Source: Chloroflexota bacterium
Lineage (GTDB): Bacteria; Chloroflexota; UBA11872; VXOZ01
Direction: 5' to 3'
Assembly: GCA_964291655.2 (NCBI GenBank)
Contig: OZ219802.1
Location: forward strand, 512,001 to 576,000
Length of the DNA: 64,000 nucleotides
Shown piece after piece: positions 1 to 64,000 of this stretch. Made by a program: the position numbers and the translations under genes. The notes under the pieces were generated by a model. It saw nothing but the letters and a program-made list of their open reading frames with translations, was not told where the DNA came from and did no database searches. The stretch's first letter is position 1. Each line of letters starts with the position of its first letter.

Positions 1-30
1 ATTAGCATTTATCGCACTAAGGGAGTCTTG

Positions 31-1059
31 ATGACAAAGACCTTGCCCGCATCGGCTGAGATGGATGCAAATGAAACTAAAAATAGCGCAATTGTAGTCG
101 CCGGATTACGCAAGTCCTTCAAGGACTTAGAAGTGCTCAAGGGGATCGACCTCACGGTCGCACGAGGGAGCATTCTGGCGTTGCTTGGTCCTAACGGCGC
201 CGGCAAGACTACAATCATTCGCATATTGAGCACATTGCTGCCACCTGATGGCGGCCAGGCGCTTGTAAACGGCTTCGACGTGTCCCGGGAAGGGGGCCAG
301 GTGCGCAAGAGCATTGGGCTCACCGGACAGTACGCGGCGGTGGACGAGTATCTCACCGGGGAAGAGAACTTGCTGATGCTGGGCAGGCTCTATCGCCTCA
401 GCATTGCCGATACGAAGCGCCGTACCCGCGACCTTTTGGAGCTATTCGAACTCACCGATGCCGCCGGGCGCACGGTGAAGACCTATTCCGGCGGAATGCG
501 CCGCCGCCTCGACTTGGCGATGAGCCTCATTGCATCCCCACCTGTGCTGTTCTTGGATGAGCCCACCACCGGCCTCGATCCGAGAAGCCGTCTGTCGCTG
601 TGGGAGATGATCAAGCGCCTCTCGGCCAGCGACGTCACCATCCTGCTGACGACGCAATATATGGAAGAAGCCGACCAATTGGCAGACCAGATCGTTGTCA
701 TCGATCACGGCAGTGTGATTGCCGCCGGCACGGCAGACGAGCTAAAGTCCCGCATCGGCGCCGCACGCTTGGATCTCACAATTGCCGCATCCAGTGATTT
801 CGGAAGGGCTGAGCAAGCGCTGGACGGCCAAGCCCTGCACCTGGATAGCAAGCGGCGCTTGCTGAGCATTGCCAGCCAGCACGGCGTCCACGAGCTGAGA
901 GAGGTGCTGCAGCGCTTAGAAGAAGCCGACATAGAAGTGGAGAACGTCTCGCTGCATCGTCCCACCCTGGATGATGTCTTTCTCACGCTAACGGGAACCG
1001 CGACTACACCCCAATCCGACGATCAACCGGAAGAGGGCCAGGAGAAGGAGAGGGAATGA
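31..1059 (+). CDS. ABC transporter ATP-binding protein, DrrA/NodI-like
   Basis: Walker A GPNGAGKT, signature YSGGMRRRL, Walker B LFLDEPTTGLD, C-terminal PTLDDVF; GGGAG RBS before ATG 31. Confidence 0.93.
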   Translation: MTKTLPASAEMDANETKNSAIVVAGLRKSFKDLEVLKGIDLTVARGSILALLGPNGAGKTTIIRILSTLLPPDGGQALVNGFDVSREGGQVRKSIGLTGQYAAVDEYLTGEENLLMLGRLYRLSIADTKRRTRDLLELFELTDAAGRTVKTYSGGMRRRLDLAMSLIASPPVLFLDEPTTGLDPRSRLSLWEMIKRLSASDVTILLTTQYMEEADQLADQIVVIDHGSVIAAGTADELKSRIGAARLDLTIAASSDFGRAEQALDGQALHLDSKRRLLSIASQHGVHELREVLQRLEEADIEVENVSLHRPTLDDVFLTLTGTATTPQSDDQPEEGQEKERE

Positions 1060-1886
1060 AAGAATCAATGTCTTTGCTTGCCAATACGCAACCAGAGGCC
1101 CGTCCGGAGATCTTCTGGACGCTCGACAACTCCTGGGTGCTTACCAAGCGCAGCCTTAAACACATCATTCGCAACATCGATCAGTTGCTCTCAACCTTCC
1201 TGATGCCCGTGATGTTCTTGTTGCTCTTTCGCTACGTCTTTGGCGGCGCGATCAACACAGGGGACACGAGTTACGTCAACTTTCTGGTGGCCGGTATCCT
1301 GGTGCAGACGGCTGCCTTCGGGGCCAATACGACCACCTTCAGCGTGCTCGTCGATCTGCAGCGGGGCATAGTCGATCGTTTCCGCGCGCTGCCGATGGCG
1401 AGCTCGGCTCTGCTCGCGGCGCACGTCATTGCCGATTTGGTGCGAAATACGATTTCGGCGTTGATAATGCTTGTTGCGAGTTTTCTCGTTGGATTTCGCC
1501 CCACGGCAGATCTTTCCGAGTGGCTACTGGTACTCGGCCTATTGCTCCTCTTTACACTCGCGATTTCCTGGGTTTCGGCCATTCTGGGCATGGTCGTCAA
1601 GTCGCTGGAGGCCGCACAGTGGTCAGGTTTCATGGTGCTGATGCCGCTCACATTTGCCAGCAGCGCCTTCGTGCCTACCGCCAGCATGCCGACCGTGCTG
1701 CGCGTCTTTGCTGAAAACCAACCCGTTACCCACGTCATCGAAGCCATGCGCGCCTGGATGGTCGGCACGCCCATTGGCAATAGCGGCTGGCTGGCGCTCT
1801 TCTGGTGCACCGGCATAATCGTGATTGCCATGCCGGTGGCCACGTGGATATTCCGCAACCGGACATCGGATCCGCGCCCTGGCTAA
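1056..1886 (+). CDS. ABC-2 type permease, DrrB-like
   Basis: About 6 hydrophobic segments, GIVDRFRALP and NQPVT motifs; ATGA overlap with the ATPase gene. Confidence 0.92.
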   Translation: MKESMSLLANTQPEARPEIFWTLDNSWVLTKRSLKHIIRNIDQLLSTFLMPVMFLLLFRYVFGGAINTGDTSYVNFLVAGILVQTAAFGANTTTFSVLVDLQRGIVDRFRALPMASSALLAAHVIADLVRNTISALIMLVASFLVGFRPTADLSEWLLVLGLLLLFTLAISWVSAILGMVVKSLEAAQWSGFMVLMPLTFASSAFVPTASMPTVLRVFAENQPVTHVIEAMRAWMVGTPIGNSGWLALFWCTGIIVIAMPVATWIFRNRTSDPRPG

Positions 1887-2013
1887 GAGACACGCGATCG
1901 GTGGCGCCTGAGCGAAGTTCTTCATGTAAACCACGGGCAGAGTACATCTTTACGCCACAACGTAGTATCATGAGCGAGAAGGTGCAGTCTCGAGCAGTTG
2001 GGGAAGGCAGGCT

Positions 2014-2886
2014 ATGCGCACCATTCAATTGCCGTGGTGGGACCCGCATGGGTGGACACAGCCGCGAGCGCTCCGCCGCGAGGAGTGGGCGACCGGTACA
2101 ACCCATGAAACAACGCTGCTCGTCGCCGACAGGCGCATCCCGCTCATCGCCGGATTCATAGCCGGGGCGGGCGTATTTGCCGGTCTCTTTGCTGTGATCA
2201 TGATCCTGATCGCCATATGGCCGATCATGGTCATGCTGTTTACCCTCAACCTCGTGGGTGTCGTTTCGCTCGTCCTTTCCCACACTTTTGGCTGGGTCGC
2301 AATTCTCATGGACCTTTGGCCTGCCCTCCTGTTAAGCGGCTTTCTCGGCTTGGCCAAGGCCCGTCTCAATCTTCGCAGTGTGGAGCGTCGCCTGCGCCCA
2401 ATGCCCCTTCACTCGCGGTGGGACACGCTACCCGGCTTGCTCCTCAGCCTCATCGGGGTGCCGCTGCTCTTCTTGGGGCTTGCGGTGTGGAAAGAGTTCC
2501 CGATCATGGTCGTATACCTCTTGTTCGTGTGGCTCCTCTCTGGTTTGGTCTACGACCAGTACTGGAATATCTGGTTTCAAGGCATGCTCCAATCGTGGGT
2601 GGGTTCAGCGGTCTGGTTCCGCCGCACACTGAGCCTCTCGTACGTTCTGCACAACGATAGCGACCTCTTCGGCTGCATCATCGCCGATCTTGCCGTGAGC
2701 GAAGACGGTCACAAGGCGCACATTCAGGGCTGGTTCCGCACGCCGGAACAGGTGAAGCGAGCGCATCAAGTGGCTCGCCGCATCGTCGGCATCCGCGAGG
2801 TGGAAGTGGAAACGCTCTCATGGGACTTGCAGGATGATATGTGGGATGAGTACACCGCCACCGGCGTACGTTCCTTGGTCGTCTGA
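2014..2886 (+). CDS. multi-pass membrane protein with putative C-terminal BON-like domain
   Basis: Long hydrophobic stretches; C-terminus IQGWFRTPEQVKRAHQVARRIVGIREVEV fits the BON pattern; paralogous to 3095..4117. Confidence 0.7.
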   Translation: MRTIQLPWWDPHGWTQPRALRREEWATGTTHETTLLVADRRIPLIAGFIAGAGVFAGLFAVIMILIAIWPIMVMLFTLNLVGVVSLVLSHTFGWVAILMDLWPALLLSGFLGLAKARLNLRSVERRLRPMPLHSRWDTLPGLLLSLIGVPLLFLGLAVWKEFPIMVVYLLFVWLLSGLVYDQYWNIWFQGMLQSWVGSAVWFRRTLSLSYVLHNDSDLFGCIIADLAVSEDGHKAHIQGWFRTPEQVKRAHQVARRIVGIREVEVETLSWDLQDDMWDEYTATGVRSLVV

Positions 2887-3094
2887 CGGGAGCACGCTCC
2901 TGCAGGAACCTCCCAGCGTGTATGCCAAAATGGGAACCAGCGTTGCGTGGAGGTCTCATGACCGTCAGTCTGCCTTTTGCTTCTCTCGAACCGAGAACGA
3001 CGCAAGACTCCAATGACGAGTCCTTGAGCCAACAACACAGCGCAGGTCGATCCTTGGCCGCAATTCCGGCGAGAACATAGCTTCAGGTGAAGAA

Positions 3095-4117
3095 GTGGCA
3101 CAGCCGAACAGCCTTGGCGGCGCTGGTGATGACGCGCGCTTCCTCTCGCGCCGTGAGATAGTCTCCGCCACGGTGGCGGATGCGCTGGTAATGATTGCCA
3201 GCCTGCGGGTAACACTCCTGGCAGGCTTCATCGGCGGCGGGCTGGCGCCGTTGGCGTTTATCATACCGATCGGACTTGCCGTCGTCCTATGGCCCATATT
3301 CAACGCCTTCATGTTGGCGCTGATGGCGGGCGCCTTGCTCTTTGCCATTGTCCTCACTCCGTTGGTGATTCTCTCCGGCTTTTGGGAACGCCTGCGCACC
3401 CTCAAGATTCTCGAGATTGCAACGGGGCTCATCCTGCTGGCTGTCATTTTAGTCGGATTGCTAACTGTGCGGTCTGCGGAGCCCGGGTCTCCTCCAATTA
3501 GCCTGGGCATGATTTTTGGAGGTGTACTCACCATAGTGTCGTTGATCTTGAACACGTCGCCTATTACTCTTGGCGCGGGTATTCTGGGCGCGTTCATGGC
3601 GCTCTTGCGTCGTTTTCAGGCTGATCGCGACGCTTACTGGCGCATTACCTTAGGGCCAATCGTCTCCGGATACTTTGGCCCGCACCAAGTCTTGTCCTTC
3701 ATTGCCGTGCCCGTAGGCCTTCTGGTAGCCCTCAACGTCTCAATACAGAATGGTTGGGCGTTAGCGTTTCAGGCCTTTCCAGTCTGGATACTCTCCGGCT
3801 TTCTCTTCTGGGCGTATTGGGAGATTGCCCACAAGTACATTCTGGGCAAGATCACAGGACAGGCCGCCTGGTTCCGCAAGAGTATGGCTCTCGCGAAGGT
3901 GCTTGAAGACGATTCGTACCTTTTTGGATTGCGCTTCGAATCGGTTGGAGTTGATGTGGAACGCGGCGTGGCGCAAATCCGCGCGGAGTTTCGAGACCCC
4001 GACCAGGTTTATCGCGCCCGCCAGGCCTGCCTGCGCGTCGCCGATATCGTGGATGCCGAAGTGGTAGATACAAGTGATCCCTTCCAACGAGTCAGGAAGA
4101 AGAGTTGGGACTACTAG
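3095..4117 (+). CDS. multi-pass membrane protein with putative C-terminal BON-like domain (paralog of upstream gene)
   Basis: Shares VWxLSG, YWxI, WFR, VLxxDSxLFG and FRxPxQVxRAxQ with 2014..2886. Confidence 0.7.
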   Translation: MAQPNSLGGAGDDARFLSRREIVSATVADALVMIASLRVTLLAGFIGGGLAPLAFIIPIGLAVVLWPIFNAFMLALMAGALLFAIVLTPLVILSGFWERLRTLKILEIATGLILLAVILVGLLTVRSAEPGSPPISLGMIFGGVLTIVSLILNTSPITLGAGILGAFMALLRRFQADRDAYWRITLGPIVSGYFGPHQVLSFIAVPVGLLVALNVSIQNGWALAFQAFPVWILSGFLFWAYWEIAHKYILGKITGQAAWFRKSMALAKVLEDDSYLFGLRFESVGVDVERGVAQIRAEFRDPDQVYRARQACLRVADIVDAEVVDTSDPFQRVRKKSWDY

Positions 4118-4149
4118 CCAAGGGGTCAATCGACAACAAAGAGAGGGTC

Positions 4150-4986
4150 ATGCGCATCGACGCCCACCAGCACTACTGGAAACTAAGCCGCGGGGACTAC
4201 GGCTGGCTCACGCCGGACATGGGCGTTCTCTACCGCGACTACCTCCCCGCCGATCTCGAACCAAGCCTTGAACGGCACAGGATCGACAAGACAGTGCTCG
4301 TGCAGGCGGCTCCCACCACGGCGGAGACGGACTACATGCTCTCGCTCGCCGCTGAGAACGACTCTATCGGTGGCGTCGTCGGCTGGCTCGACATGGCCGA
4401 CCCCAAGTTTCCGCATCTATTCGAGGAATACCGCCAACAGCCTGCGTTTGTGGGAATCCGGCCTATGCTGCATGACCTGTCCGATAACGCGTGGGTGACT
4501 CAGCCTGCAGTGCTTGAGAATCTCACGCTGCTCGCAGAATGCGACTTTCCGTTTGACTTCCTGGTGCGCCCCCAGCACTTGCCCTATGTATTGCAAGTAC
4601 TTGAGAAAGTACCAAACCTGCGCTCCGTTATTGACCATATCGCCAAGCCTGACATCAAAGCGCAACAATTCGAGCCGTGGGCGTCAAATCTCACTGCGAT
4701 TGCGCAGCATGAAAACGTTTACTGCAAGCTCTCCGGCATGGTCACCGAAGCCGATCACGCCAACTGGACGCCGGCGGACCTCAAGCCGTACGTATCGCAC
4801 ACCGTCGAGTGTTTCGGACCGGAGCGCGTGATGTACGGCAGCGATTGGCCCGTCAGTCTCCTGGCGGCACGCTACGACGACGTAATTGGAGCCTTGGAAG
4901 AGACACTGGACCGGGGACTAGATGAGGTGGGCCTTGCGAATGTCTTCGGCGGTAACGCCGGGCAGTTCTATGGCATCGCCAAATAG
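4150..4986 (+). CDS. amidohydrolase_2 family protein (L-fuconolactonase-like)
   Basis: IDAHQHYW, IDHIAKP, CKLSG, RVMYGSDWPV motifs; ATG 4150 after GAGAGGG. Confidence 0.9.
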   Translation: MRIDAHQHYWKLSRGDYGWLTPDMGVLYRDYLPADLEPSLERHRIDKTVLVQAAPTTAETDYMLSLAAENDSIGGVVGWLDMADPKFPHLFEEYRQQPAFVGIRPMLHDLSDNAWVTQPAVLENLTLLAECDFPFDFLVRPQHLPYVLQVLEKVPNLRSVIDHIAKPDIKAQQFEPWASNLTAIAQHENVYCKLSGMVTEADHANWTPADLKPYVSHTVECFGPERVMYGSDWPVSLLAARYDDVIGALEETLDRGLDEVGLANVFGGNAGQFYGIAK

Positions 4987-5124
4987 CACTTTGCCATTGC
5001 CCTTGAGGGTATCCGAATTCAAACCTAGAGTGCGGTTGCTTGGCTTTCACATTTCGCGTTAACGAGTGAGCCGTTGGCCGTCGAACCCGTCACCTCAATG
5101 ACGCCATCGAGAGGTGGTATTTCC

Positions 5125-6480
5125 ATGGAAAATCGACTAAACGCAGGAGCCGCTTCTGCCAACTTGACACCCTGGCTGGGAATTGCGCTCTGCGGCGGCT
5201 TTGCCCAGCGGCAGGCCACAGACGTGCATGACGATATTCATGCCAAGGCATTGGTGCTTGACAATGGTGAGACCCGCATCGGGATCGTAGTTTGTGACTT
5301 CGTCTGTATGCCCCGGCGCATTGCGGACGCCGTAAAGGAGCGCGTGGCTCAGGCTTGCGGAATACCCCCCAGCCACTTGCTGGTCTGCGCTACGCATACG
5401 CACAGCGGGCCGGCAGTTCGCACAGCCCTCGGCGTGCGTGAAGACCCAATGTATGTGGAGCAGGTTCCTGCCAAGATTGCAGATGCCGTCCAACTGGCGG
5501 TCAAACAACTGCAGCCTGCGCGCATCGGCTGGGCAGGAGCGCGGGAAGACCGCATCAGCTTCAACCGCCGGTGGTGGATGCGCGACGGTACCGTTCACAT
5601 GAATCCGGCCAGCGAAAACCCAGACCCCGTTCGCCCTTCCGGCCCTACCGATCCTGCGTTGAGCTTCCTGTACCTGGAGGACGCGACAGGCAAACCTCTC
5701 GCGGTCCTTGCCTCATTTGTGCTCCACTACGTTGGCACCGACTCGCCGACGGCGCTCTCTGCTGATTACTACGGACATTTCACGACGGAAGTGCAGCGCA
5801 TGCTCGGGACGCAGTGCCTGCCGATTCTCGTAAACGGCACGTCCGGCGATATCAACAACAATGACTATAGCGGTAAGCGGTCGTGGAACAAGACCGGCCA
5901 CGCCCAAGCCAAGCGCATGGCCTCGGTGCTCGCGGGACACGTGCTAAGCGAGAGCCAACTGCTGGACTTGCATGACACCTGCCCGCTTAGCGCCGTATTG
6001 GAAACCGTTACCTATACCCGCAAGACAATCCTGGCGGAAGACGTCTCTGTGGCCCGGCAGATTCTGCGCGATCCCGCCGCTTTTTCGTACGATTCTGGTC
6101 CGTTTAGCTGGGTTGTCGGCCAACCGGTGCATCGACAGTTCTTGCACGTCTATGCCCAAGCATGCATCGATCTCGCCGCCCTACCTCTGGAATTAAACAC
6201 GCGCGTACAGTCTCTGCGGGTGGGTGATGCCGGTTTGGTAGCGCTCCCGGGCGAAGTCTTCGCCGAGACCGGACTAGCCATCAAGGCACAGAGCCCATTT
6301 CACCCTACACTCATCGCCGAGCTTGCCAACGACTATCTCGGCTATATCTGCCCGCAAGAGGCGCTGGAACGACAGGGCGGCTATGAGACCTGGGCCTCGC
6401 CTCATTCCATCGCCGCAGCCGGCACGGCCGAGCGACTCGCACAAGTTGCCGGTCAGCAGCTTGTCGGCCTCCGGCTCTAA
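5125..6480 (+). CDS. neutral/alkaline ceramidase-like hydrolase (paralog 1)
   Basis: ATHTHSGP, FNRR, SADY, GDIN, LPGEVF, LANDYLGY, GGYE motifs; GAGGTGG RBS before ATG 5125. Confidence 0.85.
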   Translation: MENRLNAGAASANLTPWLGIALCGGFAQRQATDVHDDIHAKALVLDNGETRIGIVVCDFVCMPRRIADAVKERVAQACGIPPSHLLVCATHTHSGPAVRTALGVREDPMYVEQVPAKIADAVQLAVKQLQPARIGWAGAREDRISFNRRWWMRDGTVHMNPASENPDPVRPSGPTDPALSFLYLEDATGKPLAVLASFVLHYVGTDSPTALSADYYGHFTTEVQRMLGTQCLPILVNGTSGDINNNDYSGKRSWNKTGHAQAKRMASVLAGHVLSESQLLDLHDTCPLSAVLETVTYTRKTILAEDVSVARQILRDPAAFSYDSGPFSWVVGQPVHRQFLHVYAQACIDLAALPLELNTRVQSLRVGDAGLVALPGEVFAETGLAIKAQSPFHPTLIAELANDYLGYICPQEALERQGGYETWASPHSIAAAGTAERLAQVAGQQLVGLRL

Positions 6481-6740
6481 GTTGAGGGGATAGGACTACG
6501 CAGCATCAAGGGGCACCGCGCAAACCCGCAGCAAGCCGAGTCGACAAGGGAGAAACAGCAAACCGCCCACTCATCTAGGCTGATGAGAGCAGGGCACATG
6601 CGGAGCAAACGCCTGCAGTGGGCGACACGACCTTCGCACATGCTCCTAAGCGAGCGCTGCACAATCGGTCAAGCAGCGAGCATCGCAGAGTTCGCGAATG
6701 CCGCTAAGAGGCTGGGAGTTGCGCGTGCAATTCCTGGGCG

Positions 6741-7391
6741 CTACGCCATGGGGTGCATGGAAAGCGCCAGCGACGCCTCGATGTTCCACACGACCTGCGA
6801 GACAGCCTGGCCGATGAGGTCCAGCTTGCGCACTTGCTCGATGCGTCCGGCCGCTTGCCTAAGTTCTTGCTTGGAGAGCAGCGTGCGGAAAATGCCGCAT
6901 GCGTCTGCAAGGCAAATTATTACAATGTCGCGCGGGTCGGGAATGACATCGCTAAAGAGCACCTCCATGATCCGCAGCTTCACTTCGCGCTCGGCCTTCC
7001 CATCTACAACAGGGTAGCGCCGCGAACGAAACACCCACAGGAAGCGATCATCCCGGCTCTCCAAGATTCCATGGGTGATGAGCCGCTTCATCGCTTTATC
7101 GCGAATGGAATAGGCATTCTCGGCTGTGTGCTCGATCCAATGGCAGATGTCGTGCTGATCAGTTGATTTTGAAATACTCTCCAGAGTTGGGTCCAGCAAG
7201 TCGTCGCCAATAGGCGTAGAATCCAACAAGGATAGCCGCTTGGGATCGGTGTCGATCCTATTCTCCAACGCAATGTCCATCAGCACTGCGCCCGCAAGAG
7301 CATAGCGGAGCGACCATTCGGGGATGTGAGCGAATTCACCGCTCTCATCGTCAAGCAAGAGGAGCATGATTTCTTCGGCAAATCTTAGCAT
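6741..7391 (-). CDS. GPP34/GOLPH3 (Golgi phosphoprotein 3) family protein
   Basis: MLRFAEEIMLLLLDDESG, LAGAVLMDIALENRI, GDDLLD, RFLWVFRSRRYP are typical of GPP34; alternative start 7400. Confidence 0.82.
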   Translation of the reverse strand: MLRFAEEIMLLLLDDESGEFAHIPEWSLRYALAGAVLMDIALENRIDTDPKRLSLLDSTPIGDDLLDPTLESISKSTDQHDICHWIEHTAENAYSIRDKAMKRLITHGILESRDDRFLWVFRSRRYPVVDGKAEREVKLRIMEVLFSDVIPDPRDIVIICLADACGIFRTLLSKQELRQAAGRIEQVRKLDLIGQAVSQVVWNIEASLALSMHPMA

Positions 7392-7709
7392 TGACTTCAT
7401 TCCTTACTACACTGTAGGGTTTGCAAATATCGTAAGACGTTGGTGCAGCCGTTGTCAATGGTAAGCGTATCCGGCCAAATGTGATTGATCGCATTTTGGT
7501 GGAAACCTAGGCTTCAGCCCATTGCATTGTTGCCCTGAATTCTAAGCTTCGCTACCTGCTTGTTCACCTGATCTTCAGCCGTTGTGCCTATGACGAGCAA
7601 TACCAGGTGTCGCCGTGATCCAATATGCTTCCGTTTGACAACATGTTGCGCTATACTTGCGTCTGAAAAGACTGAATTTGTACAAGGCCCACACGAAGGA
7701 GTGACGCTC

Positions 7710-9068
7710 GTGAGTACATCACTGCAGGCTGGCGCAGCCACGGCGAATATCACCCCATGGCTTGGCATCGAGGTTCCGGGAGGCCATCGCACGCGCTACG
7801 CCGAAGACGTCGACGACGAGCTCCTCGCGAAAGCGCTAGTTATCGACAACGGTGAAATGCGCATTGCGCTTGTCACGTGCGACCTCATCGTGATGCCCCA
7901 AGGAATGGCGGACCGGGCCAAAGAACGCATTGCCGCGCGCTGTGACATTCCTCCCGAAAACGTCATGATCAATGCCACGCATACCCATACGGCCGCCGGG
8001 GTTGCCGATCTCCTCGGTACGGGCGAGGACAAGGCGTATGTCGAGTGGGCGCCGCTCAAAATGGCGGATGCCGTGGAAATTGCCACGCAACATTTGCGGA
8101 CTGCGCGTGTTGGTTTTGCCACAGCCCATGAGGACCGCATTTCGTTCAACCGCCGCTGGCATATGCGTGACGGTACGGTGCGCATGAATCCCGGCGCGGG
8201 AAATCCCGATCTTGTTAAGCCTACCTATCCCATAGACCCTGAAGTCACTATGCTTTACGTGGAAGGGACTGACGGCCGCCCCATCGCCGCCGTTTCTAAT
8301 TTCGTGCTGCACTACGTTGGCACGGACAACGGAACCGCTATATCCGCCGACTACTTTGGGCACTTCCACCGGCTGATTCAACGCTACCTCGATCCGCAGT
8401 GTGTCGGTATGCTCTGGAACGGCACCTCAGGCGACATCAATAACCAGGACTACAGCGGCGAGCGCCAATGGACTGCAAGCGGTCACACCCAAGCCATCAA
8501 AATGGCAAACGTGTTGGCCGGCCACCTCATCACCGAGATCCAGCTCATGGAGATGCAGGACGAATTGGTGCTAGGGGCGGCAGTGGGCACGTTTGACTTC
8601 CAGCGCAAGGACATTACGGACGAGGACCTTGCCATGGCTGAGAAGATTCTCGCCGTGCCTGCGGGAACGTACAATGACTATGATTCAGGGCCGTTTAGCT
8701 GGGTGGTCGGCCAGCCGTTGCCGCATCCGCTTTCGGATGTCTACGCGGCTGAATGCCAGCGCTTGGCGCAAATGCCGCTCACGCACACCGCGCCGGTGCA
8801 AGCCCTGCGGCTCGGCGACGCCTCCATCGTGGCCTTGCCCGGTGAAATCTTTGTCGAATTCGGCCTAAACATTAAGCAGCAGTCCCCCGCGTCTCCGCAG
8901 TTCGTCGTGAGCCTGGCCAACGGCTATATTGGCTACGTCTGCACGGACAAAGCCCTGACCGAGCACGGCGGCTACGAGACCTGGGCGGGATACTCGTCTC
9001 TGGGCGGGGTCGGTACCGGGCCTGCCATGGAGCAATGCGCCCTGGAGCTTCTCGGCCGGCTTTTCTAG
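7710..9068 (+). CDS. neutral/alkaline ceramidase-like hydrolase (paralog 2)
   Basis: ATHTHT, FNRRW, SADY, GDINN, LPGEIF, LANGYIGY, GGYETWA; AAGGAG RBS before GTG 7710. Confidence 0.85.
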   Translation: MSTSLQAGAATANITPWLGIEVPGGHRTRYAEDVDDELLAKALVIDNGEMRIALVTCDLIVMPQGMADRAKERIAARCDIPPENVMINATHTHTAAGVADLLGTGEDKAYVEWAPLKMADAVEIATQHLRTARVGFATAHEDRISFNRRWHMRDGTVRMNPGAGNPDLVKPTYPIDPEVTMLYVEGTDGRPIAAVSNFVLHYVGTDNGTAISADYFGHFHRLIQRYLDPQCVGMLWNGTSGDINNQDYSGERQWTASGHTQAIKMANVLAGHLITEIQLMEMQDELVLGAAVGTFDFQRKDITDEDLAMAEKILAVPAGTYNDYDSGPFSWVVGQPLPHPLSDVYAAECQRLAQMPLTHTAPVQALRLGDASIVALPGEIFVEFGLNIKQQSPASPQFVVSLANGYIGYVCTDKALTEHGGYETWAGYSSLGGVGTGPAMEQCALELLGRLF

Positions 9069-9239
9069 CCACAGAGCTTGCAAGCGCCTGCCGCCAAACC
9101 GCGCCACATGCTGGATGTGCTGTGCCACACACTCCCAAGACTTCCCACGGCGAAACCGTTTGCAAACTATGTGCTGGATAGCTAGTTTAGAATGCACGTT
9201 AACAACCATAGAATTATTTCACCGCACTGAGAGGAGTGT

Positions 9240-10334
9240 GTGAACGTGAACGAAAGCAAAATTCGCATGGCCGTAGTCGGATGCGGCGGCATTAGTACCG
9301 GTCACATCAATGCCTATGCCCGCATGAGTGAAGCCGTTGAGTTGGCCTACTGCGTGGACATCGACGAAGAAAAGGCCAAAGCCGAGGCGGAGCGCACGGG
9401 TTCAAAGTGGTCGACGGACTATGACTCGATCCTCGATGAGGTAGATGCTGTCGATATTTGCACGCCGCCGCATCTACATGCCGCAATGAGCCTGGCCGCC
9501 ATGCATCGCAGTAAGCACGTCCTCACGGAGAAAGTCATGGCGACGACGCTTGAGGACGCGGACGAGATGATTCGCGTGGCCGACGAAAAGGACGTCAAGT
9601 TGATGGTGGCGTATGTGACGCGCTACCAGCCCATCTGGCAGAAACTCAACGAGCTGGTGACCGGCGGTGAGTACGGTCAGCCGTACATGGTGCAGGTACG
9701 CACCGAAGACAACATGGCAAATCCGGCAGGGTGGCGCAAGTCGTGGAAGACCTTTCCCATGGGCTGCCTGCTCAGCCACGGTTGCCATTATGTCGATCAA
9801 ATGGTCTGGAACCTCGGCGACGTGGTGCAAGCTACGTGCCTGAGCGACGATCGCTTCCGCAAGGACACCCTTGGCCGTGAGGATACGGCAGTCTCCATCT
9901 ACCGCTTTGCCAGCGGCGCATTGGGCAACTACGTAGCGTCATGGGGCACCAAGCACAGCGACTGCCATCTGCGCTTCGCGGTTTACCTTGAAGGCGGCGA
10001 GCTGATCCTCAGCTACGATCCTGATGGCGTCCGCCGCTTGATGCTCTGGCAAGCCGGCGACAAGGAAGGCACGCTCCTGGTTGAAGATGACCCGAGCAAG
10101 GCCGACCTCATGGATGCCTTCAGCGCGCGCAAGAACTTCGCCGGCGAATGCGAGCACTTTATCGACTGCATCGTAAACGATAAGACCCCGCTTACCGACG
10201 GCGTCGAGTCGAAGAAGTCGATGGAGGCCATTATCGCCGCCTACCACGGTGAAGACTACGGCATAATCGCCGATTTGCCCCTTGAGAACGTGCGGCCCCA
10301 GCTGGTCTGGCGTAGGACGGACGAGGTCTGGTAG
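9240..10334 (+). CDS. Gfo/Idh/MocA family oxidoreductase
   Basis: VVGCGGI Rossmann motif, ICTPPHLH, HVLTEK, GCHYVD. Confidence 0.92.
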   Translation: MNVNESKIRMAVVGCGGISTGHINAYARMSEAVELAYCVDIDEEKAKAEAERTGSKWSTDYDSILDEVDAVDICTPPHLHAAMSLAAMHRSKHVLTEKVMATTLEDADEMIRVADEKDVKLMVAYVTRYQPIWQKLNELVTGGEYGQPYMVQVRTEDNMANPAGWRKSWKTFPMGCLLSHGCHYVDQMVWNLGDVVQATCLSDDRFRKDTLGREDTAVSIYRFASGALGNYVASWGTKHSDCHLRFAVYLEGGELILSYDPDGVRRLMLWQAGDKEGTLLVEDDPSKADLMDAFSARKNFAGECEHFIDCIVNDKTPLTDGVESKKSMEAIIAAYHGEDYGIIADLPLENVRPQLVWRRTDEVW

Positions 10335-10348
10335 AGCACGGCATTTTG

Positions 10349-10539
10349 GTAGGGGCGGTTCGCGAACCGCCCCTACGTGCAATACACACTCCCAGCAGTC
10401 TATGCATCGCGAATACGGTAGGGGCACGACATGTCGTGCCCCTACATATCTCGACCGATCAAGTCATATCGGCAATCAGCACCCGACCATGCTCAAAATC
10501 TGACAGCCAACGTAGGGGCGGTTCGCGAACCGCCCCTAC
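10349..10539. repeat. cluster of three GTAG-type REP palindromes (28 bp each)
   Basis: Perfect palindromes GTAGGGGCGGTTCGCGAACCGCCCCTAC at 10349-10376 and 10512-10539, GTAGGGGCACGACATGTCGTGCCCCTAC at 10418-10445; between convergent genes. Confidence 0.9.
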
Positions 10540-10576
10540 GCAGGCACCCAATTCTAACGCAGTTGGCCATAGCTGT

Positions 10577-11836
10577 TCACACCAGCGGGTCGAGAATGCT
10601 CTCGTATCCGGGCACAAAGAGGCGTTGATAGGTCCGTTCCGCCTGAAAGTCGGTCATTGTAGCAATATAGTCGCAGGCCACGCGCCGACGCTGAGCATCG
10701 TCTCTGGCCGCGGCAAAACTATCCTGAAACTCCAGGGGATACATGGCCGCGCTCGCCTCATCCTGAAAGACGGCAAAAAGCCGTTCGACCATGTGGCGAG
10801 CTCTGTAGGCCAGCGTTGTCACCCGAGGTTCGGCAAACACCAAGACAAAGGCGACCTGCTTGAGCACTTCGCAGCGCCGTTCCTGAGCGTCCGGGACCAT
10901 GAGGCCGTAGCGATATCGCTCCGACTGGCCGTCTGTCCATCCCAACCGGGGCGCGCCCTGAGCGCAGCGTACAAACTCGTTGATCAAGCCTGAGGTCAAG
11001 CCCTTGAGCGCGGCACGCGCGTGCCGCGGCGTGGGCAATCCTTCCAACTCGATCAGGCGGGCAGCCAGCCAGTCTAGTTCTCGCACTACATCATCAGGCG
11101 ACCATGCGTGTCCGCGTTCCTCGGCACTTTCCCGCACGCGTTGAATGACCGCATCTTGGTTCGAAGGCCGCCGCAGGTGTTGCAACGTAATCATCCCGAC
11201 GTGAATACCGTCTTCCAGATCGTGCGCTGAATACGCCACATCATCGGCCCAATTCATGATCTGGCACTCAAATGAACGCTCCACCGGCGAGCCGTTTGCG
11301 CAGACCCACGCGAGCAAGGGCGCATCCTCGGCGTAGCAGGACTTGCTCAGATTGGGTTGCGAGCCGTGGAGCGCTTTGTACTTCAGGAGACCATCCAATA
11401 CGCTGCGGGTGAGATTGAGGCCCACGTAGCGGTCCGATTTCACTTCGAGCTGGGTGAGAACACGCAAGTTTTGCGCGTTCGCCTCAAAGCTGCCATGCGC
11501 TGCCATACCTGCACGCAAGACTTGCTCACCGTAATGGCCGAACGGTGGATGACCGATGTCGTGAGCCAGGCAAATCGCTTCCACCAACGTCGAATCAACG
11601 CCTAACCGCATCGCCAGCCCTTTGCCGATTTGGGCCACCTCCAATGAATGGGTTAGCCGGGTGCGAAAGAAATCGCCGTACCGCACGCCGAACACCTGCG
11701 TCTTGCCTTGCAGCCGCCGGAAAGCGGCGCTGTGAATTATGCGGGCGCGGTCGCGTTCGAACTCTTCGCGCTCGTCGGCGACCTTGGCTTCTTCAGGCCG
11801 GAAGCGCTCCCGGTCATGTGGCGTGTAAGTAAACAC
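10577..11836 (-). CDS. dgt: deoxyguanosinetriphosphate triphosphohydrolase (HD-domain dGTPase)
   Basis: DRARIIHSAAFRRLQGKTQV, RTRLTHSLEV, AHDIGHPPFGH, ADDVAYSAHDLED, DYIATMTD; GGAG RBS before GTG 11836. Confidence 0.92.
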   Translation of the reverse strand: MFTYTPHDRERFRPEEAKVADEREEFERDRARIIHSAAFRRLQGKTQVFGVRYGDFFRTRLTHSLEVAQIGKGLAMRLGVDSTLVEAICLAHDIGHPPFGHYGEQVLRAGMAAHGSFEANAQNLRVLTQLEVKSDRYVGLNLTRSVLDGLLKYKALHGSQPNLSKSCYAEDAPLLAWVCANGSPVERSFECQIMNWADDVAYSAHDLEDGIHVGMITLQHLRRPSNQDAVIQRVRESAEERGHAWSPDDVVRELDWLAARLIELEGLPTPRHARAALKGLTSGLINEFVRCAQGAPRLGWTDGQSERYRYGLMVPDAQERRCEVLKQVAFVLVFAEPRVTTLAYRARHMVERLFAVFQDEASAAMYPLEFQDSFAAARDDAQRRRVACDYIATMTDFQAERTYQRLFVPGYESILDPLV

Positions 11837-12391
11837 GATTCTCCACTTCAGCGAGGCAAAATGAAAGGGCTGCTTGCGTACAGAGGCCGCCTCGCCCAAT
11901 ACGTCTACCTTAGACTGAAGGCGCGGCACCCACAAGCACGGGGCAGGTGCCCGAGTCTCACGTCTTGCCGGCGCCGGAAGCGGCGTCTCTGTGCCTCTGC
12001 ATTGCGGTCAATCCATCCGGCAGGTCCGCGGAGGCTAGGCACCCATGGCTGAAAATGCGGGCGCTTCATTGGTATGTCAGCAAGGTCGCTGCAAAAAGTG
12101 TGGAAACCGTAAGACAACCCAGCGCGTTGCGGCATGCACCCAGTAGCAGAGTCTTACCAATCATCCGCAGCGGCTCGTGATCCTGCGCGACTTCTGCTTT
12201 GCAGACATGGGCCGGCGCTTGGCTCGAGACTCCTATTCATGTGCTGCGCGAGATGAGTTGAGTTGCTCTGTCGCCCCTCACAGCCGGAGTCACGCAACTC
12301 TCATCTGCCAATGACTTTTTGCGAGATCCCGTTGCTACCCAGCAGACGGGAAGGCCGCGTGGCAGCACTCGAAATGGGATCGGAAAAGAGT

Positions 12392-12420
12392 TTGACAGCC
12401 GCTCCAACTCCCCGTACCCT
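12392..12420 (+). promoter_or_regulatory. putative sigma70 promoter of the symporter gene
   Basis: TTGACA-17 bp-TACCCT, about 50 bp upstream of the start codon. Confidence 0.5.
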
Positions 12421-12469
12421 ATACACATCTTTTCGTGATACAACGTAGTACAAGGAAAGAGGAAATGCC

Positions 12470-13984
12470 GTGTCACAGTTAGACCAATCGCTCCTCATAT
12501 TCTTCATTGTCTATGTCTTAGTAGTCATAGGGATTTCGCTTTACCGCACCAACCAAACGCAAGAGATGGCGGACCACGTGCTTGCAGGCAGGCGTGTGGG
12601 CGCAATCACAACCGGTCTGAGCGCGAGCTCGTCATTGGAGCGCGGTTGGGCGCTGTTTATACTGCCCGCGATTGCCTTCGGTTTGCGCTTTTTGGTAGTG
12701 GGAATGGCAATCGCGATTATTCTCGGCTTGTGGGCAACCTGGAAGTTGATCGGGCCCCGGCTGCGCCGCTTTACATACGCTGCTCAAAATGCGCTCACTC
12801 TGCCGGAATTCTTGGAGCGGCGCTTCAATGACCGCACCGGTGTCTTACGCGTACTTGCGGCCATCCTAACGCTGCTGTTCGTACTATTCTATGTGAGCGC
12901 GGGTATCATGGCCGGCGGCATTCTCTTCAGTATTGCGTTCGGTGTGAGCACCACAGTTGGTGGACTCATAACAGTACTCGTCGTGCTGGCATACATTTTC
13001 ATCGGTGGCTACGTGGTGGTCGCGCGCACGGATGTCTTTCAAAGCCTCATTACGTTGCTTGGCGTGGTGGTCCTGGCCGTCGCCGTGTACGTGGTCACTG
13101 ACAACCCGACTGCAGGCATTGCAGACTCCTTCGGCGATACCTTCGGTACCATTGGCGATAGAGTAAATGTATTCCTCTTTGTGCTCTTTTTGGTGGCAAC
13201 AGTGCAAGGAGCGTTTGGCGCGCAGCGGCTGTTGCAGCGCTTCATGGCAGCCGAGAGCGAAGCCATCATGGATACCAGTCGCCGGCTAAGCACGCTATGG
13301 ATCTTCATCATCTTTGCCTTCAGCGTCGTTCTCGGACTTTTCGCCGAGAACGCCTTGCCGCAAGGGGGAATTCGCCTGGTTTTGTCCGGCGGTTCTGCCA
13401 GTGAGAATGGGATTCAGTTCTTCTACTGGTTGGCTGATCTCATTGATAGTCCCATCCTGGGCGCTATTGCCCTCACCGCCGTTGTCGCTGCGGTGATGAG
13501 CACGATCGACTCGCAGATGCTCATTGGCGCAAGTGTCGCCACTTCCGACCTGCCGCTCGTACGCAGGTATGCGCAGCGCAAGCGCTTTGAATTCGTCCTA
13601 GGCGCTTACATGCGTGTCTGGATTGGACGCCTGATGCTGATTCTCATCGGTGTCGCGGCCTGGCTGCTCGCATTGAGCCAGCCCAACTCAATCGTCACCT
13701 TTTTGGTTTATGCCTGGTTGGGCACGAGCTGTACGTTCGGGCCGGTAGTCTTTCTATCACTCTTTTGGCGCCGGTTCAACCTCTATGGCGCAATGGCCGC
13801 GCTCTTTGCCGGCGGGCTCTTGACCCTGGTGTGTGCGTTCATGGATGTCAGGTTCATCGTCTTTGGCGTACTTACGCTCGGCATATTGCCGATAGCCGTG
13901 CTGTTCACGCTCGTAACCAAAGCTCCGTCTGCCAAGGTGCAAGAAGCGTTTGATCAAGGCATAGCCAAGACCGAGGCCGCATAG
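12470..13984 (+). CDS. sodium:solute symporter (PutP-like)
   Basis: LAGRRVG, TLPEFLERRF, GGYVVVARTD, AAVMSTIDSQ, LSLFWRR motifs; about 13 TM segments. Confidence 0.9.
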   Translation: MSQLDQSLLIFFIVYVLVVIGISLYRTNQTQEMADHVLAGRRVGAITTGLSASSSLERGWALFILPAIAFGLRFLVVGMAIAIILGLWATWKLIGPRLRRFTYAAQNALTLPEFLERRFNDRTGVLRVLAAILTLLFVLFYVSAGIMAGGILFSIAFGVSTTVGGLITVLVVLAYIFIGGYVVVARTDVFQSLITLLGVVVLAVAVYVVTDNPTAGIADSFGDTFGTIGDRVNVFLFVLFLVATVQGAFGAQRLLQRFMAAESEAIMDTSRRLSTLWIFIIFAFSVVLGLFAENALPQGGIRLVLSGGSASENGIQFFYWLADLIDSPILGAIALTAVVAAVMSTIDSQMLIGASVATSDLPLVRRYAQRKRFEFVLGAYMRVWIGRLMLILIGVAAWLLALSQPNSIVTFLVYAWLGTSCTFGPVVFLSLFWRRFNLYGAMAALFAGGLLTLVCAFMDVRFIVFGVLTLGILPIAVLFTLVTKAPSAKVQEAFDQGIAKTEAA

Positions 13985-14366
13985 GCACGCACAGAGACAA
14001 TCTCCCACTAGGGCAAGACGAGTTTTCCCTCGTGTGCGCTGGCAGCGGATGCAAAGATCCGAGGGCGCAGGGCATTTGCCAAGACTTGGCACCCCGACTG
14101 CCTCCTGGCACAGCGGCGAACGTGGTCTCTGCCCCGTTACCGTGGCAGCGCTTGCAGTACCTGAGGCAGCCGCGCTGGTCGAATAGACCATGAATCGGAA
14201 AACACACACAGAGTGCGCGGAGCGAGACATTCGGCTCGTGTGCTTTGCTTTCCTTAATCCTGGAACATGGTCAACCACGCACCCAGGCACTTCAAGCCCC
14301 TCTTGTCTGCTATTGTATTCACAACCAGCAGGTCCCAAACCGCAAAGCGCAGAAACGAGGTAGCAG

Positions 14367-15287
14367 ATGCAATCGGTTTCAGCAGGCCAAGCGATTGCGA
14401 TCGCTTGGAATCAAGAATTAGCCGAAGCCCCTTGGACTAAACGTGACTCGATGGGCTGGGCCGTCTTCCAAGACAAGATGTGGTTCCTGGGCGGCTTTAT
14501 CCCCACTCGAGTCAATGACGTCTGGTCGTCTGGCGACGGCGTCAATTGGGAAGAGGTGACGCCCGCCGCGCCTTGGCCCAAGCGCAACCTGCCCTGTACG
14601 CTCGTTTACGCTGACAAGCTCTGGATCTTCGCCGGTGCGGATAACCCGCACGTCTCACTTAGCGATGTCTGGTGTTCGGGCGACGGCAAGCATTGGGAGG
14701 CCGCAACGCTAGACGCGCCGTGGGGCAAACGGAGTGCCGCTTCAGCAGTCGTATTCGACGGCAGAATGTGGCTATTCGGCGGATTCGACATCGAGAAGTC
14801 TCACCACTATCAGGACGTTTGGACCTCGACCGACGGCAAGCACTGGGACCTGGTGGAAGAGCACGCGCCATGGAGCGCCCGCAGCATGCAGACCTCCGTC
14901 GTCTTCAATGACAAGATGTGGTTCATGGGCGGCGGTGTATACAACACGAACTACCCCAATAACACCGTTGTCAACCACAACGACGTCTGGTGTACGACCG
15001 ACGGCACATCGTGGGATATGGTGGCAGTGACCGCAGCCTGGCAGGAGCGGCGCTTCCACGCATCCGCCGTGTATGACGACAAGATGTGGGTCATCGGGGG
15101 CCACCATAACGGCAACCGCAACGACGTGTGGTTCTCCCCGGACGGCGCGCAGTGGACGGAAGCCGTGGGCGACCCCATCTGGCCCATTCGCCACGCGCCG
15201 GTCTGCCTCACATACCGCGACAAGCTGTGGGTGATAGGCGGCTTTGGCGACACCCTCTACAACGACGTGTGGTCATACCAGCGGTAA
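14367..15287 (+). CDS. Kelch-like beta-propeller repeat protein
   Basis: About 6 repeats of R-x(4-5)-V[FY]xxK[ML]WxxGG...NDVWxSxDGxxW. Confidence 0.85.
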   Translation: MQSVSAGQAIAIAWNQELAEAPWTKRDSMGWAVFQDKMWFLGGFIPTRVNDVWSSGDGVNWEEVTPAAPWPKRNLPCTLVYADKLWIFAGADNPHVSLSDVWCSGDGKHWEAATLDAPWGKRSAASAVVFDGRMWLFGGFDIEKSHHYQDVWTSTDGKHWDLVEEHAPWSARSMQTSVVFNDKMWFMGGGVYNTNYPNNTVVNHNDVWCTTDGTSWDMVAVTAAWQERRFHASAVYDDKMWVIGGHHNGNRNDVWFSPDGAQWTEAVGDPIWPIRHAPVCLTYRDKLWVIGGFGDTLYNDVWSYQR

Positions 15288-15292
15288 GACCC

Positions 15293-17092
15293 ATGAGAAT
15301 CACTGCCGGCCCCTACCTGCAGAATGTGGCGAGGGACGCCATCACAATCATGTGGCAGACCGACGAGCCCGCCACGTCCCTTGTGGAATACGAGAAGAGC
15401 GCCAGACTTGGCTGGAGCGCCTATGCTGGCAGACCGCAGCCAACGTATCCGTGCCGCGAGGCAGACCACGCACTGCGCACGGTTCACGCCGTGCGTCTCA
15501 CGGGCTTGGAGCCCGAACAGGGCTACTTCTACCGGGTCTCTTCCTCTTTCCCCGAAGACCTTTGCGAAACTCAGCCAAGAAGCCGCAACCAAGCGAGCGC
15601 TGCGCCATCCACTCCCTCTCTCTCGGGCGCGCCGTCCACTCCCTCTCCCCCGGGCACGCCGTCCACTCCCTCTCCCTGGGGAGAGGGCCGGGGTGAGGGG
15701 GTCTCCTCCCCTGCCGGCCGGGAGTATGCGAATCGCTCTCCCGGTAGCGTAACAGTCACCTCAGCCGGCGCCAGCTTTCGCACGGCCGTGCGCGAGGACT
15801 CGCCTTTCTCCTTCGCCACCTACGGCGACAGTCTGCGCGTCAATGACGCCCACCGCCGCAATGCCGACCTTGCCCGCGCCTATCGGGCGGACATCTGTGT
15901 CGGCGCCGGAGACCATGCTCAGGATGAGATAGCGCGCTTTGGCGACTTCTTCGCCTGTACAGAAAACCTGCTGCCGTACGCCCCGTGGTTCGCGGCGATG
16001 GGAAATCACGACTCGCCCAATGAAGGGTACTTTCGTTATTTCAATTTTCCAGAACCCCACTATTGGTATTCCTTCAACTACGGCGCGGCGCACTTCACTG
16101 TGCTCAATAGCAACATGGACTACCGGCCGGGCTCCGAGCAGTGGCACTGGCTGGAGCACGACCTCAAGACCTTTCAGAATGCGCGCTGGAAGTTCGTCGT
16201 TTTCCATCATCCGCCGTTTTGTTCGAACAACTGCGAGATTCCGGCGACCCGTGTGCTCTGCCCCTTGTTCGAACGCTACGGCGTGGATATCGTCTACACC
16301 GCCCATGCGACGATTTACGAGCGGTTTCATCCGCTGCGCAATGGGCAGTACGCCAGCCAGGGCGGCGTTGTCTATTTCGTGTCCGGCGGCGGCGGCTACG
16401 ACATGAGGCTGTCGCCAAGCGAACTCTGGGACCACCTGCACCCCGTCTCTGCGCTGGCAAAGCCCACGAACCATATTCTGCTGACCTCGGTGGCGCCCGA
16501 TGAGTGTCAGGTACGTGCCATAGATTCCGTTGGCAATCTGTTCGACACACTGACATTGAGCAAACCTGAAGCGGCGCTCGCTCCACTTCCTGCCGCCAGC
16601 CCACAGTATTCCTTCCCCGATCTCCCTCCAGCAGGCACAGTGGTCGCCGGCATGACGGAAGGGGCGGCGCGCTGGATATTGCCGCGAAACCAATTCTCAC
16701 GCGATACGGCGACGACACGCTCCAGTGAACAAAGCATTCGCTGGCACCGGTCCGGTGAAGCACCCGTTGTCCCGGCGATTCGCCGCGTGCTCAAGGACGA
16801 CGGCAAGCTCTTGGCAGATGCTGCCGGCAAGCGCTACGCGCTCGAAGCCTGGGTGCGCACAGAAGATGTGCGCGGCGGCATGACAATCTCGCTTGAGTGG
16901 AGCGGCGACATGGGGTTCATTGATCGCGTGCAATCGCAACCACTTACCGGGACGCATGGTTGGACGCGACTCCAGGTTTGCACGCCGCCCTTACCACCTT
17001 ATGTCTACTGCTGCCGCGTCGTGCTCTCAGCTCAGCCTGGTTCTGCGGGTACTGCCTGGTTCGATAACATCACCGTGGAGGAACTCGACTAG
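15293..17092 (+). CDS. purple-acid-phosphatase-like metallophosphoesterase (FN3-like N-domain, CBM-like C-domain) with in-frame repeat insertion
   Basis: GPYLQ start, HAVRLTGLEP..YFYRV, YGD, GD, GNHD, HHPP, YER, SGGGG; C-terminal GTHGW...AWFDNI; ATG 15293 just after the upstream stop. Confidence 0.85.
   Translation: MRITAGPYLQNVARDAITIMWQTDEPATSLVEYEKSARLGWSAYAGRPQPTYPCREADHALRTVHAVRLTGLEPEQGYFYRVSSSFPEDLCETQPRSRNQASAAPSTPSLSGAPSTPSPPGTPSTPSPWGEGRGEGVSSPAGREYANRSPGSVTVTSAGASFRTAVREDSPFSFATYGDSLRVNDAHRRNADLARAYRADICVGAGDHAQDEIARFGDFFACTENLLPYAPWFAAMGNHDSPNEGYFRYFNFPEPHYWYSFNYGAAHFTVLNSNMDYRPGSEQWHWLEHDLKTFQNARWKFVVFHHPPFCSNNCEIPATRVLCPLFERYGVDIVYTAHATIYERFHPLRNGQYASQGGVVYFVSGGGGYDMRLSPSELWDHLHPVSALAKPTNHILLTSVAPDECQVRAIDSVGNLFDTLTLSKPEAALAPLPAASPQYSFPDLPPAGTVVAGMTEGAARWILPRNQFSRDTATTRSSEQSIRWHRSGEAPVVPAIRRVLKDDGKLLADAAGKRYALEAWVRTEDVRGGMTISLEWSGDMGFIDRVQSQPLTGTHGWTRLQVCTPPLPPYVYCCRVVLSAQPGSAGTAWFDNITVEELD
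15554..15741 (+). mobile_element. degenerate IS5-type MITE copy inserted in frame in the phosphatase gene
   Basis: Left end GAAGACCTTTGCG, internal CCCTCTCCC-TG-GGGAGAGGGCCGGGGTGAGGG hairpin, three 27-bp tandem units, decayed right end GTATGCGAATCGCTCTCC. Confidence 0.65.
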
Positions 17093-17283
17093 AACTTTCT
17101 CTGCCTCATGAATAGTGCGCTCTCTTGGATTCATTGCCCCCTGCGAACAGTGGAAGACTCTACTTTAGCGGCTGACTGGAGTGTCCATTGGCGCAAACGC
17201 AAGCCTTTAGCCCCGGCCAGAATGCTGTTTCCGTCCTTAGAATCAGCGATTTTTCTTCGAATGCTGAGCCGTAGAGAGCAGTA

Positions 17284-17312
17284 TTGACGACGAAAACTCC
17301 TTGTGCGATACT
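17284..17312 (+). promoter_or_regulatory. putative sigma70 promoter
   Basis: TTGACG-17 bp-GATACT with TG extended -10, upstream of the SBP gene. Confidence 0.5.
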
Positions 17313-17442
17313 ACTGCTACCCGAACAAGCGTGAAAATAGGGGGAAAGGAGGCTATTCCGCCCTACGGGCCAGAGAGTTCCATCAGTATAGTCCCGTTAA
17401 GTGTCACTTCACGGGGAAGTGGCTGAATTAGGAGTTTAGATA

Positions 17443-18834
17443 ATGGAAGAGAAGCGACACGTCTTTTCCCGCCGCGGAATCTTGGTGGGCGCAGGCGGTC
17501 TCGGTGGTGTAGTCTTCTTGGCAGCTTGCGGCGCAGTTCCGGTTGCGCAGACTGGCGAGATGGCCGAAGACAAAGAGCCAGAGCCTGAGGCCAAAGAAGA
17601 GGTGGCGATGGAAGAGAAGATCATGCGGATTGACGAGACCTTCGTCGAATCCGATGGTCGCTATCAGGCGTTCCGGAATACCTTGGCGCAGGCCGAGGAA
17701 GCGCTGGGCATCAAGACCGAGGTCGTCCCCGGCGAGTACGGCACGATTTGGGAACGACGGCAGACGAACCATGCGGCCGGACAGGCCGACGTGGACCTCT
17801 CTATCAACCAGATCAACTGGTACGGCTATGGTGGCTTGCGGGGCATTTTCCCGGACCACATCCCTTACTTCCAGCGCGACAAGATTTCGTTGGAAGATTA
17901 CTTTCAAGCCGACCTGCGATCTTGGACCTGGCAGAATAAGCTCTACGCCGTACCCATGCAGTCCGGCGGCGAAGTGGTGCTCTTCAACAAGGAGTACTTC
18001 GACGAAGCCGGCCTGAACTACCCCGGCGGTGATTGGACTTACGACGACCTGCTCGCCATGGCCGAGCGGCTCCATAAGCCGGACGACGGCCGCTGGGCGA
18101 TGCAAGTGGGCCAGAATAGCCTCTGGTACATGGGCGGCACCTTCCTGCTCAACCATGGCGGGGCCATCATGAACGAGAACGACACCAAGGCGCTCTACGG
18201 TGAAGACCCATTGTCGCTGCGCGGCGCTCAGTTTAATGTGGACCTTCACCTCAAGCACCGGTACACACCTTCCAGCGAAGACATCCAGAAGGTTACTGCC
18301 GGTAGGTCCGGCATCGGCATTCTCGAGGTAAGAGCCCTTGCCATGGAGTTCAACGGCATGTTCCGTTACAACGCCGCCAAGTCGCACTTGGAGGACGCGT
18401 TGGATATTGCCATGCCGCCGCGGGACCAGAACCAGACTGCTACCCTGGTTGGGAATGGCTATTCTCTCATGACTCTCTCGCCGGACCAGGAAACCGCTTG
18501 GAGCTTCCTCAAGTACATCCACAGCGACGAGGGCGCCGAGGAAACCGACTACTTCGGCTACATTGCCTGGCCGCCGGTCATCCGGCACGGCCTGTTCCCG
18601 AAGTGGGCAGCACGCTACGAAGGCACGCAGGTAGAGCAGGTTGTGAACGGTTGGGCCGCCGGCGGCCGCCCGTTCCCGCGTGTGCTGGAATTCAGCGAAG
18701 CCTTTGGCCCGTCTAACGCGCCCTGGTATCAAGCCCTAAGCGGTGAAATCACCGTGGCCGAGGGTCTGCGCCAGTCCGCTGACATTCTCAACGAGGTCCT
18801 CGATCGCCGCCCCGAAGAGTATCGGGAAGGATAA
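17443..18834 (+). CDS. ABC transporter extracellular solute-binding lipoprotein (carbohydrate-type), Tat signal
   Basis: SRRGIL twin-arginine plus LAAC lipobox; KLYAVP, FNKEYFDEAGL, WTYDDLL, AWSFLKY. Confidence 0.9.
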   Translation: MEEKRHVFSRRGILVGAGGLGGVVFLAACGAVPVAQTGEMAEDKEPEPEAKEEVAMEEKIMRIDETFVESDGRYQAFRNTLAQAEEALGIKTEVVPGEYGTIWERRQTNHAAGQADVDLSINQINWYGYGGLRGIFPDHIPYFQRDKISLEDYFQADLRSWTWQNKLYAVPMQSGGEVVLFNKEYFDEAGLNYPGGDWTYDDLLAMAERLHKPDDGRWAMQVGQNSLWYMGGTFLLNHGGAIMNENDTKALYGEDPLSLRGAQFNVDLHLKHRYTPSSEDIQKVTAGRSGIGILEVRALAMEFNGMFRYNAAKSHLEDALDIAMPPRDQNQTATLVGNGYSLMTLSPDQETAWSFLKYIHSDEGAEETDYFGYIAWPPVIRHGLFPKWAARYEGTQVEQVVNGWAAGGRPFPRVLEFSEAFGPSNAPWYQALSGEITVAEGLRQSADILNEVLDRRPEEYREG

Positions 18835-18885
18835 GCCCGACCCTTTGGGTACGCGAAACTGATCTCCATGCTTGGAGAATGACGA

Positions 18886-18913
18886 GTAGGGGCACGACAT
18901 GTCGTGCCCCTAC
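18886..18913. repeat. GTAG-type REP palindrome
   Basis: Identical to the 10418-10445 copy, downstream of the SBP stop. Confidence 0.9.
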
Positions 18914-19299
18914 TTTCGTCTTCAAAACACTTGCCCCCTAACATCGACTTGATAGTTCAATCAACACTTCTTGTCGGACTTGCCGCCCGCTAACCGTCAG
19001 AAATCGCCGTCAATGCGCAGCCGCACGTGCTCTCGCCGCTCGCTCGCAACACTACGCCGACGGGAGTCTCTGCTAAGCGTCTCGTCATTGCCTCTGTTCC
19101 CTGCACTTTGACTAGACAAGCCAGAGAAGACGCCAACTGCCTTGCGGCGATGCCTAAGACTCTCCCGCTTGTCCCGTCCATTTCCAACGAATGCTTGTGG
19201 GTATATAATCGCATTGGTAAACTACGCCGAGAAACAAAACCGGTGCATCTAAAGACAGAGCGTTTCCAATCTGTGCACAATCCGGGTAAGGAGCACTCC

Positions 19300-20214
19300 A
19301 TGGCTGTGTCGAACAAGGTATTCTTCTCCTATTTCGTCGACTGCGAGCCGCTGGCGGCCAAGTCGCCCCGCTGCGGCGGCCCCGCCTCGTGGGAAGTGAG
19401 CGAGCGCACCGTGCGCGCCATTCGCCAGTCCTTCGAATCGCACGGCCTGCTGCCCGCGGTCACCTTTAACCTCACGCCCGAAGCAGCCAAGGCCCACGCC
19501 GACATGATGCGGGAGTGGCACAGCGATGGCGTGAACATAGGAATCCAACCCAATGTCCCCGGCTTTCGCTATCCCAAGTACGAAAACGACCTCGGAGAGT
19601 ATGACGAGGCGACGCAACGCCAGATCATCGCCGAAGCCACGGAAGACTTCGAGACAGCACTAGGTTTCCGCTCGGATACGTATTGTGCATGCTGCGGCTC
19701 GAAGAGCCCGGTCACGCTGCGCCTACTGTATGAAGCAGGCTACAGGCAATATATTGCGCCCGCGCCGGGCCGCTATTTCCCGGACCGGCCGGACCGCTGC
19801 ACGGAAGGCGACTACCCGTACCCCCATTGGGGCAGCGCGCAGCACCACGTGCTGGGCGGAGCTCTGCCAATCTGCGTGATTTCCTGCAGTGGTGAAATGA
19901 GCGGCGGCCGCTGGGCACGCCCCCGCGACCTGCGCTCTGAAGAGCCCGTAAGCGAGGAGAGCCGCGAACTCTACCGCACCATCATCGACTGGAACCTAGA
20001 GCTTTCCGGTCTCATTCAGACGCCGGTGCGGGCGATCGTTGGCGCCACGCACAACTCTGAGAAAGTCAATATCCCGAATGTCGATTATGTCCTGGAGTAC
20101 ATCCAGGAAGCGACTGAAAGAGAGGGGCTGGAGCTCGTACCGGCTTCATTCCCCATGATTCATGAGGCGCTTGAAGAGGCCCTGCCGCTTTCTGAAGCGA
20201 TGTTGCCGGCTTAA
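19300..20214 (+). CDS. polysaccharide deacetylase-like (NodB-fold) protein
   Basis: FVDCE, VTFNLTPE, QRQIIAEATEDFETALG, LYEAGY, THN; AAGGAG RBS before ATG 19300. Confidence 0.65.
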   Translation: MAVSNKVFFSYFVDCEPLAAKSPRCGGPASWEVSERTVRAIRQSFESHGLLPAVTFNLTPEAAKAHADMMREWHSDGVNIGIQPNVPGFRYPKYENDLGEYDEATQRQIIAEATEDFETALGFRSDTYCACCGSKSPVTLRLLYEAGYRQYIAPAPGRYFPDRPDRCTEGDYPYPHWGSAQHHVLGGALPICVISCSGEMSGGRWARPRDLRSEEPVSEESRELYRTIIDWNLELSGLIQTPVRAIVGATHNSEKVNIPNVDYVLEYIQEATEREGLELVPASFPMIHEALEEALPLSEAMLPA

Positions 20215-20241
20215 GATAATTCGAATGTGGAGGCAAAACCC

Positions 20242-21405
20242 ATGGCAACCACCATTGACCGCGTAACGCTTGCGGAACTGGAAGCAGAGTCGGCCGGGGA
20301 AGAGGCAATAGCTCCCGAATTACGCGTCATAGAGTACCAGAATGAACGCCTGGTCAAGAGCGCGTTTCCGTTTAGCTATCAGGGCCCCGACACCATGCTG
20401 TCGGAACTGCGTCGGCGCTACCAACTAGATGAAGTAATTTCATCCGGACAGACCGAATTCGATCAAGTGCTCCTGTTGCGCGAGTGGGTGCACACCCGCT
20501 GGAAGCACGGCTGGACTCGTGTGCCCGAGCCCCGCAACGCGCTTGAGATATTGGCTGCGGTGGAGCAGGGCAAGGATTTCAACTGCGGGTACTTTGCGGT
20601 GACCTTGATGCAGTGCCTCATGTCTCTTGGATTCGTCGCGCGAAACTTGAGCATCTGCAAAACGGAAAGCGATTGGATGTCCGCCGACGAGGGCAACATC
20701 GGTCATTCAATCGTCGAATTCTGGTCACACGATTACCACAAGTGGATACTGCTCGATCCCGACCTGAACGTGCACTACGAACGCGACAGTATCCCGCTCA
20801 GCGTCCTGGAAATTCACACTGCCTGGGTCACGCGCCGCTGGGATGAAGTGAGCATGGTAACAGGGCCGACCCCTTTCCGTGTTACCGACAAGGTGGAATC
20901 CGGCGCGGGCACAACATTCGTAAACAAAGACAATCAGGACGCCGAATTCCAGATCTTTGGTTGGCACAATGTGGGAGACTATTACTACCACATCGTGTTG
21001 CCGATGCGTAACACCCAACATTCGTCCAACGAGTACGAGGCCGCGCTGGAGTGGATTGACCCCTGGACAGCGCCGCGACTCATCGCCTACAACCGGGCCA
21101 ACAGCAGCCACTTTACCAGCAACGAAGTCGATCTCTACTGGTCCGTTGATCAAGTGCAAGTTAACCTCAAAGTAGATCAAGCAGCCTGGGAGCGGAGAAA
21201 AGCCGTGCTGTCCGTGTCGCTCGACCACAGCATGCCCAACCTCGATAAGCTCCTTGTACGCCTTAATGATGAAGAGTGGCGTGAGACAACACCTGAGTTT
21301 ACCTGGCATCTGCGCCCCGGCAAGAATCAGATTATGGCAAAGGGTGTGAACCGGTTTGGCCGAGAGGGGCACGTCAGCCGCATTTTGCTCCGTTTCAACC
21401 CCTAG
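20242..21405 (+). CDS. transglutaminase-like domain protein
   Basis: Cys-His-Asp triad motifs FNCGYFA, GHSIVEFWS, KWILLDP; GGAGG RBS. Confidence 0.8.
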   Translation: MATTIDRVTLAELEAESAGEEAIAPELRVIEYQNERLVKSAFPFSYQGPDTMLSELRRRYQLDEVISSGQTEFDQVLLLREWVHTRWKHGWTRVPEPRNALEILAAVEQGKDFNCGYFAVTLMQCLMSLGFVARNLSICKTESDWMSADEGNIGHSIVEFWSHDYHKWILLDPDLNVHYERDSIPLSVLEIHTAWVTRRWDEVSMVTGPTPFRVTDKVESGAGTTFVNKDNQDAEFQIFGWHNVGDYYYHIVLPMRNTQHSSNEYEAALEWIDPWTAPRLIAYNRANSSHFTSNEVDLYWSVDQVQVNLKVDQAAWERRKAVLSVSLDHSMPNLDKLLVRLNDEEWRETTPEFTWHLRPGKNQIMAKGVNRFGREGHVSRILLRFNP

Positions 21406-21527
21406 CGGCAAGGGCAATGATCTTTGTCCGCTCCTTGCGAGAGTGGGACCAGCCGGGCGCAGTGTGTTCTCTAACACAACGCTACTACCGAAATCTATGA
21501 CAGCTTTAAAATGGACAGGAGATGCCT

Positions 21528-23039
21528 ATGAACTTCTTGGCAGCCCAAGGAAACATCCTGGAACAGGATGCAGACCTCATTGTCGTCAACCTCTTTGAGG
21601 GTGTGACCGCACCCGGCGGAGCCACTGGTGCAGTAGACCGCGCTCTTGACGGTCAGATTAGCGATCTGATCGCTGCCGGTGACTTTGAAGGCAAACTTAA
21701 CGAATCCCTCTACTTGTATACGCAAGGAGCAATTTCGGCCCGGCGTGTCCTCATCATCGGCCTTGGCAAGCAAGATGACTTCACACTGGACCGCGCCCGC
21801 CAGGTAGCAGCAAAGGCAGCGCGCACCTCCCGCGACCTTAGCGCGAAACAAGTGGCAAGCATTGTGCATGGGGCCGGAATCGGTGGACTCTCCCCTGTTG
21901 ACGCGGCACGCGCCGCGGCCGAAGGCACTGTGCTCGGCCTCTATCGCTATGAGCGCTACAAGTCCGACAAGGACGATAAAGCACTGGATTCCGTCACCTT
22001 CGTCGAAGCCGATTCCGAGAAGTTTGCCGCCGTCTCTACGGGCGTCAATGAAGGCATCGCCATTGGCGACGCCCAGAACTTCACCCGCGACCTATCCACC
22101 ACGCCCGGGAGCGACCTCCCGCCTGCAGCGCTTGCTGAAGCGGCCAGTGCAATGGCGCAAGAATTCGGCCTGAAGTGCACCATTCTCGGGCCGGAAGAGA
22201 TCGCTGCGGAGAACATGAACGTCATATTGGGTGTTTCGCGAGGTAGCGACCAGCCATGTCGCTTCATCGTGCTCGATTACACGCCTGACGCAGCCACCGA
22301 CCAGACCATTGTGCTGGTCGGCAAAGGTATCACGTTCGATACGGGCGGCCTCAACCTCAAACCCGGCGATTCCATGCGGCACATGGAATCTGATATGGCC
22401 GGGGGAGCCGGCGTGATGGGTGCAATGCGCCTGGTAGGCCACTTCAAGCCCAGCGTGCGCGTCATCGGCCTGGTGCCTGCATCGGAAAACATGCCCGGCG
22501 CCAATGCGTTCAAGCCCGGCGATGTCCTGCGGGCCGCCAACGGCAAGACCATAGAGATCGACAACACCGACGCCGAAGGGAGGCTGGTCTTGGCCGATGC
22601 GCTGAGCTATGCGCAGCGGTACAATCCGTCTGCCATCATAGATATGGCCACGCTGACCGGCGCCGTCATCGTTGCCTTGGGCCAGCACGCCGCGGGACTG
22701 ATGACCAACCACGCCGGGCTGGCGGAAAGAGTCAAGGCGGCGGGAGACGTGACCGGCGAGCGTGTCTGGGAACTACCGCTGTGGCCGGAGTACGAGGAAC
22801 AGGTGAAAAGCCCCATCGCCGATGTAAAGAACACCGGCGGACGGGCAGCGGGAAGCATCACCGGCGCGGCGCTCCTCAAGCTGTTCGTCGATGACAAGCC
22901 CTGGGTCCACCTGGACATTGCCGGAGTGGATTTCACGGACTTGGATCGACCGTACATACCAAAAGGCAGCAGCGGCTATGGCGCGCGTCTCCTCTACCAG
23001 GTCGTACGCGACTGGGAGGACGGGCTAGAATCTGCTTAG
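21528..23039 (+). CDS. pepA: leucyl aminopeptidase (M17)
   Basis: LVGKGITFDTGG, DMAG, NTDAEGRLVLAD, ATLTGA, HLDIAG. Confidence 0.96.
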   Translation: MNFLAAQGNILEQDADLIVVNLFEGVTAPGGATGAVDRALDGQISDLIAAGDFEGKLNESLYLYTQGAISARRVLIIGLGKQDDFTLDRARQVAAKAARTSRDLSAKQVASIVHGAGIGGLSPVDAARAAAEGTVLGLYRYERYKSDKDDKALDSVTFVEADSEKFAAVSTGVNEGIAIGDAQNFTRDLSTTPGSDLPPAALAEAASAMAQEFGLKCTILGPEEIAAENMNVILGVSRGSDQPCRFIVLDYTPDAATDQTIVLVGKGITFDTGGLNLKPGDSMRHMESDMAGGAGVMGAMRLVGHFKPSVRVIGLVPASENMPGANAFKPGDVLRAANGKTIEIDNTDAEGRLVLADALSYAQRYNPSAIIDMATLTGAVIVALGQHAAGLMTNHAGLAERVKAAGDVTGERVWELPLWPEYEEQVKSPIADVKNTGGRAAGSITGAALLKLFVDDKPWVHLDIAGVDFTDLDRPYIPKGSSGYGARLLYQVVRDWEDGLESA

Positions 23040-23190
23040 AAACTATCTCATAAATAGGTTCGATAGCCGATTCGTGCTGAGTGCTGCGCGAAGCCCTTGT
23101 CGAGGCACGAACGGATTCTTGCCTTTTCCGTTCGCCCTGAGCCTGTCGAAGGGCAAGTCTAACAGAGCGATATATTCTAGAGACAAGTTC
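23039..23190 (+). mobile_element. IS1182-type MITE (degenerate)
   Basis: Ends GAAACTATCTCA...AGAGACAAGTTC resemble the IS1182 IRs; shares CCGTTCGCCCTGAGCCTGTCGAAGGGCAAGTCTA with the 27423..27561 copy. Confidence 0.65.
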
Positions 23191-23288
23191 TAGCCTTTTC
23201 GTCACAGAATTTTCTCGCGAAGCGTGTCATGGGGAAAGTAGAGCGGAATTAGTAGATATAGGCTTGTAGTCTTTGCGGGCAGCGTTCA

Positions 23289-23380
23289 TGTCATTCCGAG
23301 CGCAGCGTCGAACAGGGTTCGCGGAATCTAAGATAGCTCCCGATTCTAGATTCTTCGTCGCTGCGCTCCTCAGAATTACA
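23289..23380. repeat. REP-like inverted repeat (GTCATTCCGAGCGCAGCG...GAATCT type)
   Basis: Arm TGTCATTCCGAGCGCAGCG...GAATCTA pairs with TAGATTCTTCGTCGCTGCGCTCCTCAGAATTACA. Confidence 0.65.
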
Positions 23381-23487
23381 GTTGGAAGTTGGTTCAGACC
23401 TAAAGACGATCACAAGTCTTATCTCTTGCCAACCCAAGCCTAAAGCTACTAATTGCTAAGTAGAGATTACCGGGTCGCGAAAGTAGC

Positions 23488-23964
23488 GTGGTTGTGGGCG
23501 CGAACCCAATGTCTGAAGCGGCCAAGCGGACGCTTGCCCGGTCACGCGCTGAAGCGTTGTTCTTTCAGCATGACCAGATTCTGCCGGAGGACATACTAAC
23601 CGCAATTCTTAGTCTCCCTCATTGTCATGCCGCGCAATTGCTACGCCGACTCGGACTAGACTTGCACCTCGTCACGCGTGAAGTCGTTACGGTCACTCAC
23701 TTTGGCCCAACTCGCAAGAACATCCTGAATCCGTCACTCTCCGCTACAAGCTTGCGCGTGATCGAACTCGCTGCAGAGGAGTCATGGTCGCTTGCCGCCG
23801 AGTACATCGGCACCGAGCACCTGCTCTTTGGGCTTCTTCAGGAGAAGAGTCCGGCTTCGCAGGCGCTTACCGAACGCACGGACGTCCGGATAGACGAAGT
23901 GCGGCAGCTGGCCGGAGCATGGGCCGGTAAAGGCCCTGAAGAGGAACCGCAGCATTGCACGTGA
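23488..23964 (+). CDS. stand-alone Clp protease N-terminal (Clp R) domain protein
   Basis: EALFFQH, LGLDLH, EYIGTEHLL; colinear with the N-domain of the adjacent ClpC; no ATPase domain. Confidence 0.85.
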   Translation: MVVGANPMSEAAKRTLARSRAEALFFQHDQILPEDILTAILSLPHCHAAQLLRRLGLDLHLVTREVVTVTHFGPTRKNILNPSLSATSLRVIELAAEESWSLAAEYIGTEHLLFGLLQEKSPASQALTERTDVRIDEVRQLAGAWAGKGPEEEPQHCT

Positions 23965-24068
23965 GCAGCAGTACCGGCATGGTGCTCCTTCAGCCTGGCA
24001 GCGCAACTACCATGATATAATGCGACTAGAACAAGACCCAATTCTTTCACTCCCGGAAGAGCAGCCAA

Positions 24069-26522
24069 GTGGCGGATATCGTCAATCGCCTTACGGACAT
24101 GGGCAAGCAAGCCTTACAGCTTGCGCGCAACGAGGCGCTCTTCTTCCAGCACCAACAAATCCGGCCTGAGCACATACTCCTCGCGCTCGTGGCGTTGCCC
24201 GAATGTCTCGCAGCGCGCCTGCTACGTGAGTTAGGGCTGGATCTGCACGTGATCGTGCGGGAAATCGTCGCCGCCATTGACTTCGGCCAATCACGCGAAG
24301 CCTTTGCCAGTCCACGCCTATCCTCTTCCGGCTTGCGCGTGCTTGAGCTTGCCGATGAAGAATCGCGAGCGCTATCCACCGAGTACATTGGCACCGAGCA
24401 CTTGCTCCTGGGACTTCTCAGCGAAGAAGAAGGCCTGGCGTCACACGTGCTGATAAACCGCCTGGGTGTGCAAATAGATGTAATGCGGCGCATGGCCAAT
24501 CGTTGGTCGCGCAAGAGCCCGGAAGTAGGTCGGCAGCGTGGCCGCGAGCGTTCTCGTCGCCAGGAACGAACTTCAATCCTCGAGCAATACGGGCGAGACC
24601 TTACACAACTGGCCCGCCAAGAAGACCTGGACCCCGTCGTCGGCCGCCAGAATGAGGTCGAACGCATGTGCGAGGTCCTCTTGCGCCGCCGTAAGAACAA
24701 TCCGGTGCTCGTGGGCCCTGCTGGCGTCGGCAAGACCGCCGTAGTTGAGGGACTGGCGGAACGCATCGTTTCAAAGGAAGCTGCCACTGTGATGCACGAC
24801 ATGAGGGTCGTGCAACTTGATCTCGCCGGTCTCATTGCAGGGACGAAGTTCCGGGGCGAGTTCGAAGAGCGTCTCAAGCGACTCATCGAGGAAGTAAAGA
24901 GTAGCGACAATCTCATCCTATTCGTCGATGAAGTGCATATGATGCTCGGCGCGGGTGCCGCTGCCGGGGCAATGGATGCCGCAAACATGCTAAAACCGGT
25001 GCTCTCGCGCGGCGAATTGCGCATGATCGGTGCGACGACGTGGGATGAATACCGGCGCTACATCGAGCGCGACGGTACATTGGTGCGGCGCTTCCAGCCG
25101 ATCGCGGTAGAAGAACCGGCGTTCGAGGAGACTGTCGAGATTCTGGCAGGGATTCGGAAAGTCTATGAGACCTTCCACGGCGTCACAATTACGGATGAAG
25201 CGTTAGTGAGTTCGGTGCGGCTGGCCCAGCGCTATCTGCCGGGCAGGTTCTTCCCCGATAAATCCATCGACCTCATTGATGAAGCGGCTGCGAAGATCAA
25301 AGTCTCGCGCCTCACGGCGCCATCCGAGATGCGTAAGCTCAAACATCGGCTGGATTTACTCCAAACAGAAGCCAAGGAGGCCCGGGAAGAGGGCAACTAC
25401 GACTGGATTACGCGCGTAAACACTGAGATTGAGAACTTGCATAAGCAACTGCGTGACATCGAAACAGGATGGCGCAGGGAACTCGCGGAGCGCAGGGCTG
25501 AGATCGGCGAGCGAGAGATCGCCGCAGTAATTGCACAATGGACAGGAGTGCCCAGCAGCACGGTCGACTCCAATGAGGCCCGGAGACTGCTCAAGATGGA
25601 GTCTGAAATCTCCCGGCGCATAGTCGGCCAGCAGGAACCTGCCCGCGATGTCGCTCAGGCGTTGCGCCGTGCGCTCGCCGGGGTCAAGGATCCTACGCGT
25701 CCCATCGGTTCCTTTCTTTTCATTGGCAGTCCGGGTGTTGGCAAGACGGAGCTTGCGAAAGCAATCGCGGAGTTTACGTTGGGCGATGAGCAGCAAATGG
25801 TCCGCATCGACATGTCCGAGTACGATGAGTATCACACGGTCTCACGTTTGATCGGTTCGCCACCCGGTTACGTAGGTTACGACGAAGCCGGACAGCTCAC
25901 GGAAGCCGTGCGGCGTCGGGCGTATGCAGTCATCCTGCTCGATGACATCGACAAAGCGCATCCTGCTGTACTTGACGCCCTGCTGCAAATCCTCGACCAC
26001 GGTCAGCTTACCGATGGTCAGGGCCGCGTTGTGAGCTTCCGCAACGCTGTGCTGATCTTCACTTCGAACTTCTTCGACGAAGATCCGAATCGGGTTGGCA
26101 TAGGCTTCAACGCAGACAATGTTGTTGTTGACTACACACGCATCAAGAGGGCGGCGCTCAAGGCGCTTGAGCGCAACCTCCGCCCCGAATTCCTGAATCG
26201 CGTGGATACTGTTTGTGCCTTTCATCCCCTCACAGAGGAGAACATTCACAACATTGCCGAACGGCTCATTCGGGAGTGTACAGCGCATCTTGCCACGGAG
26301 GGCATTACGCTCGACGTAGACGATGCTGTGATCGAACACCTTGCGAAGCGCTGCGGCACCCTGCAAGGCGCGCGGCCCCTGCGCCGCCTTATCACCACCT
26401 TGCTTGAAGACCCCCTAACTGACCTGCGCCTGAGTGACGAGTCCCGGTCGCACTGGATTGTCATCCTCAACGCAGCCGGAGACGACGTCGAAATCCAGCC
26501 GGCAGAAGTTCCAATTGGCTGA
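24069..26522 (+). CDS. clpC: ATP-dependent Clp protease ATP-binding subunit ClpC
   Basis: Clp N domain, NBD1 GPAGVGKT/FVDEVH, short coiled-coil M domain, NBD2 GSPGVGKT, GSPPGYVGY, IGF ClpP-docking loop, GARPLRR. Confidence 0.93.
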   Translation: MADIVNRLTDMGKQALQLARNEALFFQHQQIRPEHILLALVALPECLAARLLRELGLDLHVIVREIVAAIDFGQSREAFASPRLSSSGLRVLELADEESRALSTEYIGTEHLLLGLLSEEEGLASHVLINRLGVQIDVMRRMANRWSRKSPEVGRQRGRERSRRQERTSILEQYGRDLTQLARQEDLDPVVGRQNEVERMCEVLLRRRKNNPVLVGPAGVGKTAVVEGLAERIVSKEAATVMHDMRVVQLDLAGLIAGTKFRGEFEERLKRLIEEVKSSDNLILFVDEVHMMLGAGAAAGAMDAANMLKPVLSRGELRMIGATTWDEYRRYIERDGTLVRRFQPIAVEEPAFEETVEILAGIRKVYETFHGVTITDEALVSSVRLAQRYLPGRFFPDKSIDLIDEAAAKIKVSRLTAPSEMRKLKHRLDLLQTEAKEAREEGNYDWITRVNTEIENLHKQLRDIETGWRRELAERRAEIGEREIAAVIAQWTGVPSSTVDSNEARRLLKMESEISRRIVGQQEPARDVAQALRRALAGVKDPTRPIGSFLFIGSPGVGKTELAKAIAEFTLGDEQQMVRIDMSEYDEYHTVSRLIGSPPGYVGYDEAGQLTEAVRRRAYAVILLDDIDKAHPAVLDALLQILDHGQLTDGQGRVVSFRNAVLIFTSNFFDEDPNRVGIGFNADNVVVDYTRIKRAALKALERNLRPEFLNRVDTVCAFHPLTEENIHNIAERLIRECTAHLATEGITLDVDDAVIEHLAKRCGTLQGARPLRRLITTLLEDPLTDLRLSDESRSHWIVILNAAGDDVEIQPAEVPIG

Positions 26523-26525
26523 CCT

Positions 26526-27221
26526 GTGCAGAGAGCGCTGCACCACGTCCTCGACCTGTTATTGCCGCAGCGGTGTGTGAGTTGCCGTACACTTGGCGAA
26601 AACCTCTGCCGGTCATGTATTGGGGGCATAGCCGAATTGCCGACGTTGCGCTGTCCTCTTTGCAACGCCGCCGTCGCCAAGCAGTATGCAATCTGCCGCC
26701 AGTGTAGATTGACCCATCCTAAGCTGCGCGGAATTGCGACAATAGGCGCGTTCTCCGGCCCGTTGCGCCATGCAATCCACCACTACAAGTACCAGAACCG
26801 CACAAGTCTGGCGCAGGACCTCGGCGAGTTGCTGAGCCGGCTTGTCATGGATGCAGAGATTCCCCCATGCGCGGCGATCGTCCCGGTACCGATTCATCCC
26901 AAACGAGAGGCCGAGCGAGGTTTCAACCAAGCTTCGCTGTTGGCACTGGCGGTCGGCGAGCGTTTGCACCTACCCGTCCTCAGTGACGGAATCGTTCGCA
27001 TTGTGGATACCCCACCGCAGGTGGGATTATCGCGCGAGCAACGTCTCCGCAACGTGGCCGGGGCATTCTCGGCACGTCGCGGCGCATTCCAACACGGCGG
27101 CATATTGCTACTTGACGACGTAGCGACAACCGGGGCAACCCTGGTTACCTGCGCGCAAGAGCTCGTACAGGAAGGCGGCGCGCCCTGGGTCTGGGGTGCG
27201 GTGCTCGCGCGCGGGGGATAG
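26526..27221 (+). CDS. comF: ComF family protein (Zn ribbon plus phosphoribosyltransferase)
   Basis: CxxC pairs, VPVPIH, RGFNQA, LLDDVATTGAT. Confidence 0.92.
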   Translation: MQRALHHVLDLLLPQRCVSCRTLGENLCRSCIGGIAELPTLRCPLCNAAVAKQYAICRQCRLTHPKLRGIATIGAFSGPLRHAIHHYKYQNRTSLAQDLGELLSRLVMDAEIPPCAAIVPVPIHPKREAERGFNQASLLALAVGERLHLPVLSDGIVRIVDTPPQVGLSREQRLRNVAGAFSARRGAFQHGGILLLDDVATTGATLVTCAQELVQEGGAPWVWGAVLARGG

Positions 27222-27310
27222 AGAATCGCCAAAGCGCAATGGTGCGTACGGATCGTCCAAGACCTATTAGGACTCCTTCGCACAACCACGGCCTGCGGCA
27301 AAAAAATACT

Positions 27311-27626
27311 CCCTCTCCTTAGGGAGACCTTTGAATTACACTTGCTGGGGCGGGAAAATCCCCTCTCCCGGAGGATACCTTTGCATAGCCCCACATTCAA
27401 GCAGGGGCATTCCCTCTCCGGGGAGGCTGTCTCATAGGTCGACTCGATAAGCAAAGCTGTGCTTCGACAGGCTCAGCACGAACGGGATTTGCTTTTGCCG
27501 TTCGCCCTGAGCCTGTCGAAGGGCAAGTCTACTTTGAGCAATGAACTTCTGAGACAAGCTCTAGTGGAGAGGGAGTGGATCTTGCGCCACCGGCTGGGGT
27601 TAGGCAAGGGCCTCCTAAGGAGGGGG
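27311..27626 (+). mobile_element. nested MITE cluster: two IS5-type left ends (27323, 27373), an inner IS1182-type MITE (27423..27561) and one IS5-type right end (27615)
   Basis: GGAGACCTTTG and GGATACCTTTGCA each follow a CCCTCTCC half-hairpin; GAGGCTGTCTCA...TGAGACAAGCTC splits CCCTCTCC/GGAGAGGG; right end GGTTAGGCAAGGGCCTCC. Confidence 0.75.
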
Positions 27627-27839
27627 CTGTGGTAAGGCAGTGTCTTCACCTTGCCACCCGCAATCCTCGTGCCCGCCAAAGTTTTGCATCGGACTGGATG
27701 GCCACGCCTGCCCCTTAGAACTAAGAGGGAGTCGCCGTCTGAGACTGGGGTTAGGGCAGCAGAGTCTCATACGTGCCGGCAACACCTTGGGGGAAAACCG
27801 AGATTCCCAACAAAGCAAAATCTGCTCACGTATTCTTAG

Positions 27840-28868
27840 TTAGATTCGTATGCGGCCGACTTGCTGGCTGTCAAAAATATGCGTGCTATCGATAAAGCGC
27901 GCGACGAGGCGCTGGCCGGTCATGACAAGTGTGTGGGTGCGGACCCCTCCGCCGAAAAACCGCACGCCCCGCAGCATGTCGCCGTCCGTTACGGCAGTAG
28001 CAACAAAGATAATCTGCTTGCCGCCCGCCAGATCATCGATGCTGAATACGCGGTCGGGATCAGAAATGCCCATGGACCGAACCCGCTCGCGTTCCTCATC
28101 GTTGCGGTACCAGAAGCGGCCCACCATGCCGCCCCCGAGGCAACGCAGCGCGGCGGCGGCAAGAACGCCTTCCGGCGCCCCGCCAATACCCATGACCGCA
28201 TGCACACCCGTGCCTGAAATGGCGCATGCCACCGCCGGTGTCACGTCACCGTCGGTAATGAGACGAATCCGCGCCCCGGCTTTGCGCACCTCATCTATCA
28301 ATTCACTATGCCGGTCACGGTCGAGGATTACGACGGTGAGGTCTTCCACACGGCGTTGCAAGGCGTCGGCAATTATCTGAAGATTCGCCAAGACCGGAAA
28401 GTCGATGTTCACTTTCCCCGCCGCCGGAGGCCCGACGATGAGCTTCTCCATATAGATGTCCGGCGCGTGCAACAGACCCCCGCGCTCGCTGGCGGCAATT
28501 ACGGCTATGGCGTTGTTTAGCCCCCTGGCGACTAAGTTGGTGCCTTCCAAGGGGTCTACGGCGATGTCTACGGCCGGGCCGCCGTCGCTGCCAAGTTGCT
28601 CGCCGATATAGAGCATTGGCGCTTCATCTCGTTCGCCTTCACCGATGACTACAGTCCCGTCCATCGTAATTCTCTGTAGAGCGGCGCGCATGGCCTTCAC
28701 TGCCGCATCGTCCGCGCCATCCGGGCTTCCTTGACCCATCGTGCGGGCGGCAGCTATCGCTCCTTCTTCCGTTACACGAACGAACTCGAGCGCGAGATGC
28801 GTTTCGATGCTCGTAAGAGGAGACACTTTTCGCACGCTCTCACACTCTGTCGCACCCTTTGCTGCCAC
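27840..28868 (-). CDS. glpX: fructose-1,6-bisphosphatase class II
   Basis: [34 protein letters not shown]; GGGAGG RBS. Confidence 0.96.
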
Positions 28869-29018
28869 AGCCTGCCTCCCTTTCAGTGGTTGTCTATTAC
28901 GCGGTCTACTGCAATGACGGCAACCAAATAATCCATAGTATTGGAGTCTCTTCGGATCAATCTGCCTTCAAAGCATTTGGCCCACGCCCGTCCAGGGCCT
29001 ACTCCTGACGATACCTCC

Positions 29019-29405
29019 TCAGTGCTGCGCCTCTAGCACGCGAACAGCATTTTCCGCAATCTCTTCTACTCTCATAGGCAGCCTAAGAACCCGATCTACA
29101 CCCATCCAATCCGAGCGCGTGCGCGTACGAGGTTCGACGAGCAGTACCACCGTCAGCAACACTCGTGACATGGACTTTATGCGTACGCACTCTTCGTACA
29201 CGTGGGGATAGATGAACGCTTCATCGAGGACGAGCACTCTTGGCGGTTGGGGCTCATCTACTTCCCAGTTTACAAGAAGGCTCAAGAGGTCCGGCAGATC
29301 GCGGGGAGTACGCGCGGTTTTGTCTTGCGTTTGGAGAGCCTCAACTAGCCTTGTCCGCATCTGCGGGTTGGCAAGTGCGACAATTATGTCTATGCACTCT
29401 TGCAT
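29019..29405 (-). CDS. hypothetical protein, degenerate receiver (CheY-like) fold
   Basis: Size and pattern (IIVA..., PRVLVLD, VVLL, GVDRVLRLP) resemble a REC domain lacking the acidic pair and the conserved Lys. Confidence 0.55.
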   Translation of the reverse strand: MQECIDIIVALANPQMRTRLVEALQTQDKTARTPRDLPDLLSLLVNWEVDEPQPPRVLVLDEAFIYPHVYEECVRIKSMSRVLLTVVLLVEPRTRTRSDWMGVDRVLRLPMRVEEIAENAVRVLEAQH

Positions 29406-29421
29406 GGGTTGCCGCTTAGGT

Positions 29422-32154
29422 CTAGGACCGCCTTGACACTCGGCCTCTCAGAAACCGGCCCCGCTTAATCCAAGACAGACGAGATAGGTACTGCAGTGGG
29501 CTGCGCAGCACATTCTCAGCCGCTATTCCTAACTGTGGAATGCGCACAGACCGCAGCACAGCACCGAAGAGTCCGAGCTCATACCACGTGAATCGGAGAC
29601 GGCGCACACCAATGTCTGCGACAAAGAGAAGCAGCGCGACGACCACAAGCGGCTGCCAAAAAGGCCGGTTATACCCTTCGGGGGGTGGTCGGTCATGCCG
29701 AAAGGCTTCCGGCGCATCTGTAAGGACCTGACCGCCGGTCACAACCGCGAGACGACGCAGCAGCCGAAAGTCAGTCTCGAAACTCAAGAATTCAGCTGCC
29801 ACGGGCACCACCGCACCGGTGATCTGCTCGACAACGGGCGTATCTTCATCGTACTGCGTGATTCGGAGCGCGTACACGCCAGGCTTATCCGCGGTAAGCG
29901 TGCCCTCATAACGTCCCGGCGCTGTCTGCGGCAAAGTGAGTGAGAACGCCCGCTGTTCCGGACCGGCTACCTCTACCTGCGTATTGAGCAAATTGCGGAT
30001 GTTTCCCTGCTCATCTACCGAGTCTACGGCAACCGTTACGTCACTACCGTCCACCCGCACCTGCGTCGCAAATTGCGGATTGAGCGGGCTTGGCATCGTC
30101 CAACGCACCATTTGCGCCCAGAAGCGTTGATTCTGGGGCCATTCACCCCAGTCTGCCGCCCAATCCTGTCCGGCGTCACTCGTCCAGGCCACTGCGCGTC
30201 CTAACCCGTATTGCCATTGCGCCAGGATCACCTCACTGGTGTCGGACAGTAGCGGAGTCTCGGCTGCGGGCTTTGGCTCCGTGCGCACGAAAGCAGTGAG
30301 ATTTGGCAGGGAATCCGGCAGGATGGCGCGGAGGATGGGGCTGGCAGTCACGACACGCGGCTGAAAGAGGCGACTCATAACCAGCGTGCGGCTGGCGCGC
30401 TGGCTCTCCTTGGTAACAACCTGAGGGATATTCTCCGGCACGTCGGCATAGTAGTACCTGCCGTCGCCCAACCTCACGAGACGTTGTAGCAGATTCTGGT
30501 CCGCATCAGCCCCGATCGCCACTGCCGAAAGGGTGATGTGATCCCGCCGCATGCGGGTCATCAATGTTTCCCAGAGGCCAGGGGCCGACGTTGACTGGCC
30601 GTCTGTTACCAGAATGATGTGCTTCACCTGCGCCGGGGTGCGGCGGAGTGTATCGTAGGCGAGTTGCAGCGCGTTATAGATGTCGGTGCCGCCGCCGGCT
30701 TCAATAGTAGCCACGCGCCGCACGACGTTCCTGGCGTCGTCGGCATTATTCACCGGCGCGGGACGCACGACCCATTGTGGTGAGTACTCGAATGCCAACA
30801 CGCCAAGCACGTCGCCGGTCTCCAATATTTCAACTGCTTGCGCTGCAGCCTCGCGCGCCATGGCAATCTTGGATACCGGGGATCCTTCGTTCATGCTGCC
30901 CGACTTGTCGATGAGCAAGGCCAGAGCCAGAGTTGGCAGTTCCTCATGGTCCGGCGGCTGTGAAATGACGGGCAGGGCGTGTTCCAAGGGCGTGCCGCCG
31001 TAATCGCCCATGCCGAAGGCTGCCGCGCCGCCAAGGGCGACAAGCCCGCCGCCAAAGCGCTGCACGTATTCCTGAAGCGCGGACATCTGTTGTGTCGTAA
31101 GTTGAGAGGCCGGCACGTTGACGAGGACGACACTCGATACACCGTCCAAGTCCTCCGGTCGGCCGGGAAGCTGGGCCGGTCCTACATTCCGGGCTTGAAT
31201 TCCTGCGGCCTGGAGGGCCTGCGTGAGGATTATGGCATCGCCAATCGTGTTTTCCACCACCAGGACTACGCCCTTTGGTCCCACCTGCGAGTAGCCATAG
31301 GCGTCGTTGTTCTGCGGACGCTGATCGTCCGGCGCCACCACCTGGGCGCGGAATGAGTAGAAGCCTTCTTCCACACCGGGCTGCTGGATCGTAAATGTGT
31401 TCTGCCCATACACAAGCGCAACCGGCCCCTCGCTGACAAGCGTCTCGTTCATGAAGAGACGCAACAGCGCCTCCCCTTGCGTTGTGGATGCCACCGTAAC
31501 CCGCACCTCAAAGCTCTCTTCCGCCCGCAGGGCGGTGGGAGGCGCCACCTCGACGACGGCTGCGTCTACACCCGGCTGAGCCAAGAGCGGTACAACGTCT
31601 ATCTGCACGCCCTGCGCCGCTACTACTTCCGCAGCACGCATGACGTCGCCAGCCGTTTGATTGCCGTCGGATATGAGCACGATGCGTTTCGGCGCGTCCG
31701 GCGGAAAGAGAGACGCGGCTACCTCCAGCGCATCAGCAATGTTCGTGCGCTCATCGACACCTGCAAGGTCATCACCCTCAACGAGGTCGCTGCGACCAAA
31801 CGGGAGTTCAATACGTGTGTCCGTCCCAAAAGTCAAGAGCGCAAACGTGTCATCAGGAGAGCGCGTCTCAGCCGCCCTATCAATCCATTGACGTGCGGCA
31901 GACTGAGTAGCCGGTGTCACGCTGGCAGAGGTATCCAACAAGAAGATCGTATTGACCGGCCCACCCGCCAACGGCAGCCGCAACCCGGCCAGCGCCACGA
32001 TGAGCAGCGTGACTGCGCACAGACGCAGCGTCGTTGCCAGGACGAGCGTACGCCGCGAAAGCTGCATCACGCCATGCCGGGCAACGAGTATTACGACCCC
32101 CCACGCGAGAGGGAGCAAAATCAGCAGCCACGGCTGTGTGAAAAAAGCAAACAT
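29422..32154 (-). CDS. membrane protein with two VWA domains and a glutamine-amidotransferase-like domain
   Basis: MIDAS motifs DTSAS and DKSGS, SDGN/TDGQ, GGGLVALGG, WQYGLGRAVAWTSD. Confidence 0.88.
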   Translation of the reverse strand: MFAFFTQPWLLILLPLAWGVVILVARHGVMQLSRRTLVLATTLRLCAVTLLIVALAGLRLPLAGGPVNTIFLLDTSASVTPATQSAARQWIDRAAETRSPDDTFALLTFGTDTRIELPFGRSDLVEGDDLAGVDERTNIADALEVAASLFPPDAPKRIVLISDGNQTAGDVMRAAEVVAAQGVQIDVVPLLAQPGVDAAVVEVAPPTALRAEESFEVRVTVASTTQGEALLRLFMNETLVSEGPVALVYGQNTFTIQQPGVEEGFYSFRAQVVAPDDQRPQNNDAYGYSQVGPKGVVLVVENTIGDAIILTQALQAAGIQARNVGPAQLPGRPEDLDGVSSVVLVNVPASQLTTQQMSALQEYVQRFGGGLVALGGAAAFGMGDYGGTPLEHALPVISQPPDHEELPTLALALLIDKSGSMNEGSPVSKIAMAREAAAQAVEILETGDVLGVLAFEYSPQWVVRPAPVNNADDARNVVRRVATIEAGGGTDIYNALQLAYDTLRRTPAQVKHIILVTDGQSTSAPGLWETLMTRMRRDHITLSAVAIGADADQNLLQRLVRLGDGRYYYADVPENIPQVVTKESQRASRTLVMSRLFQPRVVTASPILRAILPDSLPNLTAFVRTEPKPAAETPLLSDTSEVILAQWQYGLGRAVAWTSDAGQDWAADWGEWPQNQRFWAQMVRWTMPSPLNPQFATQVRVDGSDVTVAVDSVDEQGNIRNLLNTQVEVAGPEQRAFSLTLPQTAPGRYEGTLTADKPGVYALRITQYDEDTPVVEQITGAVVPVAAEFLSFETDFRLLRRLAVVTGGQVLTDAPEAFRHDRPPPEGYNRPFWQPLVVVALLLFVADIGVRRLRFTWYELGLFGAVLRSVRIPQLGIAAENVLRSPLQYLSRLSWIKRGRFLRGRVSRRS

Positions 32155-32156
32155 CG

Positions 32157-34004
32157 CTACGTCCGCACGCGGTGGTACCACACCCATTCAAAGAGCAAGA
32201 CAAACAGCACTACCAGAGCCAGGAATCTCCAGATTTCCTGGAAGACCGGCAGATCGATTGGAGGCACCGCTGCCCTGCTACTTTCGAGCGCGGCAATCTG
32301 ATTCCCTACATTCGTTTCCGCCACTTCCTGGAGACTCACAATGAACACTTCGCTGTAGATCTCTTGTGCCCCCGCGAAGTGCACCACGCGGTAAACGCCG
32401 AGCTCCTCAGTGTCTGAATAGGGAATGCGCTGTCTACCGGCAAACGATACGCGTCCGCCACCCGGCTTATCCACAACCAGGCGATCGGCATGCGGGTGCA
32501 AACCCAGCTCTATCACGTCCTGGGGTTGAACGTGTGAGACAGTTTCTTGGATGCGGTACGGGTTGAGCCATTGGTAGATGTTGCCAATCAAGACCGGAAA
32601 CGCCGTGCGCAATGGGAGATTACTCTGCATCAAGGAGAATGAGAATACCACCATGCGCCGCCCATCCAACGTGCCACTGAAGAGCAACGGCCCTCTGGTG
32701 CTGCCGATAAGCTCATCTGCCCATGGCGGCAGTTCCATACGCTGTGCGCGCGCAACGCGCAGATCACGAATCTCCACGAATTGCATGAGCGGATGGTCTT
32801 GCGCCAGGTAGTCAAGCGGCGGCGCCACGATTTCTCCGCTTACCGGCAAGAACGGCGAGCCCGCGGGCGGATTGAATATGAGCCAGTTGCCGGGAGGGAG
32901 CTCGGACGGGAGCCAGCCATCGAAGATATAGAGGTCGTACACCTCTGCCGGGCGAAATTCTACCGGACGCACGTGATCGAGCGCCAGAAATGGCAATGGC
33001 GCAAATACTGTGTTTAGGAAGAATGGCGTATCCGATACCAAGAGGGCTCGCAATACCGGCGGCGGCATCAGAATGGCTGCCGTGCGGTCGTCCGCCGCCA
33101 ACGCATCTTGGTGAACGAGCACAGCATCAACTCGTGAGACGCCCGCAGGAAACTCACCAAAGACGAGATCCAGCGATGAGCCGGAATCTGGAAACGGCAC
33201 CAGATTGATGTCGCGTCGCTCTAGCGGCTGACCGTCTGCCAAAATAACGAGAGGCACGGTTACTGACTGAGCGCTGAAGTTCTGCACCTGGACAAATGCC
33301 TGCAGGCTATCGAGGTGACGGCGGATGGCGAATGCGCTGATACCTTGGTTGTCTGCCGGGATACCCACCCGTACGAAATGAACCGTCGCATTCAGTGATT
33401 CAGGTACGTTTGGCGCAGGGAAGCTGCCGTCCGTATACAGATAGACCTCGCTGCCCGGCAAAGACTCTGCCAATGATACTGCCAGTTGCAGAGCGCGCTC
33501 GCTGTCGCCCACCGTAGCAGTCTGCTCTATAGCACTGACGGCATCGCGCGCAGACCGCGTATCCCGGGTCTGGTAGGCCAGAATTGCCGGCTGGCTGCCG
33601 AAACTTACCACAGTCAACCGGTCGCCCGGCTCGGTGATAGACACCTGCTCGAGTGCGGCTGCTTTGGCCGCTTCCAGCCGCGTCGTGTCGCCGCTTGCTA
33701 CGCTCATACTAGCCGAGGCATCGATAACGTGTACCACGTGCCGTTGCGGCAGGGTGTCCGCCGTACGCTCGGGACGCGCCAGCACAAGGGCCAGCAAAAG
33801 GATTGCGAGGAGCTGCAGGAATAGGAGCAAGTGACGCCGGAGCCGCTGCCACAACGTGAGCGCCTGCTCGCGCTGTACCAAGTCGCGCCAGAGGAAGATG
33901 CTCGGCACTTCAACCCGCAGACTTCGCGGCCGCAAAATGTAGAAGAGCAGCACTAGCCCCGCGAGCGCTCCCCACGCGAGAGCCAATGGGACCAGCAAGC
34001 TCAT
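32157..34004 (-). CDS. BatA/VWA domain protein
   Basis: N-terminal LLFYIL..VPSIFLW..LARP (BatA-like), DASASM, TDG, C-terminal LLFEW. Confidence 0.88.
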   Translation of the reverse strand: MSLLVPLALAWGALAGLVLLFYILRPRSLRVEVPSIFLWRDLVQREQALTLWQRLRRHLLLFLQLLAILLLALVLARPERTADTLPQRHVVHVIDASASMSVASGDTTRLEAAKAAALEQVSITEPGDRLTVVSFGSQPAILAYQTRDTRSARDAVSAIEQTATVGDSERALQLAVSLAESLPGSEVYLYTDGSFPAPNVPESLNATVHFVRVGIPADNQGISAFAIRRHLDSLQAFVQVQNFSAQSVTVPLVILADGQPLERRDINLVPFPDSGSSLDLVFGEFPAGVSRVDAVLVHQDALAADDRTAAILMPPPVLRALLVSDTPFFLNTVFAPLPFLALDHVRPVEFRPAEVYDLYIFDGWLPSELPPGNWLIFNPPAGSPFLPVSGEIVAPPLDYLAQDHPLMQFVEIRDLRVARAQRMELPPWADELIGSTRGPLLFSGTLDGRRMVVFSFSLMQSNLPLRTAFPVLIGNIYQWLNPYRIQETVSHVQPQDVIELGLHPHADRLVVDKPGGGRVSFAGRQRIPYSDTEELGVYRVVHFAGAQEIYSEVFIVSLQEVAETNVGNQIAALESSRAAVPPIDLPVFQEIWRFLALVVLFVLLFEWVWYHRVRT

Positions 34005-34888
34005 AGAACGACTCTCCGCAACAGTCGCTGGAACACCACCTCTTCCAGCGGCCAAGACGTCTCAAGTCGCACGTAGCGCGCATTGCGCCGCCCGCAAAAC
34101 GTCTCGAGCTGGTCTGCCCAGTCGAGTACGTGCTCACGGTATTGATTGAGCGTCTCTGCGTCTGCCGCGATGTTGATAGTCCGGCCTGTCTCGCGGTCGA
34201 CCAGACTCAATTCGCCGCTCATTTCCGGGTCGATCTCGGCCCAATCAAGCACGTGGAGCAAGACAAGCTCATTCCCGGCCTCCTGAATCGCCGTAATGCC
34301 GCGGTACGCGTCTTCGGTCATCATGTCCGAGATCAGGATCACCAGGCCGCGTTGGGCGTTCCGCGCGACATAGTTGCGAGTGGCGGAGACAAGCGACGTA
34401 GTGCCGCCTACCGGTTGCGCCTGTTCGAGAAAGTCAAAGTAGCGCAGAATGAATGCTCTTCCTTGAGCGGGCGGAAAATACTGTTCAGTCGATTCGCCGA
34501 ATATCGCACCGGAGAGCACGTCGTCACGGTTGAGCGCAATGTATCCCAGACTCCCGGCCAAAGACTTTGCATACGAGAATTTATTCTGCCGGCCCCAATC
34601 CATGGACCGGCTCCCGTCAACGAGTACGTGAACGGCGAGATGTTCCTCCGCTTCGCGCAGCTTGATGTAGAGGCGGTTTGAGCGGCCAAAGACGTTCCAG
34701 TCGATGTGGCGAAAGTCATCGCCGGGGCTATAGTTGCGATAGTCGGCGAATTCGATTGAAGAGCCGAACTGCCGACTCCGCCTGCCGCCGCCGGTCACCA
34801 TGCCGTAGCCGCGCCGGCTGATGAGTTGCAGCCGGTCCAGCCGCCGCAAGAACGCATGGTCAATTGCTGCCGAAGGACTCGGCTTCAT
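34001..34888 (-). CDS. DUF58 domain protein
   Basis: GSSIEFADYRNYSPGDDFRHIDWN, DGSRSM, ISD. Confidence 0.93.
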   Translation of the reverse strand: MKPSPSAAIDHAFLRRLDRLQLISRRGYGMVTGGGRRSRQFGSSIEFADYRNYSPGDDFRHIDWNVFGRSNRLYIKLREAEEHLAVHVLVDGSRSMDWGRQNKFSYAKSLAGSLGYIALNRDDVLSGAIFGESTEQYFPPAQGRAFILRYFDFLEQAQPVGGTTSLVSATRNYVARNAQRGLVILISDMMTEDAYRGITAIQEAGNELVLLHVLDWAEIDPEMSGELSLVDRETGRTINIAADAETLNQYREHVLDWADQLETFCGRRNARYVRLETSWPLEEVVFQRLLRRVVL

Positions 34889-35886
34889 TCTTCACTTTCC
34901 GGTGAGATCGTCATTACCAGCTCATCGATGACCGTATCCGCAGTAATTCCTTCCGCTTCGGCCTCGAAGTTTAGGATGAGCCTGTGGCGCAGCGTCTGGT
35001 GCGCTACCTCGCGAATGTCATCAAAGGATACGTTATAGCGTTCATCGAATAACGCCCGCACCTTGCCCGCCAGCACTAGGGTCTGCGCACCGCGTGGCGA
35101 CGCGCCGTAGCGCACGTAGTTGCGCGTAATCTGCGGCGCCTCAGAAGAGTCTGGGTCCGTAGCCGTAATCAGACGCACGGCGTAGCGCAAGACGTGAGAG
35201 GCGATCGGCACCTGCCGGACGAGCACTTGCAGCGCCAGTATGTCTTGCGTCGTGGCCACCTTGCGCACCGCGGGCACCTCATCTGTGGTAGTGCGCAGCA
35301 CGATTTCCTCCAATTCCGACGCATCGGGGTAGTCCACGATGATCTTGAAAAAGAACCGGTCGAGCTGCGCTTCCGGCAGCGGATAGGTGCCTTCCATTTC
35401 GATGGGATTCTGGGTCGCCATCACAAAGAACGGGATCGGCAGGTCATGCAGTGAGTTCCCTACAGTAACCGTGCGCTCGTGCATGGCTTCCAGCAGCGCC
35501 GACTGTGTCTTGGGCGTGGCTCGGTTGATCTCATCCGCCAAGACCAGGTTGTTGAAAATCGGTCCCTGTTCAAAGCGGAAATAGCGGTTATCTTGCTGGT
35601 CCTCGGTGATAACTGTCGTGCCGGTGATGTCAGCCGGCATGAGATCAGGCGTGAATTGAACCCTACCGTACCGCAGATCGAGAACTTCCCCAAGGGTTTT
35701 GACCAACTCTGTCTTGCCCAAACCGGGTACACCTTCAAGCAGGGCGTGTCCGCCGGCAAGCAGACAAATCAACACATTGTCGACGACTGCTTGCTGACCA
35801 ACGATTACTTTCCCCAGCTCGGCGCGGATGTCTTGGCTGAGCGTCTGGAAGTGTTCGATCCGTTCTTCGGTCGGCCGTGAGATCAT
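34885..35886 (-). CDS. moxR: MoxR family AAA+ ATPase
   Basis: LLEGVPGLGKT, QFTPDLMPAD, LADEINRA, ATQNPIEMEGTYPLPEAQLDRF; ATGA coupling to neighbours. Confidence 0.95.
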   Translation of the reverse strand: MISRPTEERIEHFQTLSQDIRAELGKVIVGQQAVVDNVLICLLAGGHALLEGVPGLGKTELVKTLGEVLDLRYGRVQFTPDLMPADITGTTVITEDQQDNRYFRFEQGPIFNNLVLADEINRATPKTQSALLEAMHERTVTVGNSLHDLPIPFFVMATQNPIEMEGTYPLPEAQLDRFFFKIIVDYPDASELEEIVLRTTTDEVPAVRKVATTQDILALQVLVRQVPIASHVLRYAVRLITATDPDSSEAPQITRNYVRYGASPRGAQTLVLAGKVRALFDERYNVSFDDIREVAHQTLRHRLILNFEAEAEGITADTVIDELVMTISPESEE

Positions 35887-37595
35887 TGTGACTGCTCCAT
35901 AGCATTTGAGAGGGCGTTGAAGTACTTCTGCACGTAGTCGGCGACCGTCCAGGGCACAAAGTGACTGGCGCCGCCAGTGGAAATGATCGCGTTGCCGGCA
36001 TCGGTTACGCCAAATTGGGCGGGAGCCGTTCCAGGACCGGGAATAGTTACCGGTGCGCGTTGCGGCGACCAAAGAGACGGTCCAACACCTCTGTCCGCCA
36101 AGACAACCGATGGCCTCTGTTCAATCTGCAGGCGCGGAGCTTCCGGCCCAGGTTGGAATGACTCTTCGCCGCGATTGCCGCCACCCTGGCTTGGGCCGCC
36201 CGGCGCCGCCTGGAGTTGCCACGAATCCTGCTGCTGCGCCGGGCCCGATTGCTCCGTTACGCCTGAAGTATTAAACGCCTGCTGGCCTTGCGTTCCTTGC
36301 CGCTGCGCATCCCCCTGTTGACCTCCTGAATCTTCTCCACCGGCGCCGGCTCGGAGTTGCTCGGTTTGCTGTTCCAACTGCTGCTGTGCCTGGATGCGCT
36401 GCCCCCGTTCCTGAATGGCATCGCCAAGTTCCTGCAGCTCACGCTCCGTTGCCCGGTCATTGTACGAGGCGACCTCCCGGCTCACGTCTGCCAACTCCTG
36501 GGCTAGTCTCGGATCGGCCTGTTGAGCGCGCTCCGCAGCCTTGGCGAACGCGTCAGTCATGTCATTGCGGTCCTCCCGTGAAAGGTCGCGCACCTGTCGC
36601 GCCAACTCTTCAAGCGCTTGCGAAGCCTGATCGTAGTTGCCACGTTCCAGATTCTGCCCGGCTTCGCGAGAAGGTCGTGCCTGTGCAAGCTCTCGTCCCA
36701 CGTCAGCGAGCGCGGTTGCTTGCTGGTCGACATGGGGGTTCCGCGACTCTTCTAGCTGCTGGGCAAGATCGGCGAAGCTCGCCTCCCCTTCGTTGCCCTG
36801 GGCGGTTTCTCCTTCTTCTGCTGCTTGGCCTTGTTGCGCCAGATTCTGTTGCTGATCGAGGTCCGCCTGCGTGAGCAACGGCTGATTCTGGTTCTGTTGT
36901 TCCGCCGCCTGCGCTCCTTCAGGCTGGGCAAGGTCCTCGTTCACCGCAGGGCCCTGTACCTCTTCACCCACCACGAATGCGTCCGGAGTCGTGCGCTCCA
37001 GCAGCGTTCCCTCTCGCACCGCCGCTACCTGATACGCGAGAGGGGCAAGCGGCGCGAGTTGACCGGCCATATAGGGAAAGACCTCCCAAAGAAACAGCGC
37101 CACAGCGCTTAAGACGAGAAGCAGCACGTCTCTTTGCGGAATGCGGATTGGGAACACCTGTCTGGGCCGGATCTTCTGCGCATGTTGCCATGCGTCATCG
37201 AGCAAGACTGCTTTGAAGGGGCTCTCCGGAGCACGGCCCATCACTTCCACCGCCGTGGCAAGACGTTCCGACAGCGCCAATCGAGAGTCGTAGGCTTTGG
37301 CAATGTCAAGCGTGCTCAGCCGCCGCAACAAGATAGGGACCACCAAGGCCAAGAACCCGACAAGGGCTATGACAAGACTAATCGCAAAGACAGGAAACTG
37401 CGGGACGAGGAGTGACCCAACGAGAGAGAAGCCGACGTACAGCAGCGCTGTCACCCATAGGGCTCGCACACCTCGCAGCAGCACCGCGAGCAGCCGCAAC
37501 CGCCGGCCGAATCGCGTTAGTTGGTGGGCGTAGATCGACGCCGAGGCTGCGCCCTGCTCAGAGTAATCCGCAGATGAAGATGCTGTCTTCGACAA
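35883..37595 (-). CDS. membrane-anchored Q/E-rich coiled-coil protein of the MoxR operon
   Basis: N-terminal TM helices, LSERLATA, long Q/E/A-rich region, C-terminal YVQKYF. Confidence 0.75.
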   Translation of the reverse strand: MSKTASSSADYSEQGAASASIYAHQLTRFGRRLRLLAVLLRGVRALWVTALLYVGFSLVGSLLVPQFPVFAISLVIALVGFLALVVPILLRRLSTLDIAKAYDSRLALSERLATAVEVMGRAPESPFKAVLLDDAWQHAQKIRPRQVFPIRIPQRDVLLLVLSAVALFLWEVFPYMAGQLAPLAPLAYQVAAVREGTLLERTTPDAFVVGEEVQGPAVNEDLAQPEGAQAAEQQNQNQPLLTQADLDQQQNLAQQGQAAEEGETAQGNEGEASFADLAQQLEESRNPHVDQQATALADVGRELAQARPSREAGQNLERGNYDQASQALEELARQVRDLSREDRNDMTDAFAKAAERAQQADPRLAQELADVSREVASYNDRATERELQELGDAIQERGQRIQAQQQLEQQTEQLRAGAGGEDSGGQQGDAQRQGTQGQQAFNTSGVTEQSGPAQQQDSWQLQAAPGGPSQGGGNRGEESFQPGPEAPRLQIEQRPSVVLADRGVGPSLWSPQRAPVTIPGPGTAPAQFGVTDAGNAIISTGGASHFVPWTVADYVQKYFNALSNAMEQSQ

Positions 37596-37919
37596 GGTCG
37601 CCTCGCTGATTGGTGCTTCCTATCGCAGGTTGCTGCGGCCGAATTGCAGCCGACGGCGGCCTAAACGAGGGCAGCTACATCGGCGGATGCCTCTCGAACA
37701 TCATGATTTCCAGCGCACATTCGCCGGCGTACGAACGTAGTAAGAACGGTCGCAGCCTGCCCCGAATGTGCATCGCTACCTGCCTCAATCTTACCTGACA
37801 ACCGCATATGCGTAAACGCAGCCGTGATTGAAGCGCCTGAAACGCTATGCTATTATGGCACCCAAACATGCACCGAACTTGGCAAGAGAGCTACGCTCTG
37901 TTGTATGCAGGAGGACACG

Positions 37920-39881
37920 ATGGCATCAGAATCCGGCAGTACTATTGAAGCCCTTTTGGAGGAGCAACGGCTCTTTGCTTCGCCCGATGAATTCGCAAAG
38001 AACGCCTACGTCAATGATGATGCGGTGTTTTCGCAAGCCGCTGCAGATCCCGAAGCCTTTTGGGCATCCGTCGCGGAAGAACTGCACTGGTTCAAGAAAT
38101 GGGATCAGGTGCTGGACGAATCCGATCCGCCATTCTTCAAGTGGTTCGTAGGCGGCAAGCTGAACATCACGTATAACTGCCTGGACCGCCATCTGAATTC
38201 TTGGAGGCGCAACAAGGCCGCCATCATATGGGAAGGCGAGCCCGGCGACCAAGTCGTGCTTACGTACTACGACTTGTGGCGAGAAGTGAGCAAGTTCGCG
38301 AACGCTCTCAAGGGTCTTGGCGTGAAGCGCGGCGACCGCGTGACCCTTTACATGGGCATGGTGCCTGAGCTGGCAATCGCCATGCTAGCGTGTGCCCGCA
38401 TTGGCGCCCCGCACAGCATCGTATTCGGCGGTTTTAGCGCGGAGGCCCTTGCCGACCGCATCAATGACGCCCAGGGAAACGTGCTCGTCACCTGCGACGG
38501 CGGTTGGCGGCGCGGCAGCATTGTGCCGCTCAAGCGCATGGCCGATGACGCTGTGGATCGCTGCCCCACCATCGAGAGCGTGATCGTGGTGAAACGCATC
38601 GGTGACGAAGCCGATATTGAAATGAAGGAGGGGCGCGACCACTGGTGGCACGACCTCATGGACTCTGCCGATCTGCGCTGCGAGCCTGAGGAAATGGACG
38701 CCGAGGACATGCTCTATATCCTCTATACCAGCGGAACTACCGGCAAGCCCAAGGGCATTGTGCACACTACCGGCGGCTATTCCACACAGACCTATCTCAC
38801 GACGAAGTGGGTCTTCGACATGAAAGATGACGACGTGTACTGGTGTACGGCCGACATCGGCTGGGTCACGGGTCACTCGTACATCATCTACGGTCCGCTG
38901 CAGAACGGCGCCACGACCGTCATGTACGAGGGCGCACCGGACTTCCCCGGCCGTGACCGCTTCTGGGACGTCGTGGAAAAGTACGGTGTCACCATTCTCT
39001 ATACCGCGCCGACCGCCATTCGCGCTTTTATGCGCTGGGGCGATAAGTATCCTGCAATGCACGACATGTCGAGCCTGCGCTTGCTGGGCTCCGTTGGCGA
39101 ACCGATTAATCCCGAAGCCTGGATTTGGTACCACGAGAACATCGGCGGCGAACGCTGTCCGATCGTGGACACCTGGTGGCAGACCGAGACCGGCGCGATC
39201 CTCATCTCACCACTGCCAGGCTACACAACCACGAAGCCGGGTTCGGCCACCAGGCCCATCCCCGGCATCACCGCGGCGATATTGGATGAGGCCGGGAATG
39301 AGGTGCCGGAAGGCGGCGGCTACCTGGTAATTCAGCGTCCTTGGCCCTCCATGCTGCGGACAATTTACGGCGATCCGGAGCGCTTCAAGGAGCAGTACTG
39401 GAGCCGCTACCCTGGGATTTACTTCACAGGCGACGGCGCCAAAATTGATTCAGACGGGTATTACTGGGTGCTCGGCCGCGTCGACGACGTGATGAACGTG
39501 GCGGGCCACCGTCTCTCAACCATGGAGATCGAAAGCGCGCTCGTTGACCATCAATCGGTGGCAGAAGCGGCCGTTATTGGCAAGACCCACGAACTCAAAG
39601 GCCAAGCAGTCTCTGCGTTCGTGCTTCTTAAAGAAGGCATAGACCCAGGCGACACGCTTCTCGATGAACTCAAGAAACACGTCGCACAGAAGATTGGTCC
39701 CATCGCGCGACCCGACGACATATTCTTCACTGCAGACCTGCCCAAGACCCGCAGCGGCAAGATCATGCGCCGCCTCTTGCGCGACGTCGCCGAAGGTCGT
39801 GCGCTGGGCGATACGACCACGCTGCTCGACGCGAACGTGGTAGAGAGCTTGCGCGGACAGTATGAAGATTCCGAAGGCTGA
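37920..39881 (+). CDS. acs: acetate--CoA ligase
   Basis: [43 protein letters not shown]; GGAGG RBS before ATG 37920. Confidence 0.97.
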
Positions 39882-39935
39882 TAGACCTGATCGCTAACCT
39901 CATCGTGTGGTGCGTAGACGGATGAAACTAAAGCA

Positions 39936-39967
39936 AAGGGCTCTGTGGTGCTTGCCACAGAGCCCTT
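39936..39967. terminator. putative intrinsic terminator between convergent acs and HxlR genes
   Basis: 13-bp perfect stem AAGGGCTCTGTGG/CCACAGAGCCCTT with 6-nt loop. Confidence 0.65.
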
Positions 39968-40084
39968 GGTCGATTCATTGCCAAATGGAAGACCCACTGC
40001 CGAATCGTGCGTATGAAGCCCCTTAAATAGAAAATTTGCCATCGAGATGCGGTCGTCTCTTTGGCAAACCGTTGTCTTTGTTCT

Positions 40085-40465
40085 CTATTTCACTGCGACT
40101 GTGTGCGCACCGGCGGATGTAGCTACCAACTCTTCCTCATCGGGACTGAGCCACCGTTCACCGTACTCTCGCATGATCTCAAGTACCGGAACGAGCGCGC
40201 TGCCCTTCTCCGTCAGGGTGTATTCCACGCGCGGCGGAATTTCCGCAAAGGCCCGGCGCGTGATGATCTGCTCTTCTTCCAGGGTGCGGAGCCGCTCGAC
40301 CAATGTATTGGGGCTAATGCCCTCCAGAGAGCGCTCCAATGTGCAGAAGCGCTGCGGACTCTCAGCAAGGTCTCGCAAAATCAGCATTGTCCACCGACCG
40401 CAAATCAACGAGGCGGTACGCGCAATCGCGCACTCAGCTTCTTTGTCTGAACAGCGAGTGGACAT
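40085..40465 (-). CDS. HxlR family winged-helix transcriptional regulator
   Basis: CAIARTASLICGRWTMLILRDL, GISPNTL, PPRVEYTLTEKG. Confidence 0.92.
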   Translation of the reverse strand: MSTRCSDKEAECAIARTASLICGRWTMLILRDLAESPQRFCTLERSLEGISPNTLVERLRTLEEEQIITRRAFAEIPPRVEYTLTEKGSALVPVLEIMREYGERWLSPDEEELVATSAGAHTVAVK

Positions 40466-40705
40466 GGTCTTGCTCGATCTCCACTGTGGGCGTATTGCCC
40501 ACTATTACACTCGCGCCACCTAATTTCGATTGTAGCGTAGGCCTTGCGCGACGGTCAAACCGGCAAGTCAGTTTCCTTCCAGATTGGGCCCCCCTCGAGC
40601 GTTCTGTTACCAGTGTTTTCACTATCTTATGGGCCAAGCCATGTTGACGACCACACCCCCCATGCGCTATAAGAAGTCGGAGTGGCAGAAAGGTATTTGA
40701 GCACT

Positions 40706-41176
40706 ATGGCAAAAAGACTTGGTATACAATTGCTCCTCATGTTCGCGGTGTGCCTGGTAACGGCAACGCCGGCCGCGGCATTCTCGTTTGTCGTTGAGGA
40801 GGAAGACGGCTCACTGACGAACTTGACGCGCTTTCGGCCTCCTGCTTTCTTGCGCGAGCATTCGGAATATACGGTTACGCGTGTCGAGTACGGGAACGCA
40901 ACCTACTACCATCCTTCTCTCCATGGCGGCACGATGGCGAATGGTGAGCCGTATAGCCGCTTCGACCCCATCATTGCCGCCAGCCCCTTCTTTCCCTTGG
41001 GTACCGTGGTACGGGTGACCCGACTTTCCACCGGAGCGGTCATTGTCGTAATCGTTAAGGACCGTGCTCCATCCCCCGGCTTCATGTGGATCGACCTCAG
41101 CGAAGCCGCGTTTATACAAATGTCGCCCTTTACAACCGGTCGTTTTGAAGTTCAACTGGAACTCCTGAGCCAGTGA
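40706..41176 (+). CDS. RlpA-like double-psi beta-barrel secreted protein
   Basis: Signal peptide; ATYY..G..MANGE, AASP..PLGT.VRVT, V.VKDR, IDLSEAAF; alternative start 40682. Confidence 0.8.
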   Translation: MAKRLGIQLLLMFAVCLVTATPAAAFSFVVEEEDGSLTNLTRFRPPAFLREHSEYTVTRVEYGNATYYHPSLHGGTMANGEPYSRFDPIIAASPFFPLGTVVRVTRLSTGAVIVVIVKDRAPSPGFMWIDLSEAAFIQMSPFTTGRFEVQLELLSQ

Positions 41177-41210
41177 CTGCTGTCCTAGAGCCTCTCCTGA
41201 TTGTTTTGCT

Positions 41211-42191
41211 ATGAAGAATGCGGCATACACCATCGAAGCGCTCACGCCCGTGCCCGACCATGTACTCGGCACCCGTGAAGAGTTCAATATGCTCACGTAC
41301 GGCCCCAGCGAAATCCTGCTCGCCAAAGACGGATTGGAAATTGCGGGGGCGGTACGCCTGGCCTTGCGGCAAGATGCCCGCCGTCAGCACGGCCTGATTG
41401 CCGATCTCTCAGTGCACGAAGACTACGCTCGCCAGGGAATCGAAGAGGACTTGATCGCCGCTGCCGAAGAGCACCTGAAAGCCTCAGGGGTAACGAAGAT
41501 CGACGCCATCGTGCGCGACGGTGAAGGCGCCACCGTGCCGTTCTATGAGCGCGGCTACTGGGCAGCTCGCAAGATGGTGCTACTCACGTGGAACCTCCGC
41601 ACGCTCGACCAGCTAGAGTCCAGCCAGGAGTTCTCCATTGAAGAGCAATCCTCCCCGGACCCGGCGTTCTTCACAGAGTTTGTTCTCAATAGTTACCAGC
41701 CGTATTGGCGCTGGTGGAAAGAGTACAAGGAAGACACTCGCTGGCACCGCGTCGAATATCCCGCTGAGCCGGAAGCGCCGCCAAGCGAGGAACTGGCGCA
41801 TGAGATGCGCGCTCGCATAGAAGCGCGCGTTGCTTCATTTGGTGCAGGCGCGCCGCAGACTCTCTTTGCCGCACGGTTCAATGGCGAAGTGGTAGGACTC
41901 TGCGACGCCAAGGCCGTGGCCGATGACACGACGTTCGATTGGGGGCTTCTGGTACGCCGCGATTACGGCGGACGCCGCATCGGCTCGGCGCTGCTTGGTC
42001 ACGCGCTGCACTGGCTCAAGGCGCAAGGAATGAGCACCGCCCGCATCGTTACAACATCAGGTCTCGATGACTACGATCCCACCGTCTACCTCTACGCCTT
42101 CTCGTATGGCGGTGCAATCAGCGCCGAGTATCTGAACCTGGTAAAGCGGAGACTCTACGGCGCCAATGCCGGCGATGAAAGCGAATCGTAG
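41211..42191 (+). CDS. tandem GNAT family N-acetyltransferase
   Basis: Two acetyl-CoA motifs, VHEDYARQGI and VRRDYGGRRIGSALL. Confidence 0.82.
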   Translation: MKNAAYTIEALTPVPDHVLGTREEFNMLTYGPSEILLAKDGLEIAGAVRLALRQDARRQHGLIADLSVHEDYARQGIEEDLIAAAEEHLKASGVTKIDAIVRDGEGATVPFYERGYWAARKMVLLTWNLRTLDQLESSQEFSIEEQSSPDPAFFTEFVLNSYQPYWRWWKEYKEDTRWHRVEYPAEPEAPPSEELAHEMRARIEARVASFGAGAPQTLFAARFNGEVVGLCDAKAVADDTTFDWGLLVRRDYGGRRIGSALLGHALHWLKAQGMSTARIVTTSGLDDYDPTVYLYAFSYGGAISAEYLNLVKRRLYGANAGDESES

Positions 42192-42251
42192 GCCCTCGCA
42201 CAACGCGTTGCGACCATCAAGATCAAGCGGCATCACGGTCGGTTTGGTGTA

Positions 42252-42358
42252 CCGTTCCCGCTGAGCCTGCCGCAGCAAACCCCATCTCCCGTTCGTGCTG
42301 TGCCTGCAGCTGCAGACTCCATCCCCCGTTGGTGCTGAGCCTGTCGAAGCATGAACGA
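42252..42358. repeat. three degenerate CCGTTxxxGCTGAGCCTGTCGAAG-type REP-like units
   Basis: CCGTTCCCGCTGAGCCTGCCG, CCGTTCGTGCTGTGCCTGCAG, CCGTTGGTGCTGAGCCTGTCGAAGCATGAACG. Confidence 0.6.
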
Positions 42359-42554
42359 ACGACACTGAGGTAGCCTCAAAGCAAGAGTATCAGCCCACGC
42401 CCGCGACCTATTCGGAGAGCGCATAGTACGCCCGCACCAATTCCTTCACTATTCGCCGGAAGTGTGGTAGTTTAACTGCGAACGCGACTGCTATTCGTCG
42501 TATTGAGCATTGCCGCATACTGCACACGGTCAAATTTAAGAGGGAGCACCTACT

Positions 42555-43160
42555 ATGGCATTTACTGTGAAGGGCCTCAAATTCGGCAAAGACGCCCTTG
42601 AAGGCATATCGGAAAAGACACTAACCGTCCACCACGATACGCTTTATGCGGGTTATGTAAACAAACGCAACGAGATCGAAGATGGTCTTAAGAACGTCGA
42701 CCGATCCACGGCAAACCAGGCCTACAGCGCCTACCGCGCGCTTAAGCTGGAAGAGACCTTCGCCGCAGACGGCCAAATTCTACACGAACTTTATTTCGAT
42801 ACGCTGGGCGGTAATGGTGAAGCCGGCGGCGATCTGGCGGACAAGATTGCCGAGGACTTCGGCTCCTGGGATGCTTTCATCGAGGACGCCCGTGCTTGTG
42901 CCATGGCCGCGCGCGGCTGGATGGTAACCGCACTCGATCCCACGGACGGCAAGATCCACAACTTCCTGTGCGACGTGCACAACCAGGGCGGCGTTTGGGG
43001 CACAGTCCCATTGTGGACGATTGATACGTATGAGCACGCCTACTTCATGGACTACGGCAGCGATCGCCCGTCCTACATCACGGCACTCCTCAAGAATGTT
43101 GACTGGGACGCCGTAAACGAGCGGTACCAGGCAGCCAAGGCATCGCTGGCAGCCAGGTAG
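42555..43160 (+). CDS. Fe/Mn superoxide dismutase family protein (ChrC-like variant)
   Basis: Ligand motifs VHH..LY.GYV, LHELYF, DTYEHAY. Confidence 0.9.
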   Translation: MAFTVKGLKFGKDALEGISEKTLTVHHDTLYAGYVNKRNEIEDGLKNVDRSTANQAYSAYRALKLEETFAADGQILHELYFDTLGGNGEAGGDLADKIAEDFGSWDAFIEDARACAMAARGWMVTALDPTDGKIHNFLCDVHNQGGVWGTVPLWTIDTYEHAYFMDYGSDRPSYITALLKNVDWDAVNERYQAAKASLAAR

Positions 43161-43214
43161 GGGATACTCGCGGCAACCGGCCGCGAAGCAATATTGCTTA
43201 CAACTGGGAAAGAG

Positions 43215-43251
43215 AGAGGCGCAGGGAACGATCCTGCGCCTCTTCACTTTA
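43215..43251 (+). terminator. putative intrinsic terminator after the SOD gene
   Basis: Stem AGAGGCGCAGG/CCTGCGCCTCT followed by a T-rich tail. Confidence 0.7.
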
Positions 43252-43486
43252 TGCTCGAAAAGAGTCCCAACATCCACGCGTCCGAATTGGGTCCTCTGTC
43301 TCAAACTGTTGTTTCAACCCCATCCCACCATGTGGCGGGCATCACTACCCCCGGCGCGTGGCGCCATCATGGTTTTACCCACGGCATCTTGCCTCCCATG
43401 CCAGCCTAACGTAGCAGTCAAGCTGCACGGCTGCTACAATGACACGGACATCACAGGGGCCAGATTGACGAGGAGAAGCTGTAGCC

Positions 43487-44278
43487 GTGAGTATCGCAGC
43501 AGAGATCAAGGGTACGTGCGTGCCGCAGCATACTATTGCCATGTGGAGCCTCGGGCAAGCCGGGTGTGTTTTCAAGTCAAGCCAGGGCACGATTGTGTAC
43601 GTAGATCCCTACCTTGGCGACGCTTGCAATCAGCTCTACGGTTTGGAACGCCTCATCGCGCCCCCGGTCGAGGCGGCAGACGTGCAGGCAGACTTTGTCC
43701 TCGCCACACACAATCACGCCGACCACCTTGACCCTGACGCCTTTCCCGTTATCGCGCGTTACAATGCGACGGCACTGCTCATCGGCCCATCGTCGTGCAC
43801 CAACGCCATGCGCGAACTTGGCATCCCCTCCAGCCAGACGTATACGCTCAATCACGACGACGCGCTCCATAGCGGCCACGTCCGCATTCACGCCACGTTT
43901 GCAAACCACGTCTGGGATGATCCTGATGACGCGCCAGATGCCGTGGGATATGTGATCGATTTTGGTGGCCTGCGGGTGTACATCAGCGGCGATACCCTCT
44001 ACCACGAACGGATGGAAGGCATTGCCAGCCTGCAACCAAACCTTGCCTTTATTTGCATCAATGGGCGCTGGGGGAACATGTCGGCGGCGGAGGCCGCCCA
44101 CCTTGCAACCGTGCTGCGCGCCCAGACCGCCGTACCCACGCACTACAACATGTTTGCGAACAACATGGCAGATCCTGCCGACTTTGCCGACGCGCTCAAA
44201 GCAGAGGGAGGGAGCGTGCAACCGCTCGTCCTCTCACCAGGGGAGTGTGTGCTCTATCCAGAAAGGGATGCCTCGTGA
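43487..44278 (+). CDS. MBL-fold metallo-hydrolase (UlaG-like)
   Basis: LGQAG, VDPYL, THNHADHLD, YISGDT, INGRWGNM, PTHYNMF. Confidence 0.9.
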   Translation: MSIAAEIKGTCVPQHTIAMWSLGQAGCVFKSSQGTIVYVDPYLGDACNQLYGLERLIAPPVEAADVQADFVLATHNHADHLDPDAFPVIARYNATALLIGPSSCTNAMRELGIPSSQTYTLNHDDALHSGHVRIHATFANHVWDDPDDAPDAVGYVIDFGGLRVYISGDTLYHERMEGIASLQPNLAFICINGRWGNMSAAEAAHLATVLRAQTAVPTHYNMFANNMADPADFADALKAEGGSVQPLVLSPGECVLYPERDAS

Positions 44279-45558
44279 GCCAGAAGAGAGTTCTCAAAGC
44301 CGATAGGGCCTTTACCGCCACCGGCGCCGACCCCATCGCGCAAGCGGCAGTGGTCCTTACCGACGACCGCATCGCATTCGTGGGGCCGGCTGCTGAACTT
44401 AACCAGAGCCACCTGGAAGGCGCGATTGTCGAGGATTTCCCCGGCCATACATTGATGCCCGGGTTGCTCGACGGGCACACGCACTTGAGCTTTACCGCAG
44501 GCCGCCACCACGAGGAAGTCGTTGACGAGATTAGCCGCGAGACCGACATGCAGCAAGTGCTACGCACCGCGGCAAATGCCCAGAAGTGCTTGCGAGCGGG
44601 ATTGACGACCGTGCGCGATCTTGGCGGCCGCCGCGACGTGGTGCCCACGGTGCGCGACGCCATCAACCGCGGCAGGATTGTCGGCCCGCGCATTCTCTCC
44701 TGCAACGTCCCCATTACGGTTACCGGCGGACACATTCACTTTGTCGGCTGGGAAGCCAATGAGGAGTGGGAACTGCGCAAGGCCGTGCGTACGCTCATCA
44801 AAGAAGGCGCCGATGTCATTAAGATTTGCGCCAGCGGCGGCAACATGACTGCCGAGTCCAACCCCCTCATGGTCCAATACAGCGCCCAGCAATTGCGCGT
44901 TGTGGTGGAGGAGGCCCACAAACTTGGTACACCGGTGGCGGCACACGCCATTCCCGCTGATAGCATCCGCAACTGCATCGAGGCCGGTATCGATAGCATC
45001 GAACATTGTGTCTGGCTTGGCGCCGATGGCGGCTACGATTACGATGCGACAGCCATGGCAACGGCAGTAGCAAAGGACCTTACCGTTTCCATTACACTCG
45101 CCGGCGTCTTTCGGGGTTACCTTGCCGACATGCCGCTTAGTGATGAAATGCGCGCGGCCATGAACATACAGGGCCCGCTGGAAGATGAACGCGTAGAGCA
45201 GTTTCGCAAGATCTGGCAATCAGGTGTGAACCTCATCATCTCTAGTGACGCGGGGGTACGGTATACGCCATTCGACGACTACCACATCTCGCTGCGTTGC
45301 GCCGTCGAGTTGATCGGCATTCCCGCGAAAGAAGTGCTCCTCATGGCCACCCGCAATCCCGCCAAGGGTCTGGGAGTTCTTGACGAACGAGGCACCCTGG
45401 AGGCAGGAAAAGTTGCCGATGTCATCGCGGTGGATGGGGATCCACTCGCAGACATCAAAGCTATGGCCAACGTGAAGCTAACTATCGTGGGCGGCAAGGT
45501 CGTATTCCGCGAGGACATGATCGAGGCGCCCCGCACAATCGAATTGGGAGTCAGTTAA
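44275..45558 (+). CDS. metal-dependent amidohydrolase (Xaa-Pro dipeptidase-like)
   Basis: MPGLLDGHTH, TTVRDLG, IKICASGG, VAAHA, SIEH, SSDAG, GKVAD; GTGA overlap with the upstream gene. Confidence 0.9.
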   Translation: MSQKRVLKADRAFTATGADPIAQAAVVLTDDRIAFVGPAAELNQSHLEGAIVEDFPGHTLMPGLLDGHTHLSFTAGRHHEEVVDEISRETDMQQVLRTAANAQKCLRAGLTTVRDLGGRRDVVPTVRDAINRGRIVGPRILSCNVPITVTGGHIHFVGWEANEEWELRKAVRTLIKEGADVIKICASGGNMTAESNPLMVQYSAQQLRVVVEEAHKLGTPVAAHAIPADSIRNCIEAGIDSIEHCVWLGADGGYDYDATAMATAVAKDLTVSITLAGVFRGYLADMPLSDEMRAAMNIQGPLEDERVEQFRKIWQSGVNLIISSDAGVRYTPFDDYHISLRCAVELIGIPAKEVLLMATRNPAKGLGVLDERGTLEAGKVADVIAVDGDPLADIKAMANVKLTIVGGKVVFREDMIEAPRTIELGVS

Positions 45559-45823
45559 GGATACAGAGAGTGGTGGGCCCGGTTTAACAGGGCCCCGCCC
45601 GTGTTCCTTCTCCCTGAGGAGACCTTTGCATCACCCTTGCCGAGGCGTGAAAGTCCCCTCTCCCGGTGGGAGAAGGTTAGAGCCTGCCTCGTACGTGATA
45701 CGGGGGTGAGGGTGAAATACCCGCAATCCGGGAGCCTTTATGATGAATTTGCACACTTTTATATAGGATTTGCAGGTAATGAGGACGGGGTAAGCAGAAA
45801 TCCCCTCACCCCGGACCTCTCCC

Positions 45824-47088
45824 TGTATAGACCGGGTACATGGGTTACACATGTTCGGGCACATAGGTTACACCTTAAGGCATGGAGATTCTTACAGATG
45901 GAGGAGCGCCATGCCTTGGAAGGAGAGTACGGTTGTGTCTGAACGCAAGGAGTTCATTGCACTGGCACTGATGGAAGGGGCCAACATCAGCGAGCTGTGT
46001 CGCCGTCTGGAGATCAGTCGCAAGACGGCGTACAAGACGCTGGAGCGGTATGCGAAAGCTGGCGAAGACGGTTTGCACGACCGGTCGCGGCGGCCGCACA
46101 CGTGTCCGCACCGCACGCGCCCGGCGCTGGAGGAGCGCATCATCGCCTTGCGCCTGGCGCATCCGAAGAAAGGCGCACACGTGCTGCGCCGGATGCTGCA
46201 GGACCAGGGGGTCACCGACGTGCCGGCCAAGAGCACCATCAATGCCATTCTCAAACGCCATGGGCTCATCGATCCAGCCCAGAGCGCCAAGCACACGCCC
46301 CATGTGCGCTTCGAACGACCCCAGCCCAACGAGCTGTGGCAGATGGACTTCAAGGGACATTTCGTCATGCAGCAGAACCGCTGTCATCCTCTCACCCTCC
46401 TAGACGATCACTCCCGCTTCAACCTCGGGTTACAGGCCTGTGCCAACGAGCGGGGAGAGACGGTCCAAGACCGCCTCACCGCTGTCTTTCGCCGCTACGG
46501 CTTGCCCCAGGCCATGCTCATGGACAACGGCTCTCCCTGGGGTAACGACAGTGCCCAGCCCTTCACGCCCCTCACCGTCTGGCTCATGCAGCTGGGCATC
46601 AACGTCCTGCACAGCCGACCCTACCATCCCCAGACACTCGGCAAGCTGGAACGCTTCCACCGCTCCCTCAAGAGCGAACTGCTGGCAGGGACCACCTTTA
46701 CCGACCTGGACCATTGCCAGCGCGCCTTTGACACCTGGCGCCACTTCTACAACTTGGAACGCCCACACCATGCCCTCGATCTCGACACTCCCATTACCAG
46801 ATACACGCCTAGTCCTCGCCCTTTCCCAGAGACCTTGCCTGCCCTCGCCTACGCTCCCGACGACCGCGTACGCAGCGTCGATGTCTCCGGCCGCATCTCC
46901 TTCCAAGGCAGACGGCTCCGTGTGGGCAGGGCCTTCACGCACAAGCAAGTCGCCCTGCGACCCACCCGAACGGACGGTGTCTGGGACGTGTACTTCTCGA
47001 TCCAAAGAGTAAAAACCATAGACCTCAGAGCACAAAATGTGTAACCTATCTACCCGAACATCTGTTACCTATGTCCCCGGTCTGTACA
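45824..47088 (+). mobile_element. IS481 family insertion sequence (complete)
   Basis: Ends TGTATAGACCGGGTACAT / ATGTCCCCGGTCTGTACA, subterminal GTTAC repeats, 5-bp TSD CTCCC. Confidence 0.93.
45911..47044 (+). CDS. IS481 family transposase
   Basis: MPWKE start, HTH ISRKTAYK, WQMDFKG, DDHSRF, DNG, GKLERFHR (DDE). Confidence 0.96.
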   Translation: MPWKESTVVSERKEFIALALMEGANISELCRRLEISRKTAYKTLERYAKAGEDGLHDRSRRPHTCPHRTRPALEERIIALRLAHPKKGAHVLRRMLQDQGVTDVPAKSTINAILKRHGLIDPAQSAKHTPHVRFERPQPNELWQMDFKGHFVMQQNRCHPLTLLDDHSRFNLGLQACANERGETVQDRLTAVFRRYGLPQAMLMDNGSPWGNDSAQPFTPLTVWLMQLGINVLHSRPYHPQTLGKLERFHRSLKSELLAGTTFTDLDHCQRAFDTWRHFYNLERPHHALDLDTPITRYTPSPRPFPETLPALAYAPDDRVRSVDVSGRISFQGRRLRVGRAFTHKQVALRPTRTDGVWDVYFSIQRVKTIDLRAQNV

Positions 47089-47211
47089 CTCCCCAGGGAG
47101 AGGGAGTAGTTCTTGCGCCTCCGGCCGAAGTTACGCAGAGGACTTCTGAAGGCAAGGGCTAGGGTGAGAGTGAAACATCAGGGCAGAATTGTGGTGAAAG
47201 GTTACTGAAGC

Positions 47212-48603
47212 ATGGCGGCGCAGTTGCTATCTGATATTCGCATCCGGGAAGTTCAAACGTATTTCACCGACGAGGTCGCGCGCACGCCGCTCAAGTTCGG
47301 CGGTGTCACCATGGAGGGAGCCACCCACGTACGGGTGCGTATTTCCGTGGAGAATCGCGCCGGACAGGTGGCGGAAGGTTGGGGCAGCATGTTCCTCGCC
47401 ATTGGCTGGGCCTGGCCGACTGACGCCGTTGACGCGCTGGCCCGCGACGCCGCGATGCGACAGGTGGTGGAACGTTATGCCAAAGCCCTGGAAAGCCACA
47501 CGAGTTACGCCCACCCCATCGACATTGCGCTCAAGACCGAGCCCACCCTCCTTAGCAACGCCACCGAGACCAGCCGCGCCATGCAGCTAGCGGAGCCGAT
47601 GCCGGTCTTGGCCTCGCTTGTGTGCGGCTCGCCCTTTGACGGCGCGCTTCATGACGCATTTGGCAACGTAAACGGCATTTCAAGCTATGACGGCTACTCC
47701 GACGAATTCATGGCGGAAGACCTCAGCGCATACCTCGGTCCGGAATTCAAAGGACAGTTCCTCGACGACTACGTTCGCCGCGCCTATGTTGCCGAGCTTC
47801 CCGTCTTCCACCTCGTCGGCGGCCTCGACAAGCTGTGGGAGCACGAGATCACCCCTGACGATCCTGACGACGGCGAACCGGTCTCGCTCGACCAATGGAT
47901 CGCCCGGGACGGCGTCTACTGCCTGAAGATCAAGCTCTTGGGCAATGACATGGACTGGGACGTGCAGCGCACATTGGACGTCTATGCCATCGGCAAAGAA
48001 GCGCTCGCAAAGCAAGGTAGGGAGGAAATCTATCTCACTGCCGACACGAACGAAATCTGCGATACACCCGACTATATGGTCGAGTACCTCGAGCGGGTGC
48101 GTGAACTATCGCCCGCAGCCTACGATACCCTGCTCTACGTGGAACAGCCCACGCACCGCGACCTGGATAGAGCGCCCTTCCGCATGGACGGTATCGACAA
48201 GCTCAAGCCCGTCATTATGGACGAGAGCCTCTACAATCACCGCCAGTACGAACGCGCCAAGGAGCTTGGGTGGTCCGGCATCGCCCTGAAAGTCTGCAAG
48301 GGACACTCGCACAGCCTGCTCTTTACGGCGCTGGCAACCCACGACGGCCTGCCGTACACCGTGCAGGACCTCACCAATCCTGACCTATCGCTCATTCACT
48401 CGGTGAGTTTTGCCGCGCGCATCGATCCGATGAAGGGCGTGGAATGCAACTCTCGCCAGTTCTTCCCCGCCTCGAATGGGGCGGTCGCTGCCGTCCACCC
48501 TCGCATCGCCAACGTACGCAACGGCGTGGCGCATACGGGAACACTAACCGGTACCGGACTTGGCTATCAAGTGGAACGCATTCTCGCTCAGACTGCCCCA
48601 TAG
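47212..48603 (+). CDS. mandelate racemase/muconate lactonizing (enolase superfamily) protein
   Basis: KIK motif, metal-ligand motifs D(TNE), EQP, DES. Confidence 0.82.
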   Translation: MAAQLLSDIRIREVQTYFTDEVARTPLKFGGVTMEGATHVRVRISVENRAGQVAEGWGSMFLAIGWAWPTDAVDALARDAAMRQVVERYAKALESHTSYAHPIDIALKTEPTLLSNATETSRAMQLAEPMPVLASLVCGSPFDGALHDAFGNVNGISSYDGYSDEFMAEDLSAYLGPEFKGQFLDDYVRRAYVAELPVFHLVGGLDKLWEHEITPDDPDDGEPVSLDQWIARDGVYCLKIKLLGNDMDWDVQRTLDVYAIGKEALAKQGREEIYLTADTNEICDTPDYMVEYLERVRELSPAAYDTLLYVEQPTHRDLDRAPFRMDGIDKLKPVIMDESLYNHRQYERAKELGWSGIALKVCKGHSHSLLFTALATHDGLPYTVQDLTNPDLSLIHSVSFAARIDPMKGVECNSRQFFPASNGAVAAVHPRIANVRNGVAHTGTLTGTGLGYQVERILAQTAP

Positions 48604-48651
48604 CAGCAGCGCGATTGAATTTGCCGCGCGCTTTGGGCGGGCCATCGTCAC

Positions 48652-49407
48652 TTAGAGCGAATCTCCGCCGTCGACGTCCAAGCACTGGCCGGTGACCCAC
48701 GCCGCTTCGTCTGAGGCCAAGTACACTGCTGAATGCGCTACGTCGGCCGGATGGCCGTCGCGGTCAAGCGCTGCCGGCGGCAAGCCGGCGTCTTCCGGGC
48801 CCCGCGAGTCGCCAATAGCGCCGGGGCAAATACAATTCACGCGGATACCGTTTTCGCGGTACTCCCGCGCCAAGGTGCGGGTCAGACCGACCAGCGCCTC
48901 TTTACCCGCCGCATACCCCACGTTAGCCTCCCGGCGCGTGCGTGAAGCCGCCGCGACAAGGAGGATAGATCCGCTGCCTTGTTCCATCATCGCGGGCAAC
49001 ACTGCATGAGCACAATAGTAGGCGGTATCTACATTTATGTTTAGCAAGTATCGCCACTCCTTCGGTGCCGTTTCGTGCAGCCTCTGGCCGCCGTAGGCGT
49101 AGTCGCCGAGATTGTCGAAGAGCACGTCGATACGCCCCCAACGATCAAGAGCGGCTTGGGCCATTGCCGCAGCGCCCGCAGGCGTTGCCAGGTCACCTGT
49201 AGCTACGGCAGCCTCACCACCACGCCCCTCGATCTCCCTTTTCAGCACTTCCAGCGGCTCTGCGCGCCGTGCGACCAGCAGGACTCTTGCGCCCTCGCGG
49301 GCAAAGCGCAGCGGAGTCGCGCTCCCCATGCCGCCCCCGGCCCCGGCAATCACCGCCACCTTGCCCGCCAGGCGGCCTCGGTCACCATTACCGCTTTCGT
49401 TGCTCAT
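48652..49407 (-). CDS. SDR family oxidoreductase
   Basis: GAGGGMG, YAAGK, IRVNCICPG, VTGQCLDVDGG. Confidence 0.93.
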   Translation of the reverse strand: MSNESGNGDRGRLAGKVAVIAGAGGGMGSATPLRFAREGARVLLVARRAEPLEVLKREIEGRGGEAAVATGDLATPAGAAAMAQAALDRWGRIDVLFDNLGDYAYGGQRLHETAPKEWRYLLNINVDTAYYCAHAVLPAMMEQGSGSILLVAAASRTRREANVGYAAGKEALVGLTRTLAREYRENGIRVNCICPGAIGDSRGPEDAGLPPAALDRDGHPADVAHSAVYLASDEAAWVTGQCLDVDGGDSL

Positions 49408-49410
49408 TCC

Positions 49411-51399
49411 TTATCCCTCCGCCTTGTGGTAGGTATGCGTCATCGCCGCCTCGGATTCAGCCACCCCAGAGAGCACGTCCACGTGGCGCTGGAGGCGCAT
49501 GCGTTCCTTGAGTGGAGCGTCCGGGTCGGCAAGCGCCTGGTAGACCACAGCGCCTTCGCAGGCGGCGGGCACAGGCAACTCCATGAGATAACAGACCGTA
49601 GGCACAAGGTCTTTCAGGCTGACGTTGCGCTCCAGCACGTGCCCTCTCTTTACACCCGGCCCGGAGAGCGCGAAGAGACCGCGCATATCGCCCATACCAT
49701 CGGTAGCGGATGGAAACTGCGGTCCGTGTTGGGAGCCGTATTCATCGGCGTAGCAGAACACCACGTCACCGGTAGAGTCGCCGTAGAGATCCAGCATGCG
49801 GGCGTTCTGTTTCTTGAATGCAAAGCCAATGGGCTTTAGCCCGGTCTTCGGGTCGGTATAGTCGTACAAGGCCTTGATGACCTCATTCTGCACGTCAACG
49901 TAGTCTTCCGGCTCGACGATGCCATCAGGGTCACGCCCCTTCAAGTTGACCCAGACGTACGATGATCCGCTGGCGGCCGCCCGAGTCTTGGACCAGTCCA
50001 CCTGCTTGCGTCCCGTATACATGGCAAAGTGCGCCACGGCATCGGGATCTTCCTCTTCAGCGAGCACGGTGAGTCCCGCGTCAATCAGGATCTGGCCGGG
50101 GTTGCACTTGTATCCATTCGCCTTCGCGCCGTGATCCGAGACGTAGGCGTAGAGCGTCCTCCGGGGCGCGGCGTCCGCTATGTCTGCAAAGGCCAGGTCC
50201 AGGCTCTCGTACATGCGAGCCTCAACTTCCTGCCAGTGTCTAAGGTTTGCAGGGTTGCGGTTGAGCGCCGGATCGACCTCGCTGGCAAAGAGATGATAAA
50301 AGTAGTCAGGCGTATGGATGTGAATGAAGAAGAGGTCCCAGGGCTTGTCATTCATCAGGTGCCTTGCAGCATCGGCAAACCACTGGTGGTGCATGTCGCA
50401 CAGCTCGATAAACGTATCGGCGTCGAACCAGCCCATACGGAACGTGCGCAACCCCAGGTACGGCGCAGGCAGCCCGCGGCATTGCCCATTCTCGAAGATC
50501 TCGCGGTCTAAGCCCTGCGGAAAGGTCCAGCCGTCGATTTGGCAGAGCGGCGTAACGAAGAGCGTTACCGTCTCGCCGTCTGCCGACAACTCAAGCAGCT
50601 TGATGCGGAAGATCGCCTCGGTCTTCCCCAACTCTTCGCTCGTGAATTCGCGAACGATGTAGTCCGACCACTCGCCTACCTTCAGCGAACACATGGCGGT
50701 TGCGCGGTCGCGGTCCTCGCAAATGTGCACCGTCGTATAGTCGCCCTGTGCATCCGGTTCCAAGAGCGCATGCCACGTAAGCGGTTCCATCGTGTACTTG
50801 GGGTACCGGAAGCGCCACTGTAACTCAGCCTCCAAGTATTCAACATCTGCCTCGTGCCCCTGCCAGCCTTCCGCAATTTCCACCTCCACCAGTGTGCCTT
50901 CCACATGGTCTTCGGTAGAGAAAAGGGCATCGCCGGAGAAGGTGTACGCGTGGTGAAACGTAGGATGATCGTGCCATTCGTTGACCGAGAGGCCGTACCC
51001 GGCGATCTGCCAACCGTCTTGCATACGCGCCGGCCAGGTAGAAGGCCAGTTTATGACGATAGACCGTTTTCCCACCTTCTCGGCTGCTTCCCACAGGTAC
51101 TCGGCTGTGTGCCACCGCGAGTCGAATGCCGCGTGGGTTGTACCAATCGGCTCCCCTTTCCAGTGGACGTTAAAATCGGTGAAGCCGGTGCGCCCAGCCG
51201 AAGCGCCGGTTGCTATGGTCGTCCAGTTTGGCGGCGTTATCGTGGGATACGGCACCAAGCAGTTATCCGCCCATGTGCCGCCTGCGACGAGCTTTTGCAT
51301 GAGCGGCATGCGGCCCGCCTGCATGAGGCGCTGCAAGGTAGGCAAAATTGGGCCGTCGATTCCAAAGACAACCAGTTTATCAGGGGGACGAAACGCCAT
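49411..51399 (-). CDS. alkaline phosphatase superfamily protein (type I phosphodiesterase/nucleotide pyrophosphatase-like)
   Basis: VFGIDG, PTITPPNWTTIATG nucleophile motif, PDYFYH, SDHG, DLVPT. Confidence 0.88.
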   Translation of the reverse strand: MAFRPPDKLVVFGIDGPILPTLQRLMQAGRMPLMQKLVAGGTWADNCLVPYPTITPPNWTTIATGASAGRTGFTDFNVHWKGEPIGTTHAAFDSRWHTAEYLWEAAEKVGKRSIVINWPSTWPARMQDGWQIAGYGLSVNEWHDHPTFHHAYTFSGDALFSTEDHVEGTLVEVEIAEGWQGHEADVEYLEAELQWRFRYPKYTMEPLTWHALLEPDAQGDYTTVHICEDRDRATAMCSLKVGEWSDYIVREFTSEELGKTEAIFRIKLLELSADGETVTLFVTPLCQIDGWTFPQGLDREIFENGQCRGLPAPYLGLRTFRMGWFDADTFIELCDMHHQWFADAARHLMNDKPWDLFFIHIHTPDYFYHLFASEVDPALNRNPANLRHWQEVEARMYESLDLAFADIADAAPRRTLYAYVSDHGAKANGYKCNPGQILIDAGLTVLAEEEDPDAVAHFAMYTGRKQVDWSKTRAAASGSSYVWVNLKGRDPDGIVEPEDYVDVQNEVIKALYDYTDPKTGLKPIGFAFKKQNARMLDLYGDSTGDVVFCYADEYGSQHGPQFPSATDGMGDMRGLFALSGPGVKRGHVLERNVSLKDLVPTVCYLMELPVPAACEGAVVYQALADPDAPLKERMRLQRHVDVLSGVAESEAAMTHTYHKAEG

Positions 51400-51680
51400 G
51401 AGACTCACTCCCTATGGTTGCAAAATCTTGTCTAGCCACATGTTCTTTTCACGTGGGCGCGCACGCTCAGTTCCTGGCTGATGAAAGGGACTGGTCCCGT
51501 CTCTCACTCAAGGGTATAACCAGAACCGCGCCCTGTGCCTAGCAGACGGAACAACGTACGTGAGAGGAGCACGCTCCCACCTGGACGATGCGCTGCCCGC
51601 CGCCCGCCTATGTGGAGGTCCGCTTGCCTGCCCGAGTTGATCCAGCCGCCGAACCCCTGCAAGAACCAAGTAAAGGCCGC

Positions 51681-52538
51681 TCAGTCCGCAGCAGTCGCCA
51701 CGGTACCGGCAGCAGCGGCGTAGTACGGGAGGGCGCTCTCTCCGGCGGCTGCGGCCAGGCCGTTCCAGGCGCGGAAGAGCTGCGCATACATGAGGAAGTA
51801 GTCCTCATGTGTCGGTTCGGTTTTGCCAATCTCTGAGGAAAGGTATCCATCATAGCCGTCGCGCTGGAGCAGCCCAAAGAGTTCAGCATACGGAAAGCCA
51901 TTCACAAAGTCGTGCATGTGCACGTGGCCTATATGATGTGCTACACGGTTGTAGGTAGACGCCACAGAGCCGCCCACGAGGTCGCGGTTGTCGCAGTTAT
52001 AGAGAATCCCCACTTGCGGATGGTCGGCGTGCTCTACTGCGGTCATGGCGAAGTGCCAGAAGTTGAATTGTCCGTGCATCTCCAGCATCACATTGACGCC
52101 GTGCGGTTCTGCAAACTCGCCCAGCTCACGGAGGGAGTCGCCGACATAGCGCATCACGTCTTCGCGCGGCGGCGGCGGGCCTCCATCCACGCCCTCCTTG
52201 GGCATGTCGTTGCCAAAAACCCGAATCTGGCCTGCATCTAGATCGGCCGCGAGCTCGATGTAGCGCTTGCTGCGCTCGACTACTTCCCGCCGCTTCGTAG
52301 CGTCCGGTGTGTCGAAACGCGAACTGGTACTGATACCGGCTACTTCCAGGCACGCATCCTGCACCTGGTAACGTATCGCCTGGCGTTCCTCCGCGCTCGT
52401 TTCCAATTCCACACCGTGTTTATGCCCGGCCTCCGCGCGCAGTTCCAGCCCGCTGAAGCCCCCCAAACGCGCTACCTTGATGAGTTCCGAAAGCTCCCAA
52501 TGACGCGCCATGTTGTAAGTCAAGAGACAAAGTTTCAT
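51681..52538 (-). CDS. sugar phosphate isomerase/epimerase (AP endonuclease 2 TIM barrel)
   Basis: GLELR, IRVFG, LEMHG, HVHMHD, GYDGYLSSE. Confidence 0.88.
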   Translation of the reverse strand: MKLCLLTYNMARHWELSELIKVARLGGFSGLELRAEAGHKHGVELETSAEERQAIRYQVQDACLEVAGISTSSRFDTPDATKRREVVERSKRYIELAADLDAGQIRVFGNDMPKEGVDGGPPPPREDVMRYVGDSLRELGEFAEPHGVNVMLEMHGQFNFWHFAMTAVEHADHPQVGILYNCDNRDLVGGSVASTYNRVAHHIGHVHMHDFVNGFPYAELFGLLQRDGYDGYLSSEIGKTEPTHEDYFLMYAQLFRAWNGLAAAAGESALPYYAAAAGTVATAAD

Positions 52539-52576
52539 CGGCTTGCTCCAAAGTATGTGTAGAGTTTTCCTTTGGC

Positions 52577-52605
52577 ACGATAGCGCGCCAAGGGTGAGCC
52601 GTCAA
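52577..52605 (-). promoter_or_regulatory. putative sigma70 promoter
   Basis: Minus strand TTGACG-17 bp-TATCGT, about 40 bp upstream of 52538. Confidence 0.5.
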
Positions 52606-52821
52606 CATTAGCTATCGATTGACAGGCATGGAATTGAGATTGGAACACCGTTCGTTTCCGCGTTACCACACTCATAGAAGGCGCTGCGCCGACGGTCCCG
52701 TGCTTGCGGCCTCGTCCAGATTAAAGGCTCAAGACCTGGAGAAACCCAGCTAGGCGGTTCTCAATTCCACTAGGGTGAAGTATGATGAAGCTAGATTGAG
52801 AGCGGACCGGAGTGTGCTGCA

Positions 52822-54099
52822 ATGCAAGAGCCTGGCAGGCCGGTACGAATTAGGGTAATCCCCCGCCCTCCACGGAGGCGCAGGAGGCCTTCCAGGTTGC
52901 CTCTTGCCGCCTTGCTCATTGTGCTCGGCGTGCTGATTGGGACCTTCGCCGCTTCCGCAAGCGGTGGGTGGTTTTTCACCTCATTTGAGCGAGACACCCC
53001 GCAGTTTCAGACGACGAGCCTGCAATCCGGGCAACAGCGCCAACCGGTACCGCAACCGGCCGAGCCTCCCCTAGATTCCTCAAGCAGCAACCAAGCGGGC
53101 GCCGCGCCAACGAAGCCAATCGCCATCGCTTCGGAACCTGAATCCCCTTCGCCTTTGGCTTCGGCTCCACTGCCAAGCTTCACACTCTTGCAGGGCGTAC
53201 GGCACGAGTATCAGGGGTGGAACAACTGCGCGCCAAGCTCTTTAGGCATGGTACTAAGCTACTACGGCCGCACGGAAGCGCAGGCGGACGTCGTTCCCTT
53301 CCTCAAGTCCGATCCCAATGACAAGAACGTCAGCCCGCATGAGTTCACAGCCTACGTCGAGAACATTGGCTTTCAGGCGCACGTCGGCGTGGGAGGCGAT
53401 CTAAACCTCTTGAAACGACTTTTGTCCGCTGGCTTCCCCGTCATTGTCGAGTTCTGGTTTGAACCGGAGCCAAATGATGGCATGGGTCATTACCGCGTGC
53501 TCTACGGCTACGATGATCAGTCGAAAGTGTTCCACGCTCACGACTCCTACGTGGGACCAAGTGTCACGGTATCCTACACAGATCTTGACTTAGAATGGCA
53601 GGTCTTCAATCGCACCTATGTGGTCATCTACCCTTCAGAGAGCCAAGCTGCTGTGGAGTCGGTCCTCACCGAGAGTAACAGAGGCAGGCAAATGTGGGAG
53701 CGGGCGCTGCACGTCGCCCAGCAGGAGCTTTCCCAAGACGAAAACAACGCTTTCGCCTGGTTCAATCTGGGTACGAACGCGCTCCAACTCGGCGACACCC
53801 ACCTGGCGGCCCAAGCCTTCGATTGGGCACGGCACTTAGGCCTGCCTTGGCGCATGATGTGGTATCAGTTCGGCCCGTTTGAAGCCTATTGGGTGCAAGG
53901 GCGATACGACGACGTGATTGCACTTGCTAATTCCCACTTAGGGGAGTCTTCCTCGGAGGAGTGGCACTATTGGCGAGGGCGCGCGCGGGAAATGACCGGA
54001 GATCTCGCGGGGGCGCGCAGCGACTTCATTGCGGCCATCGAACTGAATGCAAACTTTCTTGCCGCCAGAGAGGCTTTGGAAAAGAGCCAAGCCGCCTAG
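52822..54099 (+). CDS. C39-like peptidase with C-terminal TPR repeats, membrane-anchored
   Basis: YQGWNNCAP (Cys), GHYRVLYGYD (His), HDSY; TPR-like AFAWFNLG, PWRMMWYQFGP. Confidence 0.85.
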   Translation: MQEPGRPVRIRVIPRPPRRRRRPSRLPLAALLIVLGVLIGTFAASASGGWFFTSFERDTPQFQTTSLQSGQQRQPVPQPAEPPLDSSSSNQAGAAPTKPIAIASEPESPSPLASAPLPSFTLLQGVRHEYQGWNNCAPSSLGMVLSYYGRTEAQADVVPFLKSDPNDKNVSPHEFTAYVENIGFQAHVGVGGDLNLLKRLLSAGFPVIVEFWFEPEPNDGMGHYRVLYGYDDQSKVFHAHDSYVGPSVTVSYTDLDLEWQVFNRTYVVIYPSESQAAVESVLTESNRGRQMWERALHVAQQELSQDENNAFAWFNLGTNALQLGDTHLAAQAFDWARHLGLPWRMMWYQFGPFEAYWVQGRYDDVIALANSHLGESSSEEWHYWRGRAREMTGDLAGARSDFIAAIELNANFLAAREALEKSQAA

Positions 54100-54137
54100 G
54101 AGAGCGCTATACGCGACAAAGCGAGGCGGGAAAGGGG

Positions 54138-54929
54138 CTAGTAGTGTATGTCCTTACCCATTGCCTTTACGCCCAATGAAAACTGGTCGATGGCGTCGCT
54201 AAGCATCCTGCGGGCCTCGCGATCGGAGGCAGCGCGCGCCACAAAATCGACAGGCATGTGCGTATCGGTGCGCAAGGCGACGTAGGCCTTGGCGTAGAGT
54301 CCGGGCAACTGCTCCATTGCGACTTCGATCAGTGGTGATACTTCGGATTCGCTCATGTTCACGAAGACGCGCCGGGCGGCGCTTCTAATCTCAAGCGATT
54401 CCGAAATGGCAGTCGCGACGTACCGGTCGAAGAGTGCTTCCATCTCGCGTGGGGGACCCGGCAAAACAAAGTAGGTAGTCTTCGCCTTCTTGACCTGAAT
54501 GCACGGCGCCCAGCCTGCGGGACTCGCCCACACCACCGCGCTTTCCGGCACGGTTGCCATCTTGCGCAGCCCATCGCTCAGTTCATCCTCGCCAATTTGC
54601 CGTCGGCGCATGTAGTCTTCCAGTAGACTACGGTCTTGGTAGGTGCCCTCGTTGAGCAGTTTGGCAAAAGCTTCAACCGTGAGGTCATCCGGCGTCGGTC
54701 CGAGCCCGCCGGTAACCACCACGAACTCTGTGCCGTCGTCGGCCGCTCCCTGCAGCACCGGGATCACCTCATCGAAGGTATCCGGAATCACCGTGATGCG
54801 CCGCACCTCCGCGCCCAACTCTGAAAGCTGCTGCGAGAGCCAGAACGAGTTGGTGTCCTGAATCCGACCCAGCACGAGTTCGGTGCCGACTGCAACAATT
54901 TGCACGGTAGGTACTTTAGGCTCTGCCAC
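54138..54929 (-). CDS. CinA-like molybdopterin-binding domain protein
   Basis: AVGTELVLGRIQDTNS, TGGLGPTPDDLT, LPGPPREM; lacks the C-terminal PncC domain. Confidence 0.88.
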   Translation of the reverse strand: MAEPKVPTVQIVAVGTELVLGRIQDTNSFWLSQQLSELGAEVRRITVIPDTFDEVIPVLQGAADDGTEFVVVTGGLGPTPDDLTVEAFAKLLNEGTYQDRSLLEDYMRRRQIGEDELSDGLRKMATVPESAVVWASPAGWAPCIQVKKAKTTYFVLPGPPREMEALFDRYVATAISESLEIRSAARRVFVNMSESEVSPLIEVAMEQLPGLYAKAYVALRTDTHMPVDFVARAASDREARRMLSDAIDQFSLGVKAMGKDIHY

Positions 54930-54945
54930 GATTCACACACTCCCA

Positions 54946-56715
54946 TTAGGAAAAGAAAGGAATTCGCCAACCTTCCAAGGGCCCACGCACGTTCAGGACG
55001 TTCTTCTTTGTCTTGATATACCAACTGCCAATCTCGGAGAGGCGGGAGTCAACAGTTGGTAGGACTGTCGGAACCGTTACGCCGCGCACCGTCGTCCTGA
55101 CCGCGAAACTGTAGCGCGGGCTCAGTAGCATCAGACTGGGAACTTCCTCCGCAAATGCCCGTTGAAAGTCTACGTACATCCGTTTTCGTTCATTCTGGTC
55201 CAAGGTATTGCGGGCATTCTGCAGCGCCTCATCGACTCGGGGGTCAATGAAGCCGGAGAAATTCCAACCTTCAATCTGGCTGGAATGCCAGGTCAGGTAA
55301 GGATCGGGTTCTAAGCCGTTCAGCAACCACGTGTACAACGCAATGTCGAATTCATGGGTGAGCAAGAAGTCATTGAGCAGTCCGGAGGGCCCGGCAACTT
55401 GTATGTCCACCTCAAACCCGACTTGTCGCAACTGTTCAGAAATGGCTTCCGCGAGTTCAACGTGGCCTGGCAAGTCCGTGGCAAGCAAGGTAAGAGCGAG
55501 GCGCCCCTCGCCTTTTATTCGAACACCGTCCGGGCCCACGATCCAGCCCGTCTCCTCCAGTAGATACTTGCTGCGAGCTGGGTCGTACGGATAGCGTACA
55601 ACATCGGCGGAGTGTACTTGGGAAACCGGCAAAATCGGTCCTTCAAGCGGGTCTGCTATGCCACCTTGCACCTCTTCGGCCAGATATTCACGGTCTATGG
55701 CATGGGCGATGGCGTGTCGCACTCTGCGATCGAAAAACGGAGGACGACGCAAGTTGAAGTAGAGAACTGTATAGCCTGCCAACGACGCGCTGTACGTCTC
55801 TACATCCGCAATCTCTCTCACCCTGTCTATTTCCGCAGGCGGCAAGTAGCTCACGCCTTCCACTTCGCCGCGCTCAAGGGCTGTTATGGTAGCGCCCGCG
55901 TTTGGGTAGAATTTGAATTTTAGGAAGCGGATGCGGGGTAACTCGCCGAAATAGTCCTCATTTGCCCTGAGCAGCGCGAACTCTTCAGTCACCTCTTCAA
56001 CACGGTAAGGCCCTGTACCCACTGGCGCCAGGTTGAAGGGAGTGAGCAAGATTTGATCGGCGCTTACGCCCTCCAAGAGATGTTGCGGGAGAATCCCAAT
56101 CATCGCATATTCGAGCAGCGGAACGTACACATTATTCAGCAAGAAGATGCGTACGCTGCGGTTACCCTCACGTTCTGCCCGTACGTTGCTCCAAACCGGG
56201 TCATTGCGTGTGGGGCTCGTCAACAAGGCGTATGTAAAAAGCACATCGTCCACCGTGAACAGCGTGCCATCATGCCACCTGACACCCTCCCGGAGATGAA
56301 ATACGTAGGAACGACTCTGAGGGTCAATCTCCCATCGCGTCGCTAAGTCAGGCACTATCGTTCCGTCAGCAGCAAATCGCGTAAGGCCGTTGAAGATCAG
56401 TCCCGAGAGAGTGCGCGCCGTCTGGTCATTAGCGAGCATCGGCACCAGCGATGCAGGGGGGCCCAGCGTTCCCTCGATGTACGTGCCACCATAATCCGGA
56501 ACGTCTACGACGGTAGCAGCATACGCGAAGTATGCCAGCAGCGCCGCCGCCAACAGCGCGCCAATGCCGCCAACAATCACTATCCCGGATACGCGAGAGG
56601 AAGTGGGGGATTGCGTCGTAGACGGCGCCTGCGTCGAAGACGGCGACTGCATCGATGTCGACGATTGCGACGAGTTCGACGATTGCGACGAGTTCGACGC
56701 CAACCGATCTGTCAT
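54946..56715 (-). CDS. peptide ABC transporter substrate-binding protein (SBP family 5)
   Basis: IFNGL, PDLATRW, LREGVRWHDG, DDVLFT, PVGTGPY, VRHAIAHAIDR; N-terminal TM anchor. Confidence 0.92.
   Translation of the reverse strand: MTDRLASNSSQSSNSSQSSTSMQSPSSTQAPSTTQSPTSSRVSGIVIVGGIGALLAAALLAYFAYAATVVDVPDYGGTYIEGTLGPPASLVPMLANDQTARTLSGLIFNGLTRFAADGTIVPDLATRWEIDPQSRSYVFHLREGVRWHDGTLFTVDDVLFTYALLTSPTRNDPVWSNVRAEREGNRSVRIFLLNNVYVPLLEYAMIGILPQHLLEGVSADQILLTPFNLAPVGTGPYRVEEVTEEFALLRANEDYFGELPRIRFLKFKFYPNAGATITALERGEVEGVSYLPPAEIDRVREIADVETYSASLAGYTVLYFNLRRPPFFDRRVRHAIAHAIDREYLAEEVQGGIADPLEGPILPVSQVHSADVVRYPYDPARSKYLLEETGWIVGPDGVRIKGEGRLALTLLATDLPGHVELAEAISEQLRQVGFEVDIQVAGPSGLLNDFLLTHEFDIALYTWLLNGLEPDPYLTWHSSQIEGWNFSGFIDPRVDEALQNARNTLDQNERKRMYVDFQRAFAEEVPSLMLLSPRYSFAVRTTVRGVTVPTVLPTVDSRLSEIGSWYIKTKKNVLNVRGPLEGWRIPFFS
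56608..56697 (-). repeat. five 18-bp in-frame tandem repeats (Ser/Thr/Gln-rich hexapeptides)
   Basis: Two identical TCGAACTCGTCGCAATCG units plus three diverged units at the SBP N-terminus. Confidence 0.8.
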
Positions 56716-56734
56716 ACTCTACCCCTGCGGCGCT

Positions 56735-56950
56735 CTAAATGCGCACAAGGACAACGGATACGATGATGAAGAGCGTCGCGATCCCGATCGTGACATTGAA
56801 GAGTAAACGATCGACACCGCGCCGGGTGTTATGAATGGTGTCCGATCCGCCAAATGCCGAGCCCAGTGCAGCACCTCGCGCTTGCAAGAGCACCGCGGCA
56901 ACGAGCGCGACCGACAGAATTATCTGGATTACTTGCAGGTACTGTTGCAC
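56735..56950 (-). CDS. secG: preprotein translocase subunit SecG
   Basis: VLLQARGAALGSAFGG...TRRGVDRLLF; AAGGAG RBS. Confidence 0.93.
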   Translation of the reverse strand: MQQYLQVIQIILSVALVAAVLLQARGAALGSAFGGSDTIHNTRRGVDRLLFNVTIGIATLFIIVSVVLVRI

Positions 56951-58776
56951 TGTGTGGCGTTCTCCTTAATGTTCCTACCTGTCCCTCTGACGAATCTGTC
57001 TAAAGCATTGACCTGCAGTTGCGCGCGCGTCCTACCGACCTTGAACTTTACCGACCGAACCGACGCCACGCCTGCTTTCGAGGTTCCTTTGCTAAGTGTA
57101 TTGCTGGCTACATTATACCAACTTCCGCGCAGCAGTAGAGACCTATCCTTGCCGCACTTCCTCCAATGGAGACCTTTGCAAGACCCCACTTTCAAGCAGG
57201 GGCACTCCCTCTCCTGGGGAGGCTGTCTCAATATTTTGGTGCGGGGCACGGTGAATGGGGTGAGAAGGACAGACAGATGGCGGGTGGTATGAACAAGACG
57301 GTGCCAGTGAGAGACTCGTCCCCGGGGCGACGCTGGACTACACCCAGACCGCCACAGGGCGTGGAGGCTCTTGAGATTGAACGCGGTGGCCAGCAGGTGC
57401 CATTCGGACGTCACGTGGCTGCGGCCTCTGAGCAGGAAGCGCCTGGCACTGTGCCACTCCTTGAGCAGGCCAAAGACCGGCTCGACGATGGTACTCCGGC
57501 GGCGGTACACCTGCTTGGCAGGCGCGGTGGCCATCAACTGCCTGTGCCGTTGCAGTATTGGCTCGTAGGCGCTGATCTTTATGGAGCGGCCCCTCTGGGA
57601 GGAGGTGCAGACGCCGAAGGCCGGACAGGTTCTGCAGTCCCGGCCGTTGGCTTGGTACCGCTTGACCCGGTAGCCGTTGCTGTGGGTCAAGCGGTGCGTG
57701 TAGGTGAGCACCTTTTGCTGGGGACACAGGTAGGTGTCGGTCTCTGGACGGTAGGTGAAGTGGTCTTTATGGTAGGGGTTGCGGCGTCTGCGCTCGTGGG
57801 TCGTGGGCATCAATACCGTGTGGCCGCCGGCGTGGCACGTGGCGAGGTTGGCCCCCGAATGGTAGCCGGCGTCCGCAACGGTCACCACGTCCCGCGCGGC
57901 GTCGATGTTCTCCTGCGCCGCCTCGATCAGCGGCGCCAGGTGGGGATGGTCGTCGGCACTGGCGCTCACGTCCACGGCTGTGATCAACCTCCCCCCTGCG
58001 CCCTCGTCCGGGGACGCAAGAGGGGAGACCAGCGCCTGGGCGTTGTAGCCGGTGATGAAGCCACCCATGCCAGTCTTGAGCAGGGCCGCGTCCGCATCAG
58101 TCAGGTTCGTGTAGCGCGGCCCGTCCTCAGCCGCGACGCGGGCGAGCGCGTCGTCCACCCGCCGCCGCAGGGCCTGGGCATCGGCAAGTTCCTGCGGCAA
58201 AGTCGCTGGCGGCGCGTCGCCCCCCGTGGCGTTCTGCGCCTCCAGGTCCGCGATCGCTTGCTCGGTGCGGGACAACAGCCGCTGCAGCCCCTGCGCGTCG
58301 TGGGTATGCCGCGTCCCGGCGTTGGCCGCGATCCTGGTGCCGTCCACCGCCTGGATTGCCAACTCCACCAGGCCGGCTCGCACCGCCGTGCGCACCGTGC
58401 GCTTGAGCAGCGTCCGCATCCGGTCGCGGTGCGCCTTGTAGAAGCGCCACAGCGTGTTGTGGTCCGGCTGCTGCATCCCCACCAGCCACAGGTACGGTAC
58501 CTGATCCCGGCAGGCTGCCTCCAGCTTGCGGCTCGAGCGCACGCCGGTCATGAAGCCGTAGACCCATACGCCCAGCAGCGCGCGCGGATGGTAGGCCCCG
58601 GCGCCACGCGGATCGCCTTGCAGGTCAATCTCCATCGCCTCCCAGGCCGCAGCATCGAGGCTGTCCACGAACGCTGCCGCAAACCTGACAGGATGGTCGT
58701 CCGGGATCAGTTCGTCCAGCGTCGGCGGCAACAGCCAGGCCTGTTCACGACTAAACGGTCTCAACGGCATCGTCAC
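56929..58776 (-). CDS. IS1182 family transposase (ORF reads through the element end)
   Basis: LLPPTLDELIPDDHPVR, GVRSSRKLE, PDHNTL, AVDGT, GYNAQ, ADAGY, VEPVFG..K, AFNLK. Confidence 0.93.
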   Translation of the reverse strand: MTMPLRPFSREQAWLLPPTLDELIPDDHPVRFAAAFVDSLDAAAWEAMEIDLQGDPRGAGAYHPRALLGVWVYGFMTGVRSSRKLEAACRDQVPYLWLVGMQQPDHNTLWRFYKAHRDRMRTLLKRTVRTAVRAGLVELAIQAVDGTRIAANAGTRHTHDAQGLQRLLSRTEQAIADLEAQNATGGDAPPATLPQELADAQALRRRVDDALARVAAEDGPRYTNLTDADAALLKTGMGGFITGYNAQALVSPLASPDEGAGGRLITAVDVSASADDHPHLAPLIEAAQENIDAARDVVTVADAGYHSGANLATCHAGGHTVLMPTTHERRRRNPYHKDHFTYRPETDTYLCPQQKVLTYTHRLTHSNGYRVKRYQANGRDCRTCPAFGVCTSSQRGRSIKISAYEPILQRHRQLMATAPAKQVYRRRSTIVEPVFGLLKEWHSARRFLLRGRSHVTSEWHLLATAFNLKSLHALWRSGCSPASPRGRVSHWHRLVHTTRHLSVLLTPFTVPRTKILRQPPQERECPCLKVGSCKGLHWRKCGKDRSLLLRGSWYNVASNTLSKGTSKAGVASVRSVKFKVGRTRAQLQVNALDRFVRGTGRNIKENATQCNSTCK

Positions 58777-59052
58777 TACCTCTCTACAAACTATCCCACC
58801 ACCTCACCTTGCTTCTCTTCACACCAGTATATATCCAGTAGATCTATTTTTGAGACACCCTCTGGGGGAGAGGGTTGGGGTGAGGGGGTCTTTTTGCTAC
58901 GATGGCCCTTTACGCTGGGCAGTGTCAAGACGTATCAGGGCAGGTTTGGTGTGCAAATGGAGAGATTTCAGAAGATTCACCCTCACCCTAACCCTCTCCC
59001 ATCGAGGGAGAGGGGACATCCGCGCTGTGGCGAGGGTTATGCAAAGGTCTCC
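57168..59052 (+). mobile_element. IS5-type MITE (237-bp core) interrupted by IS1182
   Basis: GGAGACCTTTGCA...TGCAAAGGTCTCC, AAT TSD; core closely similar to 61278..61538. Confidence 0.88.
57219..58862 (-). mobile_element. IS1182 family insertion sequence (complete)
   Basis: IRs GAGGCTGTCTCAA / TTGAGACACCCTC, 4-bp TSD TGGG, higher GC than flanks. Confidence 0.92.
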
Positions 59053-59381
59053 AATGGGTATGTTCAAGCTAGCGGAGCCTCTGCGTGCGCCAACTCTATT
59101 CTCATTTGGAAGCAGAGCGACCGCTCCGGAATTCATACTCCGGTCTATACCAGTTTGTCAGCACTCATCATACCCGCGCAGGTTCTTCTTCGTCATCTAG
59201 ACACCGCAATCCTCGCACGCATACCATCTGAAATTGTACGGCGCAGGATGAGCCGCTATGCTAGAACAAGAAACTTGAAACGTCGCGGCTTGCTTTAGTA
59301 CCAAGTCAATAGAAAAACGAGGGTTGGGCATTGCGAAAGGCCGTAACGGACCTGCCCGGAAGCTTGCGAGGAGACTGAATC

Positions 59382-60251
59382 ATGTACGAGAAGATCAGCG
59401 GCTTTAGTGATGAAATCGTCGACGACTTTGCCGAGCAACTCGACGCCATGCAAGAACTCGGCATCAAACACATCGAAGTGCGTAATCTTGCCGTCAACGG
59501 CAAGCCGAAAGCCGTTATCGTTGACCTCACCGAAGATGACTTGCACGCGGCTAAGCGTGAACTCGACAACCGCGGCATGCGCGTTTCGGCCATTGGCTCA
59601 CCCATTGGCAAGATTTCGACTACTGATGATTTCGATGCCCACATGGAACGCTTCAAGGGCGCGCTTCGTGCCGCTGATATCCTTGAAACCTCCTACATCC
59701 GGATGTTTTCATTCTTCATGCCGGAGGGCGAGGACCCGGCCCAGCACCGCGATGAGGTGATGCGCCGCCTGAACACCCTCTGCCAGGCAGCCCGCCAACA
59801 TCGGTCCGATATTCTTCTCTTGCACGAGAACGAGAGCGACATCTATGGCGATACGCCCTCGCGCTGCAAGGACATCTTTGAATCAGTAGGGGCTGAGAAC
59901 TTCCGTTTCACGCTCGACCCCGCAAACTTTGTCGCATGCGGTGTGAAACCGTTTACTGAGGCCTACCCGGCGCTGAAACCCTGGCTGCACTACGTGCACG
60001 TAAAAGACAAAGAGTCGCCTGATGGAAAAGTCGTAGTTGCCGGCGAGGGAAGCGCAGAGTGGCGGGAACTCTTGGGCGCCCTCAAAGCGGATGGGTACGA
60101 CGGCTTTTACTCGCTCGAGCCGCACCTGCAGGTTGCCGGGCGCTCTTTTGGCTATACCGGGCACGATCTCTTTGCCAAAGCGCACGGGGCACTCATTGAC
60201 TTGCTTACTGAAACGGGCTGGCAAGCGCCGTCTAATGTGAGCGCTTCCTAG
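59382..60251 (+). CDS. sugar phosphate isomerase/epimerase family protein
   Basis: SGFSDE, GSPIGK, IRMFSF, HENE, DPANF, HVKD, SLEPH. Confidence 0.9.
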   Translation: MYEKISGFSDEIVDDFAEQLDAMQELGIKHIEVRNLAVNGKPKAVIVDLTEDDLHAAKRELDNRGMRVSAIGSPIGKISTTDDFDAHMERFKGALRAADILETSYIRMFSFFMPEGEDPAQHRDEVMRRLNTLCQAARQHRSDILLLHENESDIYGDTPSRCKDIFESVGAENFRFTLDPANFVACGVKPFTEAYPALKPWLHYVHVKDKESPDGKVVVAGEGSAEWRELLGALKADGYDGFYSLEPHLQVAGRSFGYTGHDLFAKAHGALIDLLTETGWQAPSNVSAS

Positions 60252-60363
60252 ACCTGATTTACGTGCGGTCAGCCAAGGGATACAAGAAGGATTGCCACAA
60301 CGCGTAGTGGCGGCCAATTTGAATTCTGGCTCGTGGACCGAATCGTCCGGCCCGGCGACCTAA

Positions 60364-60738
60364 CTACGTATCCTTGATAGATGGCAACCTCGACTGCGCC
60401 TCGGCTTTGACTTGAAAACTTGGGCGCTTGCCGTGCCGCTTGGCGAGTTCTTGGTAAATATCCTCCGGTACGCCCCCGCTCTGTGCCAGCAACACCAAAC
60501 AGTGAAACCAGAGATCAGCCAACTCCGCCGTCAGTTCATCCGGTGTCTCATTCTTGGCCGCCAGCACCACCTCGATCGACTCTTCGCCAACTTTGCGGGC
60601 AATGCGATCAATTCCACCGCTTAGCAAGTGCGTGACATACGAACCCTCGGGCAGCAGCCGTTGCCGCTCACGAATAGTCTCAAACACCTCATCGAGTACC
60701 GACGCCGACGTTGCAGCGGGCGGCTTGTCTGCGGCCAT
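60364..60738 (-). CDS. hisE: phosphoribosyl-ATP pyrophosphohydrolase
   Basis: GSYV..L, KVGEE, ELADLWFH. Confidence 0.94.
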   Translation of the reverse strand: MAADKPPAATSASVLDEVFETIRERQRLLPEGSYVTHLLSGGIDRIARKVGEESIEVVLAAKNETPDELTAELADLWFHCLVLLAQSGGVPEDIYQELAKRHGKRPSFQVKAEAQSRLPSIKDT

Positions 60739-60740
60739 GG

Positions 60741-61106
60741 CTATTCCTCTTCAAGCGTACGGTAATAACAAGAAACACTACCGGTGTGGCACGTTGGACC
60801 TTCGGGCCGAGCCAGGATCAGCAGCGAGTTTTCTTCACAATTGCGGTACACTTGCACCACATTTAGGTAATTGCCGCTCGTTGCACCTTTGTGCCAAGGC
60901 TCCTGTCGGCTCCGACTCCAAAACCACACCTGTCCCGACGCCAGAGTCTTCGCCAACATCGCTTTTGTCATAAAGCCCAACATGAGCACCTGCTTCGTGT
61001 TCGCGTCCTGGACCACAGCAGGGACTAGCCCCTGGGCATCGAATTCGAGCCGCTCAAGAGCAGAATCTGTCGCACTCTCACTCATAGATATCGTTGCTTC
61101 GCTCAT
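60741..61106 (-). CDS. hisI: phosphoribosyl-AMP cyclohydrolase
   Basis: GLVPAVVQD, WSRSR, WHKGATSGN, GPTCHTGSVSC; AGGAG RBS before ATG 61106. Confidence 0.93.
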   Translation of the reverse strand: MSEATISMSESATDSALERLEFDAQGLVPAVVQDANTKQVLMLGFMTKAMLAKTLASGQVWFWSRSRQEPWHKGATSGNYLNVVQVYRNCEENSLLILARPEGPTCHTGSVSCYYRTLEEE

Positions 61107-61277
61107 GATTCTCCTATGGTGCACTCCCACCGACAATACACCGCTCCACACACCTGTCACCGTGTCAATGCGAGATGCAGCGCATTCGCGACCCCAAAAT
61201 TATACCGCAGCGGCACTCAGCTAGTGTGAAAACGCTGCGCCAGCGAGTGCTGCAAGCCGTTTACCGTCTTTCCCTTT

Positions 61278-61538
61278 GGAGACCATTGCATAACCCCACA
61301 TTCAAGCAGGGGCACTCCCTCTCCTGGGGGAGAGGGTTGGGGTGAGGGGGTCTTTTTGCTACGATGGCCCTTCATCCTGGGCAGTGTCAAGACGTATAAG
61401 GCCAGAATCGGTGTGCATATGGAGAGATTTCAGGAGATCCACCCTCACCCCCGTATCACGTACGGGGCAGGCTCTAGACCTCTCCCGTCGAGGGAGAGGG
61501 AACTATTTCGCTACCGCTTGAGATGCACAAAGGTCTCC
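61278..61538 (+). mobile_element. IS5-type MITE, IS-free copy carrying a 24-bp mini-insert
   Basis: GGAGACCATTGCA...CACAAAGGTCTCC, TTT TSD, two inverted CCCTCTCC/GGAGAGGG hairpin modules. Confidence 0.88.
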
Positions 61539-61599
61539 TTTGGATGAGACTCCACCCCACCTGCGGCCCAGCAGCAAATGCGGACGGCGCGACGCTTCG

Positions 61600-62439
61600 T
61601 CACACGGTCCAGCGGTTGACTTGGGCGTGAAGCGCCCGGCGTTCGCGCGCCAAGGCAGCCGGCCTGCTGCCGACGGCATCCAGCAAATGCACCAAGGCGG
61701 GGTTTCGGCCCAGACCCTGCATGATCAAGGGAAAGTCGGGCGCTCGATCAAGCTCGAGTTGGAGCGGGCGATCAGGGTCTGTGACCGGATTGGCATTAGT
61801 CCAGCGAATTGCGGCAAGACGATCGACAAAGCGCGAAGCCTTCCGCACGTAACGTGCCAACTGTTCGTTGTCCCACATTACCGATTGAAATGCCCGTCCG
61901 GTGTGCATCACAAAGCGCAACGAAGGAAAGGAATCGAGAAAGGTAAGAAAGTCATCCGGGAAGTGCAACACCGACTCGCGGCCGCCGTTCTCAATGGCGA
62001 GCGGCACGCCGGGAAAAAGTACAAGCAACGCCTGAAATGCCTCATAGAGCGCCTGAAGATGATCGTCGATCTGCCTCTTGCGCCTACCTGCGTGCACTAC
62101 ATAGAGCGACATCGGCGCATACGCTTCAAAGAATTCGATCGTTTGGACAAGCCTCCGCAAATAGACCGACCGGGGAATCGGCGTGACATCGCTCGGCGCC
62201 TCTTCAAATCCTTCATCCGCAAAAATGTTTAACTGGAACTGCAACGGCGCATGCGTGATTATCTTCAGCACATCCTGGGTAAACGTGTCCCACAACCCCT
62301 TGCGGTAGAGCACCTCATCCACACTCACTTCTACCACGGCAAACTCTAATCGTTGCCCCGTATGCAAGGTCTCCTGCAGTTGTTCAGCCACGCTCATGCG
62401 CCGAAACGGCTGCAAACGAGGATTGAATCCGACACGCAT
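61600..62439 (-). CDS. hypothetical protein, possible degenerate xylose-isomerase-like TIM barrel
   Basis: 279-aa ORF with VVHAG, LAIEN, LRFVMHTGRA patterns; start uncertain (62439 or 62397). Confidence 0.6.
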   Translation of the reverse strand: MRVGFNPRLQPFRRMSVAEQLQETLHTGQRLEFAVVEVSVDEVLYRKGLWDTFTQDVLKIITHAPLQFQLNIFADEGFEEAPSDVTPIPRSVYLRRLVQTIEFFEAYAPMSLYVVHAGRRKRQIDDHLQALYEAFQALLVLFPGVPLAIENGGRESVLHFPDDFLTFLDSFPSLRFVMHTGRAFQSVMWDNEQLARYVRKASRFVDRLAAIRWTNANPVTDPDRPLQLELDRAPDFPLIMQGLGRNPALVHLLDAVGSRPAALARERRALHAQVNRWTV

Positions 62440-62848
62440 AAACTACACCACACGCTCACTGTATTGCGAAGACCTATCAGATGTGGGACTTAGCCTTCGT
62501 GCTTCCCATGCCGATTTCATCACCAACCTGTTGCTGCACGGGACACTTTCATTGGTTCACTGTGGTACAACGTATCACAATGCCAAGTGCATACCGTCCT
62601 CCCCATTCCTTAGATACCGAAATGAGAATGACCCTGTCAAGTGAGCGGTAGGGATTGTAAGCACTCAAGAGTGCCCACACCCGATGCAGGCTTCAATCAG
62701 CAGTCGTTGCCCAAGAATGCTCTGGTGCGTAGGGCGCATAGACTTACACGATGGGAATTGGAGTGCCTCATTGTTGCGCCGCCACACATGCATTTACGGG
62801 AGAGCTTTGGATTTTCGTGGGACGCGCGGGACTGCTAGACTGGAATGT

Positions 62849-62945
62849 GGAGGCGCTCGGGTCCCGGTGGGCCTCGCGGTCTTCAAAACCGTCTGCGGGG
62901 CGGGCTACTCCCGTCCTGGGTGGGTTCGACTCCCATGCGCCTCCG
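62849..62945 (+). tRNA. selC: tRNA-Sec (anticodon TCA)
   Basis: 8-bp acceptor GGAGGCGC/GCGCCTCC, 6-bp D stem with 4-nt loop, anticodon loop CTTCAAA, long variable arm, T loop TTCGACT, G discriminator; CCA not encoded. Confidence 0.95.
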
Positions 62946-63070
62946 CCGGACTCGGTATGGAATAGATTGAGTTCACTTGTCGCGGCCTGACCTTTGTATC
63001 CACTCTTGCGCCTTCTTGACACCGGCGCATGAACGAATAAGCACATCGGCATGCTGTCGACACGCGAAAT

Positions 63071-63140
63071 TGTGCTTCGGCAAGCTCAACACGAAAGGAT
63101 ATATCGCTTTTCCGTTCGCCCTGAGCTTGTCGTAGGGCAG
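63071..63140. repeat. CTTCGxCAAGCTCA/CTGAGCTTGTCG REP-like pair (core of the IS1182-type MITE)
   Basis: Matches the internal part of the 27423 and 23039 elements. Confidence 0.65.
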
Positions 63141-63288
63141 TTTTGCCCAGGGCAAAGTACTCATGAGGTGAATTCTTGGCGTGTGTAGCAAGTGCCGTCA
63201 GCCCGGCGCGCTCCTGTAGCACCCGCAATAGTCGGCCAGCGCTGAGAGGCGAAATTCTCAGTACCATTACCGCCGGCCAGCCACTTCG

Positions 63289-64000
63289 TCAGTTCAGCGC
63301 TTTGCCGAGATACTCCCGGTTCAAACGACCAACCTCAGCCGTCGGGCGGTCCGTTGTCGGCTCGCAGGTCGACCACTCGTAGAGGACCCAATGCGGGAAT
63401 TCCCGGGCGCGGAGTTCGGAGAATATCTCACCGAGCGCCACGTCTCCCTCGCCCATCACCTCCACGCAAGCCGCATTTTTCACCGTGTCGCGAACGTGCA
63501 CCATGCGTAAGCGCGCATAATGTTCCTTCAGCACCGCCACGCCGTCGGCTCCCGCCCACATTGCCCAATTGATGTCCAGACACAGGCCAAGCGCGTCTGC
63601 GTCAATCGCAGACATGATTTCGCGAAAGACCCGCGCGCCGTGCGCAAACTCATGCTGGTGGTTGTGGAGCAGCGGCATCACGCCCTGTGCAGCGGCGTAC
63701 GAGCATAATTCACTGAGATGCGCCACTTGCATTTCACTCTCTTCGCGGGTCAATTGCCCGCCCTGTTTCCGTCCCGTGCTGATGACGAGATACTCGGCGC
63801 CCACCGCCCCGGCAAATTCCGCAGCTGCGCGTGCCTGAGGCATAGCCTTCTCTTGCACAGTCAGCGGGTCGTGCCACGCTCCTCCTACGTGGATACCGGC
63901 CGTCTTGAGTCCATTCCCGTCCACGGCGCGACGGTAGGCTGCAACATCGTCAGGGTTCTTGACGTAGGCGTAGCCAATCTCCACACCCTCGAAGCCTGCC
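63289..64000 (-). CDS. sugar phosphate isomerase/epimerase (IolE-like), 5' end outside the window
   Basis: GFEGVEI, HNHQHEF, LCLDINW, VHVRD, GEGDV. Confidence 0.85.
   Translation of the reverse strand, partial: AGFEGVEIGYAYVKNPDDVAAYRRAVDGNGLKTAGIHVGGAWHDPLTVQEKAMPQARAAAEFAGAVGAEYLVISTGRKQGGQLTREESEMQVAHLSELCSYAAAQGVMPLLHNHQHEFAHGARVFREIMSAIDADALGLCLDINWAMWAGADGVAVLKEHYARLRMVHVRDTVKNAACVEVMGEGDVALGEIFSELRAREFPHWVLYEWSTCEPTTDRPTAEVGRLNREYLGKALN

Follow-up and report, generated by a model that had tools for sequence, protein, structure and literature searches.

BoxC repeats, also described as PIT or intrastrand-triplex motifs (TMs), have been known since the 1990s from hundreds of genomes and are associated with unstable loci. 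To our knowledge, neither a function nor a means of spread is accepted for them. Mancuso et al. are said to have reported in 2010 that Tn7 inserts beside triplex DNA, and earlier work on Tn7 and triplex DNA reportedly came from Rao, Miller and Craig. The transposons described here would likewise be attracted by potentially triplex-forming DNA, the triplex of the TM being a predicted one. Tn7, however, uses a dedicated target-selection protein, whereas none is encoded by the IS elements here. The TMECO repeats of E. coli K-12 (PMC4666352) agree with our TMs in the sequence of the blocks and in spacing, in being multi-copy and intergenic, and in their occurrence in many phyla. In the work of Holder et al. 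2015 (PMC4666352), TM sites were found to be genomically unstable, DMS footprinting in vivo revealed no stable triplex, and the spread of TMs was left unexplained. The authors "never found ... remnants of transposases or integrases" near TMs, while the transposons of the genome studied here mainly target TMs and MITEs carry them.

Palindromes also serve as insertion targets of REP-targeting IS elements, among them IS1397 and ISKpn1 (IS3 family) and IS621 and ISPpu9 (IS110 family), described together with others by Tobes and Pareja 2006 (PMC1525189). As here, the copies lie in a repeated extragenic palindrome at fixed positions, amounting to up to 100% of copies, and several IS families of one genome can share a target. 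However, those elements use PU/REP sequences tied to a Y1 transposase, whereas the target here is the three-block BoxC/TM; the families here are IS481, IS1182 and IS5, whereas those listed by PMC1525189 are IS3, IS110, IS4, IS256 and IS5; and here the entire IS complement of the genome takes part and a MITE carries the target, while the words "MITE" and "nested" are absent from PMC1525189. The system here is a new form of REP-targeted transposition. In staphylococci, IS1272 and TnSha1 of the IS1182 family integrate into hairpins as well (Furi et al. 2016, PMC4923244; Wan et al. 2017, PMC5678879), and the model of Wan et al. includes a path that duplicates the loop only. IS1272 accepts any hairpin sequence and deletes part of it without duplication, whereas the IS1182-type element here enters a single motif, leaves both arms in place and produces a second copy of the 4-nt loop. 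In Pseudomonas fluorescens SBW25, IS481-family copies each lie beside a REP and a new insertion into a REP is documented (Ngan et al. 2024, PMC11708052); there, five copies target Group 1 and Group 3 REPs, compared with 71 elements in TMs here, from two lineages cutting two fixed stem positions. Like REPIN/RAYT systems, TMs are short palindromic repeats multiplying within a genome, but they ride in DDE-type transposon elements. In a REP/RAYT (REPIN) system the repeat would flank a Y1 (IS200/IS605-like) transposase gene, but the only such gene of this genome, its one PF01797 match (G000:C2:2523481-2523714), is flanked by GCGGGCGAGACGCCCGC-type palindromes and not by TMs.

The hairpin that recurs in the window, i.e., the whole stretch of 64,000 nucleotides analyzed, is, judged by its blocks, the known BoxC/PIT/intrastrand-triplex motif of E. 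coli and many phyla. Its layout is CCCTCTCC-loop-GGAGAGGG followed by GGGGTGAGGG, that is, a C-rich arm, a 3-5-nt loop, a G-rich arm, 2 nt and a second G-rich block (CCCTCTCCC-N3-GGGAGAGGG-NN-GGGGTGAGGG). The copies in the window (e.g., 61317-61348) fit this order, and Table 1 of PMC4666352 lists TMECO entries of E. coli K-12 with identical blocks. With at most one mismatch, CCCTCTCCC occurs 42 times in the window (16.7 expected; 0/100 shuffles reach 42). Folded as single-stranded DNA, the hairpin part by itself is only moderately stable (-9.4 kcal/mol, z -2.4). The 3.47-Mb genome contains 144 full three-block copies and 227 intact hairpins, 112 of which are carried by MITEs, in line with the cargo hairpins noted in the sequence-only reading; solo TMs make up about half of the copies. 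An exact-pattern scan located the TM at 124 loci or more, in many phyla and with unrelated flanks, the matches listed including Pseudomonas, Enterobacter, Variovorax, Akkermansia, Planctomycetota, Chloroflexota, Myxococcota and others. It is present in 29/41 relatives (0 for the reversed control pattern), and elsewhere in the class there are families that possess TMs but hardly any of the GGAGACC MITEs.

We consider it probable that four transposon lineages in this genome and its genus use the TM as integration site, each at its own position, and that MITEs carry and multiply TMs. What sequence comparison shows are the positions of the insertions, their target duplications, the numbers of copies, the empty sites and matching behavior in sister species. 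In the window (Table 1), the three MITE copies anticipated by the sequence-only reading, with target duplications TGA, AAT and TTT, were all recovered. IS481 and IS1182 elements split the right hairpin of copy 1 and the left hairpin of copy 2, respectively, while both hairpins of copy 3 are unbroken. The further copies suggested near 27.3 and 15.55 kb turned out to be a nest of several levels and a degenerate end beside a TM. A 24-bp mini-element noted beside the hairpin is real, but belongs to a separate small repeat family. The end motif GGAGACCTTTGCA (at most two mismatches) is found nine times in the window (1.46 expected; 0/100 shuffles reach 9).

Table 1. MITE copies, TMs and nested elements in the window (positions counted from its first nucleotide)
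Feature	Positions	Strand	Remarks
Degenerate GGAGACC-type end, tandem partial left arms, one full TM (15668-15699)	15554..15700	+	Degenerate end next to TM
Nest of three to four levels	27311..27629	+	Outer level: degenerate TM entered by GGAGACC-type end (27323); TM (27361) of this first element entered by second GGAGACC-type end (27373); TM (27412) of second element entered by IS1182-type mini-element (about 27420-27563); right arm 27565-27573; outer right end about 27603-27615
Left TGA duplication, MITE copy 1	45615..45617	+	Degenerate left arm CCTTCTCCC of old target TM just before (45606-45614)
MITE copy 1	45618..47146	+	Duplication TGA; GGAGACC-type left end, degenerate right end; IS481 element nested within
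Left subterminal TM, copy 1	45656..45712	+	Arms 45656-45676; 24-nt small-repeat insert 45680-45703; third block GGGTGAGGG 45704-45712
Right TM of copy 1, third block (CCCTCACCC) and left arm	45803..45823	+	Ends in CTCCC duplicated by IS481
IS481-family element	45824..47088	+	1265 bp; ends TGTATAGACC...GGTCTGTACA; transposase ORF 45851-47044; duplication CTCCC; splits right hairpin of copy 1
Second CTCCC, loop, right arm GGAGAGGG of split TM	47089..47104	+	Copy 1
Right TGA duplication, degenerate right arm, third block (AGGCAAGGGCTAGGGTGAG)	47147..47175	+	TM entered by MITE copy 1
MITE copy 2 (57168-59052) with AAT duplications	57165..59055	+	Insertion site not TM
IS1182-family element	57219..58862	-	GAGGCTGTCTCA...TGAGACACCCTC; in 4-nt loop of left TM of copy 2, splitting that hairpin; TGGG (= loop) duplicated at 57215-57218 and 58863-58866; transposase frame starts 58776, no stop codon before element end
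Intact right TM, copy 2	58980..59014	+	Third block 58980-58988; arms 58992-59014
MITE copy 3 (61278-61538) with TTT duplications	61275..61541	+	Intact; empty-site reference for copies 1 and 2
Left TM, copy 3	61317..61348	+	CCCTCTCC-TGGG-GGAGAGGG-TT-GGGGTGAGGG; starts 39 nt inside end
Right TM, copy 3	61442..61500	+	Third block 61442-61450; 24-nt small-repeat insert 61451-61474; arms 61478-61500, 5-nt loop

Genome-wide, both IS families could be assigned by their transposases: the rve-type IS481 transposase scores 290.2 bits against NF033577 (cut-off 224), and the IS1182 transposase, with matches to PF13751, PF05598 and PF01609 and with element ends GAGG[CG]TGTCTCA, scores 364.2 bits against NF033551 (cut-off 270). 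A search of the genome with PF01609 and PF00665 revealed no transposases beyond these elements, and its only repeats of at least 600 bp are the same IS elements and three two-copy repeats. The sequence-only reading had named a majority of IS copies outside the hairpins as the observation that would speak against it; the opposite was found. All 51 full-length copies with both flanks on a contig lie within TMs, at a position constant for each lineage, and are thus REP-targeting in the sense of Tobes and Pareja. Both arms flank 23/23 copies of the IS1182 type, 24/24 of IS481 lineage a and 4/4 of lineage b. One further IS1182 copy, at a contig end, has a non-TM flank. Mini-elements in TMs comprise 43 derived from IS481 and four of the six derived from IS1182. 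Of 72 paired IS481-type ends, one of which is a spurious 6-bp pair, 67 give a hairpin when the target is rebuilt, 72/72 adjoin one arm or both, and 61 have duplications of 5-6 bp; for IS1182-type pairs the hairpin is rebuilt in 27/29. In lineage a the five duplicated bases (CTCCC) come from the upper end of one arm, in lineage b (CCCTC) from its base. The two copies of the 4-nt loop around IS1182 are identical in 13/23 full copies and not identical in 10/23.

Random insertion followed by selection, with the survivors being those copies that landed in harmless TM hairpins, would also place IS elements in TMs; since TMs are intergenic, insertions there should be nearly neutral, and the 53 IS copies of the genome are few enough to imagine strong purging. 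This explanation is very hard to credit. Positions are precise to the nucleotide and specific to the lineage (loop, stem top, stem base). The IS copies are mutually 99-100% identical and hence recent, but 0/51 lie in other intergenic DNA. A second repeat class, the palindrome linked to the Y1 transposase, flanks no full-length IS copy when all flanks are read. Moreover, MITE-A was hit independently by IS481-type elements, which point either way, lie at positions 48-55 and come from different subfamilies. Of these 15 nested elements, 14 are in the short-loop TM; selection would be blind to the difference from the long-loop TM, hit once and situated 150 nt away.

The arms might instead belong to the IS: if the IS1182-type element carried CCCTCTCC and GGAGAGGG as true terminal repeats, according to the "inverted-repeat-replacing" model of IS1272, which is proposed to swap target stem-loops for its own, the flanks would be uninformative on the target. 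Arms do flank every copy, and the block common to the copies of sister species reaches into the arms. Nevertheless, we give this view hardly any credence: the 4 nt of loop that separate the IS end from the arm differ between copies and are duplicated, the asymmetric third block is found on either side, two arm sets are seen in no insertion, and in paralogous MITE copies the TM is uninterrupted at the corresponding position, as the empty sites of copy 3 show for copies 1 and 2.

By their sequence, the GGAGACC-ended MITEs are non-autonomous IS5-family elements, in good agreement with the IS5-type ends suspected beforehand. The census comprises 320 ends and 105 nested pairs in size classes of about 100, 141, 237 and 261 bp, with a target duplication of 3 bp as the mode. 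Apart from nested IS ORFs and two chance frames, pairs below 1.4 kb are free of ORFs that reach 150 aa. Their inverted repeats at the ends, target duplication, small size, lack of coding capacity and high copy number characterize them as MITEs. The suggestion that the MITE itself enters hairpin loops held as well: a TM arm lies within 0-7 nt of 165/320 MITE ends (114 at 4 nt), compared with 1009/200000 random positions (0.5%). As 155/320 ends have no adjoining arm and two of the three window copies occupy non-TM sites (C|NNN|G context), the preference of the IS5 type for TMs is strong but not exclusive. Twenty-four pairs combine both arms with an exact direct repeat; their duplications are 3, 4, 5 or 6 nt long, and in 22 of these pairs the whole loop between the 9-bp arms has been duplicated. 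An exact repeat of at least 2 nt is absent from 28/52 pairs with both arms (25 none, 3 a single shared base); we tentatively attribute these cases and the unmatched IS1182 loops to age and to recombination between IS copies.

No autonomous partner of these MITEs was found in this genome, but the expected element with the same ends exists in five sister species. It is 1219-1250 bp long with the same GGAGACCTTTGC[AG]TAAC ends and encodes a transposase of 322 aa with DUF772 and DDE_Tnp_1 domains (NF033581, 297.6 bits; cut-off 140). In G011 it occupies the loop of a TM, and in G015 it has an arm on either side. MITEs resemble it only in the terminal 16-20 nt, and no TM occurs near its ends. MITEs carry one or two TMs each, 93/112 at 38-39 nt inside the ends, although the spacers of MITE subfamilies are unrelated; the autonomous element, having no TM near its ends, does not account for this fixed position.

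Targeting of TMs extends to relatives. IS481 relatives lie in TMs in 7/7 cases in G011 and 1/1 in G012, and in a TM-like site in G020, a member of another family. For IS1182 relatives from four species, 17/18 sampled copies are in TMs, the L205 copy being the exception. Across 15 sister species, one orthologous site forms a step series of no TM, solo TM, MITE in the loop and IS in the MITE; here the solo TM precedes the MITE. The G007 MITE orthologous to copy 1 has the same end modules. Part of this evidence may be read such that the TM is itself the mobile or newly generated party, added beside or inside transposon ends by an unknown process rather than carried and targeted. The fixed distance despite unrelated spacers, the autonomous IS without TM and a motif identical across phyla point in this direction, as does the orthologous site, where some species have a TM and others just a 5-11-bp spacer, with no terminal repeats visible. 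We regard this as unlikely, since target duplications flank the transposons and not the TMs, the solo TM is there before the MITE, and such a process would account for the cargo while leaving the split TMs unexplained.

The proposal that the MITE spreads its own target stands in part. MITEs carry hairpins, and 48/100 IS or IS-derived insertions as well as 29 MITE ends are located in hairpins borne by (other) MITEs. However, the hairpin is pan-bacterial, and no preference of IS for MITE-borne over solo TMs was seen. As TMs also exist independently of the MITE, a "self-spreading landing pad" is only partly supported. A protective "sink" that benefits the host, as proposed beforehand, would be conjectural.

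Returning to direct use of the TM by the transposons, the IS1182-type and the IS5-family GGAGACC elements would join at both stem-loop junctions, whereby the loop is duplicated. Both would act on the extruded hairpin, because duplication length follows loop length. The IS5-family element surviving in sister species (1.22-1.25 kb) would have had to move the MITEs in trans, and the MITEs of this genome are presumably immobile now. Since MITEs carry one or two TMs, each MITE entering a TM loop would split one TM and add one or two; repeated insertion would build nests, and target number would roughly have doubled. Site choice probably resides in the transposases themselves. Specificity could alternatively reside in the host, a TM-binding protein or a replication or repair intermediate recruiting unrelated transposases. 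REPs do bind gyrase, IHF and Pol I, as stated by Tobes and Pareja (PMC1525189), and one motif serves two unrelated DDE superfamilies, the rve-type IS481 and the DDE_Tnp_1-type IS5 and IS1182. The last two share DUF772 and DDE_Tnp_1, so that, contrary to what had been assumed, not all elements are unrelated. Such a host tether is improbable, as the exact cut position differs by lineage, which suggests direct reading of the DNA, the same source has the specificity of IS1397 and ISKpn1 set by the transposases, and the analysis brought up no candidate for such a protein.

More broadly, and as a doubtful possibility, the BoxC/triplex motif may at root be a transposon landing pad spread by its users, with MITEs and other lineage-specific TM-carrying repeats as vehicles. 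The reported instability of TM sites might then reflect transposon traffic and cleavage, and the loop-tracking duplication (3 to 6 nt) might be an in-genome sign of hairpin extrusion in living cells. At least in this genus, TMs are tied to transposition: every IS family present integrates almost exclusively into them, and about half of them ride in a MITE that also targets TMs. This offers a concrete route for the multiplication of TMs and for the variability of the surrounding loci, and a natural "safe-harbour" target at which three small DDE transposases would integrate with nucleotide precision.

We found the three GGAGACC-ended elements, IS5-type non-autonomous MITEs, at the positions proposed by the sequence-only reading, together with the 3-bp duplications TGA, AAT and TTT. 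Their end motif occurs nine times in the window compared to a shuffled expectation of 1.46, the hairpin-arm motif 42 times compared to 16.7, and the IS481 and IS1182 family assignments of the two window IS lie above curated cut-offs.

MITE copies in the window and the elements inserted in them
Feature	Window position	State or inserted element	Site of insertion	Duplication of inserted element
MITE copy 1	45618-47146	1265-bp IS481-family element	top of one arm, right hairpin	CTCCC
MITE copy 2	57168-59052	1644-bp IS1182-family element	4-nt loop, left hairpin	TGGG
MITE copy 3	61278-61538	intact		

The further copies suspected near 27.3 kb show three to four levels of nesting; the one suspected at 15.55 kb is a degenerate end adjoining a hairpin. 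At 15600-15700, tandem 27-nt units, each with a partial left arm, precede one complete hairpin, and similar arrays are found at G000:C1:742776-743371 (G000 being this genome, with contigs C1 and C2). The 24-nt "mini-element" beside the hairpin is indeed present (45680-45703 and 61451-61474), but is a member of a separate small repeat. It consists of a CCCCGTA-N5-TACGGGG hairpin followed by CAGGCTC and is inserted between the arm and the following G-rich block of some hairpins. Its 12-nt core has 138 genome matches (≤1 mismatch), 54 of which adjoin a hairpin arm, while some of the remaining copies occur in a different conserved context; one IS481 mini-element, i.e., a short IS derivative, is located within this repeat.

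The hairpin itself belongs to a known class. Its arms are followed by two bases and a third block, GGGGTGAGGG, and an identical sequence appears in Table 1 of Holder et al. 2015 (PMC4666352) under the name "TMECO" motif of E. coli K-12, formerly BoxC or PIT (hereafter TM). According to that paper, such motifs exist in more than 260 genomes, form a triplex in vitro that was not seen in vivo, lie at loci of raised variability, are not accompanied by transposase remnants, and have spread in an unexplained way. Our exact three-block scan of public genomes yielded at least 124 loci with unrelated flanks, and among the matches listed are Pseudomonas, Enterobacter, Variovorax, Akkermansia, Planctomycetota, Chloroflexota, Myxococcota, and others. 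The TM was present in 29 of the 41 relatives searched, where a reversed control pattern gave zero matches. In Rfam the hairpin obtained only a sub-threshold match to whalefall-1 (21.2 bits; gathering score 37). A RAYT origin was ruled out, as the flanks of the sole Y1 gene carry a different palindrome: this single Y1 (IS200/IS605-like) transposase match of the genome, G000:C2:2523481-2523714, has repeated GCGGGCGAGACGCCCGC-type palindromes on both sides; these form a second, unrelated REP family, which was not found at the flanks of any full-length IS copy. Full TMs are concentrated at 0.8-2.4 Mb of C2, a stretch that surrounds the minimum of the cumulative skew (1.5 Mb), and show no strand bias relative to GC skew (67 plus versus 63 minus on C2).

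The assembly holding the window comprises 3.47 Mb on two contigs, each terminating in an IS1182 copy. Since the contigs end in IS1182 and the GC skew of C1 is monotonic, they probably represent one chromosome broken at IS copies. Genome-wide mapping bore out the proposed association of IS481 and IS1182 with the hairpin: every full-length copy with contig sequence on either side sits in it. Flanking CCCTCTCC...GGAGAGGG arms were found for 24/24 copies of IS481 lineage a, 4/4 of the 1287-bp second IS481 lineage, and 23/23 of IS1182, the last count being limited to copies flanked by contig sequence on both sides; two further IS1182 copies are truncated by contig ends, and one of them adjoins a TM arm, the other not. 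All 72 paired IS481-type ends (28 full-length copies, 43 mini-elements of approximately 285 bp, and a spurious pair of 6 bp) adjoin at least one arm, and removal of the element rebuilds the hairpin in 67. For the 29 IS1182-type pairs (23 full, six mini), it is rebuilt in 27. PF01609 and PF00665 scans of the genome revealed no other transposases of these types, and genome self-comparison no other repeats of 600 bp or more, except three two-copy repeats. A third block within 40 nt accompanies 98 of 100 occupied sites versus 173 of 227 intact hairpins (Fisher p 1e-7); we do not rely on this preference, because the intact set includes weak hairpins that arose by chance, which confounds the comparison.

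The two loop copies are not identical in 10 of the 23 IS1182 insertions (one-base difference in six, reverse complement in two, otherwise different in two), which exchange between IS copies would explain. Two 1746-bp units at different loci (G000:C2:1423333-1425078 and 2067221-2068966) are 99.5% alike, each composed of a palindromic GGAGACC MITE of about 100 bp whose central hairpin is occupied by an IS1182; their loop copies, TGGG and CCCA, are reverse complements and not direct repeats. The IS1182 transposase frame, 57219-58776 (minus) in the window, has no stop inside the element in any copy and reads into the flank; the open frames of the 25 copies are between 454 and 624 aa long. Further element ends adjoin TM arms at G000:C1:637891, C2:1985973, C2:1986160, C2:2087826, C2:2255674, and C2:2414776. 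One type of these starts with GCTGACAGGGGTATG, and a second TM-abutting, IS1182-like type of mini-element with GGCCGTCTCA.

The MITEs use the same site. Clustering and a limit of one mismatch selected 320 credible GGAGACC-type ends of several subfamilies, of which 165 adjoin a TM arm within 0-7 nt, as compared to 0.5% of random positions. Both arms and an exact repeat are present in 24 pairs. In these, the loop is duplicated in full (3 nt in 18, 5 nt in three, and 2, 4, and 6 nt in one each), and in 22 of them the duplication is the loop between 9-bp arms; outside TMs it is mostly 3 bp, between C and G. The MITEs also carry TMs. Among 227 intact hairpins (≤1 mismatch per arm; hairpin counts vary with the mismatch thresholds chosen), 112 lie inside a GGAGACC end, 93 of these at 38-39 nt from it. 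The architecture of an end, 18-40 nt and an arm occurs 76 times in this genome, recurs in 14 of 16 other members of the genus, and is sparse in two other families of the class. Despite the fixed distance, the spacers reveal no sequence relation among MITE subfamilies. Within MITE-A, one such subfamily, the median pairwise identity is 81.5%, and the TM arms show no extra conservation (0.81-0.99 versus 0.894 overall, 19 copies). Judged by their sequences, the MITE-A copies are old; the IS copies are 99-100% identical.

MITEs of 141 bp (e.g., G000:C2:1279271-1279411) contain a diverged three-block motif and, just inside their ends, a second hairpin, GTCATTCC[CG]GC-N4-GC[CG]GGAATCCAG, which presumably resembles the ATTCCC-N8-GGGAAT repeats of Neisseria. 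The same GTCATTCC/GGAATCCAG hairpin directly precedes 11 of the 19 TMs of G040, a genome of another family (loci L220-L238).

The history of one site could be followed at copy 1, whose orthologous spacer between the same two genes we compared in 15 sister species. It measures 5-11 bp and lacks a TM in five species, holds a solo TM in three, a degenerate TM in two, and a TM with the 24-nt insert in one. In two species a MITE occupies the loop and CGA is duplicated; the closest relative carries a different GGAGACC MITE with TGA duplicated, and this genome the MITE plus IS481. Thus, the series gives the order TM, then MITE, then IS. The solo TM at this site (window 45560-47210; loci L179, L181, L182) is accompanied by about 60 nt of extra upstream sequence, missing in the species with the 5-11-bp spacer; hence, the TM may have arrived within a larger unit lacking visible terminal repeats. 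At copy 3, divergence of the intergenic DNA prevents placement of the orthologous site.

The sequence-only reading proposed a search for an autonomous IS5 with the same ends; it exists in five sister species, but no autonomous element with GGAGACC ends was found in this genome. The partner, found by a PF01609 scan of the genus, is 1219-1250 bp long and encodes a 322-aa IS5-family transposase that, in its N-terminal part, is also similar to IS1182 transposases. The MITEs resemble it in the terminal 16-20 nt only, and it contains no TM. A decayed IS5/IS427-like gene with a DUF4096 match, G000:C2:227160-227927, was considered as partner due to a nearby GGAGACACCTTGC. It was ruled out: GGAGACACCTTGC lies within the coding frame, and relatives of the gene lack GGAGACC ends. 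The gene has no recognisable element ends and is unrelated to the MITEs.

Does the MITE spread its own target, as the sequence-only reading supposed? Each loop insertion splits one TM and supplies one or two, and 29 MITE ends are located inside the TM of another MITE. MITE-borne TMs received 48 of 100 IS or IS-derived insertions and represent 49% of intact hairpins. Thus, the IS elements show no preference for them, and targets have become roughly twice as numerous through the MITE. Two observations count against a strong form of the proposal: half of the TMs stand alone or belong to other repeats, and genomes of another family in the class contain up to 34 TMs with at most two such MITE ends.

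Nested IS481-type elements might instead have propagated together with their MITE as composite units. This was ruled out, because the elements nested in MITE-A are found in either orientation, lie at positions 48-55 and come from different subfamilies. The short-loop TM of MITE-A, as opposed to the TM with a 5-7-nt loop of the same MITE, holds 14 of the 15, and likewise 7/7 IS1182 copies. In other species, IS481 relatives sit in TMs in 7/7 (G011) and 1/1 (G012) copies and, in another bacterial family (G020), in a TM-like site; an IS481-like copy in G023 (L140) and the partial L143 yielded no ends by the end pattern and were left out of the counts. IS1182 was not found in five chosen relatives and is present in other species, where 17 of the 18 copies sampled across four species lie in TMs. 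The arm-to-IS1182 junction occurs in 6/8 other genus members sampled and in 0/292 other genomes of the phylum searched, whereby the sister genomes are related and not independent samples.

Parts of this picture have been published before: REP-targeting by several IS families (Tobes and Pareja 2006, PMC1525189), hairpin targeting within the IS1182 family (Furi et al. 2016, PMC4923244; Wan et al. 2017, PMC5678879), and an IS481-family element adjoining REPs (Ngan et al. 2024, PMC11708052). A published link between BoxC/triplex motifs and transposases was not found in the literature searched, which covers few subscription journals. All our evidence is comparative. The insertion positions are lineage-specific and nucleotide-precise, and therefore argue for direct site choice rather than survival bias. 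IS5 and IS1182 types join at both stem-loop junctions, and their stagger varies with the length of the loop, which would fit attack on an extruded hairpin; the IS1272 model of Wan et al. 2017 includes such a loop-only path. Finally, the five outermost bases of the GGAGACC end equal the inner five of the G-rich arm, so that the top of a TM resembles two abutted ends, and this likeness may be the reason why the transposase reads the TM.
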